Shown here: in pieces, positions 1 through 64,000 of the stretch
Position numbering within the stretch: position 1 is the first letter of the stretch
How the letters are laid out: each line of letters begins with the position of its first letter
Source: a virus
Length of the DNA stretch: 64,000 nt
Strand: one strand, 5' to 3'
IMG/VR virus record: IMGVR_UViG_3300040959_000769
Coordinates: 64,001 to 128,000 of that record
Translations under genes and position numbers: made by a program
The notes under the pieces: generated by a model
What the model was told of the DNA's origin: nothing
Database searches by the model: none
Seen by the model: only the letters and a program-made list of their open reading frames with translations

Positions 1-2410
1 CAGCCTCAGGGACAACAGATTTATCCGGATTGATAGGCGCATCAACATTCGGCGTCTTCGGCTTATCAGCCTTCTTCTTCTTGCCAACCAGCATTTCGCC
101 AACATTTGCTTGCTGAATAATCGCCTGACGCCGCTTCGGATTCACATAGTTAAAGCGCTCATAGAAATTGACTTCGTCCATTCCATCATCAGGAACCCAC
201 ATAGCCAAAAAGTTTTTACGCTCAGCACGCAACATGCCAAGCAGCGCCTCGTCAATAGGCTCAGTTTTTGAAACCTTCTCGTAGTGAGCGTCAATGAGAG
301 CCAACGCTCCCTTAGCGTCAGTGACATCTTCAAACTTGTCGTCACCGACTTGATTTTTCCAGAACGACCAGTTCTTCAACCGTTGCTCGTGGAACGCCTT
401 ACGGAAATCGGCGTCAGCACCCTTCCGATGGTTTTCCAACATGATTGAGTTCAAAGCATCAGGCAAGAAAGAACCTGTCTTTGACTTCTTCAACTCAAGG
501 TCAAGATCTTCAACCGGAACAGGTTTCAGTTCCTCAATGATGTCTTTTTCTTCAAGATCAATTGCAGCCTTGACAACCTTCATGTTGTCGTCGAACGACA
601 GGTCGTTGTCCCATTCAACAAAGCCACCCTCAGGAGTAACAGCAAACATCGCCATCAAGGAGTCGTCGTCATTCAAACGGTCAGCGTCCACGATTCGGAA
701 CTTGTCGTCATCGCCACGAACCACAACAAGCGACTGGCCAGTCTCCATGGAACGCTCAACGGCTTTAGCCTTAGCGTTGTCGCCGTTCTTGAAGGCACCA
801 CCGTACTGCTTACCGGCTTTTGCTTTTGAAGGTGCAGCAGGCTTAACCTTCTTAGGCTTATCAGGACTTGGAATATCCTGAGGCATCGGATCGGCGGACT
901 CAAGTTTCGCTCTCTCAACGAGCAGAGCTGAGCGTTCCTTCTCAATCTCTTTTAGTCGCGCATTCTCTTTCTGGGTGAAAGCGCCTTCCTTAGATTCAAT
1001 TGACATCCGCTCTTGGCTAAGTTTTTTCAGTTCGTCATTGATCTCAGCGACGCGATCCTTTTTCTTTGGCTTCTGGGCGCGAGGCTTCTTCGCTGGGGTC
1101 TTCTTCGCCGGGGTCTTCTTACCAGAAGGCTTCTTAGCGGGAGTCGGAACTTTCTTCGCAACCTCACGGCGACGACGATCACGACGAGGAGAGATTCCCT
1201 CCAACGGCTCATAGTCGCCGATCAACCGAGAAACGAAACGCTCAATAGCATCTTGAATCCGCTGAATTACCGTTCTCTGATCACCGTCAGACCGACGAGA
1301 CCGTCGCGGACGACCTTCAATTCCTTCAAGTGGTTCGTAGTCGCCAACGAGACGTTGAGCAAGACTTTCAGTCAACTTACGAACCCGAGGAGTCAACTCT
1401 GTCGGCTTAGCCTCAGCGCCACGCTTTTTTCGACCTGAAGGCTTCTTCTTCAAATCATCAGCAACAACTGTCCGCTTTGGCTTAGAAGGAACTAACTTCC
1501 GACGGCGCGCACGAGGCACGTCTGTATCTGGAAGATCCCCATCAACAACACCAGCGCCACGACGACGCTTACGTCTAGGAGTAATACCTTCCAACGGCTG
1601 ATAATCACCAACCAGTGCCTGAGCCAAAGACTCAAGAGAGTCGCTGACACGCTGGATCTTTTTCGCTGCACGCTCACGTCGATCTGCTTGACGCTCAACC
1701 CGAGCCGCTCGACGAACAGCACGACGCTGATCCATCGTTTCGCCAAGATCGTCAAGACGACGACCAGCATTCATGATTGCGCGACCGATACGGCGAGTTA
1801 GACCCCCACCACATCCACGACCAAAACGGTCAGTGATGCGACCGCCGTAAAGTGATCCGTCAGGACAACGCCATCCACCACCTGGACCAATGTTCGGGTC
1901 AAAAACAGCCCGGTTTTTCTTTACCTGAATATTCAGCGTTGAATACTTCTGTTGAGTCTCAGCAAATACTGCTTTGTATTCCATCGCAGCCTTACGGTCA
2001 GCGAGGGAGAACGAACTCAATGGTCGTGAAGCAACACCTTGGTAAGGATGTTTATGCTGGCTCACAGACTTACTGATAAACCTGGCACCCATCGTCTTGT
2101 GACGAGTCCCACGAATAATCATTGCCTCATCATCAGCGTTATCAACAATCTGATCAAACAAGTTACGTGGGAGACGAGACTTGAGAACCTCAAGACGCTT
2201 AGTGTTCAAGTCAAAGGACTCAGACTTTTGCAACGTCACATCAAGTGACTTGGTCATCTGGTCAGACAACATCTTTGAGTGATTTGCCCAACTAGCCCAA
2301 GTTTTAGCGTGTGGCGTAGCGCCGATAGCGGTAGCGCGATCTCCGTCACGGATAATGAAACCGTACAGATCCCCAGTCTCAACATCTTTAACAAAACTGA
2401 TTTGTTTCAT
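1..2410 (-). CDS. Large head-module protein, 3'-truncated by the window edge (>=803 aa); Lys/Arg-rich linkers, three GDY(E/Q)PLEGI repeats and an RCPDG...GGRITD...GCG motif
   Basis: Manually translated: ATG at 2410 overlaps the upstream stop (TGATG) and the frame stays open to position 1. It is absent from the ORF track because it has no stop in the window. Confidence 0.8.
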   Translation of the reverse strand, partial: MKQISFVKDVETGDLYGFIIRDGDRATAIGATPHAKTWASWANHSKMLSDQMTKSLDVTLQKSESFDLNTKRLEVLKSRLPRNLFDQIVDNADDEAMIIRGTRHKTMGARFISKSVSQHKHPYQGVASRPLSSFSLADRKAAMEYKAVFAETQQKYSTLNIQVKKNRAVFDPNIGPGGGWRCPDGSLYGGRITDRFGRGCGGGLTRRIGRAIMNAGRRLDDLGETMDQRRAVRRAARVERQADRRERAAKKIQRVSDSLESLAQALVGDYQPLEGITPRRKRRRGAGVVDGDLPDTDVPRARRRKLVPSKPKRTVVADDLKKKPSGRKKRGAEAKPTELTPRVRKLTESLAQRLVGDYEPLEGIEGRPRRSRRSDGDQRTVIQRIQDAIERFVSRLIGDYEPLEGISPRRDRRRREVAKKVPTPAKKPSGKKTPAKKTPAKKPRAQKPKKKDRVAEINDELKKLSQERMSIESKEGAFTQKENARLKEIEKERSALLVERAKLESADPMPQDIPSPDKPKKVKPAAPSKAKAGKQYGGAFKNGDNAKAKAVERSMETGQSLVVVRGDDDKFRIVDADRLNDDDSLMAMFAVTPEGGFVEWDNDLSFDDNMKVVKAAIDLEEKDIIEELKPVPVEDLDLELKKSKTGSFLPDALNSIMLENHRKGADADFRKAFHEQRLKNWSFWKNQVGDDKFEDVTDAKGALALIDAHYEKVSKTEPIDEALLGMLRAERKNFLAMWVPDDGMDEVNFYERFNYVNPKRRQAIIQQANVGEMLVGKKKKADKPKTPNVDAPINPDKSVVPEA

Positions 2411-4479
2411 CACTGAATACCCAAGATCGCTAGCAGTGCTTCACGAGAGTTCTCTAACTTATTCAGACGATCATTGAAAAGAGTTTCAACAATCTCCAAG
2501 TGTTGCTCTTCGCCTTCACTTAGTTTACCGTCAACAGCTAATTTCTCGCGGTACTCCGTCCAATCAAATTCACGTGCTCTATCAATAAGAGCATTGAGAA
2601 CCTGGATCAGAATGTCACGTTGCTGATCTGTCGCCTCAGAGAAATCTTGACCGTAAGAGGTTTTCGTTGACTCAAAGAAAGCCGGGATATCCAAAGATCG
2701 ACGCTCTTCCAACTCTTCAGCACTCAACCCAATCAGGGCAGAAGCAGGACCAATACCTGCAACGAGATCAAACTCATCCTCATTTTCCTCTTGGCGAACG
2801 CCGATGATTGAGGCAGGAGAACGGTCACGGGTGTCGGACAGCCAGTCCGCAATCTGAACGCCAATAATTCGCTCAGGAGGAAGATCACCAGGGCTCAAGT
2901 TTCTGTCAATAAACGTGCCTTCAATCACCCCGTCAGGAGAACGGTAAGCAAATGGCTTGTCGTCACCTTCGCCAGCGAACTTGACTGCTGGAGCCTGCAC
3001 ACCAAGCGACCGCAATACCTCTGATGAGAAGTGTGCGCTCAGATGTTCAAAATCAGTGTTGTTGGTTTTGACAATAATCTTTGCGCCTTCTTCAGGTTCA
3101 AACAAAGTGATGTCTTCACGAAGTTCGCGCTCCTTGTACCGGTCGCTTCTCTTCAATGCTTCAAACACGACAGAAGGATCTAACTGAGACAGAAGACCAC
3201 CGTTATTCAAATGCTCTACAGCGCCTTTAACCGTGGCAATCCGCTCCTCAGTATCCGGAGCAACTGCATCACCATCCGCAGTTGGTACAGCAGCAGTGAC
3301 CTCTCCATCATCATCAACAGCATCTTCAACTCGTTCATCCGGCTGCTCTACAAACGCACCAACAGCCCAACGAGGCATGCCCTTGTTTTTACCTGACGAG
3401 ATAGTTTCATCCCCGTCTTTGACGTCACCGATATCTTGACTGAATTCAAATGACCCGTCAGTTTTCTCAGCAATAAACTTCAGTCGAGCCGTAGGATCTG
3501 TAGAGACATCCTGCTTCTTCGCATCAGCCACGTCCTTACCCAACTGACGACGCTCACCCGTGGACAGATCACGTTTCTTATCCAAACGCAACTGCACCCC
3601 GTTAGGAGTCACGTACACCAGAGATGTGACACCCGTGTTTGACAAGAACTTCAGCTCGTCGCCACCAAGTTGTTCGGCAGAGCGTGCCGACATCACGTAC
3701 GCCGCTTCTTCCATGTTCCTGTTATCAGGAACATCACGCAGTTCCTGAGCAGAAACCACAGGAACCATCAAAAATCCGTCACGACGTACCAACACGCCCG
3801 ATTCGGCATCTTGATTCGCAACAGCATCAACAGCCTGTTTGATACCTTCAGAACGAGCCTTGTTATCCTCGTTCCCAACACGAGGAACATTTGCGGCACG
3901 TTGAACCATCAACTGTGCTGTAGCGTCATCCGCTCCACCTTCAATAACCTCAGCGTCAGTAGACGTAGAGGGAGCACCAGATCCAACGGAACGAGTGCCA
4001 CGGGTACGGTAAATCGCCTGAGCGAGAGTTTCCCGTAATGAAGGAATGTCAAACAACTGCTTACCGCAAGTTGTGAAGTTCTCATCAGTGAAACGTCCAC
4101 CAAACTGGAAACCTTCTGGGCAACGGTAGCCGCGCTCAGGTTTCTGTGGGACAGATCCACGTCCACGACCACCACCAGGGGTCAAAGCTCGAGAAATTCC
4201 AGACCTAATAGGCGAACGAGCAGGACTCACGTTCCCTGGAGCAAGCATTGAGCCAGCGGCTTGAGCAGCCTGCGATGCCCGCCCACCTCCGAGTGCCCCA
4301 ACACGCTTAACGCTTTGGTTGCGGTACAAGCGACCCTTATGCTCAGCCAACACCTTAGAACCGAGCAAAGGGAAATAAAACAACCCCGTTGCTGGCTTCC
4401 GCTCGTCGTCAAGAACGAAATGACGAATGAAAGAAAGCGGGCGAGGCAGACGATCAGCCATCGCCGCACCCGCAGCCAC
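2410..4479 (-). CDS. Head-module protein (689 aa) with an RCPEG...GGRFTD...CG motif and a C-terminal HipA/PI3-4-kinase-like domain
   Basis: KIIVK...SAHFSSEVLRSLGVQAP...IADWLSDTRDRSPASII resembles the E-x-LA-x3-LG-x2-P and D-x3-N-x-DR-x3-N pattern of HipA/PI3K-like kinases, with substitutions. Confidence 0.55.
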   Translation of the reverse strand: MAAGAAMADRLPRPLSFIRHFVLDDERKPATGLFYFPLLGSKVLAEHKGRLYRNQSVKRVGALGGGRASQAAQAAGSMLAPGNVSPARSPIRSGISRALTPGGGRGRGSVPQKPERGYRCPEGFQFGGRFTDENFTTCGKQLFDIPSLRETLAQAIYRTRGTRSVGSGAPSTSTDAEVIEGGADDATAQLMVQRAANVPRVGNEDNKARSEGIKQAVDAVANQDAESGVLVRRDGFLMVPVVSAQELRDVPDNRNMEEAAYVMSARSAEQLGGDELKFLSNTGVTSLVYVTPNGVQLRLDKKRDLSTGERRQLGKDVADAKKQDVSTDPTARLKFIAEKTDGSFEFSQDIGDVKDGDETISSGKNKGMPRWAVGAFVEQPDERVEDAVDDDGEVTAAVPTADGDAVAPDTEERIATVKGAVEHLNNGGLLSQLDPSVVFEALKRSDRYKERELREDITLFEPEEGAKIIVKTNNTDFEHLSAHFSSEVLRSLGVQAPAVKFAGEGDDKPFAYRSPDGVIEGTFIDRNLSPGDLPPERIIGVQIADWLSDTRDRSPASIIGVRQEENEDEFDLVAGIGPASALIGLSAEELEERRSLDIPAFFESTKTSYGQDFSEATDQQRDILIQVLNALIDRAREFDWTEYREKLAVDGKLSEGEEQHLEIVETLFNDRLNKLENSREALLAILGIQ

Positions 4480-5065
4480 AGCCGTCAGAGTCGGCTTTCA
4501 TCCATTCATGCTCTACTTCGTTGCCGTTTTCGTCTTCACCAATATGGATCCAGTTTTTGTCATCTCGCAGATAGTCAACAAAACCTTTCTCCATCTCCAT
4601 GAACTCGCTCAGGACTTTCATGGCGTAGGTGTAGTCACCTTCAGTGACAACATAATTCTCTTGAGGGGTCAACGCCCCTTTTTTGCCCCGACGGAAACGG
4701 CGAGCCAAACGACGCTCCCACTCTTTGTCCGTCCACAAAGAACCACGACGACCCTTGCGAGGCTTGCCTCGACAGTTCTTCATGCCAGGATGATGGCATC
4801 CCTCATTTGGCCACAAGCCAGTTGTTTCGTGGTGGAGCCAAGCGCAGATCCGCTCCAACGGGTACAACTCGGGGTGATTTGCAAGAATTCGGCGACAGCG
4901 ACGGAAACCGCCAGGTTTACGCATAATCGGACGCCAGTAGCGGAGAAGACGCTCCAAGTTTCCACGACGAGGTCCATAGCCACGAAGAATGTCACCAGAG
5001 ATCCGCTCTTGGGGCAGATCTAAAACCGACTGCAACGCCGGAGGGGTAGGAGCTTTTTCTTCCAT
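4454..5065 (-). CDS. Head-morphogenesis-associated hypothetical protein
   Basis: LLRYW...PGGFRRC..IL...ICAWLHHETTGLWP resembles a small domain often attached to actinophage capsid-maturation/MuF proteins (recognised by eye). Confidence 0.55.
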   Translation of the reverse strand: MEEKAPTPPALQSVLDLPQERISGDILRGYGPRRGNLERLLRYWRPIMRKPGGFRRCRRILANHPELYPLERICAWLHHETTGLWPNEGCHHPGMKNCRGKPRKGRRGSLWTDKEWERRLARRFRRGKKGALTPQENYVVTEGDYTYAMKVLSEFMEMEKGFVDYLRDDKNWIHIGEDENGNEVEHEWMKADSDGCGCGCGDG

Positions 5066-5073
5066 CGGTTACC

Positions 5074-5358
5074 TCAACTCTCGCATCCGCAATCGTCATC
5101 GCTCGCAAATTGAGAACGCAAACGTTCGTAAATATCTGCACGAGAAGCGGCAATAGCATTTCTTACCTTGTTAGCCAGTTCACGCTCGGGATCAGCAATG
5201 ACCCTTTTTACGTGAGTGCCGCGAAACTCGTAAGGCGTGTAGACGTACTCTGGCTCCCTATGCCGGTCAAGAAGTGGGTGTGCCTTCGCTGATGCGCTTA
5301 GATCTTTGGCACGACGAATAGCAATATTCACTTTTTGACTAGCAGTAACAGGGTCCAT
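5074..5358 (-). CDS. Hypothetical protein (94 aa)
   Basis: ATG-started ORF in operon order between head genes; GAGG upstream. Confidence 0.65.
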   Translation of the reverse strand: MDPVTASQKVNIAIRRAKDLSASAKAHPLLDRHREPEYVYTPYEFRGTHVKRVIADPERELANKVRNAIAASRADIYERLRSQFASDDDCGCES

Positions 5359-5387
5359 GTCCCCATACCTCTTTTAAATTGTAGAGG

Positions 5388-7007
5388 TCAGACTTCGCCG
5401 ATTTCGTCCTCAACGGAAAGCATTTCAAACTCCATGATCTTTGCCATGAAGTCGTCTTCTGCGCTCTTCTCGTCGGACTCGGCAGCCTCAGCCTCTTCAG
5501 CGATCTTCTTTGGCACCCAGTTCTCTGGGATGAGGTCAGCAGAGTCAAGATCCATCGCACGCTTGATGATGTGTGCTTTAGCCTTGTCTTTGTCCTTGGC
5601 TCGACCATACGCTTGAATAGCGTTCTTCAAGTCCTCAACGTCCTTGATTGGGAACGAACCGTCTTCCATCGCCATGCCGCTCTCAGCGAGTTTCTCACGC
5701 TCGTCGTCTGAATACATCCGCTTCAGCGCAAGTTCAGCCGCTTCGGCTTCAATATCAACAACTTCAGAGGCGTCGTACTCGTCGTAGCCGAAACGCTCAC
5801 CGCCGAGACCAACGAAAGCGTCGTACGACTTGCCGTTCTCGCCGTCAATCTCAAAGACGTACGAGTCATACCCCTCAAAGAGGTCGGAGTCGGCTTCAAG
5901 AACTTTGCCTTCAATTCCCAGTTCGTCTTTCAGCATCTCCAAAGCAATACGCTCGGCGCTCTTGATATCAACCAAGGCGCTCTCTGCGTCTTCAAGAGAC
6001 TTCTGACCCATGGCGCTCTCAAGATCAGACGTTGTCAGGCGATGGAAGTTAACAACTTCACCAGTCTGACCGTCAGCGAGGATCTCAAATGCTCGCCCGT
6101 CCTTGCCCATCACGTCAACGATGAACAGATCCGCTTCGTCTGCATAGCCAGAAGAAAGAACTTTGCCGCCGAACATGTCAAGAGCGACACCTTCAATATC
6201 AAGGATTCCGGGCATGCCCTCTTCGGGGGCGCAACCGCCAGGGCAGTTGGCGCAGACGTCGTCTTTGGCTGAGTAAACCTTACGTTCCATTTGGCAGAGG
6301 AACACGTCCTCTTCCTCGGCAACGCCAAGTGACTTCATCGCCATGCGACGTGAACGCTTGCCGGGCTTCATCATCCCGTAACCCTTGCCGTCCTCGTCGT
6401 CTTCGTCTTCCATCTCTGCGTCAGGAGCAGCCTCTTCAGCTTCGTCCTCTTCCTCGTCCTCGTCCTCGTCGCCGCGAACAGGAGCGGGCGCACCGAATGC
6501 CTTCTCCTCAACGTCAGCAGCGTCAACGATTTCAATTTCAATGCTGTCAGCGCTTTTCTCCTCGGCATCAGCCTCGGTTGCCTCTTCGGCATCAGCGTCG
6601 TCTTCTTCAGCAGGAGCATCTTCGGATTTTGCTTCGATGATCTCTTCTGCGTCCTTCTCAGAAATCTCTAGCTCGGCGACCTCTGTCGCATCTTCAGCCA
6701 GATCTTGAGAATCGTCTTTAGCCTCAACAGCCATGGCTCCACAAGCGCCACATACTTTGCCGCCCTTGTAACCACACTCTTTGATGTCCATGCCTTTGGC
6801 ACATTTCATAACATCGCCATCTGCACTGATCTTGACGACGGCTTTTTCTTCGGTGCTTTCCATTTCCTCTGTCTCCTTGTACTGCATTGCTCGTGACAAG
6901 CAGCCTTTGGGATTAGAGCACCCAGAACATGGTTCCATTCGTTTCTGACCTGAAACCATGCAAAGGTACTTGTTGGTGATTTTCACTAAAGACTTTTCTC
7001 TGTCCAT
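5388..7007 (-). CDS. Acidic scaffold-like head protein with Cys clusters, PepSY-like repeats and a C-terminal G.A..DGSFPI...DL.NAI.A.GRA domain
   Basis: Several CxxC clusters, a long D/E/A linker, and SAERIALE...GKVLEAD...YVFEI...GKSYDAFV (PepSY-like). It lies directly after the prohead protease. An alternative start at MESTEEK has an AAGGAG RBS. Confidence 0.6.
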   Translation of the reverse strand: MDREKSLVKITNKYLCMVSGQKRMEPCSGCSNPKGCLSRAMQYKETEEMESTEEKAVVKISADGDVMKCAKGMDIKECGYKGGKVCGACGAMAVEAKDDSQDLAEDATEVAELEISEKDAEEIIEAKSEDAPAEEDDADAEEATEADAEEKSADSIEIEIVDAADVEEKAFGAPAPVRGDEDEDEEEDEAEEAAPDAEMEDEDDEDGKGYGMMKPGKRSRRMAMKSLGVAEEEDVFLCQMERKVYSAKDDVCANCPGGCAPEEGMPGILDIEGVALDMFGGKVLSSGYADEADLFIVDVMGKDGRAFEILADGQTGEVVNFHRLTTSDLESAMGQKSLEDAESALVDIKSAERIALEMLKDELGIEGKVLEADSDLFEGYDSYVFEIDGENGKSYDAFVGLGGERFGYDEYDASEVVDIEAEAAELALKRMYSDDEREKLAESGMAMEDGSFPIKDVEDLKNAIQAYGRAKDKDKAKAHIIKRAMDLDSADLIPENWVPKKIAEEAEAAESDEKSAEDDFMAKIMEFEMLSVEDEIGEV

Positions 7008-7114
7008 GTGTTGCTCATTTAGTTTAGTCTACGCAACCAGTGTTCTGAAGTAACGACTTCATTTCGCTGTGACGTAAAATCCGACTTTACTGATATTCCC
7101 TAAGAACTTGCTTG

Positions 7115-8758
7115 TCAACTATTCTTGGAGATGTACGACTCGGTTGCTGTCTTGAGCGCATTCTTGAAGTTCGCCACGTCACCGTCAATAGATTTGATAG
7201 CGATTCCGTCTTCGTGAACCTCAGTAATTGCCGAGTAATGCTGCAAAACGGGATCAATGTGAGACTTGATTGCAAACAACTTCTCTGCTGGCGCTCGAAG
7301 TTTCATTTCAATCTCTGCACGACCACCAGCGGCGATCACTTCTTGCAACAGATTCATTGCCGTCTGGAGTTTCTCAAGATTGCCCGCGCTGATGACACGT
7401 CCGACCTTTTCCTCCAATTCATCGGACACGTCAGACTTGATGAGGTCAAGCATTTGACGCACACGAGACATGGTGTCTCCTGAGCCACTGCCCCCACATC
7501 CGCAGCCACAATCTTTTTCAGTGGGAGAACTTCCGTAAGTATCAGGAGTTGGGGTTTCGCCCTCTTCTGTCGGGTTCCCGCCTTCGTCGTCGCCGTCTTC
7601 GGCAGTCACATAAATCGTTCGGACAACAACTTTTTCAGGCTCTCCGAACATCCACTCCCCATCAACGTAACGGAATCCGACACGCATTGTCATTGGTTCG
7701 CCATCATGCATGTGATCAAACGTGACTTTCCCGCCACGGATTTCACGAACACGGATGGGGCCACCAAAACGCTTGGCGAGCTCTACTTTCAGCGAGTGAT
7801 ACTCCATCCCGCCATGACCTTTTTCTTCAGCCATCACGGTTTCAAGTTCATCTAGATCGTCAAGAGCATCTTTCTTTTTGCGCTCATCAACTTTCTTCAT
7901 CGCTTCCCGGACTACGTTCTTCATGTAGTCCTCGCCCCTGCCCCCTATCGCTAACCACTTGATCTGAGCGATCACGCCTGGAAGGCGAAAGTCTCCCTCG
8001 TGGCGGGCCACCCACGCCTCGCGCAATTCGAGAGCGTTGATCTGATCTTGAGTCTTTGCGACCCCGCCCTCTTCTGCGATTTTTGTCAGAATCGCATATT
8101 GAGCGTTGCCTTTGATGTTCCCGCCTTTTTTCCAAATCTCTGGGTAGTCCTCTTTGATCCGAGCGGCAAATTCCCTATCAAACATCTTCCATTTGCTTTT
8201 ACCAAACGAAGATACTTCATCGTCAGTTTTATCTGACTTGATAGAAATGGTACCAGTTAGCTGGTTCGCTCCGTGAAGGACTGGGGAAACTTCATAAAGT
8301 TCAACTTCCCGCAACAAATTCGCTTTGCGCTCGTTGTCGTACGTGGCTTCAAGCGTCTTGTAGCCGATTGACCACTCCTGCTCTTCTCCGTAGAAAGACA
8401 CGTTGGTGAAAGCCTCTCGCCCCTTTTCGGACTTGAGGTTGAATTGGACGCGAGCGTAGAGACCGCCAATTCCTGCTTGCTTCATTTTTGATGGCAAACG
8501 CCTGTCGGCTGGTCCAACTTCGTAAATCTCAAGAACTTTCCCAATTGGGTGGTTCCAGTCGTGTCCCCACACCACGCGAGGCTTGCGACGCTTCAAACTT
8601 TCAGTAAAAGCGCCAGGAAGGACAATGTCGCCGACGCTGTCCTTGTTGCCAACTCCGGAAACGAAGCACTCAACGATTCCCTGTGCTTCGTCTACATTGA
8701 TTTGTCCAGAGATCGCCTTGAATTCTGTGGCATGTGCGGATGCATTTGAGATCTGCAT
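7115..8758 (-). CDS. HK97-family prohead (capsid maturation) protease with long C-terminal extension
   Basis: DSVGDIVLPGAF, WGHDWNHPIG, EWSIGY, LYEVSPVLHGAN motifs; AGAGGAG RBS. Confidence 0.92.
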   Translation of the reverse strand: MQISNASAHATEFKAISGQINVDEAQGIVECFVSGVGNKDSVGDIVLPGAFTESLKRRKPRVVWGHDWNHPIGKVLEIYEVGPADRRLPSKMKQAGIGGLYARVQFNLKSEKGREAFTNVSFYGEEQEWSIGYKTLEATYDNERKANLLREVELYEVSPVLHGANQLTGTISIKSDKTDDEVSSFGKSKWKMFDREFAARIKEDYPEIWKKGGNIKGNAQYAILTKIAEEGGVAKTQDQINALELREAWVARHEGDFRLPGVIAQIKWLAIGGRGEDYMKNVVREAMKKVDERKKKDALDDLDELETVMAEEKGHGGMEYHSLKVELAKRFGGPIRVREIRGGKVTFDHMHDGEPMTMRVGFRYVDGEWMFGEPEKVVVRTIYVTAEDGDDEGGNPTEEGETPTPDTYGSSPTEKDCGCGCGGSGSGDTMSRVRQMLDLIKSDVSDELEEKVGRVISAGNLEKLQTAMNLLQEVIAAGGRAEIEMKLRAPAEKLFAIKSHIDPVLQHYSAITEVHEDGIAIKSIDGDVANFKNALKTATESYISKNS

Positions 8759-8824
8759 TTCAACTCCTCTTGTCGTAACGCTCTTAAATAATAGTTCACA
8801 AAGAGCACCAACAAGTGGACATAT

Positions 8825-8850
8825 TTTACTGAAAAACTACTTTCAGTAAA
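8825..8850. promoter_or_regulatory. Perfect 10-bp inverted repeat TTTACTGAAA-N6-TTTCAGTAAA (terminator or operator)
   Basis: Immediately after the portal stop; overlaps a TAAAAT -10-like hexamer on the minus strand upstream of the protease gene. Confidence 0.5.
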
Positions 8851-11067
8851 TCAGGAGTCAAAATTCAACTTGCAACGGCAGTTGATCGTCAAATGAGGCG
8901 GAGCCAAAGGATCTCCAGGGAAACGAAGAACCGTATCCCCGGCAGCAAACCCATCAGCGATGCCAACGGTCTTGTTATCTAGCAGCGAGTGCGCCTGCCG
9001 AACTCGAGCATCCTTACGGGTCTTCCACGTCTTTGTAGGAGCACCAATCATTCTGCTACCGAAATAAGTACCGGCATTCATAGCCGTCTGAGTCTCATGC
9101 TCCGCAGCAATACGCTTTCTTTTACCAAGCAAGTTGGCGAAGATTGCAGTAATAGCCGCACGCAACAAACTTGACCGATCCTCATCAGAATCAGCGGTCA
9201 AAGCCATCGCCACAATGAGAGCCGCTGCAACCTCTTCACGGGTTGACTCGTTCACCTTCTGGGAGCGAGCGACCTGATTGTCAAGGTATTCCTTAACCTC
9301 ATCAGCATCAGGCGTAGCGTCCATGCCTGACTCCTCAGAGATCAACCCCACAGACTCCTCTAGCACCGCACGGAAAAGCGGCTCAAGATCATCTTTCAAC
9401 TGGCGATCCCAAACATCAAGATCAAAAATCTGATCCACAGTCAAAGACCCATCAGCCATAGCACGACGTGCCTTCACTCCCATGGCTTTCTCAATCACCA
9501 CACGTTGCTGACGCTCAAATAGACGCTCAAACGCCCGATCAATAATGTCCGTCCAACGCTCAGTTGCCTTATCCGACTTTGAATCCCAATCGGAAAGCGC
9601 TTGGGTGTTCATTTTCGTGGCGTACGATCCATGTCCAGAAGCAGAAAGTTGTCCCTCCGGAACGGGCTCAACGGCAGCGACTACGCCCTCTTCGGGTGCG
9701 GCGGGTTGTTGCTCGCCAGGGGCACCAGCAGGAGCGCTCTCCGCTGGAGCACCCTGCTCAGGAGCTGCACCTTCAGGTCCAGCAGGAACAGCGCCACCAG
9801 CAGCAACAGGTTGCTGTTCCTCCACAGCAAAAGGCTTCTCGGTGTTAGCAATCGGAACCAAGTTCGGATTCGACAACAACTGATCGGCAATCTCGGACTC
9901 AACCTTATTGCGACCAGTCTGCTCACGGAACTCGTTGACGCTAATCAGACCTTGCTGGAACTCATCCATCAAATAACGCTGACGTTCCTGCTTGGAGATA
10001 ATCAGGATTGGAACCGTTGACGTATCAAAGTCCAAGTAGTACTGCGGATCAAGCTCATCCAAACCTCGAGCAATTGGCTCTAAGTGGGGAAGCATTGTCT
10101 CCATCCAGAAGACACGCAGTTCTTCAGCGGCATTTGAGAAAGTTCGCCCAGCAGCATTGCCAATCACTGACTCGGGGACACCGAAAGAGGCAAGGATTTC
10201 CTCTTTGGTCAACTGACGCATCTGAGCGTAAGCAGCATCACGAGGGTTGCTTCCGGTATCTACGAAATCAACACCGTCATCGGCAGCAATGACACTAACA
10301 GCGCCTGCTTTGTTTAGATTTCCACGGAAACGACTACGGAGTTCGTCTTTGTCGTCGTCGTCAATCTCTCCTCGAACGACGAGCAATCCACCTGGGCGAC
10401 CATCATTTAGAAGGAAATTGCGGTTGTAGACCCGAGCAAGGTTCTCAATTTCAATTGCAATACCAGCAGACTCCATCGGGGTCATTGACAAGTAAGGATC
10501 CAGAGGGTGGGGGCGTCGCAACCAGATCACGTCTTCTGGCTTCAGCCGAACAGTTTTCCCTTGGGAAAGAGAAACCTCAAAACCTGAAACAAACGTCTTT
10601 GGGTCTGGGATTGGAGCCGTGCTTTGTGGTGGAAGCAGTTGAAGGGCGATGATTCGTCCGTCCCTGCCGCGAACTTTCTCAATGAAAACACCACGGCTCG
10701 ACATCAAAAGTTGGCTGGATAGACGATACCTAAACACAAAAGAGTTTTCCGCAGGGTTGCTCTTTGTATTCAGAATGTCAAGAATGCTGTTGTCCTTGTC
10801 AATAACTTGACCAACAGGACTGTTGTTGTCGCGGAGAATCATCGGGAGGCGCGCTTGGTTGCCCGAAATGGCGTCAATGCAACGGGAAACCCAAACAACA
10901 CGCTGCATTCCTTCTCGGTATGCACGCTCAATATCCCATGAATCACGATATGGCTTACCGGCAACTGCCGTGTTGTAGGCGACTGGAGCCCCCGGACTCA
11001 GGGATGCGGCTTTCATATCAGGAGAACCTGATGCCAAATCCTTGGTCTGTCTAGAATTCCATGCCAT
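8851..11067 (-). CDS. Portal protein (HK97 family) fused to a C-terminal MuF-like head morphogenesis domain
   Basis: HPLDPYLSMTPM, FLLNDGRPGGLL, LTKEEILASFGVPES portal motifs; C-terminal KTWKTRKDARVRQAH...FPGDP....TINCRC MuF motif. Confidence 0.92.
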   Translation of the reverse strand: MAWNSRQTKDLASGSPDMKAASLSPGAPVAYNTAVAGKPYRDSWDIERAYREGMQRVVWVSRCIDAISGNQARLPMILRDNNSPVGQVIDKDNSILDILNTKSNPAENSFVFRYRLSSQLLMSSRGVFIEKVRGRDGRIIALQLLPPQSTAPIPDPKTFVSGFEVSLSQGKTVRLKPEDVIWLRRPHPLDPYLSMTPMESAGIAIEIENLARVYNRNFLLNDGRPGGLLVVRGEIDDDDKDELRSRFRGNLNKAGAVSVIAADDGVDFVDTGSNPRDAAYAQMRQLTKEEILASFGVPESVIGNAAGRTFSNAAEELRVFWMETMLPHLEPIARGLDELDPQYYLDFDTSTVPILIISKQERQRYLMDEFQQGLISVNEFREQTGRNKVESEIADQLLSNPNLVPIANTEKPFAVEEQQPVAAGGAVPAGPEGAAPEQGAPAESAPAGAPGEQQPAAPEEGVVAAVEPVPEGQLSASGHGSYATKMNTQALSDWDSKSDKATERWTDIIDRAFERLFERQQRVVIEKAMGVKARRAMADGSLTVDQIFDLDVWDRQLKDDLEPLFRAVLEESVGLISEESGMDATPDADEVKEYLDNQVARSQKVNESTREEVAAALIVAMALTADSDEDRSSLLRAAITAIFANLLGKRKRIAAEHETQTAMNAGTYFGSRMIGAPTKTWKTRKDARVRQAHSLLDNKTVGIADGFAAGDTVLRFPGDPLAPPHLTINCRCKLNFDS

Positions 11068-11069
11068 CT

Positions 11070-11249
11070 TTAATCAGACCCCAGTAGGTAGCCGAAAACA
11101 CCACAGGCGACACCTGCGGTTATAAAACCAGCAGCAGGCAACAACAAAGCAGCACCTACCGATGTCAATAGTATAAATGACAGCATCATGATATTGGCGG
11201 TTGCTGCACGTAAATCTCGTGATTTCAGCCAGCTGAACAGTTTCTTCAC
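11070..11249 (-). CDS. Small membrane protein (59 aa, two hydrophobic helices) upstream of portal
   Basis: Manual translation from GTG with GAGG RBS: VKKLFSWLKSRDLRAATANIMMLSFILLTSVGAALLLPAAGFITAGVACGVFGYLLGSD. Confidence 0.7.
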   Translation of the reverse strand: MKKLFSWLKSRDLRAATANIMMLSFILLTSVGAALLLPAAGFITAGVACGVFGYLLGSD

Positions 11250-11306
11250 ATTGACCTCTATTCCAACAACCTATACTACTTCATAGATCAAGTAGTGGAG
11301 CACCGC

Positions 11307-12611
11307 ATGAGTGACTGGAAAAAAGTCTTAGAATACTTAGAACCAAAAATGTCGGAGTTCTGCCCAGAAGACGCCTCTGTCACTCAAAAAGTTTTCCTTC
11401 GAACCTACGCCCTTGAAGCACTTTTCGGCGGAGCCGCAGGTGGTGGCAAGTCATCCGCCCTTCTGATGGCAGCACTTCAGTACGTTGACGTACCCAACTA
11501 CTCTGCGATCCTGTTCAGGCGCACCTACGCCGACCTGGCTCTCCCCGGAGCAATCATGGACCGTTTTGTATCGTGGATGGCCCCCTACTCTGACGTTCGC
11601 TGGAACAGCAACAACTACACCGCTGTTTTCCCATCTGGTGCTCGCATATCTTTTGGATACCTCAACAACAGCCAAGACTACTTGCGCTACAAAGGTGCCG
11701 AGTTCCAATTCATCGGGATGGACGAGGTTACCGAAATCAGAGAGTCCGATTACCGCTACCTATTCTCTCGTCTCCGTCGCCCAGCGTCTGGTCCACTGTC
11801 TCAGGTTCCTCTCCGCATGCGAGCCGCATCAAACCCAGCCCCCAACTGGGTTAGGCAACGATTCATTGTTGAGGGAAGAGAACACGGTCGCATTTTTGTG
11901 CCGTCCAAGTTGACCGACAACCCAGGCATCGACGCCAGTTCATACCGTCAGTCGCTACAAGCACTGGATCCAGTTGAACGCCGCCGTCTTGAAGAAGGTG
12001 ACTGGTGGACAACCAGTCTCGGAAGTCTCTTTGAAAGAGAATCATTCATCATCATTGACCCGCTAGATGTACCTGAAGTCACCAACGCTGCCCGAGTCGT
12101 ACGTTTCTGGGACTTAGCAGCCACGGAGCCATCTCAATCAAACCCTGACCCTGACTGGACAGTCGGAACACTAATGCTTTTTGACCAAGGCGTTGCATAC
12201 ATCTTGGATGTCAAAAAGGCGCGAGTTAACGGTCACCAAGTGGAGCACCTCATCTCTCAAACAGCCTACGAAGACGGACATGCGGTTGCCATCAGGATGG
12301 AGCAAGAGCCAGGTTCATCAGGCAAAGCCCTACTTGATCAATATGCCCGCTACGTACTTCCAGGATACGACTTCGCTGGCATCCGATCAACTGGCGACAA
12401 AGTCACACGCTCTCGCCCATTCGCCGCAGCGGTAGCAAATGGGAACGTCAGAGTTGTACGTGGATCATGGCTAACAGAATGGTTGGACGAGTTTGCGTCA
12501 TTCCCAGAGGCAGCAAACCACGACGACCAAGTTGACTCCGCCGTAGGAGCATTCACACACCTCACCGGACTAGGATTGCCTCAACGGAAAAGAGCCGCTA
12601 TCATCATCTGA
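11307..12611 (+). CDS. terL: Terminase large subunit
   Basis: Walker A GGAAGGGKS, Walker B FIGMDE, ASNP coupling motif, RNase-H-like nuclease RFWDLA...HDDQVDS. Start placed at MSDWKK after GGAG. Confidence 0.93.
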   Translation: MSDWKKVLEYLEPKMSEFCPEDASVTQKVFLRTYALEALFGGAAGGGKSSALLMAALQYVDVPNYSAILFRRTYADLALPGAIMDRFVSWMAPYSDVRWNSNNYTAVFPSGARISFGYLNNSQDYLRYKGAEFQFIGMDEVTEIRESDYRYLFSRLRRPASGPLSQVPLRMRAASNPAPNWVRQRFIVEGREHGRIFVPSKLTDNPGIDASSYRQSLQALDPVERRRLEEGDWWTTSLGSLFERESFIIIDPLDVPEVTNAARVVRFWDLAATEPSQSNPDPDWTVGTLMLFDQGVAYILDVKKARVNGHQVEHLISQTAYEDGHAVAIRMEQEPGSSGKALLDQYARYVLPGYDFAGIRSTGDKVTRSRPFAAAVANGNVRVVRGSWLTEWLDEFASFPEAANHDDQVDSAVGAFTHLTGLGLPQRKRAAIII

Positions 12612-12643
12612 CATACATGTCCACCAATTATTAAGGTGATGAG

Positions 12644-13147
12644 TTGACTACTGAAAATATCCCTAACTGGCTACAAGAACACAAACGTCACGTGATGGCT
12701 CTCTACGATCACGTCAAGGAAGTGAACTCCGAAGACTTTGACCTTGCACAGATGTGCGAGATCTTGGTGTCGTTGAGCATTGTCCGATCAGACATGGGCA
12801 TCATCTTTGAAGAGATGTCCAAGAAAACTCAAGCAGCGATGGCCGAACAGGAGATCGTTGACCTTGATAACGGCTACACCGTTGAACGGCGATGGTCGAA
12901 GCCGAGAAAAGCATGGCAACATGACGAACTAGCAAACGTCGTAGCGTCACGCATTAGCAGATCCGCCATTGACCTAGACACTGGCGAAGTAACCATGTCA
13001 AACGAAGACATGATGAAAGAGATGCTCAAATATGTTCAACCTTCCTACTGGAGGGTCGGCGCTTTGTCTTCTCTTGGAATCCTTGCAGATGAATACTGTG
13101 AAACCGGCGAGCCGGTAGAGAAAATCAACATCCGTAATAACAAGTAG
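12644..13147 (+). CDS. Hypothetical protein
   Basis: 167-aa ORF (TTG start) heading the recombination block; -10-like TAAGGT 6 nt upstream. Confidence 0.7.
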   Translation: MTTENIPNWLQEHKRHVMALYDHVKEVNSEDFDLAQMCEILVSLSIVRSDMGIIFEEMSKKTQAAMAEQEIVDLDNGYTVERRWSKPRKAWQHDELANVVASRISRSAIDLDTGEVTMSNEDMMKEMLKYVQPSYWRVGALSSLGILADEYCETGEPVEKINIRNNK

Positions 13148-13158
13148 AAAGCAAGAAA

Positions 13159-13833
13159 ATGACTGATTCCAGTAAGCATATCTACGAGAAACTGTCTGAA
13201 CCTTTTCCCGAGGAAATGGAAAAGACACTCAGCAAGGGCGGAGCACGCCTCACCTACATTCCTGTATCCGAAGTCATCACACGCTTGAATCGCGTGTTGG
13301 GTGTGGAGAACTGGAACAGCACAATTGTTTCCTGCTACCGCGATCAACTAGATCCCGACTACATCGTCGCCCACGTCCGGGTTGATGCCGTCATCGGTGG
13401 CCGAGTCGTGGAGAAGGACGGCATCGGTGGTCAAAAGATCAAGCGAACCAAAAGCGGTGACATCGTAGATCTCGGCGACGAAATGAAAGGTGCCGTATCT
13501 GATGCTTTGAAGAAAGCAGTTCAACAGTTCGGCGTCGGCTTGTATTTGGCTCGCGACATTGACGCCATTGAGCTTGAGTACGCTCAAGATGAAGCAGAAC
13601 AACAGCCCGCCGTCAACCCCAAGTACGAAGAGTTCCTGAAGTATCGCAACGAGTTTGATGACGACCAGGTCAGTCAGATCCGAGAATTCTGGAACGACTA
13701 CAGCGGGGGCAAGCCTGTACCTAAGGCGCATGAGTTCACCGAAGAGCAACTTGACGCTCTTCTCGTTGAGTGCATCCGCATAGCGTTTGATGCAAAAATC
13801 ATCATTCGAGGTGAGGAAGAGTCAGAGGCGTGA
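13159..13833 (+). CDS. Rad52/Rad22-family ssDNA annealing protein
   Basis: LSEPFP..., LTYIPVSEVITRLNRVLGVENW, KGAVSDALKKAVQQFGVGLYL. Confidence 0.88.
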   Translation: MTDSSKHIYEKLSEPFPEEMEKTLSKGGARLTYIPVSEVITRLNRVLGVENWNSTIVSCYRDQLDPDYIVAHVRVDAVIGGRVVEKDGIGGQKIKRTKSGDIVDLGDEMKGAVSDALKKAVQQFGVGLYLARDIDAIELEYAQDEAEQQPAVNPKYEEFLKYRNEFDDDQVSQIREFWNDYSGGKPVPKAHEFTEEQLDALLVECIRIAFDAKIIIRGEEESEA

Positions 13834-14588
13834 CATTCACCCCTCCCCCTCATCTCTCCCCTTCTTCAATAGGTACTTGGAAGCAGTGTCCACTGAAATT
13901 CAAGTATCAAAAGATTGACGGTCTCAGAGAACCTCCGACAGAAGCAACCCTGATGGGAAACTTCGTCCACGAGGTCTTTGAAGAACTGTATGCAACTGAC
14001 CCCGATGACAGGACGCTTGACACAGCGCGCATGCTGTCACGGAAGTTATGGAACGAAAAGTACGAAGAAGAAGTTGCGTTCATCCTCAGTAAGGACAAGC
14101 ACAACACCTTCCGGTGGAATTCTTGGTTTTGCATTGAAAATCTCTGGGGCATTGAAGAACCCACCGAGACGACAGTTGATGAGATCGAACTTGAACTCAA
14201 CGGAAAACTAGGAGGAGTTCAACTTAAAGGTTTCATTGACCGGCTGTGCTTTGACGATGATGGTTCAATCATTATCGGCGACTACAAGACAGGAAAAGTT
14301 CCTGCACCGAAATGGGAAGACGACAAATTCTCACAGTTGTTTATTTATGCTGCGCTTTGCCGTGAGTTAGAAATAGGTGAAGCAAAACGTCTAGACCTTA
14401 TCTATCTGAAAGCACCGAAAGTAATCAGTAGAAAAGTAACAGACGACAAAATTGAAGCAATCACGGCTGATGTCGTGCAAGTAAAGAAAGAAATAGATGA
14501 GTCCTGTAACAACGAACAATTTGAAGCACGAAAAGCGTTCCTATGCAACTGGTGTTACTTCAAGAAGCAGTGCCCTGCGTGGAGGTGA
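13830..14588 (+). CDS. PD-(D/E)XK RecB-family (Cas4-like) exonuclease
   Basis: HLSPSSIGTWKQCP, GNFVHEVFE, GFIDRL...IGDYKTG, QLFIYA, C-terminal CNWC-x4-C. Confidence 0.9.
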   Translation: MTFTPPPHLSPSSIGTWKQCPLKFKYQKIDGLREPPTEATLMGNFVHEVFEELYATDPDDRTLDTARMLSRKLWNEKYEEEVAFILSKDKHNTFRWNSWFCIENLWGIEEPTETTVDEIELELNGKLGGVQLKGFIDRLCFDDDGSIIIGDYKTGKVPAPKWEDDKFSQLFIYAALCRELEIGEAKRLDLIYLKAPKVISRKVTDDKIEAITADVVQVKKEIDESCNNEQFEARKAFLCNWCYFKKQCPAWR

Positions 14589-14589
14589 A

Positions 14590-15099
14590 ATGAAAACCCT
14601 CACTGACGACGCATTCGCTAAGTTTGTTGCTGAAGAGGTCAAGAACCGAGTAAGCGCAGACGTACGGGAAACTCTTTTCCAGCAGGAAAACTGGGATCGC
14701 TGGGAGCGCGCTCTCATTGCCCTAGTCCAGAACCTTGAGAGTCAACTTGAACGCATTCAGGCGGACATTGACTCGGATACCGAAAGGTACTCAGCGATTG
14801 ACGGCGGCGAAGCTTTGCTTAGCGAAGCGCTTGCGTATTACGAGAAGCAAACAAAGAAGATTGAGCGCTTCAAGTTCCACGTCAACTCGCGCCTAACCCA
14901 AGTCAGCAAAATGATCGTGACAGGCGCACGATTTGAAGATGACATGGCAAAGCAAATCATCATGCTAAAAAATGGCATTAAGCGACACCGAGAAATGCTT
15001 GAAGAGCACGACTTGGAAGACACAGCAATTGACCGGGCTCTCTGGGATCTCCTGGATGGCAAATGGACATTCGACTCAATTAAAGAAAGTGACATCTGA
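14590..15099 (+). CDS. Hypothetical coiled-coil protein
   Basis: Start reassigned to MKTLTDD after GGAGG RBS. Confidence 0.75.
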   Translation: MKTLTDDAFAKFVAEEVKNRVSADVRETLFQQENWDRWERALIALVQNLESQLERIQADIDSDTERYSAIDGGEALLSEALAYYEKQTKKIERFKFHVNSRLTQVSKMIVTGARFEDDMAKQIIMLKNGIKRHREMLEEHDLEDTAIDRALWDLLDGKWTFDSIKESDI

Positions 15100-15100
15100 A

Positions 15101-15265
15101 ATGACTGAACCAACTAAGCACAGCCGAACCGGCTACGTACGAGGATGCCGTTGCGAAATCTGCGTTGACGCAAATAACCAGTATCAGAAGGAATACATGC
15201 GTCAGTGGCGTATTCGGAAACGGACACAACGTCGAGCATTAGCCGAGACTCCTGCTACTCAATGA
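15101..15265 (+). CDS. Small zinc-finger protein (H..Y..GCRC..C)
   Basis: MTEPTKHSRTGYVRGCRCEICVDAN; the same motif begins the 17850 gene. Confidence 0.6.
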   Translation: MTEPTKHSRTGYVRGCRCEICVDANNQYQKEYMRQWRIRKRTQRRALAETPATQ

Positions 15266-15624
15266 AAAGGCGCAAACCGCTTCAGCAGAAAACTCCCCTG
15301 AAACGGTCTGGCAAACTGAATCAACGCTCCGCAAAAACAAAAAAAGTTTACGAGGAGCGACGACCTCTAGTACAACGACTGTTGCAAGAGCGTCCGGTTT
15401 GTGAAGCGTGCAGAGTTTTCGCTGTCCACGACGGCAAAGTCACGTACGTCTCAAACGCCAGCGTAGACATACACGAAATAGTACGAAGGAGCCAAGGTGG
15501 TTCGATTCTTGAAGAAGACAATCTTATGGCTGTGTGCCGCCCTTGCCATCGGCGTATTGGGGATTATCCTGCGCTGGCTTTCTCGCTAGGTTTAGCGAAA
15601 CGGAGTTGGGAAAATGAGCAGTAA
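15262..15624 (+). CDS. HNH endonuclease
   Basis: CEAC...DIHEIVRRSQGG....NLMAVCRPCH; start reassigned to MKRRKPL (ATGA overlap). Confidence 0.85.
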   Translation: MKRRKPLQQKTPLKRSGKLNQRSAKTKKVYEERRPLVQRLLQERPVCEACRVFAVHDGKVTYVSNASVDIHEIVRRSQGGSILEEDNLMAVCRPCHRRIGDYPALAFSLGLAKRSWENEQ

Positions 15625-16144
15625 GCCAATTGCTGGTGTTGATCTGTCGTTGACTTCCACGGGTCTGTCCTGCGGAGACGACCGCACAGTAATTAACTCC
15701 AAACTCAAAGAAACGGCAAGATTATTTGAGATACAGTCATATTTCAGAACATGGATAAGCAGCAACGACTTTCCATTTTGTGTGATTGAGGGCTACTCGT
15801 TTGCAAGCAAAAATTCGCAGGCACACAAAATTGGTGAACTGGGCGGAGTTATTCGTTTGCAATTACATATGTTAGGAGTTGGGTATGTCGAAGTACCACC
15901 AACAGTTCGGGCAAAGTTTGCAACAGGGAAAGGTAACGCCAGCAAAAACGAAGTTGTTTCAGCAGTATCGGCAAGAACAGGAATCGTTTGGAGCGGAGCA
16001 GGAGCAGACGACCTTTGCGACGCATTCATCCTTGAGGAGATGGGGCGTACCGTCGTCGGTGATAACCGATACGACTGGCCATCCGAAAACAAGAAAGCCC
16101 TTGACAAAATCAACTGGTCAGAATTGGAGAAATACTATGGCTAG
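15614..16144 (+). CDS. RuvC-like Holliday junction resolvase
   Basis: IAGVDLSLTSTG, VIEGYSF, KFATGKGNASK, DDLCDA acidic catalytic residues. Confidence 0.88.
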   Translation: MSSKPIAGVDLSLTSTGLSCGDDRTVINSKLKETARLFEIQSYFRTWISSNDFPFCVIEGYSFASKNSQAHKIGELGGVIRLQLHMLGVGYVEVPPTVRAKFATGKGNASKNEVVSAVSARTGIVWSGAGADDLCDAFILEEMGRTVVGDNRYDWPSENKKALDKINWSELEKYYG

Positions 16145-16475
16145 AAATGCGCCAATTAGTCAAGTGGAGATTGAGCAGGAAATAATCCGGCTCACATCAA
16201 TGCTTGAAGACGAAACGGAAACCTTTGAAGCTCTTGCAGTTGACGCAGCGGAAAAAGAAGCCAATTATAAAAACCTATGGGCAAGAGAGTACCTGTCGGC
16301 TAAAGGTTCAATCAAAGAACGCGAAGCCTGGTCTGACTACAAGTTGGAAGCAGAAATACATCAGCACAAGATCGCAGAAGCCCTAGTGAAGGCTAAACGT
16401 GAACGGCTGTCCTCTTTGCGAACCTCGATTGACGCTTTGCGTACACTGGCAGCAAATGTGAGGGCGCAAACCTGA
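16137..16475 (+). CDS. Helical hypothetical protein (possible recombination mediator)
   Basis: Start reassigned to MARNAP after GGAG; coiled-coil character. Function is inferred from context only. Confidence 0.6.
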   Translation: MARNAPISQVEIEQEIIRLTSMLEDETETFEALAVDAAEKEANYKNLWAREYLSAKGSIKEREAWSDYKLEAEIHQHKIAEALVKAKRERLSSLRTSIDALRTLAANVRAQT

Positions 16476-16565
16476 CAATGATTCAGGTCAAAGAAGTTAA
16501 CCTCATCAACCTCAACGCCTACTGGAGCGTCTACCACGCCCGCCCTACTCTTGAAATTGACTGAC

Positions 16566-17066
16566 ATGAACCATGATATTGTCACTGACGTGAACCGTCG
16601 TGAGATCAAATGGCTTCAAGTATTGCCTGAGATTGCGGCGACGTTCTCGACTTGCGCTAAAAGGCAATATGGTGCGGTGATCCTGAACGAAGAAGGCAGG
16701 GTTCTTGGATTCGGTTACAACGGTTCCCCACCCGGAATGAAGCATTGCAATGAAGGGCACTGCCCCCGACTTCATGAACAGTCACCGAATGGAGCGGTCT
16801 ACGACAACTGCATTGCTCAACATGCGGAAGCGAACGCATTACTGTGGAGTGACCCTGCTCAAAGAAAAGACGCGACACTGATCGTGAATGGTCCCCCCTG
16901 TTTCGGATGCGCAAAGCAAATTGCGTCAAGTGGGATAAAAAGGGTGGTCTGCTTTTCGGACGACAGTTATGAGGACTGGTTTACCGTTAGGCAATTTTTA
17001 CTTTCCGCAGGCATAAAAGTAATTGAAGTAAATAAAGAAGTGGTATTGAACAATGGAAAAAATTGA
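16566..17066 (+). CDS. dCMP deaminase family protein
   Basis: STCAKRQYGAVI, GYNG, HAEANAL and PCFGCAK zinc motifs; exact start uncertain. Confidence 0.9.
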   Translation: MNHDIVTDVNRREIKWLQVLPEIAATFSTCAKRQYGAVILNEEGRVLGFGYNGSPPGMKHCNEGHCPRLHEQSPNGAVYDNCIAQHAEANALLWSDPAQRKDATLIVNGPPCFGCAKQIASSGIKRVVCFSDDSYEDWFTVRQFLLSAGIKVIEVNKEVVLNNGKN

Positions 17067-17847
17067 CAAGTCTCTAAAAAACCTTTTGGTCAACCTTGAT
17101 GACCTGGTTCCACTTGATGGCAATCCACGTAAAGGCAACGTAGACGCCATCATGGCTTCCTACGAACAGTTCGGACAGGTCAAGCCCGTTGTCGTTCGTC
17201 CCAATGACGACTCCACATACACCGTCATTGCTGGAAACCATCAAGTCGAAGCAGCACGACGCTTAGGATGGAGCAAAATCGCAGCAGTACAAATGAAAGT
17301 TGATGAATCAACTGCTGTCGCATTCGCTCTTGCCGACAACCGCACCACAGAGATGGGTCATACGGATCCTGAACTTCTGAACGAACTGTTGAGCGAAGTT
17401 GTTTCTGATTTCTCCGACTTGTGGGACGGTTTGGGTTGGGACGAATTTGAACTAGCGGCTCTTGACGAACAGGCGGCACGTCTGACAGCAATTTCTGAAG
17501 AGGAATCTGGCTACATCGCTCCTGTCATCATTAATCCCGAACTTGAGGAACCAGAACGCGACAAGCAAGCAAACCTCACCCCAACTGTTGACAATAGTTC
17601 TGGGGAGAGTAGACTTGTCCCATCTGGGGAAGTTGACCAGAAAGAAGCAGTAGTAAGCGGCAGCACTGCAATTGGGCAATCAGGCTCAAGCAAAGCAGTC
17701 GTTCAATACACGCTTGTTTTTGATGACCCAGATCAACAAAGAAAATGGTACTCGTTTATTAGATGGCTGAGGATGGATCCAGGTTATGACGGATCCACAA
17801 CGGCTGAAAGGCTCATGAGCTTCATTGATGCTCACTCAAACTTTTAA
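17053..17847 (+). CDS. ParB/sulfiredoxin-like domain protein
   Basis: NPRKGNVDAIMASYEQFGQVKPVVV...VIAGNHQVEAARRLGW; LADNR. Confidence 0.85.
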   Translation: MEKIDKSLKNLLVNLDDLVPLDGNPRKGNVDAIMASYEQFGQVKPVVVRPNDDSTYTVIAGNHQVEAARRLGWSKIAAVQMKVDESTAVAFALADNRTTEMGHTDPELLNELLSEVVSDFSDLWDGLGWDEFELAALDEQAARLTAISEEESGYIAPVIINPELEEPERDKQANLTPTVDNSSGESRLVPSGEVDQKEAVVSGSTAIGQSGSSKAVVQYTLVFDDPDQQRKWYSFIRWLRMDPGYDGSTTAERLMSFIDAHSNF

Positions 17848-17849
17848 CT

Positions 17850-18449
17850 ATGGCTAACACAAGACCCAAATCACCACATGGAACTCACAGCAGATACTCA
17901 GGTGGTTGTAGATGCGACGAATGTAGAGAAGGTCACCGGATCTACATTCGTGAACGTAAGCGGAAAATCAGCAGAGCGAAGCAAGGAACCGGACCTCCCG
18001 TAGAACCTCGTTTAATTTCAGCGGAAGGTTCCCGTAGACACATCAACTACCTGAGAGAACATGGAATTGGGTATCGAGCAATTGAACAAAAGATGGGTTT
18101 CTCTCGGGCGAACCTATCGAAGATCGCAAACGGACAACAGAAAAAAGTTCTCCCCAGCACGGAGCAAAAACTTCTAGCGATCACAGCCGACTCGTACTCC
18201 AAGGATCACACTGTTCCTTCTGACTACGCCAAAGAAGTTGCCCAGGAAATATTTGACGCCGGTTACACACTCAGGCAGATAAACGAAATTCTCGGCAACA
18301 AAATGCCACACCAAAAACTGGTAAACGGAAAACGAATCCGCCTCAAGCAAGAACGTAAGATTGAGGCGCTCCACTTCTATTTGCTCCGTAGGCCAATCAA
18401 AGCAGAGAAGCCGAAGGGTTCACGCAGGAAGGGATACTACGCAATATGA
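17850..18449 (+). CDS. Zinc-finger plus HTH DNA-binding protein
   Basis: HGTHSRYSGGCRCDEC followed by GIGYRAIEQKMGFSRANLSKIANG (HTH-like). Confidence 0.7.
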   Translation: MANTRPKSPHGTHSRYSGGCRCDECREGHRIYIRERKRKISRAKQGTGPPVEPRLISAEGSRRHINYLREHGIGYRAIEQKMGFSRANLSKIANGQQKKVLPSTEQKLLAITADSYSKDHTVPSDYAKEVAQEIFDAGYTLRQINEILGNKMPHQKLVNGKRIRLKQERKIEALHFYLLRRPIKAEKPKGSRRKGYYAI

Positions 18450-19615
18450 CACGCCAACGAATGTTTCTTGACATGACATGTGTTGACGCTGCACGCGAGC
18501 GTATCCGACACGTCTACGACACCTTTGACACAGTATGCGTCCAGTTTTCAGGAGGCAAAGATTCAACTGCCGTCCTGTACCTAGCGAAAGAAATCCACGA
18601 AGAACGAAACCTCGGACCAGTCAAAGTCATCTTCAGAGATGAAGAAATGGTCTCACCCGTGGTGGTTAAATATCTTGAAGAAGTAAGAAATTACGACTGG
18701 GTGGACATGGAGTGGTACTGCTTGCCACAGGGTCAAGAGATCTGGGTTCTAGGTCGAAGAGAGTACTGCTTGCTTTGGTCAGAAAAACGCGCAAAAGAAG
18801 GTCGCCTGTACCGGGAGATGCCGGATTGGGCTATCCGCGCAGAACACTTCGGTCTGGATCCGAGTAAAACCATCACTCAATCAATTGACTACTACACGAT
18901 GCAGGGGAAGAAGGGAAGAACCGCATTCCTCACTGGTGTTCGTGCGAATGAGTCCATGATTAGGTACAGGTCATGTGTTCAGAAACTCCACGAAAACTAC
19001 ATCAACATCCCTTACAGGATGAAAAAATCAATACCGCTTCGGTTCGCCAAAATCATTTATGACTGGACTACAGATGATGTGTTGAAATTCATCAGTGAAG
19101 AACACAATGCTTCCTACTGCGAATACTACGACCTTGCTGCGATCACCAAATCAAATACTCGTGTTGGTATCCCTCTGCATGCAGTAGCAATCCGGCGGAT
19201 AGGCGATGTGGTCGCCACCGAGCCCGAATTCTACGACCGGCTATACGAATGCTTCCCGCAAATTGACACGCAACGTCGCTGGTGGCCAGAGTTTGACATT
19301 GAGAACATGATAAAAACGTATGCAACTCTCGGGTGGGAGGGCGTCAAGTTATGCATTGACGACAACATGCTCACGCCAGGCATCAGGAAACGAGCTTTAG
19401 CGTTTTCTGCCGAATTTAGAAAGAAGCACACAAAGGATCCGTACTCGTATCCGATCTCTTGGCTGATTCGCAACCTGCTTCTCAACGAGTTCAACATCTC
19501 ATCAGTGAGCCCTGTTGGACCAAAAACTCGAGCCCATACCGTACGAATCGCAGAAGAGGAAGCCAACGAACTCGCAGCCTTGGATGCACTTGACTATCAG
19601 GATGACAGCCGATGA
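18446..19615 (+). CDS. PAPS-reductase-like PP-loop protein (IbrA/YbdN-like)
   Basis: QFSGGKDS PP-loop, FRDEE, TGVRANESMIR, IYDW, RVGIPLH. Confidence 0.85.
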   Translation: MTRQRMFLDMTCVDAARERIRHVYDTFDTVCVQFSGGKDSTAVLYLAKEIHEERNLGPVKVIFRDEEMVSPVVVKYLEEVRNYDWVDMEWYCLPQGQEIWVLGRREYCLLWSEKRAKEGRLYREMPDWAIRAEHFGLDPSKTITQSIDYYTMQGKKGRTAFLTGVRANESMIRYRSCVQKLHENYINIPYRMKKSIPLRFAKIIYDWTTDDVLKFISEEHNASYCEYYDLAAITKSNTRVGIPLHAVAIRRIGDVVATEPEFYDRLYECFPQIDTQRRWWPEFDIENMIKTYATLGWEGVKLCIDDNMLTPGIRKRALAFSAEFRKKHTKDPYSYPISWLIRNLLLNEFNISSVSPVGPKTRAHTVRIAEEEANELAALDALDYQDDSR

Positions 19616-20169
19616 ATATGTTAGAAATTCAATGGGTTAACGGACAAGACCTTAACGCCGCAGAGTGGCGAGCAAACTACGTTTTGCAACCAGATCTTCG
19701 CGTGCTCTACCAAAGCATGAAAGATTACGGCTGGATCCAACCAATCATTGTCCAAAAGAAAACCAACGTGATCATTGACGGTCACTACAGGTGGGAAATT
19801 GCTGGCTCCCTGAAACCGTTTGAAAAGAAATACAAGTCCCTTGTACCCGTGGTCTACGAAGACTGTAGTGACACAGAGGCAATGATGATGCACCTGCGAC
19901 TCAACAGGGGTCGGGGGTCTGTTGCAGGCAAACAGATGGCACGAATCATCAGAAAAGTAAAAATGTCACGCAAGTACGATGAAAAAGATTTCAAGCGTTT
20001 ACTTGCAATGCACTATGACGAAATTGACATTATGGTTGATGGAACCCTTCTGAAGAGTAGGAATATCGCTGATCACAAGTATTCAAACGCTTGGATACCA
20101 GTTGAAGCGCCCGCAGATGCAACCGAAACGGCATCAATTATTGAACGCCCACCAAATGCGGATAGATGA
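19612..20169 (+). CDS. ParB-like partner protein (IbrB/YbdM-like)
   Basis: L.AAEWRANYV...SMKDYGWIQPIIV...IIDGHYR...HLRLNRGRG; ATGA overlap with the PAPS-reductase gene. Confidence 0.82.
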   Translation: MNMLEIQWVNGQDLNAAEWRANYVLQPDLRVLYQSMKDYGWIQPIIVQKKTNVIIDGHYRWEIAGSLKPFEKKYKSLVPVVYEDCSDTEAMMMHLRLNRGRGSVAGKQMARIIRKVKMSRKYDEKDFKRLLAMHYDEIDIMVDGTLLKSRNIADHKYSNAWIPVEAPADATETASIIERPPNADR

Positions 20170-20184
20170 TAAAATTTAGAAGTT

Positions 20185-20373
20185 ATGCCAACTCCATCCT
20201 TTTTACCTGACGAAGAAGTAAGCCCAGGAGATCGACGTCGTCGTCCTTCTTGGTGGCGTCGTGCCCTTGCAGCACTTCTGCGTTCACTTGGCAGAACAAG
20301 TCGCCCAGGTCAGTTCCGAGATCTCGCCCCCCGCAGATTCGGCGGTGCAGGTCGCGGTGGCGACGAAATCTGA
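20185..20373 (+). CDS. Small Arg-rich hypothetical protein
   Basis: 62-aa ORF filling the gap; TGnTAAAAT upstream. Confidence 0.45.
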   Translation: MPTPSFLPDEEVSPGDRRRRPSWWRRALAALLRSLGRTSRPGQFRDLAPRRFGGAGRGGDEI

Positions 20374-20414
20374 TGCTAAGGTGATTTGATACTCGCACCT
20401 GAAAGCATTGGTTA

Positions 20415-21482
20415 ATGAAAATTGGGATTGCATCCAACGACTGGTCGCGAACAGTCTTCAATCAGTACGGAAACGTTCCAGGCGGAGCTAACTACATCCG
20501 CCTACAGCAATGGCAACGCCACTCTGAACACAAGTATGTCTCTGGACTTTTAGCAACTCACCCGAACAAAGGTTTCGGAATTGTTGACCATCGAGGAACT
20601 CAGCACTACGACATTGATGTAGTGATCATGCAGCGAATCATGCATCGTCAATTGACAGAAGATCTAATGAGCCCCAAAAACAGAAATAAATTAGTTATCA
20701 ATGATTTAGATGACTGGTACTGGGGTTTGCATCGCGACAATCTTGCTTATCAAAGACTGCAAGAAAATGCTGACAGCGACGAAACACTTGACTACTACAA
20801 AAGCAATATAAAACTCTCAGATGTAGTGGTTGTCTCAACACCTTTCCTGTTTTCAAAGATGGCACACGAATTCAGTATTGGATCAGACAAAGTCCACATG
20901 ATTGAAAACAGAGTTGATACCGACAAGTACAAGAGAAAACCAATTTCATCAAAGAAGCCAATCCTTGGATGGGTCGGGTCAACGCTACACCGTTCCATGG
21001 ATCTGGAGATATTGCAGGATTCACTATCCGACGGGGAATACCGCATGCACCACACCGGCTACGCTGGTGGACCAACAATGGCAAGCAAAATAGGCATTGA
21101 TCCAGGAAGAGTCACAACATCACCGATGTTCGATCCGTATCAGTATGGTCAGAAAGCCTTCACATCCTTTGATGTCGGGCTTGCACCTCTTAACGATGTT
21201 CCGTTCAATCACGCCAAGTCATGGATCAAAGCGATCGAATATGCCGCCGCAGGAATCCCATTCGTATGTTCGGACATCAGCGAATACCGGCGTCTGCAAA
21301 CCACATACGGAATAGGTCGTCTAGCTTCAACATCAGACGAGTGGAAACAACACCTCGCGGAACTAAAGAACCACTCAGTCAGGAAAGAAGAATCAGAAAA
21401 GGTCTACAAAACGGTACGTGAGCATCTTGACGTTCGTGAAATGGCCAAAGATTGGGATGCTTTAATTAGCAACTACACGTAG
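20415..21482 (+). CDS. GT-B fold (GT4-like) glycosyltransferase
   Basis: DLDDWYW, DVVVVST, LGWVGS, DVGLAPL...FNHAKSWIKAIEYAAAGIPFVCSD. Confidence 0.88.
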   Translation: MKIGIASNDWSRTVFNQYGNVPGGANYIRLQQWQRHSEHKYVSGLLATHPNKGFGIVDHRGTQHYDIDVVIMQRIMHRQLTEDLMSPKNRNKLVINDLDDWYWGLHRDNLAYQRLQENADSDETLDYYKSNIKLSDVVVVSTPFLFSKMAHEFSIGSDKVHMIENRVDTDKYKRKPISSKKPILGWVGSTLHRSMDLEILQDSLSDGEYRMHHTGYAGGPTMASKIGIDPGRVTTSPMFDPYQYGQKAFTSFDVGLAPLNDVPFNHAKSWIKAIEYAAAGIPFVCSDISEYRRLQTTYGIGRLASTSDEWKQHLAELKNHSVRKEESEKVYKTVREHLDVREMAKDWDALISNYT

Positions 21483-21483
21483 G

Positions 21484-22236
21484 TCACAAGAAATACAAAG
21501 CCCCCGACCCGCCGTGGCGAGCATATCTATCCTTCATCGTTTCACTCTCCATCTCTGACTTCCTCACCTCGTAAGGAGGTAAAGGTCCGCGATGAAATTC
21601 GTGAGAATAAGTCCCACAGTAATGACCGATCAAAGTTGGCCGATGTGGGTTTGATCTAACTCGAGATCCACGGTGGTAGGTCTGGGAGTGCCAACCTACG
21701 ACATCACCCTTGCTGCCTTCAAAACGATAAATCTTTGGCTTCTTCTCCGCAATTTCAACCAAGATTCTTTGATTGACAATCTCGTCCTCAGCGTCTTTGT
21801 GATTTTCTCCGTCAAAAGAAATATGTTCCCACTTGTGAGAACCAACGATCAACTCAAAAGGTCCAGACTGGTCGTCAAGTTCACCCAAAGCGACAATCAC
21901 GCCAACATAAGTTGAGTTGGCATGAGGATCAGGCAGCAAAGCGTCCTTGTGCCAGCCGCACTGGGTGGATCTCTGCATGGTCATTTCTACGTGCAGAGCT
22001 GCCGCCATCTCAATTTCTTCAAAGGCACTTTCAATGGCTTGATGGCAAAGCACGTCAAGAATTTCCGGGTGCTCCAAGTATTTCGTGCTACGTCCCCATC
22101 CGTCAAGAGATTCACCATGGTTATGTTGGTACATCTCCAAATATGAATCAATAACCTCCCCAGGGATAGCGCTTTGCAACACAAAAAATCCGTCTTGCTC
22201 GTACTGCTCCGCAACGCTTCTTTTGTCGTTCATCAT
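21484..22236 (-). CDS. PhyH (phytanoyl-CoA dioxygenase)-like Fe(II)/2OG oxygenase
   Basis: GWHKD, VIVALG...SGPFELIVGSH, GDVVGWHSQTYHRG. Confidence 0.85.
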   Translation of the reverse strand: MMNDKRSVAEQYEQDGFFVLQSAIPGEVIDSYLEMYQHNHGESLDGWGRSTKYLEHPEILDVLCHQAIESAFEEIEMAAALHVEMTMQRSTQCGWHKDALLPDPHANSTYVGVIVALGELDDQSGPFELIVGSHKWEHISFDGENHKDAEDEIVNQRILVEIAEKKPKIYRFEGSKGDVVGWHSQTYHRGSRVRSNPHRPTLIGHYCGTYSHEFHRGPLPPYEVRKSEMESETMKDRYARHGGSGALYFL

Positions 22237-23057
22237 TCTCCCGAGTTATGCATGTTGGCTCGATACCAGCCGGAACCGTGCCACCGCATATCTGGATCGC
22301 GTTCCATTGATTCGACTACTTCACTAAGTTGTGGTCGTTCTGTTGACTCTGACCAAGTCCAATGATTGGAAAAATGCCCAATCAATGCTGGTCTCGGAAT
22401 GTTCCTACGTGGCGGAGAACCGCGATGAATTACCCTGCTGTTCCAGAACAGTGCATCGCCCTTCTTCGGCATGAAAGTTGTGACCTCATGTTCGTTATTA
22501 TCCATCGCCATTTGACACATGTGGAGCATCCCCAAGCGATTGTCTTTGCCGAACGATATGTCAAGATCCCAGCGATGAGAACCCTTCAGGTATTGGAATG
22601 GACCTGAACCCTCATCAATGTCAGCCAAAGCGATCCACACTCCAAGATATTGATCTGCACCGTTGGGATTGTCGTTGAGTTCATCAACGTGCCATCCGGT
22701 GTTTGACGATCTCCAGTAGGTCAGATCGGAGTGCAAGGCAAGGCACATGTCAAGTTTTGTGAAGGTGTCCGAAATTGACTGATGAAGAAGCAGATCTCGA
22801 ATCTCCGGATACTCCAAGTACATCTGGTCAATGCCGGTGAAGCGCTGATGGTTATCGTCAAAGGTGAAGGTTTTGTGCCAAAAGTTGTTGACGTAGTCAT
22901 CAATGACCGCATGCGGCACCAAACCAGGGCATTCAACTACCCCGTTTTTTTGAAATGTTTGGAGAAGTGTTTCAGTTTTGCCTGTCAAGGTGGACGATTG
23001 CGACAATTTTTTCTCCATCGGTGCATGCGAGAGATTCGTACACGAGACTACCATCAA
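22233..23057 (-). CDS. PhyH-like Fe(II)/2OG oxygenase (paralog of 21484)
   Basis: GWHVD, VWIALAD...SGPFQYLKGSH, GDALFWNSRVIHRG. The true start is probably downstream of 23057. Confidence 0.85.
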   Translation of the reverse strand: MMVVSCTNLSHAPMEKKLSQSSTLTGKTETLLQTFQKNGVVECPGLVPHAVIDDYVNNFWHKTFTFDDNHQRFTGIDQMYLEYPEIRDLLLHQSISDTFTKLDMCLALHSDLTYWRSSNTGWHVDELNDNPNGADQYLGVWIALADIDEGSGPFQYLKGSHRWDLDISFGKDNRLGMLHMCQMAMDNNEHEVTTFMPKKGDALFWNSRVIHRGSPPRRNIPRPALIGHFSNHWTWSESTERPQLSEVVESMERDPDMRWHGSGWYRANMHNSGE

Positions 23058-24537
23058 TCAACATTGCATCCCCAGAGCAGGGCTTATCTAAAATTGTTGT
23101 GCCTTCTTTTTCGCGTATCACAATGTTTCCATTTTTGTAATCGTCGTTCAAGAAGAAAATCAGTGTCGTCGTTCCCGCCATCTCAACGTTATATGTTTCA
23201 CCTTCTGGCGCACCAGCACCAGATCCTTCAACGAACTTCATGTGCGACAAGGAATTACCCAGGTCGTAAGCAAGATGCCTACATCCAAAGAATTCATCTG
23301 CATGTTTGATTACTTGAGCTATTGAATCGCCGATGTTTTCATACAAAACATTTGAGTAATGCGCTTCGTTTACGAGGTGTAGATGTGTTGACTCGGGAGG
23401 TGAGTCCGGACGCAGATTTTGCCATTCTGCTGATTTTAGGTTTGGGTAAATCTCTGAAGAGTCAAAGCATTCCTCAATGATGAGTACGCCTTCAACTTCA
23501 GGTGTCTTTAAACGCATTGTTTTGTCTTTCTTCACAAGAGATGAATCAACAAGTCGTCTTTCCATCGGATCCGCCTGTGTGCCAACAGCGAAACACCAGT
23601 TTCCACGGAAGCGTCGTTGCCCCTCCTGCATTCCACCCCTGACTCCGTGAGCCATTCGGAACAGGTCAGGCAACGCAAAATCACCTTCATCCCATTTATG
23701 CCACATCTGGATGTCGTTGTTGTAAGTAATTTCTTCAGTGATCTTCACCATCAGGCGATCGAAAAATTCAATTTCTTCTTTTGTGGGTTGCCTGCCGTCA
23801 AAGAGAACTAGATGATCTTGGATGCCCCAAGGCGCACTACATGGGCAAACGCGCAGCGTGTCTCTGCCTGATGCGGGGTGAGGGTCTACGGCTTGCCTGG
23901 AGTAAGAATTGATGTAAGAGTCGCCATCAATCATGGTGACTTTGTCGCGTTTTGCCTGCACAAAAAGATCTGCCATGGACAGGTTTTCGTCATAGGGGGC
24001 TTCATAAATTGCCTCTATGAATTTTCGACTCAGTTTGTAGGGGTCGCCTTGTTGCCAGTTGGGAACGTGAATGATCCTGGACTTTTTTAGGAATTCTTTT
24101 TCCGGCTCAGCAAGATCGTCGTACATCTTGCACATATCAACGAGCCCGGTTTTCCCGAATTCGCTACTGCACGCAAAAAGCTCCATGTTCCACCCGGCGG
24201 CATACTGTGGCCACCGCATAGCAACGCCTTCTACATGCCATTGGATTAGATCTTTTTCAGGTGAGTTGACGCCATCCTCTTCGTCCTGCCTGATCGCCTT
24301 ATCGTGATCCTGCATGTATGGCCAACTAAGAGTGTCTTCGCGAGGTCCGTTGTCATCAGTTGCGAAAGCAGTGAAGTTCAACTCGGGGCCAAGCGCTCTA
24401 AAGATTTTCACTACTTCAGCGTCAGAGAAGTACGCTTTTTTGAAAACGATCATTCCATGCTGCTTGTAAGCAGCGGCGTACAAAGATGGGTTTTCAACTA
24501 CTTGCTCAACTGTGTGTTGATCAAATTCAACAATCAT
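22972..24537 (-). CDS. TauD/TfdA-like dioxygenase fused to a degenerate P4H-like 2OG domain
   Basis: QWHVE, GKTGLVDM, HKWDEGDFALPDLFRMAHGVR. The C-terminal IFFLNDDYKNG domain lacks HxD and the distal His. Confidence 0.75.
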   Translation of the reverse strand: MIVEFDQHTVEQVVENPSLYAAAYKQHGMIVFKKAYFSDAEVVKIFRALGPELNFTAFATDDNGPREDTLSWPYMQDHDKAIRQDEEDGVNSPEKDLIQWHVEGVAMRWPQYAAGWNMELFACSSEFGKTGLVDMCKMYDDLAEPEKEFLKKSRIIHVPNWQQGDPYKLSRKFIEAIYEAPYDENLSMADLFVQAKRDKVTMIDGDSYINSYSRQAVDPHPASGRDTLRVCPCSAPWGIQDHLVLFDGRQPTKEEIEFFDRLMVKITEEITYNNDIQMWHKWDEGDFALPDLFRMAHGVRGGMQEGQRRFRGNWCFAVGTQADPMERRLVDSSLVKKDKTMRLKTPEVEGVLIIEECFDSSEIYPNLKSAEWQNLRPDSPPESTHLHLVNEAHYSNVLYENIGDSIAQVIKHADEFFGCRHLAYDLGNSLSHMKFVEGSGAGAPEGETYNVEMAGTTTLIFFLNDDYKNGNIVIREKEGTTILDKPCSGDAMLIDGSLVYESLACTDGEKIVAIVHLDRQN

Positions 24538-25202
24538 TTTTCGTCGTCGTATTCCTCAGCCAAGAAGTACTCAATCGCTGCTCGAATACGTTTCAACCCT
24601 TCTTTTGGACCGTATTCGTCGTAGCCGGTCTCAAAGTTTGCTGGCAGCAGGCACCCGTTAGTGAATCGTGCTCGCCGCTTGCCGTCACGGGAAACAATAA
24701 ACTTCTCAAAGTTGCCCAAAATCAACGAACCTGGATCAATACCAAGCCTCTTATAGATGGGGTGTGGCTCAAATGAGCGGTCGTCGTCTTCTCGGCTGTA
24801 ACGAGATTTAACCAACTCGGTGAACGGTAGACGGACTCGGTAGTTGTAAAAGGCGTAGTTGTAAGCCTCTTCAGCCGTGCTCGTCGAGTTGTTTGCAAAG
24901 TCGCCATACGCGAACTCGCAATAGTCGTTAGTTGGCACGCAAACAATTTGAAAACCCTGATCTTCATAGTCGTATTGCAGAACCTGAAGCATCGGATACT
25001 GCATTGAGTTTCCGCACTCTCCTGTCACGTTGACAATCATGGTGACGTTACCGCGTTGATTAGTGATCAGATCGCCTTCTTCGCTGTCAAAAGGCAAAAG
25101 CGGAATGTCGTAAACGCTTTCCCCGTCAGCAGTTGGGCCAAGATCATGTTCGGAGACGAGTAGATCCATCATTTCTTGTGAAATTGACTCAATTTTCGCC
25201 AT
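24534..25202 (-). CDS. Glutathione-peroxidase-like protein (divergent)
   Basis: IVNVTGECGNSMQY, VCVPTND, NFEKFIVSRDG; start reassigned to MAKIES, 6 nt after a TATTAT hexamer. Confidence 0.8.
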   Translation of the reverse strand: MAKIESISQEMMDLLVSEHDLGPTADGESVYDIPLLPFDSEEGDLITNQRGNVTMIVNVTGECGNSMQYPMLQVLQYDYEDQGFQIVCVPTNDYCEFAYGDFANNSTSTAEEAYNYAFYNYRVRLPFTELVKSRYSREDDDRSFEPHPIYKRLGIDPGSLILGNFEKFIVSRDGKRRARFTNGCLLPANFETGYDEYGPKEGLKRIRAAIEYFLAEEYDDEK

Positions 25203-25208
25203 GCAGGG

Positions 25209-25260
25209 ATAATACCATTCCCTTGCTCCTCGGCGATAAAACCCCAAAATATGCTACAAT
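25209..25260. promoter_or_regulatory. Divergent promoter pair: TGGTATTAT (minus, 25209-25217) and TGcTACAAT (plus, 25252-25260)
   Basis: Extended -10-like motifs in the gap between divergent genes. Confidence 0.55.
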
Positions 25261-25293
25261 CGGTGTTGCACCAGTGTTCTGTAGGAGACGAAG

Positions 25294-25545
25294 ATGGTAG
25301 CTCTCAACAATATCAACAATGACCAAAAACTCTATCATTTGAATCTTATCAAAGAGTCTGCTGAAGAGTTGATTATCGTTGCAGCGCTTCACGCTGGAGT
25401 AAACCCAGAAACCATTGACACTGGCACGCACCCACTGCCCGACAGTTTTGACACAGAGGCAGAAGACTTCAACCAACTGGACGTCAACCTGGCGGAACGG
25501 GTCAAGCAGTACAACGATCTCGTCACGCGAATCAACTCACTCTGA
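25294..25545 (+). CDS. Small acidic helical protein (paralog 1)
   Basis: 83 aa, GGAG RBS, ...AEELIIVAALHAGVNPETID. Confidence 0.75.
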   Translation: MVALNNINNDQKLYHLNLIKESAEELIIVAALHAGVNPETIDTGTHPLPDSFDTEAEDFNQLDVNLAERVKQYNDLVTRINSL

Positions 25546-25552
25546 GGTCAAA

Positions 25553-25765
25553 ATGATTTTCTCAATCTCCAACGAAAAGAAAAGAAGCGCCGCACTCAAT
25601 GGTGTTGCCGCATGCGAAGAAGACGTATTCATGGCTTGCATGTCACTCAACATCGATCCAGTATCAGTTGCTGACGACTATTCCAGCGATGACCCCTCCT
25701 ACGAAGTATTGTCAGATGCAATGCAAAAACTCCGAGACGCAAAGGCGTACTTGGCAGCACTCTGA
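25553..25765 (+). CDS. Small acidic helical protein (paralog 2)
   Basis: Start reassigned to MIFSIS after GAGG; ...CEEDVFMACMSLNIDPVSV. Confidence 0.75.
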   Translation: MIFSISNEKKRSAALNGVAACEEDVFMACMSLNIDPVSVADDYSSDDPSYEVLSDAMQKLRDAKAYLAAL

Positions 25766-25780
25766 CGCTAGGAGCACAAA

Positions 25781-25993
25781 ATGGCATTGTCAGCAGCTCA
25801 AATCGCTCAAGCGAGAAGCGAAGCCCAAGACTTCTTGGAGTACTCAATCTTCGTGCTTTGCACGTTTCTGGAAGTTGACCCAGAAACAGCAACGTCCGCA
25901 ATGGAAATCCCCGTTTCCGAAGCAGATCTAAACTATTACAACTACGTCTCGCTGAAGCGACAATTGTCGGCATTTGAGGCTCTAACGGCATGA
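25781..25993 (+). CDS. Small acidic helical protein (paralog 3)
   Basis: AGGAG RBS; ...LEYSIFVLCTFLEVDPETAT. Confidence 0.75.
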   Translation: MALSAAQIAQARSEAQDFLEYSIFVLCTFLEVDPETATSAMEIPVSEADLNYYNYVSLKRQLSAFEALTA

Positions 25994-26220
25994 AGTTTTC
26001 GTCACCTCACCTTCGAGCCGTTCTGGATGGGGATGATCGACATCCAAGCGAAATCGCTACATCAACTGGACGCTTCGTGCCTGAGGAAGAAACACCCGAA
26101 TCGGAAAGCGTCAACAACAACATGGGAGCCGCAATCACCTTCAACCCTTCCGTTGGAGCGCTTGAACTTGCCGAAGAAGGTGCAGTCATCATCTGCGAAA
26201 AAGTTAGAAAAGACACCTAA
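25990..26220 (+). CDS. Hypothetical protein
   Basis: 76 aa; ATGA overlap upstream and TAATG overlap downstream. Confidence 0.65.
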   Translation: MKFSSPHLRAVLDGDDRHPSEIATSTGRFVPEEETPESESVNNNMGAAITFNPSVGALELAEEGAVIICEKVRKDT

Positions 26221-26555
26221 TGGCCATCAGGACCTCAACTCCAACATCAGGCAAGGTTTATAGCCCTCAGGCGGAACTTGACTGGACAAGCACACACTTG
26301 CTGTCATGCTTCTACATCTTGGGTCTCACAGAAGATGATATGGATACATACACCATTGACGACCTGGTTGATCGTTGCACTTGGATGTTTGAGCCACACA
26401 CCCTTGAGGCTTACCTGACTGTCTTAGGTAAAGAAAGATCATACGACCCCGGATTTTCTTTCGGCAGAAAACAGCGCAGTTGGATGGTTCTCCTAGTCAG
26501 AAGGTTCTGGCGTCGTCGCCATATTTCGCAGTACGAGGTGAACAGCGGTGTCTAG
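26220..26555 (+). CDS. Hypothetical protein
   Basis: 111 aa, translationally coupled ORF. Confidence 0.65.
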   Translation: MAIRTSTPTSGKVYSPQAELDWTSTHLLSCFYILGLTEDDMDTYTIDDLVDRCTWMFEPHTLEAYLTVLGKERSYDPGFSFGRKQRSWMVLLVRRFWRRRHISQYEVNSGV

Positions 26556-27321
26556 CAGCATTTTCCATAAAGGCGTCGTTGCTCGAAGCCTTTCCACTAA
26601 CCAAACTGGAACCACTTGGGAAGACGAGTTGAGCGTTGTGCGCGACTACTCCCGCCTCGCCGATGCGGCAATTACTGCCGCCAACGCTGACATGCGACAA
26701 GCTGCCGTTGGTCGAGACTGGTACTTCTGGAAATATTCCACGTGGCTAGGTGAACAAGACAACACATGGCTTGAATACGCTTGGCGCAACTACGTAGCAG
26801 TTAAATCTCTATATGGCGTTCTGAAGCCAAGAGACTTGGAAACAACTGAGAAAATTCTCATCTCTGGATCTTTCCCCATCCAGATGCACACGGCACACAT
26901 GCAGGCAGGGACAAAAGATTATTACTGGTTGAACTCACTTGAAACCAGAATCATGGAAGACACGCTGAACGAGAACGGAACCATCCCCAATCAACCAGAG
27001 TGCTCCTACAAAATCATTGACTTTGAAGACTTTGAGCAAGGCACAGTAACGGAATTTTTTGATTCAGCCCGCCTGCACACCCATGACTTCCTGACCCCGA
27101 ACCTAAATCTGGTTGACAACATGCTTGACTCAATCAGGGTAGGCGGAATCATGATGATTTACGATCTTGCTGAATTCGGCGCTTTGTACGAAGACGGCAT
27201 GCGCGCCCACGAAGAGCGAATGCACCGGATCAACCGCCGTATTGCCCAACGTGAAGACTACGAGGTGTATCACTTGGCACACGACGAGATCGGTACAGTT
27301 CTTGCCTACCGCATCGGCTAA
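26548..27321 (+). CDS. Putative class I SAM-dependent (O-)methyltransferase-fold protein
   Basis: C-terminal LVDNMLDSIRVGGIMMIYD ... INRRIAQREDYEVYHL...GTVLAYRI resembles O-methyltransferase C-termini. No clear motif I glycine loop. Confidence 0.45.
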   Translation: MSSSIFHKGVVARSLSTNQTGTTWEDELSVVRDYSRLADAAITAANADMRQAAVGRDWYFWKYSTWLGEQDNTWLEYAWRNYVAVKSLYGVLKPRDLETTEKILISGSFPIQMHTAHMQAGTKDYYWLNSLETRIMEDTLNENGTIPNQPECSYKIIDFEDFEQGTVTEFFDSARLHTHDFLTPNLNLVDNMLDSIRVGGIMMIYDLAEFGALYEDGMRAHEERMHRINRRIAQREDYEVYHLAHDEIGTVLAYRIG

Positions 27322-27330
27322 TATAAATAC

Positions 27331-28329
27331 ATGCCCGCAAGATTCGGACCTCCAACTCGAGACAAGTACGCCTATTACAGTCTTGACGAAAACGACTGCA
27401 AAACTGTCAACGAGATTGAGTACACAAATTACAAAGGTGGAGTAATCCACTTCCACAACGTTTTCAACGTTGACCGAGACGTAATTTTGCCATACATTGA
27501 CGAAATGGCATACGTGCCATCATGTGGTCTTGAAATCATCAAAGACGACGAAGGCAACATGCTCCACGGCGAAACTTTTGACGGCAAAATCGTGGACATG
27601 AAAGATCTACTCGCACTACCAATGCGGGTCGGCGGTATGGGGATGCCTGAACCAGTCAACCCAAGCACGCCACACGACGTCAGAAACTTTTTTGAGGGTG
27701 TTGAGGAAAGTTTGTATCACTGCCTAATCAGGTACTGTGATATTTACCCACTTATCGTCAACTCAATTTGGTGGCGAATGAGAGGACACTGTCTCAAGTA
27801 CATGCCAGGAGCGAATCTGGGTCTCCACAACGACAACGACACCAACACCTTCACCATTGATGGGCAGAGGTACTACAGCGAACGAGAGATCGCTATGTAC
27901 CAAGTCGTGAACGGTCTGGCTTATTTCAACGATGACTATGAAGGTGGAGAAATGCACTTCCCCTACTTAGACATCACGGTAAAACCAAAAACCGGAGACA
28001 TCATTCTTTTCCCTGCCAACTATGTTGGAACTCATGGAGTGGCGCAAGTTGGAGAAGGAGCACCTCGATACACCTACCTGACGCAGTTCGGTCATGGCGG
28101 AGAGCACAAATACGAAGTACTGGAGCCTCAGGAAAGCGACATGTGGCTAGCTCCGGTGTATGTGCCTTACCTGTACCAAGATCACGTCAAGTTCTCCCAT
28201 TCGGGCTACTCGCACCTGGACACGTCAAAAGACTCAGCGTTAGGTTTCCACGCCTCAACTATTGAGACGCAGCAACGCTCAAAAGAGGGCGCTCCAGTCG
28301 GAACTAAGATTCCGTACGAAGAGGAGTGA
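27331..28329 (+). CDS. Prolyl-4-hydroxylase-like Fe(II)/2OG oxygenase
   Basis: HND...YFNDDYEGGEMHF...GDIILFP...THGV...RY. Confidence 0.9.
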   Translation: MPARFGPPTRDKYAYYSLDENDCKTVNEIEYTNYKGGVIHFHNVFNVDRDVILPYIDEMAYVPSCGLEIIKDDEGNMLHGETFDGKIVDMKDLLALPMRVGGMGMPEPVNPSTPHDVRNFFEGVEESLYHCLIRYCDIYPLIVNSIWWRMRGHCLKYMPGANLGLHNDNDTNTFTIDGQRYYSEREIAMYQVVNGLAYFNDDYEGGEMHFPYLDITVKPKTGDIILFPANYVGTHGVAQVGEGAPRYTYLTQFGHGGEHKYEVLEPQESDMWLAPVYVPYLYQDHVKFSHSGYSHLDTSKDSALGFHASTIETQQRSKEGAPVGTKIPYEEE

Positions 28330-28975
28330 AAGGAATAGTTCCTATCAGAGTTCCATGACCAAAGAACTCCAGATAGGAAATACGTTCCCCTGACGTTACT
28401 GGCACAACTTCGTGAGTGCCTAAGAAACCGGCAGGATAAACAAATGCTGTTCCCGCTTCGGGGGCGAAATGCTTGTCGATGTATTTGAATCCAAGATCGC
28501 CACCGACGCAATCATCTTTCAGAATCAGAGATCCGGTCAGGACGCTGTAGATCGCTTTTTCGCTTTCCGAACCAGCACCAACTAAGTTGTCGTTGTGATA
28601 TCCCATGTATCCACCCGGTTTGTAGGTAGCGACATGAGGCACGGCTCTCCACCAAATGTTTTCTTTTGCGTCAGGGAAGAAATTGAAATATTTGGTGACA
28701 CATTCACCCATTGATTTTTCAAGAAGTTCTGCAAACTTCAGATCGTCGTCAGTGGTGTTCACTTTAAGTTGCAGAAGACGACCTGGGGAAGCATTGACCT
28801 GCTCCTCTGTGAAGATGTAGCCACCCCTATTCATGTACGTGCCATCATCCTGCAAGGTGTAGTCGCTTGGTTCTTGTTCGCGACGGCGTTCAAGCCATCC
28901 TTCAAAAAACGAAGCATCAATGTCTAGGACATTTCGATACTCAACGATCCCAAAGCCGTGATGGATTGCTTCCAT
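28304..28975 (-). CDS. Prolyl-4-hydroxylase-like Fe(II)/2OG oxygenase
   Basis: HND...GGDLGF...FVYP...THEVVPVTSGERIS. Confidence 0.9.
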   Translation of the reverse strand: MEAIHHGFGIVEYRNVLDIDASFFEGWLERRREQEPSDYTLQDDGTYMNRGGYIFTEEQVNASPGRLLQLKVNTTDDDLKFAELLEKSMGECVTKYFNFFPDAKENIWWRAVPHVATYKPGGYMGYHNDNLVGAGSESEKAIYSVLTGSLILKDDCVGGDLGFKYIDKHFAPEAGTAFVYPAGFLGTHEVVPVTSGERISYLEFFGHGTLIGTIPFTPLRTES

Positions 28976-29556
28976 TACTTCTCGTCAGGGAATTCGGTTC
29001 CACGCTCGCGGTCATTGCGGAGACGCTTCACCTCTTTGGCTGAGGTTTCATGAACCTCGGGTGTCCAGTACCCGTCAGTGAAAAGATCAGCAACCTCCTG
29101 AGCCCTATCTCCTGACAGGTACAGGGTGTGCTCATTTGTGTAGCCTTCACGACCGGGATATGGCCATCCATAAAGTCCGGCTTCAACATAATCAATGCCT
29201 GCTCCGGTGATGATGGATGCAATTTCCTGTTCGGACTCTTCGCCCCAGAGACCGTTGGCGTCAACGTAAAGTCCGTTGTAGCCACGAGATGCAACATAGT
29301 TCGCAATCTCAAGTGGAGCGCCACCAAAAGCAATGCAGAAAATGATGTCGCATTTTGCGAGCATCGCATCAAGGGTCACGAGATCAGTGAGATCAAACTC
29401 TGCTGCACGTTCGTGTGTTGCCTCAGAGCGATCAGCCGATGCCCAGACAACCCTGTGCCCGCTCTTACACAAAGCATAGGCAAGGGTGCCGCCCATCTTT
29501 CCTGGGTGGGCAATTCCAATTGTTTTATCCGACTGGGGGGAGTATTGAGTATCCAT
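28975..29556 (-). CDS. NAD(P)-binding Rossmann protein of the 6PGD/beta-hydroxyacid dehydrogenase type (N-terminal domain only)
   Basis: TIGIAHPGKMG...GHRVVWASADRSEAT...CDIIFC...YVDAN; start reassigned to MDTQY. Confidence 0.75.
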   Translation of the reverse strand: MDTQYSPQSDKTIGIAHPGKMGGTLAYALCKSGHRVVWASADRSEATHERAAEFDLTDLVTLDAMLAKCDIIFCIAFGGAPLEIANYVASRGYNGLYVDANGLWGEESEQEIASIITGAGIDYVEAGLYGWPYPGREGYTNEHTLYLSGDRAQEVADLFTDGYWTPEVHETSAKEVKRLRNDRERGTEFPDEK

Positions 29557-30349
29557 CTTCCATGTACACATTCGTTGAGATTCGGGCAAGGGTAGGGTGT
29601 TCTTGTGGGTCAACCACATTTTCGCAAACATCAGGGTTTGGCGTACCTTGACAATACCACCCCAAGTAAGAGTAGCGCCACCCGCCAGTCACGGGCTGCA
29701 CTTCATGCGCTGCAACATAATTAGACGGGAAGAAAAGCATGTCGCCTTTCTTTATGTCTTCGTGTTTGATATCTAGGTATTCGAAGTTATGAGCACCACC
29801 AGTGAAGTTCGTTCCGTCAAGCTCATCCTCCGACTTGACGTTGTCGTTCAGGTAAGCCACAACCGAAACGCTGTTGCGAGTGGCCAACTGATCACGAGGA
29901 TGAGGCTTGCCGTACTCGTAGTCAGTACTCACATCTGCGTGCATTCCTAAAAACCCGCCAACCGGATAAGCAACAATGTGGCTTTTGATCTTCCACCAAA
30001 TGCACTTACCGGCAATTGGGAACATTTCTAGATACGAGAGAAGACACGCATCTCGGCGCTCCTCAATGTAGTCAAGGACATCAATTACTTCAGAGCGGCT
30101 GTCCTGATGAACGAAACTCCCACGCCACGGCATCTCATCCAACGAATCTTTCTTAAAGAAATATCCGCTCCGATTGATGTAGCCGTCCTCACCAGTAATC
30201 GGGTCAACACCTGGCGTGTACATGGTCTCGCGCTCTGCCTGCAAAACGTCCTTGCAGTATTCACGCATCCAATCCCAGTCAAGGTTGAACACGTTCTCAA
30301 AGAGGACGACACCACCACCGAGGTGTGTACCAACAGGATTATCGCTCAT
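29525..30349 (-). CDS. Prolyl-4-hydroxylase-like Fe(II)/2OG oxygenase
   Basis: HAD...VAYLND...FTGG...GDMLFFP...AHEVQPVTGGWRYS; start reassigned to MSDNPV. Confidence 0.9.
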   Translation of the reverse strand: MSDNPVGTHLGGGVVLFENVFNLDWDWMREYCKDVLQAERETMYTPGVDPITGEDGYINRSGYFFKKDSLDEMPWRGSFVHQDSRSEVIDVLDYIEERRDACLLSYLEMFPIAGKCIWWKIKSHIVAYPVGGFLGMHADVSTDYEYGKPHPRDQLATRNSVSVVAYLNDNVKSEDELDGTNFTGGAHNFEYLDIKHEDIKKGDMLFFPSNYVAAHEVQPVTGGWRYSYLGWYCQGTPNPDVCENVVDPQEHPTLARISTNVYMEDGYSILPPVG

Positions 30350-31907
30350 ATTCATGTTCCCCCAGTTCAAGCATGTATCCAACATAGTCGTGGATGCGCT
30401 CAATGATCCGCTTCCGGTCATCGTTATCTCGAAGATGATTGAAACAACCGTAGATGGTGTCAATAGCAAACTGAACCAAGAAATCCTCGGGAGGATCGTG
30501 ACCCCTGAAGCCTTCGTATGTCATGAAAGACAAATTATGGAAGTCCCATGGGCGAAACTGCAAAGGCTGGTGTGGGAACCAATCGGGATAATGCCATGCA
30601 TGTCCGGCGTGCCGCATGTCTGGATGCCAACGCAGATACGCACGAACCTTCTCAATGACTGTCAACGTGTCGTCGTCATTTGGTGCTTGCTTCATGAAGT
30701 CTTGATGCGGAGGGAACCCGCCATGCATGTCCCCGTTGCGAGAAAACAGGAACGACTGACCCTCAAGATCAAACCCTTCCATGTGGGCTTTGCTGTAACG
30801 CATCAAGTTAGCGAAAATTCGATCCTCCGGATCCATCTTCACTGGGTAGACATGGAAGTCCTCGCCAAACGGTTCATTGTCAAAAAACTCTTTCAACTTG
30901 ACGCCACGCTCAGGAATGTTCCCATCCTTGGTGAAGATGAAAAGCGTTACCTTCTGAAATAGACACTCAAGTCCCTCAAGGGCATAGATTCCCTTTGTGA
31001 AGACAAGAGGAATGTGGTCAGGGTTCGGACCTTTTGACTTGTCCTTATCAACGCCAGGGTATGACTGTACGTCACCAAAGTTCTCGTTACCATCAACCTT
31101 GTACTCGGGATCGTAGAAAGGCTTCTCCTTCCCTACCTCTACCCGCTGGAAGACCCTATCCTCTCGCTCCCAGCCATTGTAAAAACCGTGCATTACGGCA
31201 CGATTGTCCCAGATGACTACGTCGCCTTCTTGCCACGTCCACTTGTAACGATTAGCTTCTGTTCGGCAATACTCCTCAACCCAGTCGTAGAGTTCTTCAA
31301 ACCATGGGGTGCTCCCCCCGTCAAGTTGGGTGCCTGGTCCGGTCCAGTAAAGAAGAGTTTCTCCAGTATCCGGATGTGTTCGCAAGGCGGGATGGCTGAC
31401 AACGTCACGTCCTGCGGCTCCAGTCTCCGCCACGAAACGAGCCGTCGGCAGGTGTTCCTTAATGTGCTCAGGACACTCTTCGTACAGATTTACAAGACTC
31501 ACCCAGAATGTGTGACCGAAATCTTTATCAACACGGTAGGTCGTCATATGGATGGAAGTAACCGCAGGAGGAGCTTCCAAGAACGGGTTATCTACATGCC
31601 AGTTCTCTTTCAGAAACTGTTCAGGATCCGTTTTATCTTCAACATTCTTGACCGTTGGGTGATTTACGCCCGCAAGAAGACCACCGTTGAAATCTTCATC
31701 AACTTCGCCTGTGTAGATAGCGTTGACCAGTTTCATGTGCTCCTGGTCGGTTGGGTTCATGCCGATGAAACCAACCATCTTGTTCTTGTTGAAAATCAAC
31801 TTGAAATACTCTGGGTCATCAAGAACTTGCCGGGCAGTGATGCCTCTCATCTTGAAACCGAGGTTGCCTAGTTTCAGTCCTAAGGCGATTCCGCCAAAAC
31901 CTTTCAT
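30339..31907 (-). CDS. TauD/TfdA-like dioxygenase with an unknown C-terminal domain
   Basis: NWHVD, GHTFWVS, HPALRTHPDTG, WQEGDVVIWDNRAVMHG. Confidence 0.88.
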   Translation of the reverse strand: MKGFGGIALGLKLGNLGFKMRGITARQVLDDPEYFKLIFNKNKMVGFIGMNPTDQEHMKLVNAIYTGEVDEDFNGGLLAGVNHPTVKNVEDKTDPEQFLKENWHVDNPFLEAPPAVTSIHMTTYRVDKDFGHTFWVSLVNLYEECPEHIKEHLPTARFVAETGAAGRDVVSHPALRTHPDTGETLLYWTGPGTQLDGGSTPWFEELYDWVEEYCRTEANRYKWTWQEGDVVIWDNRAVMHGFYNGWEREDRVFQRVEVGKEKPFYDPEYKVDGNENFGDVQSYPGVDKDKSKGPNPDHIPLVFTKGIYALEGLECLFQKVTLFIFTKDGNIPERGVKLKEFFDNEPFGEDFHVYPVKMDPEDRIFANLMRYSKAHMEGFDLEGQSFLFSRNGDMHGGFPPHQDFMKQAPNDDDTLTVIEKVRAYLRWHPDMRHAGHAWHYPDWFPHQPLQFRPWDFHNLSFMTYEGFRGHDPPEDFLVQFAIDTIYGCFNHLRDNDDRKRIIERIHDYVGYMLELGEHEYER

Positions 31908-32629
31908 GAAGGCTCCTTCAGTTGTGGGTGACCCTCAAATGCGGGGCCAATACGATTACCGTTTTCGTCTAGCCCAGTTCGGATGCCACCCATCCAAGTC
32001 CAAGGCTGTTCTTGCAACTTCTTCATCTTTGCATCACCGTACGACTGTCGAGCAGCAGACAAATCTGGCTTGTCCCAGTAGTTCTCAACTGTGAACTCAA
32101 CGCTTGGCATCAGAGAGTTGTCGTAAAACTGGAAAAACATAAAAGGTGAACCAGCAGGAAAAATAACTGGCTGACCAATTTTTGTGATCTTCCAGTTCAT
32201 GTTGAACTCGTCTGGCCACCAGTCAGATGGAATGTGCGCCGTTAAAGGAACAGCCCCATCAACAAAATAGTTAGGTGACCCGCTTATCCACGTGGACACT
32301 CCTGGAGGCGTTGAGAACGTCCACCCAACAGTGAACGACATAATCCCAACAATGCTGGGCATAACAATGTCACGTTCGTAAGTCTGACCATTTGTCTCAA
32401 ACGTCATCTTCTCGCCGGACAGGACACGAGGAACAGTCAGCCCCCCGTCCCATTGAATAACAACATCTTGTTGGAGAAGAACCTCCCAACCGTTGACGTT
32501 TGCTTCAGTCAGGGGAAGACACTTGTATGCATGCTTCTTGTAGGTGTCATCCATCCAGTCGCGTCGAACTGACGCTTGCTTTATCTCAGGTGGATTTTGA
32601 TGTGTTCTAGTGAGAGTTACATCCATCAC
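31904..32629 (-). CDS. DUF6065-like protein
   Basis: RDWMD...HAYKCLPL.EAN..GW...WDGG...PLT..I.SDW.P..F.MNWK matches my recollection of DUF6065 motifs. Confidence 0.75.
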   Translation of the reverse strand: MMDVTLTRTHQNPPEIKQASVRRDWMDDTYKKHAYKCLPLTEANVNGWEVLLQQDVVIQWDGGLTVPRVLSGEKMTFETNGQTYERDIVMPSIVGIMSFTVGWTFSTPPGVSTWISGSPNYFVDGAVPLTAHIPSDWWPDEFNMNWKITKIGQPVIFPAGSPFMFFQFYDNSLMPSVEFTVENYWDKPDLSAARQSYGDAKMKKLQEQPWTWMGGIRTGLDENGNRIGPAFEGHPQLKEPS

Positions 32630-33327
32630 TGAATAGCCATCGTCTGACCGCTGGCAACAGGAATTCCCATTGTCGTATCTTGCTGCGCCGAGTACCCACC
32701 TCCGCCGTGGCTCTGGTGGTTACGGTCGTTGTAGTCATACATGGTGACGGCAGAATACTTGATTCCACTCTTTACAGGCTGAGAAGCATGAGCGTAAATG
32801 AAATCACTTGGATGGACAATGACATCACCTGCTTCGGGGACAAACTGAAGGTTTTTGTACGGCATGATGTACTCGCCGCCTTCGTAGTCGTCATTCAAAT
32901 ACCCAATAGCAGACACGGCGCAAGAATAAGAAAACCCAGAGTCAGGATGAACTGAGAAATGCTGCCCCTCGCCATAGCGAACGAAGTTGGTGGCTTCTTC
33001 ATAGTCAAGTTGCAAGTTGTACATTGACGAGTAGTGCTGCACGCACTGGCGTACACCAGAAATAACTTCCTCGTACACCCGTCCAAGATCTGCGAACTCT
33101 TCAGGAACAGGGATGTCTGCTTGACGCAACTTGAAGTCAACGCAATCTCTGTAATCCTTCATCACCTCGTAGTCTCCAACTGTCGCCTGCTTCCATGAGA
33201 AGTATTCGTGGGTGCTCTCAGCGAGACCGGTTTCAAGTCGAGCGATGAAGTTTGAGTCAGGTGCCCAAACGTCTTTGTACAGCATGATGCCGTCGGTCGG
33301 GTTGCCCAAGTATCCGCCAATTCTCAT
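32626..33327 (-). CDS. Prolyl-4-hydroxylase-like Fe(II)/2OG oxygenase
   Basis: VRYGEGQHFSVHPD...YLNDDYEGGE...GDVIVHP...AHASQPVKSGIKYS. Confidence 0.92.
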   Translation of the reverse strand: MRIGGYLGNPTDGIMLYKDVWAPDSNFIARLETGLAESTHEYFSWKQATVGDYEVMKDYRDCVDFKLRQADIPVPEEFADLGRVYEEVISGVRQCVQHYSSMYNLQLDYEEATNFVRYGEGQHFSVHPDSGFSYSCAVSAIGYLNDDYEGGEYIMPYKNLQFVPEAGDVIVHPSDFIYAHASQPVKSGIKYSAVTMYDYNDRNHQSHGGGGYSAQQDTTMGIPVASGQTMAIQ

Positions 33328-33330
33328 TAT

Positions 33331-33963
33331 TTACCTCAGTTCAGTGATTGTGTAGAAAGAAGGGGTAGTCCATCTTTCTCCACGGGTAATTTGTTTTACA
33401 CCATGAAGATAGTGGACATCACCTGGATGTGCTACCGCTAAGCCTGGTTTTATCGGAATTTCAATATCGAACTCAGGGTAATAAAACTCGCCACCATCAA
33501 AATCTTCGTTCCAGTAAATGATTGAGTTCAGGTCATACAGAGGGAAAGGATTTGGCTTTCCGTCATTCAACTGTTTATCCGCGTGTGGTTGCTGCTCATT
33601 GCCTGGAAGCCATCTGATAAGTACTGGCGGGCGCTTGTATAGAGCAACGTTGAATTTGTCCTCCAACACTTTTTGCATCTTGTCAATATATTTATCAATC
33701 AGATTAAATATATCTGGGGAGATGCGTTTGAGGATTTCGCCACTACACATTCGATCCCACCAATAGGAGGCGTCGTAAATACACGTGCCATCTTCATCAA
33801 ATTCGTCACCCATAGGATTTTCCCACTCTTCAATAGTCGGGAAAAACTTTTGCAGGGTTTTCAGATCATCTAGATCTACGAAGTTTTCAATGACTGTGAT
33901 GTTCTCTGCTGTTGTTCCGAAGTGACCTGGTTCAACTAGCGATTTTTCTTCAACTTGTTCCAT
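33331..33963 (-). CDS. Prolyl-4-hydroxylase-like Fe(II)/2OG oxygenase
   Basis: IRWLPGNEQQPHAD...YWNEDFDGGEF...HPG...LHGVKQITRGERWT. Confidence 0.92.
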   Translation of the reverse strand: MEQVEEKSLVEPGHFGTTAENITVIENFVDLDDLKTLQKFFPTIEEWENPMGDEFDEDGTCIYDASYWWDRMCSGEILKRISPDIFNLIDKYIDKMQKVLEDKFNVALYKRPPVLIRWLPGNEQQPHADKQLNDGKPNPFPLYDLNSIIYWNEDFDGGEFYYPEFDIEIPIKPGLAVAHPGDVHYLHGVKQITRGERWTTPSFYTITELR

Positions 33964-33965
33964 CA

Positions 33966-34030
33966 GGTAAGCGAACTTACCATAAACATAGATCCCTCGT
34001 CCACCACGTTGGCAGTCAAGGGATCTATGT
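33966..34030 (-). promoter_or_regulatory. Two tandem RNA hairpins in the leader of the hydroxylase operon
   Basis: 12-bp perfect stem ACATAGATCCCT/AGGGATCTATGT (33986-34030) and 6-bp stem GGTAAG-TTCG-CTTACC (33966-33981). Confidence 0.65.
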
Positions 34031-34047
34031 CACTCCTCTTGTTTTTC

Positions 34048-34635
34048 CTACTTAAAGCTCGGCGGGAAGAAAGGCGGGAAGTGTGGTGGGAAGTGAGGCG
34101 GGAACCACGGTGGGAAGTGTGGTGGGAAGAACGGTGGGAAATGTGGTGGGAAGTGTGGAGGGAAGAACGGCGGGAAATGTGGCGGGAAGTGAGGTGGGAA
34201 GTGTGGAGGGAAGTGAGGTGGGAAAAACGGTGGGAAGTGCGGAGGGAAGTGAGGAGGGAAAAATGGTGGAAAATGCGGAGGGAAATGGGGAGGGAAAAAC
34301 GGCGGGAAGTGGGGTGGAAAGTGCGGAGGGAAGAATGGCGGAAAGTGTGGCGGAAAGTGAGGCGGGAAAAACGGTCCGATTGCGCGAACAGAAATAGTTG
34401 TTCCCAAAGGAATTTCAGTGAAAGTGGTTGTGAGGTTGTATTCCTGACCGTCAACAATGATGTCATGCGCTTTACCGACATCACCTAAAACACTCGTGTT
34501 TAGCGTATCGACAGCTTCAGAAACGGCGGAAAACCCGAGATTCTGCAACGACACCACGAAATTGCCAGCGTCTGTGAGATCGGTATACGTGAACGTACCT
34601 AAAGGTAGTCCGCTTCCGCCTTTGTTACCTGCCAT
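34048..34635 (-). CDS. Pro/Phe/His repeat protein: 87-aa N-terminal domain plus (PPxF)26
   Basis: ORF starts 7 nt after the tail-fibre stop; repeat codons are synonymously diversified. Confidence 0.9.
   Translation of the reverse strand: MAGNKGGSGLPLGTFTYTDLTDAGNFVVSLQNLGFSAVSEAVDTLNTSVLGDVGKAHDIIVDGQEYNLTTTFTEIPLGTTISVRAIGPFFPPHFPPHFPPFFPPHFPPHFPPFFPPHFPPHFPPFFPPHFPPHFPPFFPPHFPPHFPPHFPPHFPPFFPPHFPPHFPPFFPPHFPPWFPPHFPPHFPPFFPPSFK
34054..34374 (-). repeat. 12-nt coding tandem repeat (PPxF) with a 36-nt superperiod
   Basis: PFF followed by 17 PPHF, 7 PPFF, 1 PPWF and 1 PPSF. Confidence 0.97.
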
Positions 34636-34641
34636 CAGTCA

Positions 34642-37600
34642 TCACGCCTTTGCATCACCAGTTACGAGCCATGTGTCAGTGCCTCGCTTATGCAACGTTA
34701 TCATAGACCATTGTTCGCGGGTTTTAAGACCAACCGCAGCGTTAATTGTTACCCCTGAGAGTGCGTTAACTGTTGCGGTGCCTGTGCCTGTCTGCACAAT
34801 ATTGATAACTGTTCCGATAGGGAATGCGACACTGGCGTTTGTTGGAACATTAATGGTTCCCGTCGATGAAAATTCCAAGGTGTGACCTTCGTGGGCGGCA
34901 TTTAGAGTCATGTTTGAACTGTAAGTGTCATAATCGTGGAGAACACTTGTACCAGCAGGCAATGTAACCGTGCCGGTAAATGTCGGCGAAGCCAACGGAG
35001 CTTTCAACGCCAACGAGTTCGTGACCGTCGTCGAGAAGTTAGCGTCATCACCCAGAGCCGCAGCCAACTCATTCAACGTATCCAAAGTTGCCGGAGCAGA
35101 ATCAACCAAAGCGGACAATTCCTGCTGAACAAACGCAGTCGTCGCCAACTGTGTGGTGTTCGTTGTTGTAGCCGCCGTAGGTGCGGTAGGTGTGCCAGTC
35201 AAAGCAGGGCTAGCCAACGGGTCATAGTTAACCCAGTTCGCTCCGTCATACCTGATTGCTTCACCGCTGGAAAGAGAAGTAAATGAAACGTCGCCAATAT
35301 CTTCAAGAGCGGAAATAATCGGAACGTTCGCGTTCACCCAGTTAGTTCCGTTGTACTTCAAGAACTCGCCATCAGCCTCAGATGTCAGCGTTACATTGGT
35401 GATGTTTGCCAGAGTGTGCGCCGTGTTGACGTAGTTCGTTCCGTTGTAGAGAAGAATGTCGCCGGACGTTTCACTTGATGTTGAAACACCACCAGAGTTC
35501 TGGATTGTAAGCGGATAGGGAACCCAATTAGTTCCATCAAAGTAGGCAACGTCACCCTCTGAAGGAGCGAGAGTTGTCATATCAACATCGCTCAATCCAC
35601 CAATACTGTGATTAGACACGTCCGAAACCGTGCCTGTCACATCACCGGTTACATCACCGGTCACATTGCCAGTCAAAGATGCCGTGATGGTTCCCGCAGA
35701 GAAGTTGCCCGTTCCATCACGAGCAACAATCGTCCCTGCGGTATTCAGGTTCGTGGCATTAGAAGTGACCGTGACCGCAGCGCCCTCACCTGTTCCAACG
35801 ACAGTCAGACCAGTTCCAGAAACACCGACAGATGCGACATAGTCGCCCGTGGTATGCGTTCCCAGATCAACACTGTCGTTAGCCATTGCCGTCGTCAGAG
35901 TGATGTTCCCGGAACCATCAAACGAAACACCAGCAGCAGTCACATCGCCACTCAAAGCGATGGTGCGGGCATTTTGCAGAGTCGTAGCCGTTGTTGCATT
36001 TCCTGACAAAGCAGCAGTGACCGTCACGAACGTTGGTGAATCCGTCGTGGCAAGACCCTGAATAAGATCAGAGGTTTCAACGCTGGTGACACGACCGTAC
36101 GAATCAGTCGTAACACTTGACACGAATGTTGAGGTAGCGGAACCGGATGTGGAACCAACTGAAACAGTAGCCAAGTCAATATCGTCGGCATTGACGACAA
36201 TTCGAGAAACATCGGCTGTTCCAACATTCAGTGTGTTGCCTGTCTGGGCAAGACCCGTACCGGCAGTGAATGCTTGGGTTCCAGTGAACTGGGTGAACGA
36301 AAGTGCATCCGACCCAATTGAATGCGGCGACGATGTTGACGTAACAACGAAGCCCTGTCGGACATTCGTGCTACCGGCAAGAACGAAAACGGCTTCACCA
36401 GGGTTAACGTCGGCGTCGCTACCGTCAAAATCATCTGCCCTTGTAAGAATCCAGTACGCAGTGCCTGATGCCCCTTGATTCGTTACGACATAGATGCCGT
36501 TATGAGAACTTGTTGCTTGATCTTTAACAAGAACACGGTCCCCAGTGTTTGCGTTAGCTCCGTCAATGACCAGACGGACCTGGCTTGTTGCGGTAAGCGT
36601 CGCCCCCACACCACTTGATCCGTTGTCGTAAGATGGCGTGTCGGGAAGGGTTGTTGCAGTAGCCAAACGAACCGCTTCATGCCAGTCAATGCCAGCAGCA
36701 ATGTTGTCCACGTAAGATTTAGTTACCGCATGACCTGCTTGAGTTGGTGCCGTGCCAAGGCTGACCGTGTTGAACGTAACGTCATCTGACGTTCCCACCG
36801 CCTGACCAATAGCAACGGATGGGGTATTGCCTTCGCCAGTTCCGCCAGTAACTGTGACACCTGTACCCCCAGAAACACTGACGGTGTAATTACCTGTCGT
36901 GTCGGTTCCAAGAGCCACACTGTCGGCTTGAACTGTTGCGCTGATGTTGATATCGCCAGTTCCGTCAAATGAGGCAGAACCAGCAACGTCGCCAGAAATC
37001 TGAATGGTGCGAGCAGTCGCAAGAGCAGTAGCGGTGTCAGCGTTCCCAGTGACATTGCCGGTTAGGTTTCCTGTGACGTTACCGGTAAGAGCAGCCGTGA
37101 CGGTGTTGAAAGTGACGTCATCTGTGGTGCCAACAGCCTGCCCGATTGCGATAGTGGCAGTTTGACCTTCTCCCGTAGGATTGGTGATTGTTACACCGGT
37201 GCTTTCAGCCAACTCGGCAACATAGTTACCTGTCGTGTCAGTTCCAAGTGCGACCGAATCTGCTTGGATAGTCGTTGAAATTGAGACATCACCAGAACCG
37301 TTGAAACTGACAGAACCAGCCACGTCGCCAGTAAGCGAAATTGTCCGAGGAGTCTGCAATGTTGAAGCAGTAGTAGCATTACCACTTAAAGCTCCGTAGA
37401 AGGTGCTTGCTTGAACATCTGCTAATTCAAACGATGCGTCGCTAGTGTTAACGTTCCCTGAGAGTTCTGGGTCGTAAGCATTGAAGAACTTCCATCGAGC
37501 GTCATCGGTGTCGCGGAAAAGACCAGTGTGGTTGTAGCCGCTGTCGTTGTAGTTGCCAGCGAAACCAATATCAACGTTTACCGGTGAAGCGGTACCCGAC

Positions 37601-40600
37601 CATGTGTCCCCACTTGTGTGACCAGTCGCGGCAATAAATGTGATTGAAATGCCGTTATCAAGCGTTACACCGTCAGTGTCAATATCAACGCCAGTGGCTT
37701 CTGTTGTTGAGAAGTTGTCCTTTGACCATTCAAAGGTGTCCACCCCGCCGGTTCCAGCACCAACCCCGTCAATCCTGACGTAATAGGTTGTGCTACCAGT
37801 TCCAGAGTAGTGACCGGTCAACGTTCCGTCATTAAGACCCGTACCCGAGAATGACGTTGTGGCGATGGTGTCGCCGCCATTCAGATAGATCCACGAGTCA
37901 TCAACACTCAGGTTGTTGACAGAAACTTCTGACTGTGTTCCAAGGATTGTCAGGTTGCCAGCAACAGTAAGATCTCCGCTGATACGCGCATCGTTACGAA
38001 CACGAATATCATCAAATACCTCTGAAACAACTTTGACCCGGAAACAACCTGGATCCTGAGCGAGAAGCACCTCAGCAATCCCAATTGCATAGTTCGGGTA
38101 GGTCGGAACAGCCGTGGTTAAAGCACCTGGTGTTGTTGCTGATAGGTGAAGCCTGTCCCCGACGGAGAAACCGCTGAGGTCAACACCGAGCAAAACACCA
38201 GATTCAATAATGAATCCGTAAGCGCCATCAGCGATAGTGCTTTTGGCGACACCACCAACGTTGACTTTATCTCCATCGCTAGCATCAGCCAGAGCGATGG
38301 TTGGGATAGCCGCCGTTTCACCAGTGAAATAGACAGCCGAACCTGCCGGAATACTTACACCTGAATCGTTATGAACGTACAACGCCTGCTCTTGACCGAG
38401 AGCAATATCAACACCAGTCGTGCTCGTAAATGCACGTAGCGCTTTGTTAGCCGAGTCGTACCAGATTCGACCTTCTTCATATGTTGGCGTTGAATCAGGA
38501 GTGTAGGTTGAAGCCGCAACGTCGTAATACGACGCATAAACCCGAACGGCTTCAATATCGTTCGGCGTGTCGTTTGCGCGTCCTGCACCGAGGATAAGAA
38601 TTTCGCCAGTAGATGCATCCTTACGGATGACTCGACCGATGGCTTGAACTTTTGACCCGATAGCCGTCGGACGGGTACGTGTCAGTCCGCCACCTTCATC
38701 AACATACAGAACATCGTTGACGTCGTACGACGACGTATTCATGTGTTTGATAACGCCGAGGATGACGGCGTGACCTTCTGCGTTTGCTGTCAGTTCAGCG
38801 GTCGTGATTCCCAGTGCGGGCATTGTTGAAGATGTTGCCGCATCCGAAGGCGACACTTCTGTTTTGCCACTCGCACCAACCGAACCTGTCGCATAAACAG
38901 GCGTACCTTTAGCAATGGTGGAACCCGATGTGTTCTTAACATGAACATATACAGGTCCAGCAAGTTCACCGTGAATATGGCCAGCGTCAAGAAGACCGTT
39001 TACCGTCACATCTTCAAAAGTTACGCTTGCCGTACTGTCAAGAGTGATGGTTGGAGTTGCGCCTTCTCCAGAGTTATTGGTGAGCGTGACCCCGTTGCCT
39101 GCAACCAGGTTCTGAACATAGTCGCCGGTCGTATCAGTACCAAGAGTGACAGAATCAGGCTGAATTGTCGCCGCAATATTTATATTTGCTGTGCCATCAA
39201 ATGATGCAGAACCAACCACATCACCAGAAACTTGGATCGTTCGAGCCGTTTCCAACGCTGTTGCCGTATCAGCATTACCAACCAAATCGCCTGTAACAGT
39301 GTTGAAAGTTACGTCATCAGTTGTTCCAACCGACTGGCCGATTTCAATAGTGGGAGTTGCTTTTTCTCCTGAATTATTGCTGAGCGTGATACCAGTGCCA
39401 GCAACGAGATTCTGCACAAACGACCCAACAGTGTGATCACCAAGAGTGATCGCAGCATTGATCCACTCCGCTCCGTTGTAGCGAAGAAAGTCGTTAGATG
39501 CTGGAGTTGCGACCGTGGTATCTGTCAGACCAGCGACAGTTGGTGCAATGTTGCGCCACTCTCCCGCCGTTGAATCCCACGCAATAATGTCATCGTTAGA
39601 AACAGAAACAATGTTTACGCCAGGAATGTCATCAATTTCTGTCGGCAGCGGGTAGTACGTGACCCCGTCGTTGGTGAACTCCCAAACATCTTGCGTTTCA
39701 TCCCAACGAACAGAAACGTTGTTAGAGGTTCCACGTGTGACCTCAATGCCAGCATTCAGCGATGGGGCGCCAGTAACACCGCTGTTAAGGTTGATGATGT
39801 TGTCTTCAACGTACAGGTTTGCGGTGTTCAGAGTTGTTGTTGTTCCGTTGACCGTGAGGTTACCGCCGACAGTTAGATCAGCAGTTGTCGCAACAGAGTT
39901 GAAAGTCACGTTTGACGTTGTTGAAACGTCTTGACCAATAGCGATAGAAGGCGTGTTTCCTTCTCCGGAACCACCAGTAACAGTTACACCTGTTCCGCCG
40001 CTAACACCTTCGGTGTAATCCCCAGTTGTGTCCGTCCCAAGAGCAACACTGTCAGGTTGCACCGTGGTCGTGATCGTGACATCGGCAGATCCATCAAAAG
40101 AAACCGAACCAGCAACGTCTCCGTCAACAGTGAAAACTCGAGGTGTCTGCAAGGCGGAAGCCGTTCCAGCGTTGCCAGACACATCACCCGTAACATTGCC
40201 TGTCAGAGAAGCAGTGACAGAATTGAAAGTGACATCATCGCCAGTCCCAACCGACTGACCAATAGCAATCGTCGGGGTTGAACCCTCACCAGAATTGTCT
40301 GCCAGGTTTACACCGGTACCAGCAACCAAATTCTGGACATAGTCACCAGTTGTGTCAGCACCCAAAGCCACCGAGTCAGGCTGAACTGTCGCCGCGATAT
40401 TGACATCCGTGGACCCGTCAAAACTTACAGATCCCGCCACATCTCCAGAGAGTTGAATGATTCGAGCGGTTTCAAGGATGCTTGCCGAATCAGCATTACC
40501 GACAATGTCTGCCGTCACAGTGTTGAACGTGACATCTGACGTGGTTTCAACTTCCTGACCGATTGAAACTGACGCTGCTGCGCCTTCACCGGTTCCACCC

Positions 40601-40926
40601 AAAATGGTGACTCCGGTACCTGCGGTAACGCTCTCAACGTAGTCACCAACCGAGTCGGTGCCAAGATTTACAGCGTCATTGATCCACGCAACACCATTCC
40701 AACGCAAGAAATCGCCATCAGCAGCAGATGTGATGGTTACATCAGAAATTTCGTCAAGTGTTGCCGTTGTGTAGTAATAGTCAAGCGAAGTCCATGCAGT
40801 AAGACCATCACCAAGTTTGAGTTTCCCAGTGTCCGTCTCGTACCCAAGTTCGCCTTGAGCAAGAGTTGGATCTTCACTTGTCCAATTCGCCGCTGTATCT
40901 CGGCGTAGCTGAATTCTTGTTGCCAT
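34642..40926 (-). CDS. Long tail fibre / virion appendage protein (2094 aa) with internal repeats
   Basis: N-terminal RIQLRRDTAANW...GELGYETDTGKLKLGDG; six TAR.I..SGDV.GS.SFDG and eight DSV.LG.DTTG.Y modules; C-terminal IGT.I.I.Q.G.G...W.L.GD domain. Confidence 0.85.
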   Translation of the reverse strand: MATRIQLRRDTAANWTSEDPTLAQGELGYETDTGKLKLGDGLTAWTSLDYYYTTATLDEISDVTITSAADGDFLRWNGVAWINDAVNLGTDSVGDYVESVTAGTGVTILGGTGEGAAASVSIGQEVETTSDVTFNTVTADIVGNADSASILETARIIQLSGDVAGSVSFDGSTDVNIAATVQPDSVALGADTTGDYVQNLVAGTGVNLADNSGEGSTPTIAIGQSVGTGDDVTFNSVTASLTGNVTGDVSGNAGTASALQTPRVFTVDGDVAGSVSFDGSADVTITTTVQPDSVALGTDTTGDYTEGVSGGTGVTVTGGSGEGNTPSIAIGQDVSTTSNVTFNSVATTADLTVGGNLTVNGTTTTLNTANLYVEDNIINLNSGVTGAPSLNAGIEVTRGTSNNVSVRWDETQDVWEFTNDGVTYYPLPTEIDDIPGVNIVSVSNDDIIAWDSTAGEWRNIAPTVAGLTDTTVATPASNDFLRYNGAEWINAAITLGDHTVGSFVQNLVAGTGITLSNNSGEKATPTIEIGQSVGTTDDVTFNTVTGDLVGNADTATALETARTIQVSGDVVGSASFDGTANINIAATIQPDSVTLGTDTTGDYVQNLVAGNGVTLTNNSGEGATPTITLDSTASVTFEDVTVNGLLDAGHIHGELAGPVYVHVKNTSGSTIAKGTPVYATGSVGASGKTEVSPSDAATSSTMPALGITTAELTANAEGHAVILGVIKHMNTSSYDVNDVLYVDEGGGLTRTRPTAIGSKVQAIGRVIRKDASTGEILILGAGRANDTPNDIEAVRVYASYYDVAASTYTPDSTPTYEEGRIWYDSANKALRAFTSTTGVDIALGQEQALYVHNDSGVSIPAGSAVYFTGETAAIPTIALADASDGDKVNVGGVAKSTIADGAYGFIIESGVLLGVDLSGFSVGDRLHLSATTPGALTTAVPTYPNYAIGIAEVLLAQDPGCFRVKVVSEVFDDIRVRNDARISGDLTVAGNLTILGTQSEVSVNNLSVDDSWIYLNGGDTIATTSFSGTGLNDGTLTGHYSGTGSTTYYVRIDGVGAGTGGVDTFEWSKDNFSTTEATGVDIDTDGVTLDNGISITFIAATGHTSGDTWSGTASPVNVDIGFAGNYNDSGYNHTGLFRDTDDARWKFFNAYDPELSGNVNTSDASFELADVQASTFYGALSGNATTASTLQTPRTISLTGDVAGSVSFNGSGDVSISTTIQADSVALGTDTTGNYVAELAESTGVTITNPTGEGQTATIAIGQAVGTTDDVTFNTVTAALTGNVTGNLTGNVTGNADTATALATARTIQISGDVAGSASFDGTGDINISATVQADSVALGTDTTGNYTVSVSGGTGVTVTGGTGEGNTPSVAIGQAVGTSDDVTFNTVSLGTAPTQAGHAVTKSYVDNIAAGIDWHEAVRLATATTLPDTPSYDNGSSGVGATLTATSQVRLVIDGANANTGDRVLVKDQATSSHNGIYVVTNQGASGTAYWILTRADDFDGSDADVNPGEAVFVLAGSTNVRQGFVVTSTSSPHSIGSDALSFTQFTGTQAFTAGTGLAQTGNTLNVGTADVSRIVVNADDIDLATVSVGSTSGSATSTFVSSVTTDSYGRVTSVETSDLIQGLATTDSPTFVTVTAALSGNATTATTLQNARTIALSGDVTAAGVSFDGSGNITLTTAMANDSVDLGTHTTGDYVASVGVSGTGLTVVGTGEGAAVTVTSNATNLNTAGTIVARDGTGNFSAGTITASLTGNVTGDVTGDVTGTVSDVSNHSIGGLSDVDMTTLAPSEGDVAYFDGTNWVPYPLTIQNSGGVSTSSETSGDILLYNGTNYVNTAHTLANITNVTLTSEADGEFLKYNGTNWVNANVPIISALEDIGDVSFTSLSSGEAIRYDGANWVNYDPLASPALTGTPTAPTAATTTNTTQLATTAFVQQELSALVDSAPATLDTLNELAAALGDDANFSTTVTNSLALKAPLASPTFTGTVTLPAGTSVLHDYDTYSSNMTLNAAHEGHTLEFSSTGTINVPTNASVAFPIGTVINIVQTGTGTATVNALSGVTINAAVGLKTREQWSMITLHKRGTDTWLVTGDAKA

Positions 40927-41453
40927 TAGCCTGCTGCTCCTCCACCGCTAATGGCTACAATTCCTCCATACACGGAGTCTGCCAAGCCACCATCAATGTT
41001 ATGTGGAATTTCGTACTCGTTGTACCATTCACTGGCACTTGAGTCATATTTTAGTATTTGACCGTCCTGTAAAGATGTAAGGTTCACATCTTCCAAACCT
41101 GACAAAACTGCTGTCAGTGTGCGCCAAGTGCTTCCCGATCTGAAGTAAAACGAATCATTAGTTGTGTCAACAGCCAAAGCGCCGTCTGCCAGCACATCGG
41201 TCGGAATACCATTAGTGGTAAGAGTTACAAGACCGGAAGCAGCCTCAAAAATGTCATCGGTCTTCAGAGAGTCAGAACCAGAACGGTAAAGATTTGTATC
41301 AGTTGAAGTTGATCCAGAACCCCAAGAGATTCGACCGCCTGCTTCAACCTTGATACGAACGTCAGAATCACCATCAACGGCTACGCTGATGCCATCAGAA
41401 CCGGCAGATGATAACTGCCGTACTGAAATTGGTACGGTGAATTTCTGAGCCAC
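40926..41453 (-). CDS. Virion structural/fibre-associated protein
   Basis: GTG start, coupled to the long fibre gene; ends with the common IDGG.ADSVY motif. Confidence 0.7.
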   Translation of the reverse strand: MAQKFTVPISVRQLSSAGSDGISVAVDGDSDVRIKVEAGGRISWGSGSTSTDTNLYRSGSDSLKTDDIFEAASGLVTLTTNGIPTDVLADGALAVDTTNDSFYFRSGSTWRTLTAVLSGLEDVNLTSLQDGQILKYDSSASEWYNEYEIPHNIDGGLADSVYGGIVAISGGGAAG

Positions 41454-41493
41454 GACTCGTTCCTTGTTGTTACCCCTCGGGGTTTTTGTTTAC

Positions 41494-42687
41494 CTAGCCA
41501 GTAACTACGATTCTGTAGTCCCCGGATGAAATACTGGCACCGTTTATCGTGACGGTGACAACGTCAATTGAGGTGCGAACCACATCCGCCACAACGGTTG
41601 CGTTTGTTGCTGCCTCAAAAACTTGCACGATCACATCAGAGCTACCCATATTGTGAGTGACCGTTGTCGTGCTGGTGCTACCCGCAGATGCCGCGCAGTC
41701 CTGCGCAGCGACACGGGCAAGAGTTGGCGTGCTGGTCGTTAGACCACTTGAACTTGTTTCAGCCAGATTGTCACGAGCATTTGCCGCTGTGCTGGCTCCA
41801 GTACCGCCGTAAGCAACGGGAAGGTCAACGGTGTCACTAAGGACTTCAGTTCCGTTGACGTAGTAGGCGCTGAAATCAACGTCGCCCAGCGTCCCCGAGA
41901 AAACTTCGGATGTGTTCGTGGAATCCGGAATAAACGTGAAACGTCCGGTTGAGTCGTCGTACCCGAAGAAACCGACTTTCGCGCTGGCTCCGTCATGCCA
42001 CTTGAACTCAATACCGCGATCTTTGTCGTCATCAGACGACGGAGTTGAGTCGCCGCCCAGCGTGAAGATCGGGTCATCAATCGTGACGGTAGTCGAGTTG
42101 ACGGTCGTTGTCGTCCCATTGACCGTAAGATCGCCACCGATAGTGACATTTCCAGTTGTTTCAACTTCTGCAAACGTGACACTCGCGGAAGTTCCAACGT
42201 CTTGCCCGATATAGATCTCAATGTCATTATCGGAAGCAACAGTCGTTACCCCTACGCCACCAGTAAAGTTCAGTGTGTCGCTAAGGAGGCTGACGCCATC
42301 TGTTCCCGTGTCAGCAGAGATGTTGAGGATCGTGGCAACGCTTACTTCGCTTGCCGCTGTCAGGCGACCCTGCTGATCAACAGTGAAACTTGGGATCGCA
42401 GTAGCGGAACCGTATGAGCCAGGTGTTACCGAAGTATCAGCAAGATCAATAGTGACGTCGCCATCATTACCGCCACCGTCTAAACCTGTTCCAGCAATGA
42501 TTGACTGAATGTCACCACTTAAATCTGTCCACGAAGTTCCGTTGTACAGGAAAAGCGTGTCATTTGAAGTGTTGTAATAGATTTGACCCGTTGTTGGGCT
42601 GACAGGGGCAGAAGCCAGGTTCTGGATAGCAGCATTTTGGAGTTCATTCTGATTGAGATCCAAATTTGTCACAAATTTAGTTGCCAT
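41494..42687 (-). CDS. Virion structural/fibre protein
   Basis: KFVTNLDLNQNELQNA..QNL N-terminus; Gly/Thr-rich; shares GDLTVNGTTTTVNS with the long fibre. Confidence 0.75.
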   Translation of the reverse strand: MATKFVTNLDLNQNELQNAAIQNLASAPVSPTTGQIYYNTSNDTLFLYNGTSWTDLSGDIQSIIAGTGLDGGGNDGDVTIDLADTSVTPGSYGSATAIPSFTVDQQGRLTAASEVSVATILNISADTGTDGVSLLSDTLNFTGGVGVTTVASDNDIEIYIGQDVGTSASVTFAEVETTGNVTIGGDLTVNGTTTTVNSTTVTIDDPIFTLGGDSTPSSDDDKDRGIEFKWHDGASAKVGFFGYDDSTGRFTFIPDSTNTSEVFSGTLGDVDFSAYYVNGTEVLSDTVDLPVAYGGTGASTAANARDNLAETSSSGLTTSTPTLARVAAQDCAASAGSTSTTTVTHNMGSSDVIVQVFEAATNATVVADVVRTSIDVVTVTINGASISSGDYRIVVTG

Positions 42688-42700
42688 TTAGATCCCTCGA

Positions 42701-43183
42701 TCAGGTAAGATACGCTTTCCCGGAAAAAGCCCCAGAAAACTCGACTACTACGTTTTCGTCGTCAATATATGTTACATCACCAATAACCACAGAGTTCGCA
42801 CTATCCACAATGGTTACAGAGGGAAAACCGCCTAATGGATGGGTAATTTCCCAGGACGCGCTAGGCGAAACTTGATTAAACACGTAACGTCTACTGGTCG
42901 TGAGCGTGAAGAACGGGCTTTCTGGCCAATCAGCGTCACCTTTAGGTCCCCAGAAACGTGCTGGAGCCTCGGTATCAATGTAAATATCGCCAGCGTTACC
43001 TAGCAACGAAGTGGGATCTCCAGTGCCGGAAATAATTGTTCCACCGGCAGAACCCTGAGCACCCAGTAGAGAAACGACAACACTAAGTTGATCTTCTGAG
43101 ATACTTACTTTGTTTCGAAGTTCATCTACCTCAAGAGTTACTTTGTCTGGTTCAGTTACCTTGACGTAAACCTCATCGCTCAC
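42701..43183 (-). CDS. Virion structural protein
   Basis: C-terminal YVFNQ.SPSA.W.I.H.LG.FPSVT.VDS...FSGKAYL domain common in tail modules. Confidence 0.7.
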   Translation of the reverse strand: MSDEVYVKVTEPDKVTLEVDELRNKVSISEDQLSVVVSLLGAQGSAGGTIISGTGDPTSLLGNAGDIYIDTEAPARFWGPKGDADWPESPFFTLTTSRRYVFNQVSPSASWEITHPLGGFPSVTIVDSANSVVIGDVTYIDDENVVVEFSGAFSGKAYLT

Positions 43184-43548
43184 CGGGTCACCTCAAGATC
43201 TAATGTCACCGCACCCTTCAAGAGCCGATCTACACGCCCCCCGTTGTTGATGATTTCCAAGTCATAGACACCATCAGTTGACATTGATGCGGTATCGGCG
43301 GATGAAATAGTCAGAGTGACAGTCCCATCAGTTCCACCCAGCTCAATCATTCCGTTTTCGGTTGTTAATTCAACCATTGTTTCAGTGCTGTCAATTTCGG
43401 CTCGAATGTGCATTCTTGCCGTGTAATTAGTGAAATCAAAAAGATCGTTATCTGAATCCCGGACAGTGATTTCCCTACTGAACGTAGCGCCCTGATAAAT
43501 TGTGAAGTTATAGACGCCTGCGATCACGATTCCGCCTCCGAACAACAA
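43180..43548 (-). CDS. Beta-sandwich virion protein (BppU/LtfC N-terminal-like)
   Basis: YNFTIYQGATF...TARMHIR...GTVTLTIS...GVYDLEI...RLLKG; start may be the GTG near 43527. Confidence 0.65.
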   Translation of the reverse strand: MLFGGGIVIAGVYNFTIYQGATFSREITVRDSDNDLFDFTNYTARMHIRAEIDSTETMVELTTENGMIELGGTDGTVTLTISSADTASMSTDGVYDLEIINNGGRVDRLLKGAVTLDLEVTR

Positions 43549-43600
43549 GAACTACCACGATTTTAGCGCATATCTTGCCGCTGTCGGGGTCTGGAATGCA

Positions 43601-43629
43601 AAGTGGGGCGGCTCAACACCGCCCCACTT
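43601..43629 (-). terminator. Intrinsic terminator after the putative holin
   Basis: 11-bp perfect GC-rich stem AAGTGGGGCGG/CCGCCCCACTT with a 7-nt loop. Confidence 0.75.
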
Positions 43630-43656
43630 CACTCCTTGTCGGGAGGAACTAAAGAA

Positions 43657-43866
43657 TCAGTCCTCGCTATCGGTGTCGAAGAAAGAGGCAATCGTCGGAT
43701 CGCCAATCTTCTGTGAAGCAACGGCTAGAACAGCACCGATCATCGGCAGCAGGATTGCCACCAAGCCCGGATCCATGTTCCACTTGTTTGCTGCGTAGAC
43801 GAAAAGACCCATGATGCCGCCTTTGGCAACTTGATCACTCGTCTGCTTCTTGTTGACCTTCTTCAT
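43657..43866 (-). CDS. Putative holin / small membrane protein
   Basis: Basic N-terminus MKKVNKK, two hydrophobic segments, acidic tail; GGGAG RBS. Confidence 0.55.
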   Translation of the reverse strand: MKKVNKKQTSDQVAKGGIMGLFVYAANKWNMDPGLVAILLPMIGAVLAVASQKIGDPTIASFFDTDSED

Positions 43867-44092
43867 CTGTTTCTCCCTGATAGGTCGAATAACTGTTAGT
43901 GAGAATAATATCTCCTGCACAGTTTATCATTCCTTGAGCCAGCCACGAGCTCATACCCGGACTCGACACCACATGCAGGTCCTGGCCAGACGAATCAGCA
44001 GACTCAGCAACAATGATCCAATTGGTGATTAGACGCTGCGGAAGAGCCTCTTCCACCATCTTCGCGAAGTCAAACTCGTCGTCTTTATCCAC
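43835..44092 (-). CDS. Small acidic hypothetical protein
   Basis: GTG start directly after the 44095 stop. Confidence 0.55.
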   Translation of the reverse strand: MDKDDEFDFAKMVEEALPQRLITNWIIVAESADSSGQDLHVVSSPGMSSWLAQGMINCAGDIILTNSYSTYQGETDEEGQQEADE

Positions 44093-44094
44093 GT

Positions 44095-45108
44095 CTATAC
44101 CGTGTAGTGAATATAAATACGCCAAGGGTCAGTATCATAGGTGGTATCCCCCGGAGGAGCCGTCTGCCGATATGTAGAACCACCCGCACAAGAAGTAGAT
44201 TGCAGGCTGCTGTTCGGGTAAATAAGCAACCCAAAACCAGAATTAGTTCCCACAGCAGAACGCGCCCCAGAACTGAAAGCAACAGTTTCGTGACCGCCAA
44301 AATTGATAATTCCGCTAGAAAAACCATTAGGAGTAGCAAGATCAGGTGTCGTTGGTCGAGTGCCATAGTTATGGGTGGCAAAAGTAAGGACACCACCACA
44401 ACCACTTGAAGACGACTTACTGACACTCACAGTCGCAGAATCCGGCGCATACCCGCGAGAAGACCCAGACGCACCCCCAATAGTGTTGTTGCCATAAAAC
44501 ACGTACCCGTACTGGTAGCTAGAAGAACTGCCAATCCACCCCGAGATAACATCTGAAATGCCTGTACGCCAAGGGGTGTTAAATCCTGTAGCCCACGTAC
44601 CCCAACCGACGTTCAAAGAAGTGCTGATCGGATCAGCGGAAAAAGATCCCCAAGGTTTCGTCGTATACGCCTGAGGCGTCGTGTAACTCGGGTTACCTAA
44701 ACTGTCAATGTACATAGTTCGATACCAAGCAGTGCTGTAATTCTGTCTATCGCTCGTGCTTACGGTGTGAGGGGCGGTTCCTCCAGAAATTGAGATATCT
44801 GCAACGTCTGTAAAAGCCCAAGGATAATAAGGTGAGTACTGTAGTTTTGCGACCGCAATTCCGCTCGGGTCAGACGCAGCATTGTAAGAAACGTTGAACC
44901 CTCGAACAGAGTCACTCCAAGTGGCAGCGTAAACTGATCCACCTGTCGGACCGCTAACATCGTTCACCCAAGCGGTCTGCCAGCCACCTGAATAATATTT
45001 CACTCGTTGAGGCACAACCCAACTAGAACCGTTGTAGTACTTGATTTTCTGTTGACCATCAAGAATGGTCACCCAGCCAGAACCATTATGGTACTTAATA
45101 GCAGCCAT
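44095..45108 (-). CDS. Minor tail protein (Ser/Gly/Tyr-rich beta protein)
   Basis: IKYHNGSGWV...KYYNGSSWV N-terminus typical of fibre-tip proteins; tail operon position. Confidence 0.65.
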   Translation of the reverse strand: MAAIKYHNGSGWVTILDGQQKIKYYNGSSWVVPQRVKYYSGGWQTAWVNDVSGPTGGSVYAATWSDSVRGFNVSYNAASDPSGIAVAKLQYSPYYPWAFTDVADISISGGTAPHTVSTSDRQNYSTAWYRTMYIDSLGNPSYTTPQAYTTKPWGSFSADPISTSLNVGWGTWATGFNTPWRTGISDVISGWIGSSSSYQYGYVFYGNNTIGGASGSSRGYAPDSATVSVSKSSSSGCGGVLTFATHNYGTRPTTPDLATPNGFSSGIINFGGHETVAFSSGARSAVGTNSGFGLLIYPNSSLQSTSCAGGSTYRQTAPPGDTTYDTDPWRIYIHYTV

Positions 45109-45110
45109 GA

Positions 45111-46232
45111 TCAGCCGTCCGTATCAATCCAAAGAGCGTTCGTATCGCTGGGAGCGCTCGTTGAAATATGGATACGCCTCAACCCCAGATCGTTAATTTC
45201 GGTCTCTGTATAGTATCTGCCGTCATGAGTGTGACTATCGTCTTTCACGGTCAGGGTGACGGTTTTGTTGGCACTACCATCAAAAGTGAAACTCCCACTA
45301 ACATCACCCGAGGTCGGGAACGTGATCGTTCTGGCAGTTTCCAACTTGGTTGCCGTAGACGCATTGCCAGTCACAGCACCAGTCAAAGGGCCAGCAAACG
45401 CTGTAGCGGTGACCGTTCCAGAAACATCCAATGCCGTTGACGGATTGCTTTTATTGATGCCCACGCGATCCGCAGAAACATCAACAAACAACGTGTCAGA
45501 ATCAACAGCCAAATCACCAGCAACAGACATCGTGCCACTAGCCGTAACATTCCCAGTAAGAGTGGAAGGGCCAGCAATCGTAAGTGAACCAGTACCAGTC
45601 GTGGACAAGTTTCCGGCAACAGACAACTGGGTCAAACTCAACTTGTCGTACGTGATTGTACTAGATGCAATGTTTGCACCCTTGACCTGATCCCACTTCA
45701 AACCCGTAGAAGTTGAACTGTCAGCGACCAACACATAGTTGTTTGAGCCAACAGACAAGTTCCCTGGCGTGGAAGCTCCAGTAGCAGCATAAATTGAACC
45801 CTTCCCAGTGAGCGTGCTCTTAGCGGCAACGCCACTCAAGTCAGGTGCGGGAAGTTCATGCTGGTGGTCAATGCGAGCAAACTCGTCACGGGTACCAGCA
45901 GAATTAGTTTGACGCAAAGTTCCAGACAGATATCCAACAATGGAACCCGAAGTCGTAGACATTTGGGCGGCGGTGCCGTAAAGGTTTAAGGGTTTCCAAG
46001 AACCGTTCTCATCTTCGGCGGTATAAAAATAAACAACATTGGTTGTTTGATCTAGCCAAAAAGATCGAGCCCATTCGTTAGCAACAGCGACCGGCTGACT
46101 ATCCGAACGCACATACCGAGCAACACGATCCTCAAGGTTCTCGTGAGACTCGTCCATCTGGAGACGAGTAAACGCATCGGTGTCCTGAGTCCACCGATAA
46201 ATTTGTAAGCGTTCTGTTTGAGATACCGTCAT
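45111..46232 (-). CDS. Tail fibre protein
   Basis: Follows the baseplate genes; contains ATKLETARTI...SGDVSGSFTFDG and HTHDGRYYTETE fibre motifs. Confidence 0.75.
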   Translation of the reverse strand: MTVSQTERLQIYRWTQDTDAFTRLQMDESHENLEDRVARYVRSDSQPVAVANEWARSFWLDQTTNVVYFYTAEDENGSWKPLNLYGTAAQMSTTSGSIVGYLSGTLRQTNSAGTRDEFARIDHQHELPAPDLSGVAAKSTLTGKGSIYAATGASTPGNLSVGSNNYVLVADSSTSTGLKWDQVKGANIASSTITYDKLSLTQLSVAGNLSTTGTGSLTIAGPSTLTGNVTASGTMSVAGDLAVDSDTLFVDVSADRVGINKSNPSTALDVSGTVTATAFAGPLTGAVTGNASTATKLETARTITFPTSGDVSGSFTFDGSANKTVTLTVKDDSHTHDGRYYTETEINDLGLRRIHISTSAPSDTNALWIDTDG

Positions 46233-46276
46233 GACAACTCCAAAGTCAGGTCAACACTAATTGTACTACGTCACCA

Positions 46277-47998
46277 TCACAGCGATGCTCTACAAAAATG
46301 TGTAACAACATAGCCAGCAGGTTTACTAAGGTCAATCAAATCTGTCACAACTTCAGCAGCGGTATCGTCCAAACCATTAGGTGTTTCCGCAGTCAAAGTC
46401 TCAACAAGTATCGCCCACTCGTCGCCACCATAATGCTGAGTGATCTCAACAGTCTTCGTGTCACGCAAAAACTGCTTCACCGCCTGCGTCAAAGAATCTA
46501 AAGACCCGCCCTTAAAACCACCATATGCATACTTGATTTGATCTCTATGGAACTCCACCAACGACGAAGTAGCCAAGTCATACAACTCAAGATCAAGCCA
46601 AGATGAATCAACCTGAGTGATCGAACCAGTCGCCGCTTCAGAAACCACGTATGAGCCATACCCAGTTGAATCACTAGCAGCAGACGTCTGCCCGTCATTC
46701 CACTCAATCGTGTTAGCAGAATCGTTCACAGCGGTAATAGTGAACGTTCCATTGAATGATGTATCCGCGACGCCAGAAATCGTGATTAACGTTCCCACCT
46801 GAGCCCAATTCGGAGGATACCCAAGATACTTAGTCGCCCCATCAGACTTTATGTAGCCGACAACGTCACCTGAAGCATCTCGTGTCAAGGATCCCCACTC
46901 AACACCATCGTTAAACACAACCTCGTAGGTGCCAGCAGAAACAGAATTTATTTCATACTGGCCATCAAAACTTGTCGTGCCAGCAATAATCACCGTGTCA
47001 CCAACTTCAGGAGCAGGACTTGGCCAATCACCAGATGCAACGGTCGCCGTAACATCACCACCAGCAACACGATCAATATCAGTCAGATCAATTGAATCAA
47101 AACCATCAGTATCTGCTTCCGCCATCAAATCAGCCCAAGTGGTCAACGCCGTATCACTTGTACCAACCAAGTTGTCCCATGGCGTAGTACCAGACTTTGC
47201 GCCAGTCAAATTCACTCCAACAAACTGAGACAACCAAGGCAAATAATCACCATCAGAAACATCAACATCAACGAGACCACTCAACGTCTCCTGATCATTC
47301 ACATTCTTCCCAGAAGCCAAATCACGATAGCGAAAATGTAAAAACTGCTCAAAAGCTAATCCTGAATACGTTGCACCTACATCAGCAAGTCGTGACATTG
47401 GAAAAGAAGGGAACGTCTGTTCGGAATCCTTTACAACCAGAACTTCAGGCAACAACGGAATGGACTCCCGAACAAACAAATTGTCCATAAACGCAAAATC
47501 AGGCATAACGGTCGGATATGCCAAATAGATAGGAGTGGAAGAAGAATGATCCGAAAAAGTCAAACTGAATGACAAATCAAAGTTCTGACCTTCAGTATCA
47601 GGAATGTCAATACCTAAACTTCGGACAGTAACCCAACGACCCGCAGGGACGCTTACTGTCCGAGAAACATCAGTCAAACCAGAACTAGAAATATCTATTT
47701 GCACCCGAAACGGAGAATTTGATTTAAACAAAGCGTGAAACATGATGTCATCACGCCTATCGTCCAAATCAGTTGTCACATCGTCAAAGACAACGGTGAA
47801 ATCTGAAGTATTTGCTGGAACGATACGTAAAGAGTTCTGACCACCAGAATACGGAATCTCCTCGGCATCAACAGAAATCGTTGCGCTACCAGCAGACACA
47901 GCCCAAGACCCAGGCGAAGACGCAAACATGTAGTCCGCATCCGGCAACTTGTTTACAGCAAAGTAAGCAAGATTCCTGAGTTCTTCACCATGAGCCAT
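46277..47998 (-). CDS. Baseplate wedge / tail protein (gpI-like)
   Basis: Follows baseplate J; YLPWLSQFVGV and YGGFKGGS..L..AVK motifs. Confidence 0.7.
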   Translation of the reverse strand: MAHGEELRNLAYFAVNKLPDADYMFASSPGSWAVSAGSATISVDAEEIPYSGGQNSLRIVPANTSDFTVVFDDVTTDLDDRRDDIMFHALFKSNSPFRVQIDISSSGLTDVSRTVSVPAGRWVTVRSLGIDIPDTEGQNFDLSFSLTFSDHSSSTPIYLAYPTVMPDFAFMDNLFVRESIPLLPEVLVVKDSEQTFPSFPMSRLADVGATYSGLAFEQFLHFRYRDLASGKNVNDQETLSGLVDVDVSDGDYLPWLSQFVGVNLTGAKSGTTPWDNLVGTSDTALTTWADLMAEADTDGFDSIDLTDIDRVAGGDVTATVASGDWPSPAPEVGDTVIIAGTTSFDGQYEINSVSAGTYEVVFNDGVEWGSLTRDASGDVVGYIKSDGATKYLGYPPNWAQVGTLITISGVADTSFNGTFTITAVNDSANTIEWNDGQTSAASDSTGYGSYVVSEAATGSITQVDSSWLDLELYDLATSSLVEFHRDQIKYAYGGFKGGSLDSLTQAVKQFLRDTKTVEITQHYGGDEWAILVETLTAETPNGLDDTAAEVVTDLIDLSKPAGYVVTHFCRASL

Positions 47999-49428
47999 CA
48001 GATGGCTCCTACCGTCACAGTTGCCTCAGGCAGAATCCCCCGATAGTTGAAAACAATGTCACCAGTTCCGCCGTCCACCACAGCAAGAAGTTCACCACTC
48101 TCAAGAGCCAACGTAACGCTGTCAACATATTCAACGCCAGCAACCTGTGATGCCCGGCTCAAAACAGAGTTTGCTCGAATTCTGCTACCCCAATCCCAAA
48201 CATCTGGACTCAGCATGCTCGTCACCGCAGTATCAACAGCGGCTCGGACACTAACTTCTTCAAAATCTGCAAGAACGGAAATATCAATCGTTGCCTCAAC
48301 AGGAACAATCAAAGCATCCGTGGTGTCAAAAATTAGACCCGCAACAACTTTCCCGCTGACGTCCAACTCAATTGCAACACGGTCAGTGCCATCAACAGCC
48401 GCCCCTTCTTCGCCAGCCACAACACAAGTGACATAACCACCGGTCGCAGAAGCAGACGTAGCCAAACTGTCCAAAAATTCAACAGTGAAAGAGTCCCCAG
48501 TCACGCTAGCTCCACCGGTGACACTTGTAGGAGTGCCTACAACCACCGTGGATGACGTAGTAGACGTCACGTTGTAGTTCGTGTTGAATTGTGTTTCCGA
48601 ACAACCATACACACGGATGATGTCACCAGACTGTGGTGCAGGGACGAGTGCAGTTGGGTCAAAATCAAGATCAAACGTTATAGACCCGCTGCTTTCCGTT
48701 GCAGCGTTCGCCAAACCAGACAACAAGAACGTGGTATCTAGCGTTTTCGCTCTGAACACATCCGGATAATTCACCAAAACGTAGTTAGTGATCTGAGAAG
48801 CCGTAGCAAGCGACGAGTTGAGAGTTGCCAAATATGCTCGACCACGGGTGAAATAGTCGGCATCAGACTCGCTTGCTCCACCTTGGGTGAGCGTGCCGCT
48901 GAACTGGGCTGACAGCAAACGGTTGCTGGCGGTGGCAATCAGTAGCGTGTCACCATTAGATATGGTCGGTTTCTGGCCTGACAACGCTGCCGTCATTGCT
49001 ACAGCCGCTGACTGCGTGTTGCCAGAAGTGATAGTTATCGCAGTGTCGGTTGAAAACACGTGGTTAATCGTTCCAGTGTCAACAACCTCGCGGTACACGA
49101 CCTGTGTTCCGGCAGGAATAGTGACACCAGCATCGTCAATGGCTGTGAAAATTACTGCACCAGTAGCAAAAGTGGCTTCTGTTCGTTCAAATTCAAGTAG
49201 ACGGAGGATACCCTCCATCAGACCGTCGGGCAAACGGTTAATAGCACCACTCATCACCCCGCCGACATATGAAAACGCCTGCAACAGAGCATCTTCAACC
49301 GTTCCGGTTCGAGGAGAAAACTCAGGCAACGCCGTACGGGCATATGTCACCGCTCCCTGATAAATATCGTCAGGTTGAACGTCATTAATCGTCAAATCAA
49401 CGAAGTCGCTGAAATCTGGAGATGCCAT
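47998..49428 (-). CDS. Baseplate J-like protein
   Basis: IPAGTQV, GGASESDADY, SQVAGVEYV. Confidence 0.85.
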   Translation of the reverse strand: MASPDFSDFVDLTINDVQPDDIYQGAVTYARTALPEFSPRTGTVEDALLQAFSYVGGVMSGAINRLPDGLMEGILRLLEFERTEATFATGAVIFTAIDDAGVTIPAGTQVVYREVVDTGTINHVFSTDTAITITSGNTQSAAVAMTAALSGQKPTISNGDTLLIATASNRLLSAQFSGTLTQGGASESDADYFTRGRAYLATLNSSLATASQITNYVLVNYPDVFRAKTLDTTFLLSGLANAATESSGSITFDLDFDPTALVPAPQSGDIIRVYGCSETQFNTNYNVTSTTSSTVVVGTPTSVTGGASVTGDSFTVEFLDSLATSASATGGYVTCVVAGEEGAAVDGTDRVAIELDVSGKVVAGLIFDTTDALIVPVEATIDISVLADFEEVSVRAAVDTAVTSMLSPDVWDWGSRIRANSVLSRASQVAGVEYVDSVTLALESGELLAVVDGGTGDIVFNYRGILPEATVTVGAI

Positions 49429-49429
49429 C

Positions 49430-49729
49430 TTAGTTCCTCACTCCGAATTGGATGTCAACTTGGGTTTCCCCGTTTTCAGACACCCTAACTTCAGACGTTC
49501 TGATAAAGATCTCTGGGATCTGAGTCGCGGCGTTCAAAGCCAGTTGTCGAGTCAAACTTTCCGAAAATGTTGCGTCAGTCACCCCATAAGTTGGCGTCAG
49601 CGGCAACTCACCAGGCTGAATCTGTGCTGTCAACGCCAAAATTTGGGCATAGTACTCATCACTACCGTCAACAAGCTTGCTGATTTCACCGTTTTTCTCA
49701 AACCGGATAGGGAAACGCAATGAGTCCAT
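49430..49729 (-). CDS. Baseplate wedge gp25-like protein
   Basis: LRFPIRF...QPGELPLTPTYG; size and position upstream of J. Confidence 0.75.
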   Translation of the reverse strand: MDSLRFPIRFEKNGEISKLVDGSDEYYAQILALTAQIQPGELPLTPTYGVTDATFSESLTRQLALNAATQIPEIFIRTSEVRVSENGETQVDIQFGVRN

Positions 49730-49758
49730 TGTTATATTTTGCCACGCTTACAGGCGCA

Positions 49759-50076
49759 TCAGAGGATGGCACCAAGAACAACAACCTCATCTAAAGAATT
49801 GTTAATAAAGGCGCATAGGACATTTCTTCCTACTGCTGGAACCTGATCAATGTCAGTCACTACGGGAGAAGAATCTCCAGTTAGGGCGGTCGTTGAACTG
49901 TAGGAAGCAACCCCGGCGAGAACCGATGAAGGTCCGAAAGCGAAACCTGGAGAAACCGCAGGGATCTCCACCCAAACCTGCTTGCCATCAACTTTTCGGA
50001 CAATGCCCACATAAAAGCCGTTTGTCGTAAGAGACGTTGACGCAGTCCTATTTCTGGAGGTGTAAGAATTAGCCAT
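49759..50076 (-). CDS. Baseplate spike (gpV/gp5 OB-fold-like)
   Basis: YVGIVRKV...VWVEIP...PAVGRNVLCAF....VVLG. Confidence 0.7.
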   Translation of the reverse strand: MANSYTSRNRTASTSLTTNGFYVGIVRKVDGKQVWVEIPAVSPGFAFGPSSVLAGVASYSSTTALTGDSSPVVTDIDQVPAVGRNVLCAFINNSLDEVVVLGAIL

Positions 50077-50082
50077 AGTTTA

Positions 50083-51636
50083 TCAAATCGGGGTAGAAGG
50101 AAAATACTGACCGTCGAACACGGCGAGTGATGACGGAATGATACGCGACCTGAAATAGGTGAGAACCCGGTACTCAATGCTGCTTGAACCATAATCAGCA
50201 AGAGCCTTATCCATCGCCTTATTTTTGGCTGACGTATTGTTCAGATTGTAAACCGCTAAAGCAGTCTCATAAATCTTATTCAAACTGCTGTCAACGCCAA
50301 CAATGCTAACTCCAAGTAATTGAATGTAATAATTCCGCATGTCGGTCTTGAGTTTTGACGGCAACGACAAACCTCTAATCAACCCCTGCTTTGCTTTCAA
50401 ATCAGCCCTCACGTGACCTAACGCCCTGCCAGGAATGTACTTGTACCCCTTGTTGGTCGAATTGCTAACTACAGCAGCGATCATTTCGTCAACCTGCTGC
50501 TCAGTTGTTGCTGTCTGCCAAATACTGTCCGCCTGACGCAGGGTGTAATCAATAACGTTCTTTGTCTCTTTCATCTGATACTCGGCTCGCGAAACGTTGG
50601 CAGCAGAAGGCGGAGGGGCAGACGGAGAGTAATATTTCTTGACGTAGTCAGAAATCTTGTTCTTGATTGAATCAGGCAAACCAAGATTGTTGTTGTAATC
50701 GGAAGGACTACTATTGCCACCAACCCCAGAACCAGACTGAGGAGGATCAGGATCATCAGGGCTTCTAAATTGAACCCGTACAGGATCAGGTACACCCTCA
50801 TCAAACTCAACAGCAGTGATCAAATACAAAGCTTCAAAATCAGGTATACCCAGCAAAGAAATAGTCATACCTGGTCGCAACTTCACACCGTTGACACGCT
50901 CAATTTCAAAAGAGCCCTCTCCAAGTTTCCAATCATCATCAGACTTGGACACCGAAGGCATACCAATCAACCGGTAACGAGAAGATGCACCAGGAAATTT
51001 TGATTCTGGAGGTGATGGCCACTGAATCGGTATGAACTGGTTATCACCATAAACGTACGACGGATCACCCCACTTGCCAAGCAAATGTTCCTGCGACGTG
51101 AAAAATAAAATGTTTTGTGTCTCAAAGACGGTGAACTGGTTTTCTCCAGCGACACGGTTCAACACGTCCCAAACCGACTCGTCAACCCTGCTACTTGAGC
51201 CTTTAACAATGTTTTTCGCCTCGTTCGTTTCCTGACCAAAAAATTCCATGTTGAAACGAGCAGCAATCGTGCTTGCAAACTCGGTAGGTGACAATCCAGA
51301 AAAAGCCTCCGGATCTTTGTCACGCTTCATCAACTGGATATTCTTAGAACGAGCAGCAATCGTGTAAACCGGATACGAGCTCTGATCTTGAGAAACCTCA
51401 ACTCGAGAAATCTCAAACATGAGATCGCGGTAGTAAACGTTCCTACGCAACTGGAAATAGTTGTTAGCACCAAAACCGAAATCTTTGTCAATGACAGTGA
51501 ACTGAATTTCACTTGACGCATCCATCGTCAAAGAAACAGACATCTGAGTAATGAACGGCGAGATGTCACCAGCGTTCTGCGTGGAGGTCTCACCAATTGA
51601 AATGATGTCGGAATCAATAAGGTCAAACGTCGCCAT
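50083..51636 (-). CDS. Baseplate hub (gp27/late-control-D-like)
   Basis: ESVWDVLNRVAGENQF..FET, LRPGMTI.L.G....YLIT.V; position after the tape measure. Confidence 0.75.
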   Translation of the reverse strand: MATFDLIDSDIISIGETSTQNAGDISPFITQMSVSLTMDASSEIQFTVIDKDFGFGANNYFQLRRNVYYRDLMFEISRVEVSQDQSSYPVYTIAARSKNIQLMKRDKDPEAFSGLSPTEFASTIAARFNMEFFGQETNEAKNIVKGSSSRVDESVWDVLNRVAGENQFTVFETQNILFFTSQEHLLGKWGDPSYVYGDNQFIPIQWPSPPESKFPGASSRYRLIGMPSVSKSDDDWKLGEGSFEIERVNGVKLRPGMTISLLGIPDFEALYLITAVEFDEGVPDPVRVQFRSPDDPDPPQSGSGVGGNSSPSDYNNNLGLPDSIKNKISDYVKKYYSPSAPPPSAANVSRAEYQMKETKNVIDYTLRQADSIWQTATTEQQVDEMIAAVVSNSTNKGYKYIPGRALGHVRADLKAKQGLIRGLSLPSKLKTDMRNYYIQLLGVSIVGVDSSLNKIYETALAVYNLNNTSAKNKAMDKALADYGSSSIEYRVLTYFRSRIIPSSLAVFDGQYFPSTPI

Positions 51637-52352
51637 TACTGATCACCGATCAAAGGACCACCCTGTTCCGCCCACGCATCAGTCCACTTAATGAAATCTT
51701 CTTCCTTGCTACCGCCACTGCCGTCAGGATTCTGAGGCTTAGGATCATCCGTGTATTCAATCGGAGGGAGTTCAACAATTGAAATGTCAGGGTTGATGTT
51801 CTCAACCAAACTCATACTTACCTGAGCAGAAACAATCTTTCCAGCAGCATTGCGGCGCATAGATTCAAACGATAGATCAGTGATTGACCAGAACGGCGCA
51901 GACTCAGAAACAGTCTCAGCGAACTCGCTACCCAAAAACTGATCGGCGTACACAAACGTTACAGGTCGCCCACTCTGAGAAATACGACGCACCAAATCCA
52001 AATCGCCTTCAACATCCAAAAACATTCCATCAAACGGAACAGCAATCAAAAACTCAATAGACACCTGACGAGAACGGTACGCAGAGAAAGCAACCAAAGG
52101 CTTCCTGCCAGGACGACGAATCTGAGTGATCTCCGGAGACATCTCCGAATACGAAATCTGTTGAGGCGGAAACGCAAACTTGAACTCAAGCGGCTGATCA
52201 GTCAACGAACCAAACGCCGCAATCATCTCCAAATATCGAACATCATCACTACGAGTAACTGTTGAGCCACTAGGAGTAATAGCCGCACCAGCCGCAGACG
52301 AATTACGCGCAGCAGGAGTCAAACGTAACGAACGAGTATCAGACCTAGCCAT
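51636..52352 (-). CDS. Tail tube initiator / baseplate-associated protein
   Basis: F.F.FPPQQISY...IRRPGRKPLV, W.ITDLSF...A.VSMSL.E; between the TMP and the hub. Confidence 0.65.
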   Translation of the reverse strand: MARSDTRSLRLTPAARNSSAAGAAITPSGSTVTRSDDVRYLEMIAAFGSLTDQPLEFKFAFPPQQISYSEMSPEITQIRRPGRKPLVAFSAYRSRQVSIEFLIAVPFDGMFLDVEGDLDLVRRISQSGRPVTFVYADQFLGSEFAETVSESAPFWSITDLSFESMRRNAAGKIVSAQVSMSLVENINPDISIVELPPIEYTDDPKPQNPDGSGGSKEEDFIKWTDAWAEQGGPLIGDQ

Positions 52353-55300
52353 CAGGAACGCTCCCTCATCATCTGCGCCTGACGCTCAATCCGTCGAGCA
52401 ACAGCCATCGCAACCGCTTCCTCATTCATGCCCGGTGCAGCATTCACAGTCACGTTGATAGTTGACGCACCACCACCCATGCCGGAAGAAACATTTGCAG
52501 GTGAATACGTATCGCCGTGAGGTGGCACGACGTGAAGATGACGGTTAGTTGTTCCACCGTGGAACTCTGCGTATCCGCCAGCGTTCTTCATCGCCTGCTG
52601 ATACAAACCAAGGTTATTACCCACCATGTCAATGGCATTACCTGTTGCATGATCGGATGACATGGAGCCAAGGTTGAATGAACGCAAACCAGAAGTGATC
52701 GTTCTCTTGCCTGCAATCCCACCGGAGAGACGATTGTGAGTGCTTAGTGTTTGATCGTAACGCGATGTAGCGGTGTCACCCCAGTTGAATGGGTTTGCCC
52801 AGCCAAGCCAGTTGCCGTCGTCAAACCACGTATCGCCATCAAATGGGTTCAGGAAACTACCGATTTTCCCTAGACCATTACCGAAAGATGACCAGAAACC
52901 GCCGTTACTTCCAAACTCCTGCTGGATAGTGGTGCGGAACTCGTTGATTGAATCGTTGAAGTTCTGAACTGCTTGATCAAACGGTTCAATCATGTCCTTG
53001 CCGAGCAGTTCAGCCATGTTGTCCAGAAATATTTGTTCCTGCTCTTTTTGGGTTTCAAGCAACTCCAGATTGTCTACGTTCAATCCAGCACTTTCAAGCA
53101 CATTGCTAACTGCGAATTGTGGACTAGCGACACCCAAAGCCCTCTCCGTCGCAAAATTCTCCTGAATTTGTTGTTCCCTGAGGATATTCCCGGCTTGAAC
53201 CAACTCACTTACACTCATGGCTTCCAACTGGGATCGAATAGACCCGGCATCAACAGCAACACCGATAGCCGTAGCTTCGGTAATAACATTTGCCAGCAAC
53301 TGATCAATAACAGCGCCGGACGTTCCACCGATCACATCTTGGATTGCTTGACCACCTACACCAGCGAGCAAATCTCCTTGCATTCCGGCAAGAGCGCCAC
53401 CTTGTCCAAACTGGACACCACCTTCACCGATGTTGGCAGCAAAGTACTGGAGTGCCCGCAACGGATCACCTTCACCGACCAAAGAAGCCTGCACACCAGC
53501 AGCCTCAATAACAGCCAGGCGATCTGCGTCAGTAACAGCACCAGCAGCAACCTTTTCAGCAAATGTGCGAGTTACCTCATCAATTGCCGCTTCGCTCTCA
53601 ATGAGCGCGCTACGTTGACGCACACTTGATAAAGAACTTGCGAAAGCGTTTGAAATTGAAGCATTAAACTCGTCACCCCACTTGCCAACAACCAAGCCGG
53701 TTTCAATCATGATTTCTTGCAACGAAATGAACTTGTCACTCAGATCAACGTCGGCTGCTCGAGCAACTGCCTGTATCTCGCCTTCTGTCATGCCGAGCAT
53801 TTTTGCGAGATCTCTTGATCGGCGACGACCCAAATCAATTGACTCATTCAACTTGCCGCTCTCTTCAAGCCACGCCCTGGCACCCTCCTGAGTAAACAAC
53901 TCACTTTCAGAAAGCCCATTAGCAACTTCATAAGCGATCTGACTGAACTCGCCCATCCGATCTTCGGCGGCATCAAAATAGTTACGAGAAACAAAAACAT
54001 CCTGAACTTGTTCCCCATACCCCTTAGCAAAATTAGACGCAGCGTCCTTAATATCATTCTTGAAACTTTGACCGCCAAAATATCCAGCGATTCCACCAAC
54101 TATCGCACCACCAATAGCACCAACAGCAGTACCCAAACCAGGGATAACCGAACCAAGAGCAGCACCAGTCAAAGCACCGCCACCTGCGCCACCCAAAACT
54201 GCGCCAGTTGTTCCGCCACCAGATCGCATAAAGAAATTACCGATAGCCGAACCAGCCATATACGAACCGGCACCAACAGCCAAAGCACCAGTGGCTCTTC
54301 CCGCTGCGCCAGTCCTCATCGCCTGACCCAGACGTCCACTACCAGAAGCCGCTCTACCTACAAACGGAAGAGCAAAACCAGCGGCAGCACCAGCCGGACC
54401 AAGAGCACCTAAAGTGCCAATTAAGTTAGACAAACCGGCAACAAGCGAAGAGATGACATCAACAATCTGAGTGAGAATAGGAAGAACTTTGAAGAACGCT
54501 TCACGAATAGCACGGAATAACTCAAAGATGTTGTCAATAAGGCCACCTAGAGCAGAACCGAACTCCAGCAACTGCTCTTTATTGTCCACCACCAGATCAG
54601 CGAAGTTTTCAAAGCCTTGAGACAACCCGCCACCAATAGCGCGAAGGATCTCGCCGAAGAATTCATTGATGACACTTGACGCTTCACTGAACTCGTTCAA
54701 AAACTTGCTGAAACGCTCAGATGTGTCAGAGAAAAAACCAGTGAATCTGCGCCAGCCGTTAACGAAGTTAGTCATAACTTCTTCAGTTTTAGGTAGATAC
54801 TCGTTGAACAACTTGGCGGTGAACAAACCAAGTTTGTCAATCGCTCCCACAAGTGTCTCAACAAACGGACCAGACGCAAACGCCTGCAAATTGCCAGTGA
54901 TTGAAACAACTGTCCGGAAAATTATCCGGCGAATATCCTCAAACGCCTCCTGCACCTGAGGCAAAAAGTTATTACCAATGTCACCAAACAGCACTTGTAT
55001 CTCAGTGCCGAAAGACTTCAACTGTCCAATCAGCGTGCCTGAAACAGTGCCCGCAGCACCCTCAATACCAGCCTGACGAGCCAACTCGCCAGAAGAAATA
55101 GCAGCAATGATTTCCTCGTTGGACTTCTTGCCGCCCTCAATCATCGCCTTATAAGACTTTTCAAACTCTGGCCCCAACTCTCGAGCAGCAGTCAACATCT
55201 GCTCGCCACCAGAAGCCTTACCAGCCTGCAACAAAGAAATAACCTGAGCAGCCGCTTGCAAACCCTTCTCCATGTCACCTGACGTAGCAGCAAAGTCAGC

Positions 55301-56026
55301 CAAACCACGCAAACCAGTAACCGTCTGACCCGTAACTCGAGCATTCTTGGAAGCAGCAGCAAAAGCACCTGTCAAAGCCTGGACACCAAAAACAGCCAAC
55401 TGAGCGTCACCCTGCATCGCCCGCAAACCACGGCTAGCAGACGCAAACTGACCGCCATACGAACCGACACTCTGAGCGGCAGCGAACTGACGCATAGCCG
55501 CAGCAAACGTTGCAGCCAAAGCAGCAACCCCAGCGGCAGCGTTAGCAGCAGCAACACCGACACCACGAACAGACGCCTGATAGCCCCTTGACAAGAGCTG
55601 ACCTGTCTTCAACAGCAAGTTCACCGAAGACAAAGCCGCAGCATAAGCAAGAGTTTCAATACCAGCAGCCTTGAACGCGAACGTCAACAACTTCATCATG
55701 CCTTGTAAGCCCTTGGCTCCCTTTTTACCGGCACCAAAAGTTCGGTTCAGGCGATTGTGAGAACGGTTATACCTATCCGTGTCGCGCTCGGCATCTTTAG
55801 TTGTCTTATTGTATTTACGTAACTCTTTGTCGTTATCGCTAATGGATTTATTCAGACTTCGCTGACGCTTCTCCATAGCGTCAAACCGGTCATTCAAATC
55901 GCTAAACGTTTTCTCACACGCCTCAGCCTGAGCGCACATCGCAGCAAGTTTGCGTTGAACCCGATCAATAGCAGAAGTATCAGCCCTGACATTGATCTTA
56001 ATTGTTACACGTTCTTGGTCCGCCAT
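52352..56026 (-). CDS. Tape measure protein (1224 aa) with a C-terminal LAS/M15-like peptidase motif
   Basis: Long Ala/Gly-rich helical ORF after the chaperones; SDHATGNAID...HLHV. Confidence 0.9.
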   Translation of the reverse strand: MADQERVTIKINVRADTSAIDRVQRKLAAMCAQAEACEKTFSDLNDRFDAMEKRQRSLNKSISDNDKELRKYNKTTKDAERDTDRYNRSHNRLNRTFGAGKKGAKGLQGMMKLLTFAFKAAGIETLAYAAALSSVNLLLKTGQLLSRGYQASVRGVGVAAANAAAGVAALAATFAAAMRQFAAAQSVGSYGGQFASASRGLRAMQGDAQLAVFGVQALTGAFAAASKNARVTGQTVTGLRGLADFAATSGDMEKGLQAAAQVISLLQAGKASGGEQMLTAARELGPEFEKSYKAMIEGGKKSNEEIIAAISSGELARQAGIEGAAGTVSGTLIGQLKSFGTEIQVLFGDIGNNFLPQVQEAFEDIRRIIFRTVVSITGNLQAFASGPFVETLVGAIDKLGLFTAKLFNEYLPKTEEVMTNFVNGWRRFTGFFSDTSERFSKFLNEFSEASSVINEFFGEILRAIGGGLSQGFENFADLVVDNKEQLLEFGSALGGLIDNIFELFRAIREAFFKVLPILTQIVDVISSLVAGLSNLIGTLGALGPAGAAAGFALPFVGRAASGSGRLGQAMRTGAAGRATGALAVGAGSYMAGSAIGNFFMRSGGGTTGAVLGGAGGGALTGAALGSVIPGLGTAVGAIGGAIVGGIAGYFGGQSFKNDIKDAASNFAKGYGEQVQDVFVSRNYFDAAEDRMGEFSQIAYEVANGLSESELFTQEGARAWLEESGKLNESIDLGRRRSRDLAKMLGMTEGEIQAVARAADVDLSDKFISLQEIMIETGLVVGKWGDEFNASISNAFASSLSSVRQRSALIESEAAIDEVTRTFAEKVAAGAVTDADRLAVIEAAGVQASLVGEGDPLRALQYFAANIGEGGVQFGQGGALAGMQGDLLAGVGGQAIQDVIGGTSGAVIDQLLANVITEATAIGVAVDAGSIRSQLEAMSVSELVQAGNILREQQIQENFATERALGVASPQFAVSNVLESAGLNVDNLELLETQKEQEQIFLDNMAELLGKDMIEPFDQAVQNFNDSINEFRTTIQQEFGSNGGFWSSFGNGLGKIGSFLNPFDGDTWFDDGNWLGWANPFNWGDTATSRYDQTLSTHNRLSGGIAGKRTITSGLRSFNLGSMSSDHATGNAIDMVGNNLGLYQQAMKNAGGYAEFHGGTTNRHLHVVPPHGDTYSPANVSSGMGGGASTINVTVNAAPGMNEEAVAMAVARRIERQAQMMRERS

Positions 56027-56060
56027 GAACGGGCTCCATCAGGGCTACAGGTGTCGATTA

Positions 56061-56270
56061 CTAAGACCGATTTTGAGCACGTTTGCGCTCAATTTCCTCA
56101 CGATCTTCCTGTATAACTTTAGCACACGCATACCTGAGCAACCATTCCTCATCGCTACTATCTAAAATGCGAATTGGGTCTGTGCCAAACAACTCCCCTA
56201 AACGTGCCGCGCTTTTAATGCGCGGATCATCGACCAGTTCGTCTAGGAGATCTTCGTAGGGTCCACAGTC
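56061..56270 (-). CDS. Tail assembly chaperone extension (gpT-like), probably read by -1 frameshift
   Basis: 70-codon open -1 frame (…LLDELVDDPRIKSAARLGELFGTDPIRIL…) overlapping the chaperone's end, with no good start of its own. Confidence 0.65.
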   Translation of the reverse strand, partial: DCGPYEDLLDELVDDPRIKSAARLGELFGTDPIRILDSSDEEWLLRYACAKVIQEDREEIERKRAQNRS

Positions 56271-56758
56271 TCAACTGTGTCCCCAAACCCTGCTGCATCA
56301 AGGATCGCCAAAGCAGCAGACTCAACATGAGGTTCAATACCGAAAAACGCCAACACGCCATCCGGAATCGGTCGAGAAGCACCCACCATTTCCAAAATCG
56401 CAGATGAACCAAACGTGTAAGGACGTCCCTGCTCATCCTCTGCAATCTCGTTATTGAAAGCAATACCGGTGCAAGTGTGCCCAACAACGCAAGCAGCGAA
56501 CTTCGTCGCATCCATGCCGTTCTTAGTGTCCTCACCAGACTGCTTACGCCATGCACGCATCTGCCCCTGAGTCACATTCGGAGAAACCCGAACAGTCACA
56601 CCAGGACGCTCCGGAACCTCAATGAAAACCTCAGGGCGCTCAATCTTCTTGCTCAGTGTTTCTTTCAACTGATCAAGAACCGAAGCAGAACCAGACGTTG
56701 CCGCACTTGACGACGAATCCGAAGAACCGCTGTTCATTTCGTAAAGTTCATCACTCAT
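56243..56758 (-). CDS. Tail assembly chaperone (gpG-like)
   Basis: Position between tube and TMP; start reassigned to MSDELY. Confidence 0.8.
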   Translation of the reverse strand: MSDELYEMNSGSSDSSSSAATSGSASVLDQLKETLSKKIERPEVFIEVPERPGVTVRVSPNVTQGQMRAWRKQSGEDTKNGMDATKFAACVVGHTCTGIAFNNEIAEDEQGRPYTFGSSAILEMVGASRPIPDGVLAFFGIEPHVESAALAILDAAGFGDTVETVDPTKIS

Positions 56759-56779
56759 AAGAAAGCACGCTAGCACAGC

Positions 56780-56813
56780 AAAAGAGACGCCAGTGGAACA
56801 CCGACGCCTCTTT
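56780..56813 (-). terminator. Intrinsic terminator after the tail tube gene
   Basis: AAAGAGGCGTC...GGCGTCTCTTTT stem with G-U pairs and a U tail. Confidence 0.6.
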
Positions 56814-56848
56814 CACCAACTGTGGGTTGTCTGATTTAAAAAGAACTA

Positions 56849-57316
56849 TCAGGCAGGGCTGACAGTGGAAACGCTGAAAGTCAGCGAATAGGTGGCGGGA
56901 GCCCCTGAAGCAGCGTCACCCTCAGGCTCGGTCAAACCAACGAGCAGACACTGAGCGTAACCACGGTGCGACTGAGGGTCGCGAACTTCGCAGTTCAACT
57001 CGTAAATGTCCACGTCGTAGTACGCACGACCAACCATCTGACGAAGATTGTTCAGGAACGGCTTGTCCTGAGCATCGTCATAATGGCGAGTCAACGTAAT
57101 GTCACCGATCTCCGAAGGAGCGCAAAGAATCTCAGGGAACAATTTTCCACCGATATAGATTTTCTCAACGCTTGCCGTGATCTCACCACCGCTCACCTGA
57201 GCAAAGTAAGCGAAACCAGAACCCGCATCCGCCGTAACGGTAGGAGGGGTTTCAATGTTGCCGTCCGCTGACGGTGTGATCTCAGCGACAATCTGCCTCT
57301 GTGCAACTTTTGCCAT
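56849..57316 (-). CDS. Tail tube protein
   Basis: Follows the sheath; F.QVSGGEI...GDITLTRHYD...EPEGDA.S. Confidence 0.85.
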   Translation of the reverse strand: MAKVAQRQIVAEITPSADGNIETPPTVTADAGSGFAYFAQVSGGEITASVEKIYIGGKLFPEILCAPSEIGDITLTRHYDDAQDKPFLNNLRQMVGRAYYDVDIYELNCEVRDPQSHRGYAQCLLVGLTEPEGDAASGAPATYSLTFSVSTVSPA

Positions 57317-57333
57317 GGTTACTTACTCCTGAA

Positions 57334-58860
57334 TCAGACAACTGATGCTGTTAGGTTGGACTTGGTGACATCGACCTCAATCTGGTCGGCAACGCTAGAC
57401 ACCCGGATGCCAACCTTGGCCTTGACGAGACCACCAGCCAGCTGAGACAGCGGGTTGATTGCCTCATCGACCTGGACTGAATATCCGTAGTCAATGCGCT
57501 TTCCAGTGTTGTCGAACGACTCGAACAGACCGCCAGCAGTGCGGATCGGCTCAAGAATTGCGACGAGGCGAGCCTGAACCTTTGAGAACAGGCTGTTGCG
57601 ACCGTCAATCGGTGAGAACACAAGATCCTCAAGAGCGGTCTCTGCACGGTCAACCACGTAGTTCAGCATCTCCCGAGCGGTGATGAAACGGTAGTTGTCC
57701 TCGTCGGTAGAGAGTGAACGAGCGCCATAGATGCGGGCTGCACCGTTAATGATGCGGATGCCGTTCACGCGGTGCTCATCAAGCGAATCGCTCTGCGACT
57801 TGCTGATTGCCTGCTGAACACCACTCACGAAGTTTGCGGTGGTGTCCGAACCGGCGTATGCACGCCACGGACCAGTGCCATTGTGCGCAACCGCACGCTT
57901 AGCGGCAACAAAACCCTCAGGGGAGATGGCTTCCACAGCGCCAGTGTCATTGGTGATTTTCACCCACGGGTAGTACAGTGCGCCGTACTCGGAGTGGGTA
58001 TAGGCAGAGGCGTCGTCGCCATCTTCTTCAGCGCCAGCCAAGCTAATTCCATCATCAATTGACAGCAGAGCGACACGCTGGTTGTTGTACGAATGGTTCA
58101 ACAGATCCTTCTGAATGGTTGAAGCCGAAGAATCGGAAGGATCAGTGGTTGAAGCGTTGCCTTGACCAGGGATCGCCACCGCGCCCGGACCAAGTTCAGC
58201 ACCAAACGCCGTCAAACCCTTCGTAATCGCATAGGTTGATGAAACGTCTGTCTCGTCCGTACCAAAAGAGTACGATGAAGCGTTAATCGACGCTGAGTTC
58301 TCGTCACCGCCAGCGAAAGAGGTTGCAGCAACTACAATCAAAGCAGTGATGCCGCTGTCATAGCTCGACGTAACGTACTTGGCAGCAACAGCAGAGTTAT
58401 TGATCTTGTTGTTCATCGTCGCAACGTCAGCACACTCACCGGTTGAATAAACCAGAACGTCAGAGAGATAAACCTTCAATGCGTGACCGCTTCCCAGCGA
58501 AACAATTTCGGCTTCCAAGTTGTCATCAGCCCAATCGCCAGCACCGACCGCCGTCAACGTGATGTCTCCACCCGTGACCGACAGGGTCGCCTCAGCCGTG
58601 GTTGCGCTTGCCCCCACAACACGCGACACGTAAACCTGCGCTCCGCCCTCTTCAAAGAACGTTTGAACCTGCTGATGCGTGTAAGCACCAGAAACGAATC
58701 CGCCGTACCGTGACTCGTAGTCAGCAAGACTGGTCACCAACTTCGCCGCGTCCGAAGGGCCACGCTCGGTGCGACCCACGATAAAGAACGTGGCGGTAGG
58801 TGAGATATTCGTGGTGGATGGTCCCGTGCGAACCGATGTGTTTACGACAATGCCTGGCAT
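57334..58860 (-). CDS. Tail sheath protein (contractile tail)
   Basis: MPGIVV, GRTERGP, YYPWV, VNGIRII...IYGARSL, LEDLVFSPIDG. Confidence 0.93.
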   Translation of the reverse strand: MPGIVVNTSVRTGPSTTNISPTATFFIVGRTERGPSDAAKLVTSLADYESRYGGFVSGAYTHQQVQTFFEEGGAQVYVSRVVGASATTAEATLSVTGGDITLTAVGAGDWADDNLEAEIVSLGSGHALKVYLSDVLVYSTGECADVATMNNKINNSAVAAKYVTSSYDSGITALIVVAATSFAGGDENSASINASSYSFGTDETDVSSTYAITKGLTAFGAELGPGAVAIPGQGNASTTDPSDSSASTIQKDLLNHSYNNQRVALLSIDDGISLAGAEEDGDDASAYTHSEYGALYYPWVKITNDTGAVEAISPEGFVAAKRAVAHNGTGPWRAYAGSDTTANFVSGVQQAISKSQSDSLDEHRVNGIRIINGAARIYGARSLSTDEDNYRFITAREMLNYVVDRAETALEDLVFSPIDGRNSLFSKVQARLVAILEPIRTAGGLFESFDNTGKRIDYGYSVQVDEAINPLSQLAGGLVKAKVGIRVSSVADQIEVDVTKSNLTASVV

Positions 58861-58998
58861 TTGTCTTCCTCCGCTGTGACGCTTTTGTCCCTAGTGGCTT
58901 ATGAAATTATACCGAACGACTTTCGTACCTCTAGGAACTTTCATCGTCCGCTCCTTTATTGTCTCTTATTTTTGCTCTCCGTAGGGGAAGTACGGTGA

Positions 58999-59595
58999 TT
59001 ATAAGTCTTTCAGTAAGGGGAGCAGAGGATTCACTGTTGTACGGATCTCATCTGCCGAATCGGCAATATTCGCAACAGTGATCTGCTCGTTGATCTGGAG
59101 AGTGTAAGAAATATACGCTCCTGCCATGACTCGCTCGCCCTTGAGGAACGTCAGTTCTGAATACTCTTCACGAATTGAAGCCTCATCGATCATGACAAAC
59201 AAGTTGTTATCGCCAGATTTTTTATCCAGACATGGAGAATCCAGCAAAGCCGCACGAACGACAGTGCTCAACCTGTCACGTTTCGCAGTGCATTGATCCG
59301 AGTCATCATCCTTGACCCAAACATATGTACGCATCGTGTAATTAACCTGATACTGCGGGTCAAAAATGGCGCTGTAATTTTCCCGTTCCAACCCATTCAT
59401 TGAAATGGCAACCGTGATCAGAGTTGGCCACGAATCAATCGCAACCGGTTCGTACACCAAATACTTCACGGGATCAGGAAGATTTTCATCATCCAAATTC
59501 CACTCGTTACGGTACGTTCGCAGGCGAGAAGGCAAATCATTCTTCAAATACTCATTGACAAACGACTTAGCGTTGTAAGCACCCTGCATAGTCAT
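58999..59595 (-). CDS. Tail completion/terminator-like protein
   Basis: Position between neck genes and sheath; P.KYLVYEP...WPTLIT. Confidence 0.65.
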   Translation of the reverse strand: MTMQGAYNAKSFVNEYLKNDLPSRLRTYRNEWNLDDENLPDPVKYLVYEPVAIDSWPTLITVAISMNGLERENYSAIFDPQYQVNYTMRTYVWVKDDDSDQCTAKRDRLSTVVRAALLDSPCLDKKSGDNNLFVMIDEASIREEYSELTFLKGERVMAGAYISYTLQINEQITVANIADSADEIRTTVNPLLPLLKDL

Positions 59596-60023
59596 CAGGT
59601 ATCACCCCGAGAAACATACCGAGCCGACATTTCAGCCAGATCCCTAGAAAAACCTGGCGGATCATAAACAACCCTACGCGCAGGCATAAACCGCGTCCCA
59701 TACTGATGGAACTTTGCGTACTCAACATCTGTTCCGAACTCAGCCGACAACGGGGTAATCGTGTTGGGAGCGCCACGCATGTTCGTCAAACTTGAGAACA
59801 ACTTCCCTGTCCGACGCATAATTGGCCACGCATAGTCGCGCTTACGTGGATCCCAGCCGCCAGAAGGTAAACCGTTGGCCGTGAAGTTCTCAGCGTTTGC
59901 CTTTTCAAGCATCCCTCGAGCTTCACGAAACACAGGAGTGAAGTTCTTAGATCTGCGTGACATAGCACCCAGCCGAGCCATCACCTTCTTGGCATCACAA
60001 CTGATGTCTAACTCAACGGACAT
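59595..60023 (-). CDS. Virion morphogenesis / neck protein (Mu gpG, HK97 gp10-like)
   Basis: TGKLFSSL, FGTDVEYAKFHQYGT..MPAR. Confidence 0.8.
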   Translation of the reverse strand: MSVELDISCDAKKVMARLGAMSRRSKNFTPVFREARGMLEKANAENFTANGLPSGGWDPRKRDYAWPIMRRTGKLFSSLTNMRGAPNTITPLSAEFGTDVEYAKFHQYGTRFMPARRVVYDPPGFSRDLAEMSARYVSRGDT

Positions 60024-60661
60024 TATGAAACCCGAACCCTCCGATGACGGCGAATTGATTGGATTTCTTCAGGAGTGAAACCTGTCGTCAGAGGAGCAAC
60101 GTTCCTTGTCTCCAAATCCTTCAAGCCAACAACATCGTCATGCATGTTTTGCATCTCCCGAGCAGCGGCTCGCAGAATAAGCAACTTGAAGTGCTTCACA
60201 TTCGGTCCGTCAAGACCAGCCGTGTAAGTGATGTCAATCCGGTCATTGGCAAACGTCCGGTAAATATCAATCCCGTAACGCTGAACAATGAAATCTCGCC
60301 CCTCGGTCAAAGTCTCGCTAGCAGACCCCGGAGTTGGGGCGGTGACCGTCAACGACGTAACAGACACAATAGGGGAATTGCGAACATACAACGTGTATGG
60401 CGGTTGCAGGAACGACATGACTTCGCCAGCCATTGTCTTGTCCATTGAGTAGTCGTAGAAAAACGAAGAGTTCGGGATTCCCAAGTTTGAAGGGGCAACC
60501 GTGTATTCCTCGGTGAACGACGTCTGTTCAATCGGTCGCCGAAGAATCGACTCCATTTCGCTTTGCAGACCATCCAGCACAAACTCGCAGGCATGCGACT
60601 GCCTGTTTGAAAACTTGATATCCATGTACCGCTCTACGTCGGTCTGCGTTACTAAAGCCAT
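60023..60661 (-). CDS. Head-to-tail adaptor
   Basis: Start at MALVTQTDV after GAGGT; PIVSVTSL, ITYTAG. Confidence 0.75.
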   Translation of the reverse strand: MALVTQTDVERYMDIKFSNRQSHACEFVLDGLQSEMESILRRPIEQTSFTEEYTVAPSNLGIPNSSFFYDYSMDKTMAGEVMSFLQPPYTLYVRNSPIVSVTSLTVTAPTPGSASETLTEGRDFIVQRYGIDIYRTFANDRIDITYTAGLDGPNVKHFKLLILRAAAREMQNMHDDVVGLKDLETRNVAPLTTGFTPEEIQSIRRHRRVRVS

Positions 60662-60720
60662 TTTGCCACCTCGGTAGGGCGCGACGATTACCCACACCGA
60701 TTTTACATGGTGGAATGGTT

Positions 60721-62295
60721 TTAGACAGGCAAAGACGTAAAGTCGTCAAGGAATTTAGTGAAGTCAGTATTTCCAAACTGATCGTAAAGCTTCCAACGAT
60801 CAGCCAACCAAATATGCGCCTCAGCGTGCGATACACCGTAACGACGCATATACCACGCTTTCAAGATGAACCCAGTTCGGCTACGTCCAGCATGACAATG
60901 CACAACAACTTTTTTACCTGAATCAAGCCAAGCGTCAATCGTGTCTACCGCATCCTTGACCGTGGTCTCTAGATGAGGGTTCGCCCCAACTGTGTCAATA
61001 ATAAAATAGTTGCGCCGATTCTTGAACCTCTTCGTCAAAGAGCCCGTACGGCATAGGGAGATGAGATGGAAAGAATCATCATCGCACGACGCCACACCGG
61101 GAAGATTCGCAGCATACAACTCAAAGTTTTCGTCAAGCAGTTGAGGACCAGCAGCGGGTTCAAATCGAGTCAACTCATCAGGATTGGTGAACAAAACCCA
61201 ATCATGAATAACGGAGTTGAGTTCGTCGTACCCCATGTGACCGAATTCTGTTCCAGGAATAACCCCGTTGACATTCGTGATCCACCTGGAAGGGATGGAA
61301 TCAACCCCGTACAACGCGCCAGCGATAGCACCAGCAACAGCAGCGACAGTGTCTGTGTCTCCACCAATGTTGATGGTCTTGACGATTGCATCCTCAAACG
61401 ATGACGTTGAACAAACAGCCCAAACCGCTTGAGCCAAACATGTGATGGCTTTCCCGTTCGTAGGTCCGTTCAACACAACTCCAGAGTCACGGAATCCAAA
61501 AACCATCCCAAGAGCCTCGTTGTGAAACTCACCAGAAAGATCATCAACAATACTGGCTAACAGTTCAGCCTCCGTTCCAACAGGAAAACTGTCGTTCTGC
61601 ACCGAATCGTAAATCTTGTACATGATTGACGCCATCAGTAAAGATGCATCAACCGCATCGTCGTCCCAGTGAGTAAGTCGTGTCTGGGACTCCGAAAACC
61701 TCAAAACATCTTCAAGATTGAGTTCATCAAAATTACCTACAAAAGAAGCAATCATTGGACCAAGCCGCATAATGCAACCATTGCTTGCGCTGAAACCAGT
61801 TCTCTCGTGCTGAGCCTTGGCACCCAATCGGTAGTCGTGGTGAGACAGCGAGCCCCTCGTGGTGCTACCAACATCGGCTGCGGTCTTAGCCCAAGTTCTG
61901 TACATGTCGTAGAGGTGCGACAAGAAGTGATCGTAAGCATCGTCAATCTTGTTCTTAGTGCCAATGGCAAACGCTTCCGAAAACCTGTCATAGTTTTCGA
62001 CAATTGCAGATATCCCGATTAGAGCCATCTGCGTGTCGTCGGTGAATTCGCCAGGACGCCAATTGAAAGCTCCGCCACCAATCATCTCGCCAGTTCCCGT
62101 CAGGACAGGCTCGCCCCCGAAACATTCCGAGTAGCGGTTAGCGGCACCAAACTCAAACGGTGCCCCTAAAGCATCGGCTACAGCCTGACCAAAAACAGTG
62201 CCAAGCAAAGCCTTCTCTTTGTCTCGTCTGCCAAAGAGTGTCTGCATGCTCTCCTCGTAGAAAAAGTCGTCGTAGTAATAACCAGTTGATGTCAT
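60721..62295 (-). CDS. ADP-ribosylglycohydrolase fused to a dual-specificity phosphatase domain
   Basis: AVADALG, GEFTDDTQM, NGCIMR, GGDTDTVAAVAGAIAGA; C-terminal VVVHCHAGRSRT (CX5R). Confidence 0.92.
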   Translation of the reverse strand: MTSTGYYYDDFFYEESMQTLFGRRDKEKALLGTVFGQAVADALGAPFEFGAANRYSECFGGEPVLTGTGEMIGGGAFNWRPGEFTDDTQMALIGISAIVENYDRFSEAFAIGTKNKIDDAYDHFLSHLYDMYRTWAKTAADVGSTTRGSLSHHDYRLGAKAQHERTGFSASNGCIMRLGPMIASFVGNFDELNLEDVLRFSESQTRLTHWDDDAVDASLLMASIMYKIYDSVQNDSFPVGTEAELLASIVDDLSGEFHNEALGMVFGFRDSGVVLNGPTNGKAITCLAQAVWAVCSTSSFEDAIVKTINIGGDTDTVAAVAGAIAGALYGVDSIPSRWITNVNGVIPGTEFGHMGYDELNSVIHDWVLFTNPDELTRFEPAAGPQLLDENFELYAANLPGVASCDDDSFHLISLCRTGSLTKRFKNRRNYFIIDTVGANPHLETTVKDAVDTIDAWLDSGKKVVVHCHAGRSRTGFILKAWYMRRYGVSHAEAHIWLADRWKLYDQFGNTDFTKFLDDFTSLPV

Positions 62296-62301
62296 GTCCC
62301 C

Positions 62302-62330
62302 ATCATAGGGTGCGTTGACATTTTTTGCAA
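62302..62330 (-). promoter_or_regulatory. sigma70/sigmaA-type promoter, leaderless
   Basis: TTGCAA-17 nt-TATGAT, then 6 nt to the ATG at 62295. Confidence 0.75.
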
Positions 62331-62412
62331 CCTCAGTAAATGTACGGAGGCTTATATTTCTTTGTGATTTTTTTCCAAACGTGCTTCAAGCGCAGTTTTA
62401 AAATTTTCAACT

Positions 62413-63378
62413 TCACACTATTCTGCTTCCTAGATGGGCTTCAGCCAAATGGATATGAGAGTGAAACCCTGGATGCACGCCATCAAAAGCGTATGTCCAG
62501 ACTTCCTCCCGCCAACAAAAATCCTCCGGAGTTGCCATACAACAATCAGTCGGATGCCCCACAGGATGAGGCTTTGAATCCAACATGCTCTTATGCAGCG
62601 GAGCATAACCAGGATACCTAACACCATTAGCCAGCATCATCTTATGAGTAGACGCTGCATACGTGGAAAGAACCAGAGGGATCCCCGTAGCCCACGAAAC
62701 CAGACTCAACATGTCCAACGCCATCATGTTCTCACGAACAATCATTGCCAACGGAGGCTGACGATCAGTGCCATCAGGAGACTCAATCCGCACGCCATTC
62801 CTCTTCGCCTCATGCGTAAAAAAGTTCGCGGTGTCAGGGTCGTACCAAATAGCAGACTCCTCATAATCGTCACCACCTCGACGCACTTGAACCCACCCAC
62901 GATGAATATCAGGCAAGCACAAATGAATTTCCTTAGGCCACCCAAACCTGTCAATGTGCGAAAACACCATGTAGACAATCTTTGAGATACTTGCGCCCGG
63001 TTCACCAACGACATTCACGTACTCTGTGTCGTAACGGTTGTCCCTCAAGATATGTGGCCAAGTTTCCCTGAAGCTCAATCCAAACCCAACAGTCACAGAG
63101 CAGCCTGCACAAAGAAGGTCAGGGTTCTGAACGAACTCCGTCCCATGGAAGCCGTGCGAATTGACCCGATAAGACAGGTCGCCCATCGGCGCATGCCAAT
63201 CTTCTCCATTAGTGAACTTCTCATCTCCAATGAAGTAGCAATTTTCCTCTTTGAAGTGACGCTGCTCGTCGTGTTGAGGAAAAAAGAACGAACCAGCCAA
63301 ACGTGTTGCCCCATAATCAACACCGTCAACATCTGTTGGGTCAACAAATGGAAATTTGCGTAAGAATTCTGAAATCAT
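62413..63378 (-). CDS. SGNH/GDSL-hydrolase-like protein
   Basis: LCAGCSVTVG.G (block I), GEPGAS (block II), DGVHPG (block V). Confidence 0.65.
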   Translation of the reverse strand: MISEFLRKFPFVDPTDVDGVDYGATRLAGSFFFPQHDEQRHFKEENCYFIGDEKFTNGEDWHAPMGDLSYRVNSHGFHGTEFVQNPDLLCAGCSVTVGFGLSFRETWPHILRDNRYDTEYVNVVGEPGASISKIVYMVFSHIDRFGWPKEIHLCLPDIHRGWVQVRRGGDDYEESAIWYDPDTANFFTHEAKRNGVRIESPDGTDRQPPLAMIVRENMMALDMLSLVSWATGIPLVLSTYAASTHKMMLANGVRYPGYAPLHKSMLDSKPHPVGHPTDCCMATPEDFCWREEVWTYAFDGVHPGFHSHIHLAEAHLGSRIV

Positions 63379-63998
63379 ATTTTCCGATCTGGTCGAGTAA
63401 CGGCATCCAAATCCGTCGGCTCAAACTTTGTTCCCTCATGCCAAGCACTTATGTCTCCGTACTGACTATCAGATATCTCTTCACCGGTCAACAACTCAGC
63501 CAAATGTAGATGCATGTGAAAACCTGGGTGCGGGTAAAACCGATCCCACTTGATGTCAAGCCCGTAGTCCCACATTTCGTCCTGCCACTTTGACTGTGGT
63601 TTTTTATCGCAACACTTTGTTCGGGAACCGATAGGAGTTATCTCTCCGGGGTACCCCCAGTTTGCGTAGCAACGCTCATTTTCTTCATGAGCAATGTCAC
63701 CCCAAGTCCTACTTGGCTTCATCAAAAACAGCGGAGGTGGAACAACCTCCGGATAGTCAATCAGCCTTAGAGTTTTAAAAGTGTGAGACTCCCAACTTGA
63801 GAGACGCAACTCAATGCCCATAGCGTCACACAACATCGCTAGCACTTCAATCATGGACAAGTTGTAGTTGGCAACAATGTCTAGCGGGATGATTGACTTG
63901 TTCTGGTCAATTGATAGGTACGAAAAAACTTTGTTATTGAAGTCGATGTAGTAACCGTTCTCGGCGTAGTAAGTGACTTTTCCGCCGATCCATTCACG
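63375..63998 (-). CDS. SGNH-like paralog, 5'-truncated by the window edge
   Basis: The frame is open from 63998 (REWIGGKVTYY...) through the listed 161-aa ORF; it shares C...P...W....D...HPG.H.H.HLAE with 62413. Confidence 0.6.
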   Translation of the reverse strand, partial: REWIGGKVTYYAENGYYIDFNNKVFSYLSIDQNKSIIPLDIVANYNLSMIEVLAMLCDAMGIELRLSSWESHTFKTLRLIDYPEVVPPPLFLMKPSRTWGDIAHEENERCYANWGYPGEITPIGSRTKCCDKKPQSKWQDEMWDYGLDIKWDRFYPHPGFHMHLHLAELLTGEEISDSQYGDISAWHEGTKFEPTDLDAVTRPDRKI

Positions 63999-64000
63999 AT

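Follow-up and report, generated by a model that had tools for sequence, protein, structure and literature searches.

A PPxF repeat gene beside an oxygenase island in an uncultured tailed phage: a candidate substrate for phage-encoded prolyl hydroxylation

The source phage is an uncultured tailed phage with a genome of 137 kb, from which a stretch of 64,000 nt (the window; positions 64,001 to 128,000 of IMG/VR record IMGVR_UViG_3300040959_000769) was analyzed. All coordinates refer to the window. The final large gene of the fibre operon (34642..40926, minus strand) encodes a tail-fibre-like protein of 2094 aa matching PHROG tail fibre and minor tail families (best E-value 2.8e-56). The ORF of a 195-aa protein (34048..34635, minus strand), a candidate substrate or fibre-associated rod for which Pfam and PHROG searches returned no family, starts 6 nt beyond its stop codon. 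The protein consists of an N-terminal head domain of about 87 aa (34375..34635, minus strand), located where relatives have a PASTA domain, and a PPxF array (residues 91-194; 34054..34365, minus strand) that stops one residue short of the C-terminus. A direct PASTA match of this head was not obtained, and an hhalign match to the PASTA clade was found, but is inflated by the common repeat units. In the AF2 model of the whole protein, which is of low confidence, the array has no regular secondary structure.

The array contains exactly 26 units (17 PPHF, 7 PPFF, 1 PPWF and 1 PPSF), which confirms the (PPxF)26 protein at the end of the tail-fibre operon described in an earlier note on this DNA. 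In all 26 units, the first and second codon positions of Pro-Pro and Phe are invariant and the third positions are free, so that all variation in these codons is synonymous, while the mutual identity of the units as DNA is only 72%. Due to this third-position-only variation at low DNA identity, the frame can be regarded as coding and under purifying selection. Scanning of the 137-kb genome revealed neither another Pro-rich repeat ORF nor a collagen-like Gly-X-Y run.

The repeat gene is separated from the first oxygenase gene by a spacer of 84 nt, which contains a 21-bp RNA hairpin (33985..34031, minus strand) with an MFE of -36.9 kcal/mol (z = -6.0, 0 of 200 shuffles as stable), followed by UUUAU. 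The hairpin is a possible terminator or attenuator and was missed by a simple terminator scan, since this allows only loops of 3-8 nt.

The adjoining cluster contains nine 2OG/Fe(II) oxygenases, and the motif alignment confirmed that the HxD/E and distal His ligands are intact in all of them, as the earlier note had claimed. All other genes listed there are also present at the coordinates given. P4Ha (33331..33963, minus strand; 210 aa; H127, D129, H187) is prolyl-hydroxylase-like, although its PF13640 match stays below the cut-off (20.6 bits against 27, E-value 8.6e-4). Its family profile matches prolyl 3-hydroxylase 1 in the PDB at 1.4e-6, followed by the Bacillus anthracis P4H at 2e-3. The likewise prolyl-hydroxylase-like P4Hb (32626..33327, minus strand; 233 aa; H127, D129, H180, K190; PF13640 3.9e-9) gave the B. 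anthracis P4H at 2.2e-6 and next the lysyl hydroxylase LH3. At E-values up to 0.01, both profiles match collagen-type peptidyl prolyl or lysyl hydroxylases only. Three further PF13640 oxygenases with aligned HxD...H motifs are P4Hc (29525..30469, minus strand; 2e-11), which probably starts at an internal ATG near 30355 and is kept in relatives at 42-83% identity, P4Hd (28304..28975, minus strand; 1.1e-6), and the convergent P4He (27331..28329, plus strand; 1.8e-7). The two TauD-family dioxygenases are encoded on the minus strand at 30339..31907 (PF02668 4.9e-30 over residues 29-242; H104, D106, H240), with a weakly thioredoxin-like C-terminal extension of about 270 aa, and at 22972..24537 (PF02668 5.7e-16; H101, E103, H297), also with a C-terminal extension. 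Two PhyH-family dioxygenases complete the set (22233..23057, PF05721 3.8e-13, WHVD and VIHRG motifs; 21484..22236, PF05721 9.7e-13, WHKD and TYHRG motifs; both minus strand). At least four more P4H-like genes lie outside the window, raising the genome total to at least thirteen oxygenases; these paralogues are found at three other sites, to either side of the structural module.

Between P4Hb and the first TauD gene, a DUF6065 protein of 241 aa is encoded (31904..32629, minus strand; PF19541 2e-43) with an invariant Cys37 and no HxD/E motif. Its AF2 model (pLDDT 92.8) is a dUTPase-like beta-barrel with VIA Z scores of 9.2-9.8 to eleven dUTPases, compared to less than 4 for unrelated entries, whereas at the sequence level none of the solved dUTPases was matched. 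In cellular proteins, DUF6065 is fused to the protein hydroxylase domains PF13640 and Cupin_8/JmjC (in bacteria) and to UDP-glycosyltransferase or Stf0 sulfotransferase domains, and it is likely an accessory partner of protein hydroxylases. Bacterial DUF6065-P4H fusions stand alone among housekeeping genes, one of them with no substrate gene nearby. Such enzymes clearly have other substrates somewhere.

The remaining island genes encode a Rossmann-fold NAD(P)-binding protein (28975..29631, minus strand) with weak matches to 2-Hacid_dh_C, NAD_binding_2, F420_oxidored and the N-terminus of prephenate dehydrogenase, and a glutathione-peroxidase-like protein with a thioredoxin fold (24534..25247, minus strand; GSHPx PF00255 1e-9), in which the VNVTGEC cysteine is kept and GNFEKF replaces WNFEKF. 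The product of 26548..27321 (plus strand), called methyltransferase-like before, can be treated as a lead: the language-model features place it nearest to ESM Atlas clusters of PF01596/PF13578 O-methyltransferases (score 0.93, 176-180 common features), but the Pfam, PHROG, PDB and NCBIfam searches gave no match. A glycosyltransferase (20415..21482, plus strand), previously described as GT4-like, is supported only as a glycosyltransferase of phrog_7162 (3.9e-37) and by a weak TuaH match. It is absent from the three closest near-complete relatives (G005, G006 and G009; 97-100% complete), while the same search recovered the gene in the source genome at 1e-38, and it is thus an accessory gene of the source phage outside the conserved module. 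A ParB N-terminal-like gene (19612-20169) is located near it at the island edge. The enzyme genes are not uniformly oriented: most share the strand of the repeat gene, whereas the intervals 26548-28329 and 20415-21482 are read from the plus strand.

The repeat protein is a member of a family not described before, consisting of a head followed by 8-34 PPxF units, in which x is His/Phe or Tyr/Phe, and present in more than 100 viral contigs. The heads are of the PASTA type (PF03793 at 7.7e-10, 1.6e-6 and 2.3e-6 in L034, L094 and L024), Fn3 or InlB B-repeats, all of which are typical exposed binding modules. Arrays are also C-terminal in an Fn3 protein of 351 aa and an InlB-repeat protein of 1263 aa. 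The latter (L018) is the one array found in a different context; PF13640 and DUF6065 are both absent from its 45-kb contig, which is 38% complete.

The check for co-occurrence with P4H/DUF6065 clusters that the earlier note had proposed was positive: repeat protein and P4H-like genes occur together in more than 100 contigs and in five diverged sub-lineages of one syntenic group. In essentially all related contigs with enough flank, the repeat gene follows a fibre gene and precedes the P4H-like genes. Loci found via DUF6065 alone all have a same-strand PPxF ORF if at least about 6 kb of upstream sequence is available (21 of 21 with full 10-kb flanks), and loci found via the repeat DNA pattern alone have P4H-like genes downstream given enough sequence, with one exception. 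P4Ha orthologues (56-82% identity) are present at all PPxF loci with enough flank. The linkage is kept in the His/Phe and Tyr/Phe clades and in the Fn3-headed form (L009/L013), where DUF6065 is only 24% identical. In the Tyr clade, P4Ha is inverted to the other strand, and a variable insert of 1.3-8.4 kb with further fibre genes lies between repeat and enzymes. In a lineage of 177-205 kb phages, a P4Hb-like gene lies 2 kb from a degenerate (S/G)PPxFF array, which is accompanied by a Cys-rich tail. Enzyme clusters lacking a Pro-rich repeat, raised before as a possible general case, are not usual in relatives with enough flank but do occur: in G010, whose sequence of 119 kb is 79% complete, a P4Hb-like and DUF6065-like pair is present and a PPxF-type repeat is not. 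Gene content of the island differs among relatives, and since all co-occurrence lies inside one syntenic phage group, shared ancestry can explain much of it.

Animal P3H1 and the B. anthracis P4H, to which P4Ha and P4Hb are closest among solved structures, have identical metal and 2OG ligands. Collagen P3H1 and P4Hs act on peptidyl proline in repetitive substrates of the polyproline-II type. The likeness covers the catalytic core only (E-value about 1e-6), substrate-binding domains are not shared, and the collagen substrates are X-Pro-Gly, whereas the PPxF repeat has no glycine. In plant extensins and other hydroxyproline-rich glycoproteins, as well as in mussel foot proteins, hydroxylation of Pro-/aromatic-rich repeats results in rigid or adhesive rods. 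This is a likeness in design from general knowledge, and the PPxF system, unlike extensins, has no Ser-Pro motifs, secretory pathway or conserved Hyp-glycosyltransferase.

The claim that no system of this design has been characterized has to be qualified by two earlier descriptions. The chlorovirus PBCV-1 also encodes a P4H-type 2OG oxygenase (A085R) and short proline-rich tandem repeats, and the enzyme hydroxylates Pro-rich peptides matching viral ORFs in vitro (Eriksson et al., 1999, cited in PMC7019647), while no hydroxyproline was detected in virions. This eukaryotic giant virus has one enzyme and repeats of another type that are not beside the enzyme gene; the source phage is a bacteriophage with at least five P4H-like paralogues right after the repeat gene and with DUF6065, TauD, PhyH and GPx-like partners in addition. 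No resemblance in sequence to A085R was found. The cyanophage Syn9 has, directly downstream of its tail-fibre genes, a tandem multi-family array (gp41-gp54, ten dioxygenases) including a dUTPase-fold protein with a conserved Cys, for which synthesis of secondary metabolites and not modification of phage proteins was proposed (Iyer et al., 2010, PMC2938197). The DUF6065 protein with its invariant C37 is the counterpart in the source phage, although the alignment of Syn9 gp43 with the DUF6065 profile is weak (E-value 0.0017, probability 15%). No Pro-rich repeat gene was found before the Syn9 array, and the two tryptophan halogenases and the JmjC/MINA member of Syn9 were not found in the source cluster scan.

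Tentatively, and at slightly less than an even chance, we favor the reading that the phage oxygenases hydroxylate the phage's own fibre-associated rod, the 195-aa protein. From the genes observed, with their metal ligands intact, together with the selection acting on the repeat and the conserved linkage, we infer a scheme of chemical steps, virion location and accessory roles. The protein would be a virion- or fibre-associated appendage with a small adhesion-type head on a thin, length-variable proline/aromatic rod, probably polyproline-II-like, which would measure about 30 nm if extended. It would be produced together with the tail fibres. Prior to assembly, while the protein is still inside the infected cell, its Pro-Pro pairs would be hydroxylated by the adjacent prolyl-hydroxylase-like enzymes with Fe(II), 2-oxoglutarate and O2 from the host; the leading candidates are the prolyl-3-hydroxylase-like P4Ha and the prolyl-4-hydroxylase-like P4Hb. 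DUF6065 may assist the hydroxylases as an accessory partner, and peroxide or redox side-products may be handled by the GPx-like and Rossmann proteins. The TauD-/PhyH-type enzymes may have the aromatic or His position as their target, or else different targets. In collagen, P3H modifies the first Pro in a Pro-4Hyp pair, so that a P3H-like enzyme combined with a P4H-like one beside a Pro-Pro array would be chemically coherent. The adhesion-type heads are consistent with an appendage. The hydroxylated appendage suggested in the earlier note thus gains from linkage, nearest enzymes and heads, whereas its glycosylation does not, given the glycosyltransferase missing from close relatives.

Less probable, though a serious competitor, is that repeat and enzymes are neighbors by descent only. 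In that case, the fibre module would use the PPxF protein without modification, as a structural spacer or adhesin. The island would be an accessory block that lies by chance where the structural operon ends, with targets among host proteins or other proteins of the phage, such as the translation components on which bacterial protein hydroxylases are known to act. The hairpin suggests separate transcription units, and the scattered P4H-like paralogues, the repeat-free arrangements after fibre genes in G010 and Syn9, the solitary bacterial fusion and the variable island content all fit. This leaves unexplained why a rare array of 52 prolines precedes peptidyl-prolyl-hydroxylase-like genes in five diverged sub-lineages and why this order persists despite insertions and inversions, and it names no candidate host target.

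Tailoring of a small molecule or non-ribosomal peptide is improbable. Here, the infecting phage would use oxygenases, methyltransferase-like protein, reductase and glycosyltransferase to make or alter a secondary metabolite or a glycan of the host cell envelope, as proposed for the closest described array, that of Syn9 (Iyer et al., 2010, PMC2938197). The sulfotransferase and UDP-glycosyltransferase fusions of DUF6065 and the weak likeness of the glycosyltransferase to the teichuronic-acid enzyme TuaH agree with it, and TauD/PhyH substrates are mostly small molecules or free or carrier-bound amino acids. Among the scanned cluster ORFs, however, there is neither a scaffold-building enzyme (NRPS, PKS, ATP-grasp, terpene synthase) nor a halogenase, P4Ha and P4Hb, which form the conserved core, belong with the collagen-type protein hydroxylases, and the glycosyltransferase is not conserved. 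The latter also weakens a very unlikely modification of phage DNA or the nucleotide pool by the dUTPase-fold protein, oxygenases, glycosyltransferase and ParB-like protein (19612-20169); the fold of DUF6065 and the two genes at the island edge would suit it, but DUF6065 does not match solved dUTPases in sequence, its fusion partners are protein hydroxylases, and Pfam places no oxygenase of the cluster with the TET/JBP or AlkB enzymes. The RiPP alternative of the earlier note, with an N-terminal leader and 26 hydroxylated cores released as small peptides, is disfavored and hardly credible: a multi-core-like repeat does adjoin tailoring enzymes, but the N-terminus takes the place of a folded domain, the Fn3 and InlB-repeat proteins also end in arrays, a fibre operon has the repeat gene as its final cistron, and the ORF scan of the cluster showed no protease, cyclase, recognition element or exporter.

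Self-hydroxylation of the rod has its own counter-evidence. To our knowledge, P4Hs have not been described to recognize PPxF, and at least thirteen oxygenases far exceed the needs of a four-residue motif. The strong hairpin parts the repeat gene from the enzymes, fibre genes intervene in the Tyr clade, G010 and Syn9 are repeat-free, L018 has an array without PF13640 or DUF6065 on its incomplete contig, bacterial DUF6065-P4H fusions stand alone, and the failure to detect hydroxyproline in PBCV-1 virions (PMC7019647) also argues against it. Because the pairing recurs throughout the related contigs, the PPxF repeat is a testable candidate substrate of the phage oxygenases.

A fibre-like protein of 2094 aa is encoded on the minus strand of the window (34642-40926), and the PPxF repeat ORF begins 6 nt further on (34048-34635, minus strand). 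Its 195-aa product consists of a head of about 87 residues and 26 four-residue Pro-Pro-x-Phe units (17 PPHF, 7 PPFF, 1 PPWF and 1 PPSF), and the C-terminus is one residue past the last unit. At the DNA level the match among the units is just 72%, and all differences in the Pro and Phe codons across the units are at the third position, so the PPxF frame is real and purifying selection acts on the amino-acid repeat. The (PPxF)26 protein behind the tail-fibre gene, as read in the earlier note, was thereby confirmed in unit count and frame. No second proline-rich repeat ORF and no collagen-like run could be found in the 137-kb genome. The AF2 model of the whole protein is of low confidence (pLDDT 52.8), and the array has no regular secondary structure in this poor model.

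Relatives were collected with a degenerate DNA pattern for three units, which retrieved 54 viral contigs, and with an independent search for DUF6065, the family of an enzyme-island protein described below, which retrieved 155 loci. From these loci, 70 distinct repeat proteins were extracted, in which about 80-90 head residues precede 8-34 units and a tail that is nearly always one residue long. Position x is His/Phe(/Trp) in one set of proteins and Tyr/Phe in another. Array length changes quickly, since nearly identical heads occur with 23 or 26 units. The heads of relatives exceed the PASTA (PF03793) cut-off of 23.2 bits, scoring 39, 28.4 and 27.9. In the alignment, the head encoded in the window takes the position of these PASTA domains, yet has no direct PF03793 match; the profile-profile match of the window's repeat protein to the PASTA clade is dominated by the common repeat units, and nothing scored as a relative when the head domain (residues 1-88) served as query for a word-index search. 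Other PPxF arrays terminate a 351-aa protein that contains Fn3 and a 1263-aa protein with InlB B-repeats. PASTA, Fn3 and InlB-B-repeat heads are typical exposed binding modules, and these head types would fit a virion appendage. Six PPxF ORFs of the Tyr/Phe clade (L098, L102, L104, L109, L119, L125) have neither an in-frame ATG nor the first ~20 head residues, which may come from a frameshift or an assembly error, or mean that the start is unusual.

Downstream of the repeat gene, on the same strand, follow the P4H-like oxygenase genes P4Ha (33331-33963) and P4Hb (32626-33327), the DUF6065 gene (31904-32629), a TauD gene (TauD1, 30339-31907), the PF13640 gene P4Hc (29525-30469), a Rossmann gene and the PF13640 gene P4Hd (28304-28975), separated by overlaps of 1-4 nt or small gaps. 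Next comes a plus-strand pair of a 257-aa protein and the fifth PF13640 gene, P4He (27331-28329), followed by a minus-strand block of a GPx-like gene, a second TauD gene (22972-24537) and two PhyH genes, which is convergent with a plus-strand glycosyltransferase gene. The order and spacing in the ORF and Pfam scan agree with the seven consecutive, mostly overlapping enzyme genes of the earlier note, and its nine oxygenases with metal ligands were recovered as well, HxD/E and a distal His being present in 9 of 9. Its methyltransferase-like assignment of the 257-aa protein stands as far as language-model features go and found no other support. A highly stable hairpin of 21 bp (33985-34031, minus strand; -36.9 kcal/mol, z = -6.0), with UUUAU behind it, separates the repeat gene from P4Ha and may mark the end of the fibre operon or attenuate read-through; a promoter and terminator consensus scan gave nothing above shuffles. 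Immediately upstream of the glycosyltransferase gene, a ParB N-terminal-domain-like protein is encoded (19612-20169, plus strand; 1.2e-4, below the cut-off), of which the related genome G010 carries a 46%-identical homologue.

Four of the five P4H-like genes score above the PF13640 cut-off of 27 bits (30-45 bits), and P4Ha reaches only 20.6 bits. In an alignment of the five paralogues H, D and H are invariant, and R or K stands ~10 residues past the distal His, so that the basic residue binding the 2OG C5-carboxylate is kept by all five. Outside the window, four more P4H-like paralogues could be located in the same genome (G000:C1 48565-49335, 130057-130791, 131141-131893 and ~135027-135308); the last adjoins a fibre-like ORF (135673-137169), and oxygenase genes thus flank the structural module on both sides. 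TauD1 (522 aa; PF02668 4.9e-30) and the second TauD protein (PF02668 5.7e-16) carry the motifs WHVD/VMHG and WHVE/MAHG; no substrate can be assigned to them, since their scores are far below every NCBIfam equivalog cut-off, and NCBIfam contained no equivalog for any cluster enzyme. Both have C-terminal extensions of 200-270 residues that match no family, that of TauD1 being weakly thioredoxin-like in an ESM Atlas model (TM 0.3-0.4). The PhyH proteins (PF05721, 3.8e-13 and 9.7e-13) contain HxD...H. The GPx-like protein (PF00255, 38.3 bits against 27) retains the Cys in VNVTGEC, has Gly at the Trp position (GNFEKF) and aligns without clarity at the Gln position.

Searched against the PDB, the P4Ha family profile matched prolyl 3-hydroxylase 1 (1.4e-6) and second Bacillus anthracis P4H, and the P4Hb profile matched B. 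anthracis P4H (2.2e-6) and second the lysyl hydroxylase LH3; neither search returned any other kind of protein at E <= 0.01. A complex prediction of P4Ha and P4Hb with repeat residues 84-131, run without controls, scored 0.00 and speaks neither for nor against binding. The DUF6065 protein (PF19541, 149 bits against a cut-off of 26.6) belongs to a family with 1254 cluster representatives at E <= 1e-3. Its AF2 model (pLDDT 92.8) is a dUTPase-like barrel, which superimposes on eleven dUTPases in VIA with Z 9.2-9.8 and an rmsd of 2.4-3.7 A over 107-124 residues (unrelated entries below 4) and matches the dUTPase fold in Foldseek at E 4e-4. Identity in the structural alignments is 8-13%, and phmmer against all PDB sequences returned no dUTPase at E <= 10. 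The HxD/E motif is absent, and C37 is invariant in 67 sequences. The fusion partners of DUF6065 in cellular proteins are hydroxylases (P4H-type and JmjC/Cupin_8), a UDP-glycosyltransferase and a sulfotransferase; one bacterial DUF6065-P4H-type fusion stands alone amid housekeeping genes.

The repeat and the hydroxylase genes are closely linked. Wherever a DUF6065-retrieved locus extends far enough upstream, a same-strand repeat ORF is present at a distance of 1.3-8.4 kb, as in 21 of 21 loci whose flanks are complete. Loci retrieved through the repeat contain P4Ha/P4Hb-like genes wherever they extend far enough downstream, with the exception of L018, on a 45-kb contig (38% complete) with neither PF13640 nor DUF6065. 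The pairing is kept in the Fn3-headed lineage, whose DUF6065 is just 24% identical. At loci whose flanks are long enough to include them, homologues of Rossmann, P4Hd and TauD1 were seen only in the His-containing repeat lineages and not in the Tyr/Phe lineage, a distribution that is confounded by phylogeny and was given no weight as evidence. A further sample of 80 loci was retrieved through the fibre C-terminus, of which 60 have neither feature, 5 both, 4 the repeat alone and 11 a P4H-like gene alone. In all four repeat-alone loci the sequence ends within 2.5 kb downstream. Five of the eleven P4H-alone loci are phages of 177-205 kb that combine a degenerate (S/G)PPxFF array and a proline run with a PASTA-like head and a Cys-rich tail, and in these a P4Hb-like gene is located 2 kb downstream. 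The protein encoded after the fibre gene in this type of phage (L178:11354-11758:+; also L174, L176, L177, L186, L232) has five degenerate units, a PPPPP run and a tail of the form CPxC...CC..C, an ending that differs from that of the window's family. G010 (119 kb, 79% complete) has a P4Hb-like gene paired with a weak DUF6065-like gene and no PPxF repeat; its 703-aa ORF with a (PGMP)n run (G010:C1:50946-53054, plus strand) could be an alternative proline-rich candidate substrate, or unrelated. The co-occurrence of PPxF, P4H and DUF6065 that the earlier note proposed to test was seen within one phage group, with L018 and G010 standing against it.

The source genome (137 kb, rated 92% complete) belongs to a contractile-tailed phage, with genes for a sheath (57334-58860) and a tape measure (52352-56026); an ADP-ribosylglycohydrolase-like gene (60721-62295, minus strand; phrog_6572, 4.8e-38) is located amid virion structural genes. 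Among 50,697 cultured-phage records, neither the cluster (megablast) nor the repeat protein or DUF6065 (tblastn) had a match, and the closest cultured sheath proteins, from Gordonia phages, are 37% identical, so that no host could be assigned. Weak hints at Actinobacteria come from the PASTA heads, from the resemblance of the sheath to those of actinophages and from the methyltransferase-like protein with its Actinomycetota neighbours. A search of 185,579 prokaryote genomes with the repeat pattern led neither to a host nor to a homologue of the system in cells; the matches were phage-like contigs in MAGs of inconsistent taxa and short unrelated runs. The phage-like contig CAZRFN010000034.1, from an Acidibacter MAG bin, encodes two PPxF-ended proteins (L153 and L163, with 13 and 16 units), both after fibre-like genes.

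That the phage enzymes hydroxylate a fibre-associated rod of the phage itself is predicted with a confidence just short of even. In spite of insertions and inversions, a rare kind of protein, of the substrate class that the chemistry of the enzymes would lead one to expect, stands ahead of them in each of five diverged sub-lineages, and a P3H-like and P4H-like pair beside a Pro-Pro array would be chemically coherent by analogy with collagen enzymology. Against this stand the hairpin between the repeat gene and the enzymes, the occurrence of comparable enzyme sets without a repeat, a number of oxygenases (at least 13) greater than one motif requires, and the restriction of all evidence to synteny inside one phage group. 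More tentatively, widespread uncultured, probably freshwater phages might run a multi-enzyme post-translational pathway that converts (Pro-Pro-aromatic-Phe)n to a rod rich in 3- and 4-hydroxyproline, possibly oxidised at aromatic residues or His too, whose head, at the tip of the fibre, would bind the cell wall and whose length would be tunable by repeat number.

The hairpin and the enzyme sets without a repeat also weigh in favour of repeat and oxygenase genes being neighbours by descent, with other targets for the oxygenases, a somewhat unlikely explanation that leaves the recurrence in five sub-lineages unaccounted for. Tailoring of small molecules or the envelope is improbable, even with a published model: the dioxygenase array of cyanophage Syn9 (gp41-gp54) was proposed to make secondary metabolites (Iyer et al., 2010; PMC2938197). 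Like the Syn9 array, the window's PF13640, TauD and PhyH members come after fibre genes and are accompanied by a dUTPase-fold protein with a conserved cysteine (C37 of DUF6065); a weak alignment places the cysteine of Syn9 gp43 in register with the DUF6065 profile. In contrast to the Syn9 type, the 17 Pfam-scanned cluster ORFs of the window include no tryptophan halogenase or JmjC/MINA-clade member, and gp40, which precedes the Syn9 array, is not proline-rich. For the multi-copy 2OG oxygenases of cyanophages, whose roles are speculative only (Sullivan et al., 2010; PMC3037559), DNA repair, 2OG drawdown and secondary metabolites have been the guesses since 2007-2010 (PMC3037559, PMC2938197). 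Nucleotide or DNA modification is a very remote prospect for the window's cluster. A RiPP-like leader with a multi-core precursor, the second suggestion of the earlier note, is hardly credible, as the cluster contains no leader-protease, cyclase, recognition-element or exporter Pfam families, the head is domain-sized and the arrays also terminate large structural-type proteins.

Glycosylation of hydroxyproline, proposed as a further step, is not supported. The phrog_7162 glycosyltransferase is missing from the closest relatives G005, G006 and G009 (97-100% complete) in a search that detects the window's copy at 1e-38; unlike in extensin- or Skp1-type O-glycosylation, it is not conserved with hydroxylase and substrate.

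An enzyme array of the Syn9 type and a viral P4H with proline-rich repeats are already known. The latter precedent is chlorovirus PBCV-1, whose P4H has no known role and in whose virions hydroxyproline was not detected (PMC7019647). A Baltic Sea survey ranks P4HA with the commonest viral auxiliary genes and calls its use 'cryptic'; in surface waters, prolyl-4-hydroxylase-like genes count as some of the commonest such genes, and their use by viruses 'remains cryptic' (PMC9301287). Full-text searches returned no papers on DUF6065 or on PASTA, phage and proline-rich in combination. What is new relative to the searchable papers is the family of PPxF rods with PASTA or Fn3 heads, the close linkage of this family to P3H-like and P4H-like genes, and the pattern of DUF6065 fusions in cellular proteins.

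With its small protein and the two or three enzymes next to it, the locus, like its many relatives, makes an acknowledged open question accessible to a simple and cheap test. If hydroxylation proves false, the substrate search would be redirected to host proteins. If true, phage structural proteins would be shown to undergo enzymatic hydroxylation, a new repeat-rod protein family would be defined and DUF6065 would have a role; protein engineering might also gain compact hydroxylases and a rigid spacer open to design. The wider pathway, if real, would mean that the abundant phage 'P4H' auxiliary genes and the Syn9-type dioxygenase arrays have a natural substrate for the first time, and DUF6065 would gain its first function, as a hydroxylase partner.

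What the first reader, a model, noticed from the sequence alone, without database searches (positions are those of the whole stretch)
34054..34374. The PPxF repeat is protein-selected, and its 12-residue superperiod fits a polyproline-II helix
Seen: PFF followed by 17 PPHF, 7 PPFF, 1 PPWF and 1 PPSF, mostly as PPFF-PPHF-PPHF triplets. Aromatic X positions fall at units 0,3,6,9,12, then 17,20, then 22,25. All four Pro codons and both Phe and His codons are mixed, so this is not recent slippage. Known: PPII has about 3 residues per turn. Inference: 12 residues make 4 turns, so X=F units align on one face and His on the other two. This would give a rod of roughly 30 nm with a hydrophobic stripe for oligomerisation and His faces for metal or pH-sensitive binding.
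Basis: partly seen in the sequence, partly recalled or inferred. Interest (0 to 1): 0.75.

Follow-up and report, generated by a model that had tools for sequence, protein, structure and literature searches.

The report
Phage PASTA-headed protein with aromatic-proline tail
An uncultured estuary phage encodes, right after its giant tail-fibre gene, a small protein with a cell-wall-binding-type (PASTA) head and a 107-residue Pro-Pro-(His/Phe)-Phe tail; selection clearly keeps the tail, but its neat 12-residue rhythm is specific to this lineage and is not a conserved design rule.

Summary
Window 34054-34374 (minus strand) encodes PFF plus 17 PPHF, 7 PPFF, 1 PPWF and 1 PPSF inside a 195-aa ORF (34048-34635).

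Protein-level selection is strongly supported. All variation among units lies at third codon positions or in the X codon, and 12 of 12 listed variants in the repeat, read in other runs, are synonymous.

The 12-residue superperiod is real in this gene (lag-3 match 0.83, p 0.0014). Two register shifts break it, so no single Phe-only face runs the length of an ideal PPII helix. Many homologues lack the period: they have runs of 8 PPFF or 9 PPYF, 20-residue periods, or 3- and 5-residue units. His is freely replaced by Tyr or Phe, so metal or pH binding is not a family property.

The protein has a PASTA-fold head (AF2 plus fold search) on an aromatic-proline tail ending in PPSFK. Its gene always follows a fibre gene and usually precedes prolyl-hydroxylase-like oxygenases, which makes it a candidate substrate. 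Some relatives add a Hint self-cleaving cap.

No Pfam, PHROG or literature description was found. This scan has already noted the same module on other phage DNA.

The parts
34048..34635 (-). Complete ORF, 195 aa: PASTA-fold head + aromatic-proline tail + stop
   Evidence: ORF list and translation. Orthologues at 43-75% N-domain identity occupy the same slot in IMG/VR phage contigs. The start ATG lies 6 nt after the stop of the fibre gene.
34372..34605 (-). N-terminal head, residues about 11-88, PASTA fold
   Evidence: AF2 pLDDT is above 90 over residues 11-90. In VIA-align against 48,161 PDB chains the top 15 hits are all PASTA domains of PknB, PrkC, StkP and PBPs (Z 5.5-7.7, rmsd 1.8-4.8 A, mostly 2.1-2.9, over 57-71 residues); the next hit has Z 3.8. 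Foldseek's top hits are also PknB PASTA but weak (E 0.1). The head aligns with relatives that carry Pfam PASTA. The window protein itself has no Pfam hit.
34054..34374 (-). PFF + 26 x PPxF tract (residues 88-194); 53 of 107 residues are Pro and there is no Gly
   Evidence: AF2 shows no helix or strand and pLDDT about 50-55. 12 of 12 listed variants in the repeat are synonymous.
34048..34062 (-). Conserved C-terminal cap ...PP(S/G/R)FK + stop (the last four residues PSFK and the stop codon)
   Evidence: The same ending PP[SGRA]FK occurs in window-type, PASTA-type and many other slot proteins.
33985..34031 (-). Strong RNA hairpin (15+6 bp stem) between the repeat gene and the first oxygenase gene; no clean U-tract
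   Evidence: MFE of the 101-nt stretch folded -36.9 kcal/mol, z -5.1 against 200 shuffles, none as stable. The simple terminator scan did not call it. Orthologous loci hold a roughly 95-codon two-helix ORF at this place instead.
34642..40926 (-). Upstream partner gene: 2094-aa fibre protein with Mtd_N N-terminus
   Evidence: Pfam Mtd_N E 7.8e-17. A fibre-like gene (Pfam Mtd_N confirmed in the two tested) directly precedes every PPxF gene examined, including two separate fibre-to-PPxF pairs in several phages.
33331..33963 (-). 2OGa, P4H-like Fe(II)/2OG oxygenase (candidate modifier)
   Evidence: Pfam PF13640 E 8.6e-4, below the cut-off. PDB hits: P3H1 2e-8, B. anthracis P4H 5e-6, PiuC. H127, D129, H187 and R197 are invariant in 18 orthologues. 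37 of 37 orthologues with upstream sequence have a PPxF array within 1.5 kb.
32626..33327 (-). 2OGb, P4H-like Fe(II)/2OG oxygenase
   Evidence: Pfam PF13640 E 3.9e-9. Its profile hits B. anthracis P4H 7e-6, LH3 1e-4, PBCV-1 P4H 0.009. H127, D129, H180 and K190 are invariant.
31904..32629 (-). DUF6065 protein travelling with the two oxygenases
   Evidence: Pfam PF19541 E 2e-43. Syntenic in all orthologous loci and in the FN3-type phages.

Best explanation
The ORF encodes a fibre-associated protein, probably part of the virion. A single PASTA-fold head (a fold that in bacteria sits on the outside of the membrane and binds cell-wall material) carries a 107-residue aromatic-proline tail.

Half the tail's residues are Pro and every Phe precedes a Pro, so it cannot form alpha or beta structure. 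It most likely behaves as an extended, polyproline-II-like, greasy semi-rigid stalk or anchor, at most about 33 nm long.

Tail length and X order evolve quickly by in-frame 12-nt and 36-nt gains and losses. Selection keeps the P-P-aromatic-F chemistry, not a particular order. The FHH triplet rhythm in this phage is best read as the frozen trace of old 36-nt block duplications under purifying selection, not as a requirement for a three-faced helix.

The gene is co-transcribed with the fibre gene. The tail is the most plausible protein substrate of the prolyl-hydroxylase-like oxygenases encoded just downstream.

Shown: frame, selection, PASTA fold, synteny, and non-conservation of the period. 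Inferred: PPII conformation, virion location, hydroxylation.
For: Selection and frame.

PASTA head.

No regular secondary structure in the tail.

Partnership with the fibre gene. There is a 6-nt gap to the fibre gene. The order fibre then PPxF gene holds in all orthologous loci and in distant FN3-type phages, where two separate fibre-to-PPxF pairs occur per genome.

Heads typical of virion surface proteins. The heads swapped onto the same tail are PASTA, FN3, He_PIG and long Ig-like arrays, and some tails carry Cys-rich ends.

The tail is evolutionarily fluid. Unit number ranges from 13 to 35 among window-type orthologues. P0001 and L007 have the same head but differ by exactly three units. 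Synonymous lag-3 identity is 0.88 in L007 and 0.78 in L008, indicating recent 36-nt duplications, but only 0.49 in the window, where the sites are old and scrambled.

The period is not conserved.

Link to the hydroxylases. 85 of 131 PPxF ORFs lie under 1 kb from a 2OG-like ORF. 37 of 37 2OGa orthologues have an upstream PPxF array. The enzymes' only PDB relatives are peptidyl prolyl or lysyl hydroxylases and PKHD (PiuC-type) hydroxylases, and their HxD...H triads are intact.

Precedents. PBCV-1 P4H hydroxylates viral Pro-rich repeats (PMC3634087). The gamma-zein repeat forms a PPII helix that self-aggregates (PMC6150340).
Against: There is no direct evidence that the protein is in virions, and no proteome exists for any relative.

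AF2 confidence in the tail is low, so PPII rests on stereochemical inference. From my own knowledge, aromatic-Pro bonds have a raised cis propensity, which would kink a PPII rod.

The linkage to the hydroxylases could be plain conserved gene order within one phage clade. In phages with two PPxF genes, only one abuts the oxygenases. A strong hairpin separates the repeat gene from the oxygenases in this window. Tandem dioxygenase arrays also exist in cyanophages, where they were attributed to secondary metabolism (PMC2938197).

Three-unit periods are the commonest order in the wider family (26 of 37 long pure arrays). Weak selection for a 12-residue period therefore cannot be excluded, though many of those 26 are close relatives.

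RNA evidence is a single 216-nt contig in one metatranscriptome.
Confidence: 0.55

Rival explanations
1. The 12-residue superperiod is selected because the tail is a three-faced PPII rod. Its Phe stripe drives oligomerisation and its His faces bind metal or sense pH.
For: Lag-3 order is significant here and in 6 of 8 complete window-type orthologues. It persists although synonymous sites show no lag-3 signal. Three-unit periods dominate long pure arrays (26 of 37). In the first 12 units one ideal PPII face is Phe and Pro only. The gamma-zein repeat shows that Pro-rich His-containing repeats can form self-assembling PPII helices.
Against: Two register shifts move the stripe to a new face, and the whole-array 120-degree moment equals that of shuffles (p 0.25). 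The 'His faces' carry equal Phe. Orthologues with the same head have runs of 5-8 PPFF or 6 PPHF. Twenty-residue periods and mixed 3-, 4- and 5-residue units cannot keep a 3-fold register. Whole subfamilies replace His with Tyr or Phe. Recent 36-nt duplications explain the period mechanically (P0001 against L007).
Confidence: 0.12
2. A non-structural tail-fibre assembly helper. The idea comes from the small genes that follow fibre genes in lambda, P2, Mu and T-even phages. It would be needed to fold or trim the 2094-aa fibre and would not be kept in the virion.
For: The gene sits immediately downstream of a fibre gene in every locus, including two independent pairs per genome. The protein is small.
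Against: It has no Pfam or PHROG match, so it matched no family in either library, fibre-helper families included. The heads are PASTA, FN3 or Ig-like adhesion-type domains. Relatives of 800-1000 aa carry the same tail after many Ig-like domains, and some have Cys-rich ends or Hint caps. These are architectures of exposed structural proteins, not chaperones.
Confidence: 0.15
3. A disordered, sticky low-complexity tail with no defined conformation. It would serve as a hydrophobic adhesive to the host envelope or as a condensate-forming scaffold, with neither periodicity nor hydroxylation mattering.
For: AF2 pLDDT is about 50 throughout the tail. Unit number, unit length and X order vary widely with only composition conserved.
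Against: The P-P-x-F spacing is kept strictly at codon positions 1 and 2 in all 26 units. The start ([GTS]P[FY]FPP) and the end (PP[SGR]FK) are conserved. This points to more than composition being under constraint.
Confidence: 0.15

Closest known systems
Chlorovirus PBCV-1 prolyl 4-hydroxylase and the virus's own Pro-rich repeats such as (Pro-Ala-Pro-Lys)n (PMC3634087)
   Same: A virus encodes both P4H-like enzymes and proteins with short tandem Pro-rich repeats. The 2OGb profile weakly hits the PBCV-1 P4H structure 5c5t (E 0.009).
   Different: The host is bacterial, not algal. The repeat is aromatic (PPxF, no charge) rather than PAPK. There is a bank of several paralogous oxygenases plus DUF6065. 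No chemistry has been shown.
Gamma-zein N-terminal repeat (VHLPPP)8, a self-assembling PPII helix (PMC6150340, citing Kogan et al. 2001)
   Same: Both are Pro-rich tandem repeats with His and hydrophobic residues. The zein repeat was shown experimentally to adopt PPII and to self-aggregate.
   Different: The zein unit has 6 residues, exactly two PPII turns, so the faces are strictly kept. Here the unit has 4 residues, the constant Phe visits all faces, and the 12-residue order is broken within the gene and not conserved among homologues.
PASTA domains of PknB, PrkC, StkP kinases and class B PBPs
   Same: The fold of residues 11-88 matches (Z up to 7.7, top 15 hits). Relatives reach the Pfam PASTA model.
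   Different: It is a single PASTA unit on a phage protein, with no kinase or transpeptidase. The window sequence itself is below Pfam detection. Ligand binding is untested.
Fibre gene plus small downstream partner cassettes (lambda Stf/Tfa, P2 H/G, Mu S/U, T-even gp37/gp38); recalled from my own knowledge
   Same: The gene order, fibre then small partner, is tightly coupled and repeated twice per genome in relatives.
   Different: There is no sequence relationship. The architecture is adhesin-like rather than chaperone-like.
Tandem dioxygenase arrays of cyanophages, e.g. Syn9 with 10 tandem dioxygenases (Iyer et al. 2010, PMC2938197)
   Same: A phage carries a bank of several classical Fe(II)/2OG dioxygenases in tandem. 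The same paper predicted that tail-collar and collagen-like proteins are hydroxylase substrates in bacterial operons.
   Different: That paper proposed secondary-metabolite synthesis for the phage arrays and named no Pro-rich phage substrate. Here a Pro-rich protein gene heads the array.
Hedgehog/intein (Hint) and bacterial intein-like (BIL) autoprocessing domains
   Same: Relatives of this protein carry a Hint fold directly after the repeat (Z 17.5 to BIL2, 17.3 to the C. thermocellum BIL, 16.8 to Hedgehog HhC), with an N-terminal Cys and a C-terminal HN.
   Different: The window protein has no such cap and ends in PPSFK. Cleavage or ligation has not been shown for any member.

Membership tests
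PASTA domain (PF03793) | Compact alpha+beta fold of about 65-70 residues (one helix packed on a three-stranded sheet) | tested here: met
   AF2 residues 11-90 have pLDDT above 90, with elements E12-17, H23-32 and E38-47 onward. The top 15 of 48,161 PDB representatives are all PASTA domains (Z 5.5-7.7), and the next hit has Z 3.8.
PASTA domain (PF03793) | Match to the Pfam model at or above the gathering score | tested here: not met
   The window protein has no Pfam hit at E <= 0.01. Aligned relatives do have hits: precomputed PF03793 on P0006, P0013 and P0015, and L072:2148-5213 at 23.9 bits against a cut-off of 23.2.
PASTA domain (PF03793) | Binding of peptidoglycan fragments or beta-lactams | not testable with these tools
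   This needs a binding assay.
Amphipathic PPII repeat (gamma-zein VHLPPP type) | High, regularly spaced Pro content incompatible with alpha or beta structure | tested here: met
   53 of 107 tail residues are Pro, at fixed positions 1 and 2 of every unit. DSSP on the AF2 model shows no helix or strand.
Amphipathic PPII repeat (gamma-zein VHLPPP type) | Sequence period that is a multiple of 3 residues and is kept along the array, so that residue types stay on fixed faces | tested here: not met
   The 12-residue order holds for units 0-12 only. Two register shifts follow. The whole-array 120-degree aromatic moment is 0.028 against 0.021 +/- 0.011 for shuffles (p 0.25). Homologues show irregular orders, 20-residue periods and mixed unit lengths.
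Amphipathic PPII repeat (gamma-zein VHLPPP type) | PPII signature by CD or NMR, and self-assembly | not testable with these tools
Substrate of a virus-encoded prolyl hydroxylase (PBCV-1 type) | Pro-rich tandem repeat protein and P4H-like enzyme encoded by the same virus, with conserved linkage | tested here: met
   2OGa starts 85 nt downstream. Synteny holds in all orthologous loci, in 37 of 37 2OGa orthologues and in distant FN3-type phages.
Substrate of a virus-encoded prolyl hydroxylase (PBCV-1 type) | Neighbouring enzyme belongs to the peptidyl-prolyl hydroxylase branch and keeps the HxD...H iron triad and the 2OG-binding basic residue | tested here: met
   PDB hits: P3H1 2e-8, B. anthracis P4H 5e-6, LH3, PiuC, PBCV-1 P4H 0.009. 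Invariant residues are H127/D129/H187/R197 in 2OGa and H127/D129/H180/K190 in 2OGb. Substrate specificity is not shown.
Substrate of a virus-encoded prolyl hydroxylase (PBCV-1 type) | Hydroxyproline present in the protein | not testable with these tools
   This needs mass spectrometry.
Collagen-like triple helix | Gly at every third residue | tested here: not met
   There is no Gly in residues 88-195.
Tail-fibre assembly helpers (Tfa, gp38-type) | Sequence or profile similarity to a known helper family | tested here: not met
   There is no Pfam or PHROG family at E <= 0.01 / 0.001. Only the gene position resembles them.

The most novel reading that the evidence does not exclude
The aromatic-proline tail would be the first natural protein substrate identified for the unexplained banks of Fe(II)/2OG oxygenases in tailed phages. 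The phage would hydroxylate its own fibre-associated protein, giving an extensin-like hydroxyproline-rich stalk on a bacterial virus. In relatives, a Hint domain would then cleave at, or ligate, the tail's C-terminus.
Probability: 0.3. Interest if true: 0.8.

Novelty: new variant of a known kind. Interest (0 to 1): 0.5.

Why it matters
Banks of prolyl-hydroxylase-like oxygenases in phage genomes have had no known substrate since they were first described (PMC2938197). A selection-maintained Pro-rich tail encoded at the head of such a bank gives a concrete protein to test.

The tail also appears to be a portable stalk or anchor for phage surface proteins. It is attached to PASTA, FN3 and Ig-like heads, and it is absent from Pfam and PHROGs. 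It is therefore relevant to how uncultured aquatic phages, probably of Gram-positive or actinobacterial hosts, reach or hold the cell wall.

For the specific claim examined, the useful result is negative. The elegant 12-residue rhythm should not be used to infer a three-faced rod with metal-binding faces.

Tried and rejected
1. The window protein has no hit in Pfam or PHROGs.

2. tblastn of the window protein, P0010 and P0015, and megablast of 12 kb of the window, against 50,697 GenBank phage records gave no match. The low-complexity filter masks the tail, so only the heads were really tested.

3. ESM Atlas gave no usable hit.

Contexts were taken from IMG/VR through the search for related loci instead.

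5. The genome-contig scan found 330 pattern matches but only 2 tblastn-confirmed loci. Both are unrelated Pro-rich repeats (PTFQ/PTFR and SYFP) on short MAG contigs, so no cellular homologue and no host were found this way.

6. The simple terminator scan did not call the post-gene hairpin. Folding did, but the hairpin lacks a U-tract, so calling it a terminator is not justified.

7. Expression. One metatranscriptome run holds a single 216-nt contig over 33960-34175. DNA carry-over cannot be excluded, and the absence of cover elsewhere means nothing.

8. A collagen-type triple helix is rejected because the tail has no Gly.

9. The alternative frames and the opposite strand (ORFs 33955-34488 +, 33963-34484 -, 34083-34397 +) are open only because of the repeat. 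They are inconsistent with the third-position pattern of variation.

10. Literature searches for PPFF/phage repeat, PASTA/phage tail, and phage/prolyl hydroxylase/tail fibre found no description of this module.

11. In the second AF2 job (P0120) the PASTA head and the repeat came out at low confidence, so only its Hint domain is usable.

Full report
OBSERVATION. On the minus strand, window 34048-34635 is a 195-codon ORF. Residues 88-194 (34374-34054) read PFF followed by 26 tetrapeptides: 17 PPHF, 7 PPFF, 1 PPWF and 1 PPSF, then Lys and stop. Tandem Repeats Finder finds periods of 12 nt and 36 nt. The X string is FHHFHHFHHFHHFHHHHFHHFHWHHFS. F/non-F agreement is 0.83 at lag 3, against 0.42 and 0.44 at lags 1 and 2, and 0.14% of shuffles reach that value.

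IS IT CODING AND SELECTED? Yes.
- Across the 26 DNA units, positions 1, 2, 4, 5, 10 and 11 (first and second codon positions of Pro, Pro and Phe) never vary. The third positions are thoroughly mixed, and the only other variation is the X codon.
- I laid contigs of other estuary metagenomes on the region. All 12 differences listed inside the repeat (all in run X14, four of them also in the RNA-library contig of X24) are synonymous third-position changes, and no indel was seen. The adjacent fibre gene shows 8 synonymous changes out of 9.
- The frame continues from a conserved N-domain.
- The other open frames over the repeat are by-products of the repeat.
- One 216-nt contig from an estuary metatranscriptome run covers the 3' end of the gene, the intergenic hairpin and the start of the next gene. 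This is weak evidence of transcription.

ANATOMY.
- AF2, using an alignment of 20 relatives, folds residues 11-90 at pLDDT above 90. It leaves the tail without helix or strand at pLDDT about 50-55.
- An all-against-all structural search puts 15 PASTA domains (PknB, PrkC, StkP, PBP1, PBP2x, PonA2) at the top, with Z 5.5-7.7 and rmsd mostly 2.1-2.9 A over 57-71 residues. The next hit has Z 3.8. Foldseek agrees weakly.
- The window sequence is below Pfam detection. It aligns with proteins in the same slot that do carry Pfam PASTA.
- The tail always begins [G/T/S]-P-[F/Y]-F-P-P and commonly ends PP[S/G/R]FK.

CONTEXT.
- The window is part of a 137-kb IMG/VR phage record that recurs in estuary metagenomes.
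- The phage has an HK97-type portal fused to a Mu-F domain, an S78 prohead protease and a T4-type terminase. Its closest cultured relatives by portal are Gordonia and Brevibacterium phages, at about 44% identity.
- The repeat gene starts 6 nt after the stop of a 2094-aa fibre gene with an Mtd_N N-terminus.
- After the repeat gene comes an 84-nt spacer holding a 21-bp hairpin (-36.9 kcal/mol for the 101-nt stretch folded, z -5.1, no U-tract).
- Next come two P4H-like Fe(II)/2OG oxygenases, a DUF6065 protein and further oxygenase paralogues.
- This order is kept in all orthologous IMG/VR loci.
- In more distant phages, whose oxygenases are only 35-46% identical, the same slot holds FN3-headed proteins with the same kind of tail. 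Several of those genomes have two separate fibre-to-tail-protein pairs, and only the second abuts the oxygenases.
- Position directly after a fibre gene is therefore the most constant association. Proximity to the oxygenase bank is the second: 85 of 131 tail ORFs lie under 1 kb from a 2OG-like ORF, and 37 of 37 2OGa orthologues with enough upstream sequence have a tail array within 1.5 kb.

THE SUPERPERIOD.
(a) Geometry. I assigned residues to the three faces of an ideal PPII helix. In the first 12 units one face is Phe and Pro only. The other two faces are P:F:H 2:1:1, because the constant Phe rotates through all faces. The HHHH and W irregularities shift the register twice, so the Phe-only face differs in each of three segments. 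The whole-array 120-degree aromatic moment is indistinguishable from shuffled X order (p 0.25). A fully extended tail would measure 33 nm.

(b) Homologues. Among complete window-type orthologues, 6 of 8 keep significant lag-3 order. L006, L012 and the partial L008 and L010 do not; one example is FFFFFFFFHHFHHHFHHFFHHHHHHFR. Among PASTA-type proteins in the same slot, 1 of 6 keeps it. Other slot proteins include YYYYYYYYYFG and YYYFFFFFFFHHHHHHFFYS. Among 37 long pure four-residue arrays from the protein database, 26 have a best period of 3 units and 9 a best period of 5 units (20 residues, out of register with a 3-fold helix). Many of the 26 are close relatives. Other relatives mix PFF, PYF and VPPYF units or use P[S/T]F triplets.

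(c) History. In the window, synonymous sites show no lag-3 excess (0.49). L007 (0.88) and L008 (0.78) do show one. P0001 and L007 share a head but differ by exactly three units. Arrays therefore grow by 36-nt blocks, synonymous sites then decay, and X is conserved like any selected residue. His to Phe needs two base changes.

(d) X chemistry. In the family, X is F 815, Y 381 and H 255, with few other residues. The requirement is an aromatic ring, not His. The period is real here, but it is not a conserved design.

MECHANISM. My best reading (confidence about 0.55) is a fibre-associated surface protein.
- A PASTA head sits on an extended, PPII-like aromatic-proline stalk or anchor whose length evolves freely.
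- The PPII assignment is an inference from stereochemistry. Pro fixes phi, and residues that precede Pro are confined to the beta/PPII region. It is also consistent with the AF2 model showing no helix or strand.
- The stalk is the likeliest substrate of the adjacent hydroxylases. Profile searches of 2OGa and 2OGb against all PDB sequences return only peptidyl prolyl or lysyl hydroxylases and PKHD-type hydroxylases: P3H1 2e-8, B. anthracis P4H 5e-6, LH3, PiuC, PBCV-1 P4H 0.009. Their HxD...H triads are invariant.
- Precedents are the PBCV-1 P4H acting on viral Pro-rich repeats and the self-assembling PPII helix of gamma-zein.

Against the substrate idea:
- The linkage may be mere clade synteny.
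- A hairpin separates the genes in this window.
- Phage dioxygenase arrays have been attributed to metabolite synthesis.

RELATIVES WITH CAPS. Several PASTA-headed and FN3-headed relatives continue after the tail with a domain that starts with Cys and ends in HN. Pfam gives a weak Intein_splicing hit. AF2 of P0120 gives pLDDT about 90 for this domain. The fold search returns BIL2 (Z 17.5), a bacterial intein-like domain (Z 17.3, 28% identity) and the Hedgehog autoprocessing domain (Z 16.8). Other relatives end in Cys-rich tails. The window protein is uncapped.

HOW COMMON, HOW NEW. A profile of the family finds 286 clusters at E <= 1e-3 (48 at <= 1e-10) among 1.84 billion 50%-identity representatives, in proteins of 82 to 2662 residues. 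No Pfam or PHROG family, GenBank phage record or paper describing it was found. No bona fide cellular homologue was found. Earlier notes of this scan describe the same module on other phage DNA, with similar readings. I treated them as leads. I re-derived the PASTA head, the fibre and oxygenase synteny and the Hint cap independently here, and I checked the paper that one of them named.

VERDICT. The PPII superperiod interpretation is only partly supported, and its functional extrapolations (continuous hydrophobic stripe, His faces for metal or pH) are not supported by the comparative data.

Noticed in passing
P0120, P0083, P0086, P0096, P0100, P0103; L104:1868-3166; L072:9995-11470; L045:10001-11479; L036:1182-2726: Relatives carry a C-terminal Hint (bacterial intein-like / Hedgehog-type) domain directly after the Pro/Phe repeat. 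It starts with Cys and ends with HN(K). AF2 pLDDT is about 90, with fold hits BIL2 Z 17.5, 2lwy Z 17.3 and Hedgehog HhC Z 16.8. This suggests self-cleavage or ligation at the tail's C-terminus in those phages.
   Followed up: partly
L003:1245-1575, L004:8541-8857, L006:1885-2178, L007:8481-8784, L013:4350-4671 (against window 33964-34047): Orthologous loci hold a conserved ORF of about 95 codons with two hydrophobic helices between the repeat gene and the first oxygenase. The window lacks it and has only an 84-nt spacer with a 21-bp hairpin.
   Followed up: partly
L100 (8762-9439 and 15574-16647), L040, L045, L072, L028: Several related phages have two separate fibre-to-tail-protein gene pairs. 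Some tails end proteins of 792-1021 aa that consist of many Ig-like domains, and some use P[S/T]F triplets instead of PPxF.
   Followed up: partly
window 21484-33963: There is a bank of paralogous Fe(II)/2OG oxygenase-like genes (28304-28975, 29525-30469, 32626-33327, 33331-33963 and others) with DUF6065 (31904-32629). The bank is syntenic across all related loci. It resembles the tandem dioxygenase arrays reported for cyanophage Syn9.
   Followed up: partly
window 8851-11067: The portal protein is fused to a Mu-F-like domain. The nearest cultured relatives are Gordonia and Brevibacterium phages (about 44% identity over half the protein). Together with the PASTA head, this hints at an actinobacterial or other Gram-positive host, but the host was not established.
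   Followed up: no
window 34642-40926: The last ~320 residues of the 2094-aa fibre are far better conserved among orthologues (about 80% in L004-L006, 87% over the 163 residues held in L003; 58-66% in L007 and L013-L015) than the rest of the fibre. That is the part encoded right next to the repeat gene.
   Followed up: no
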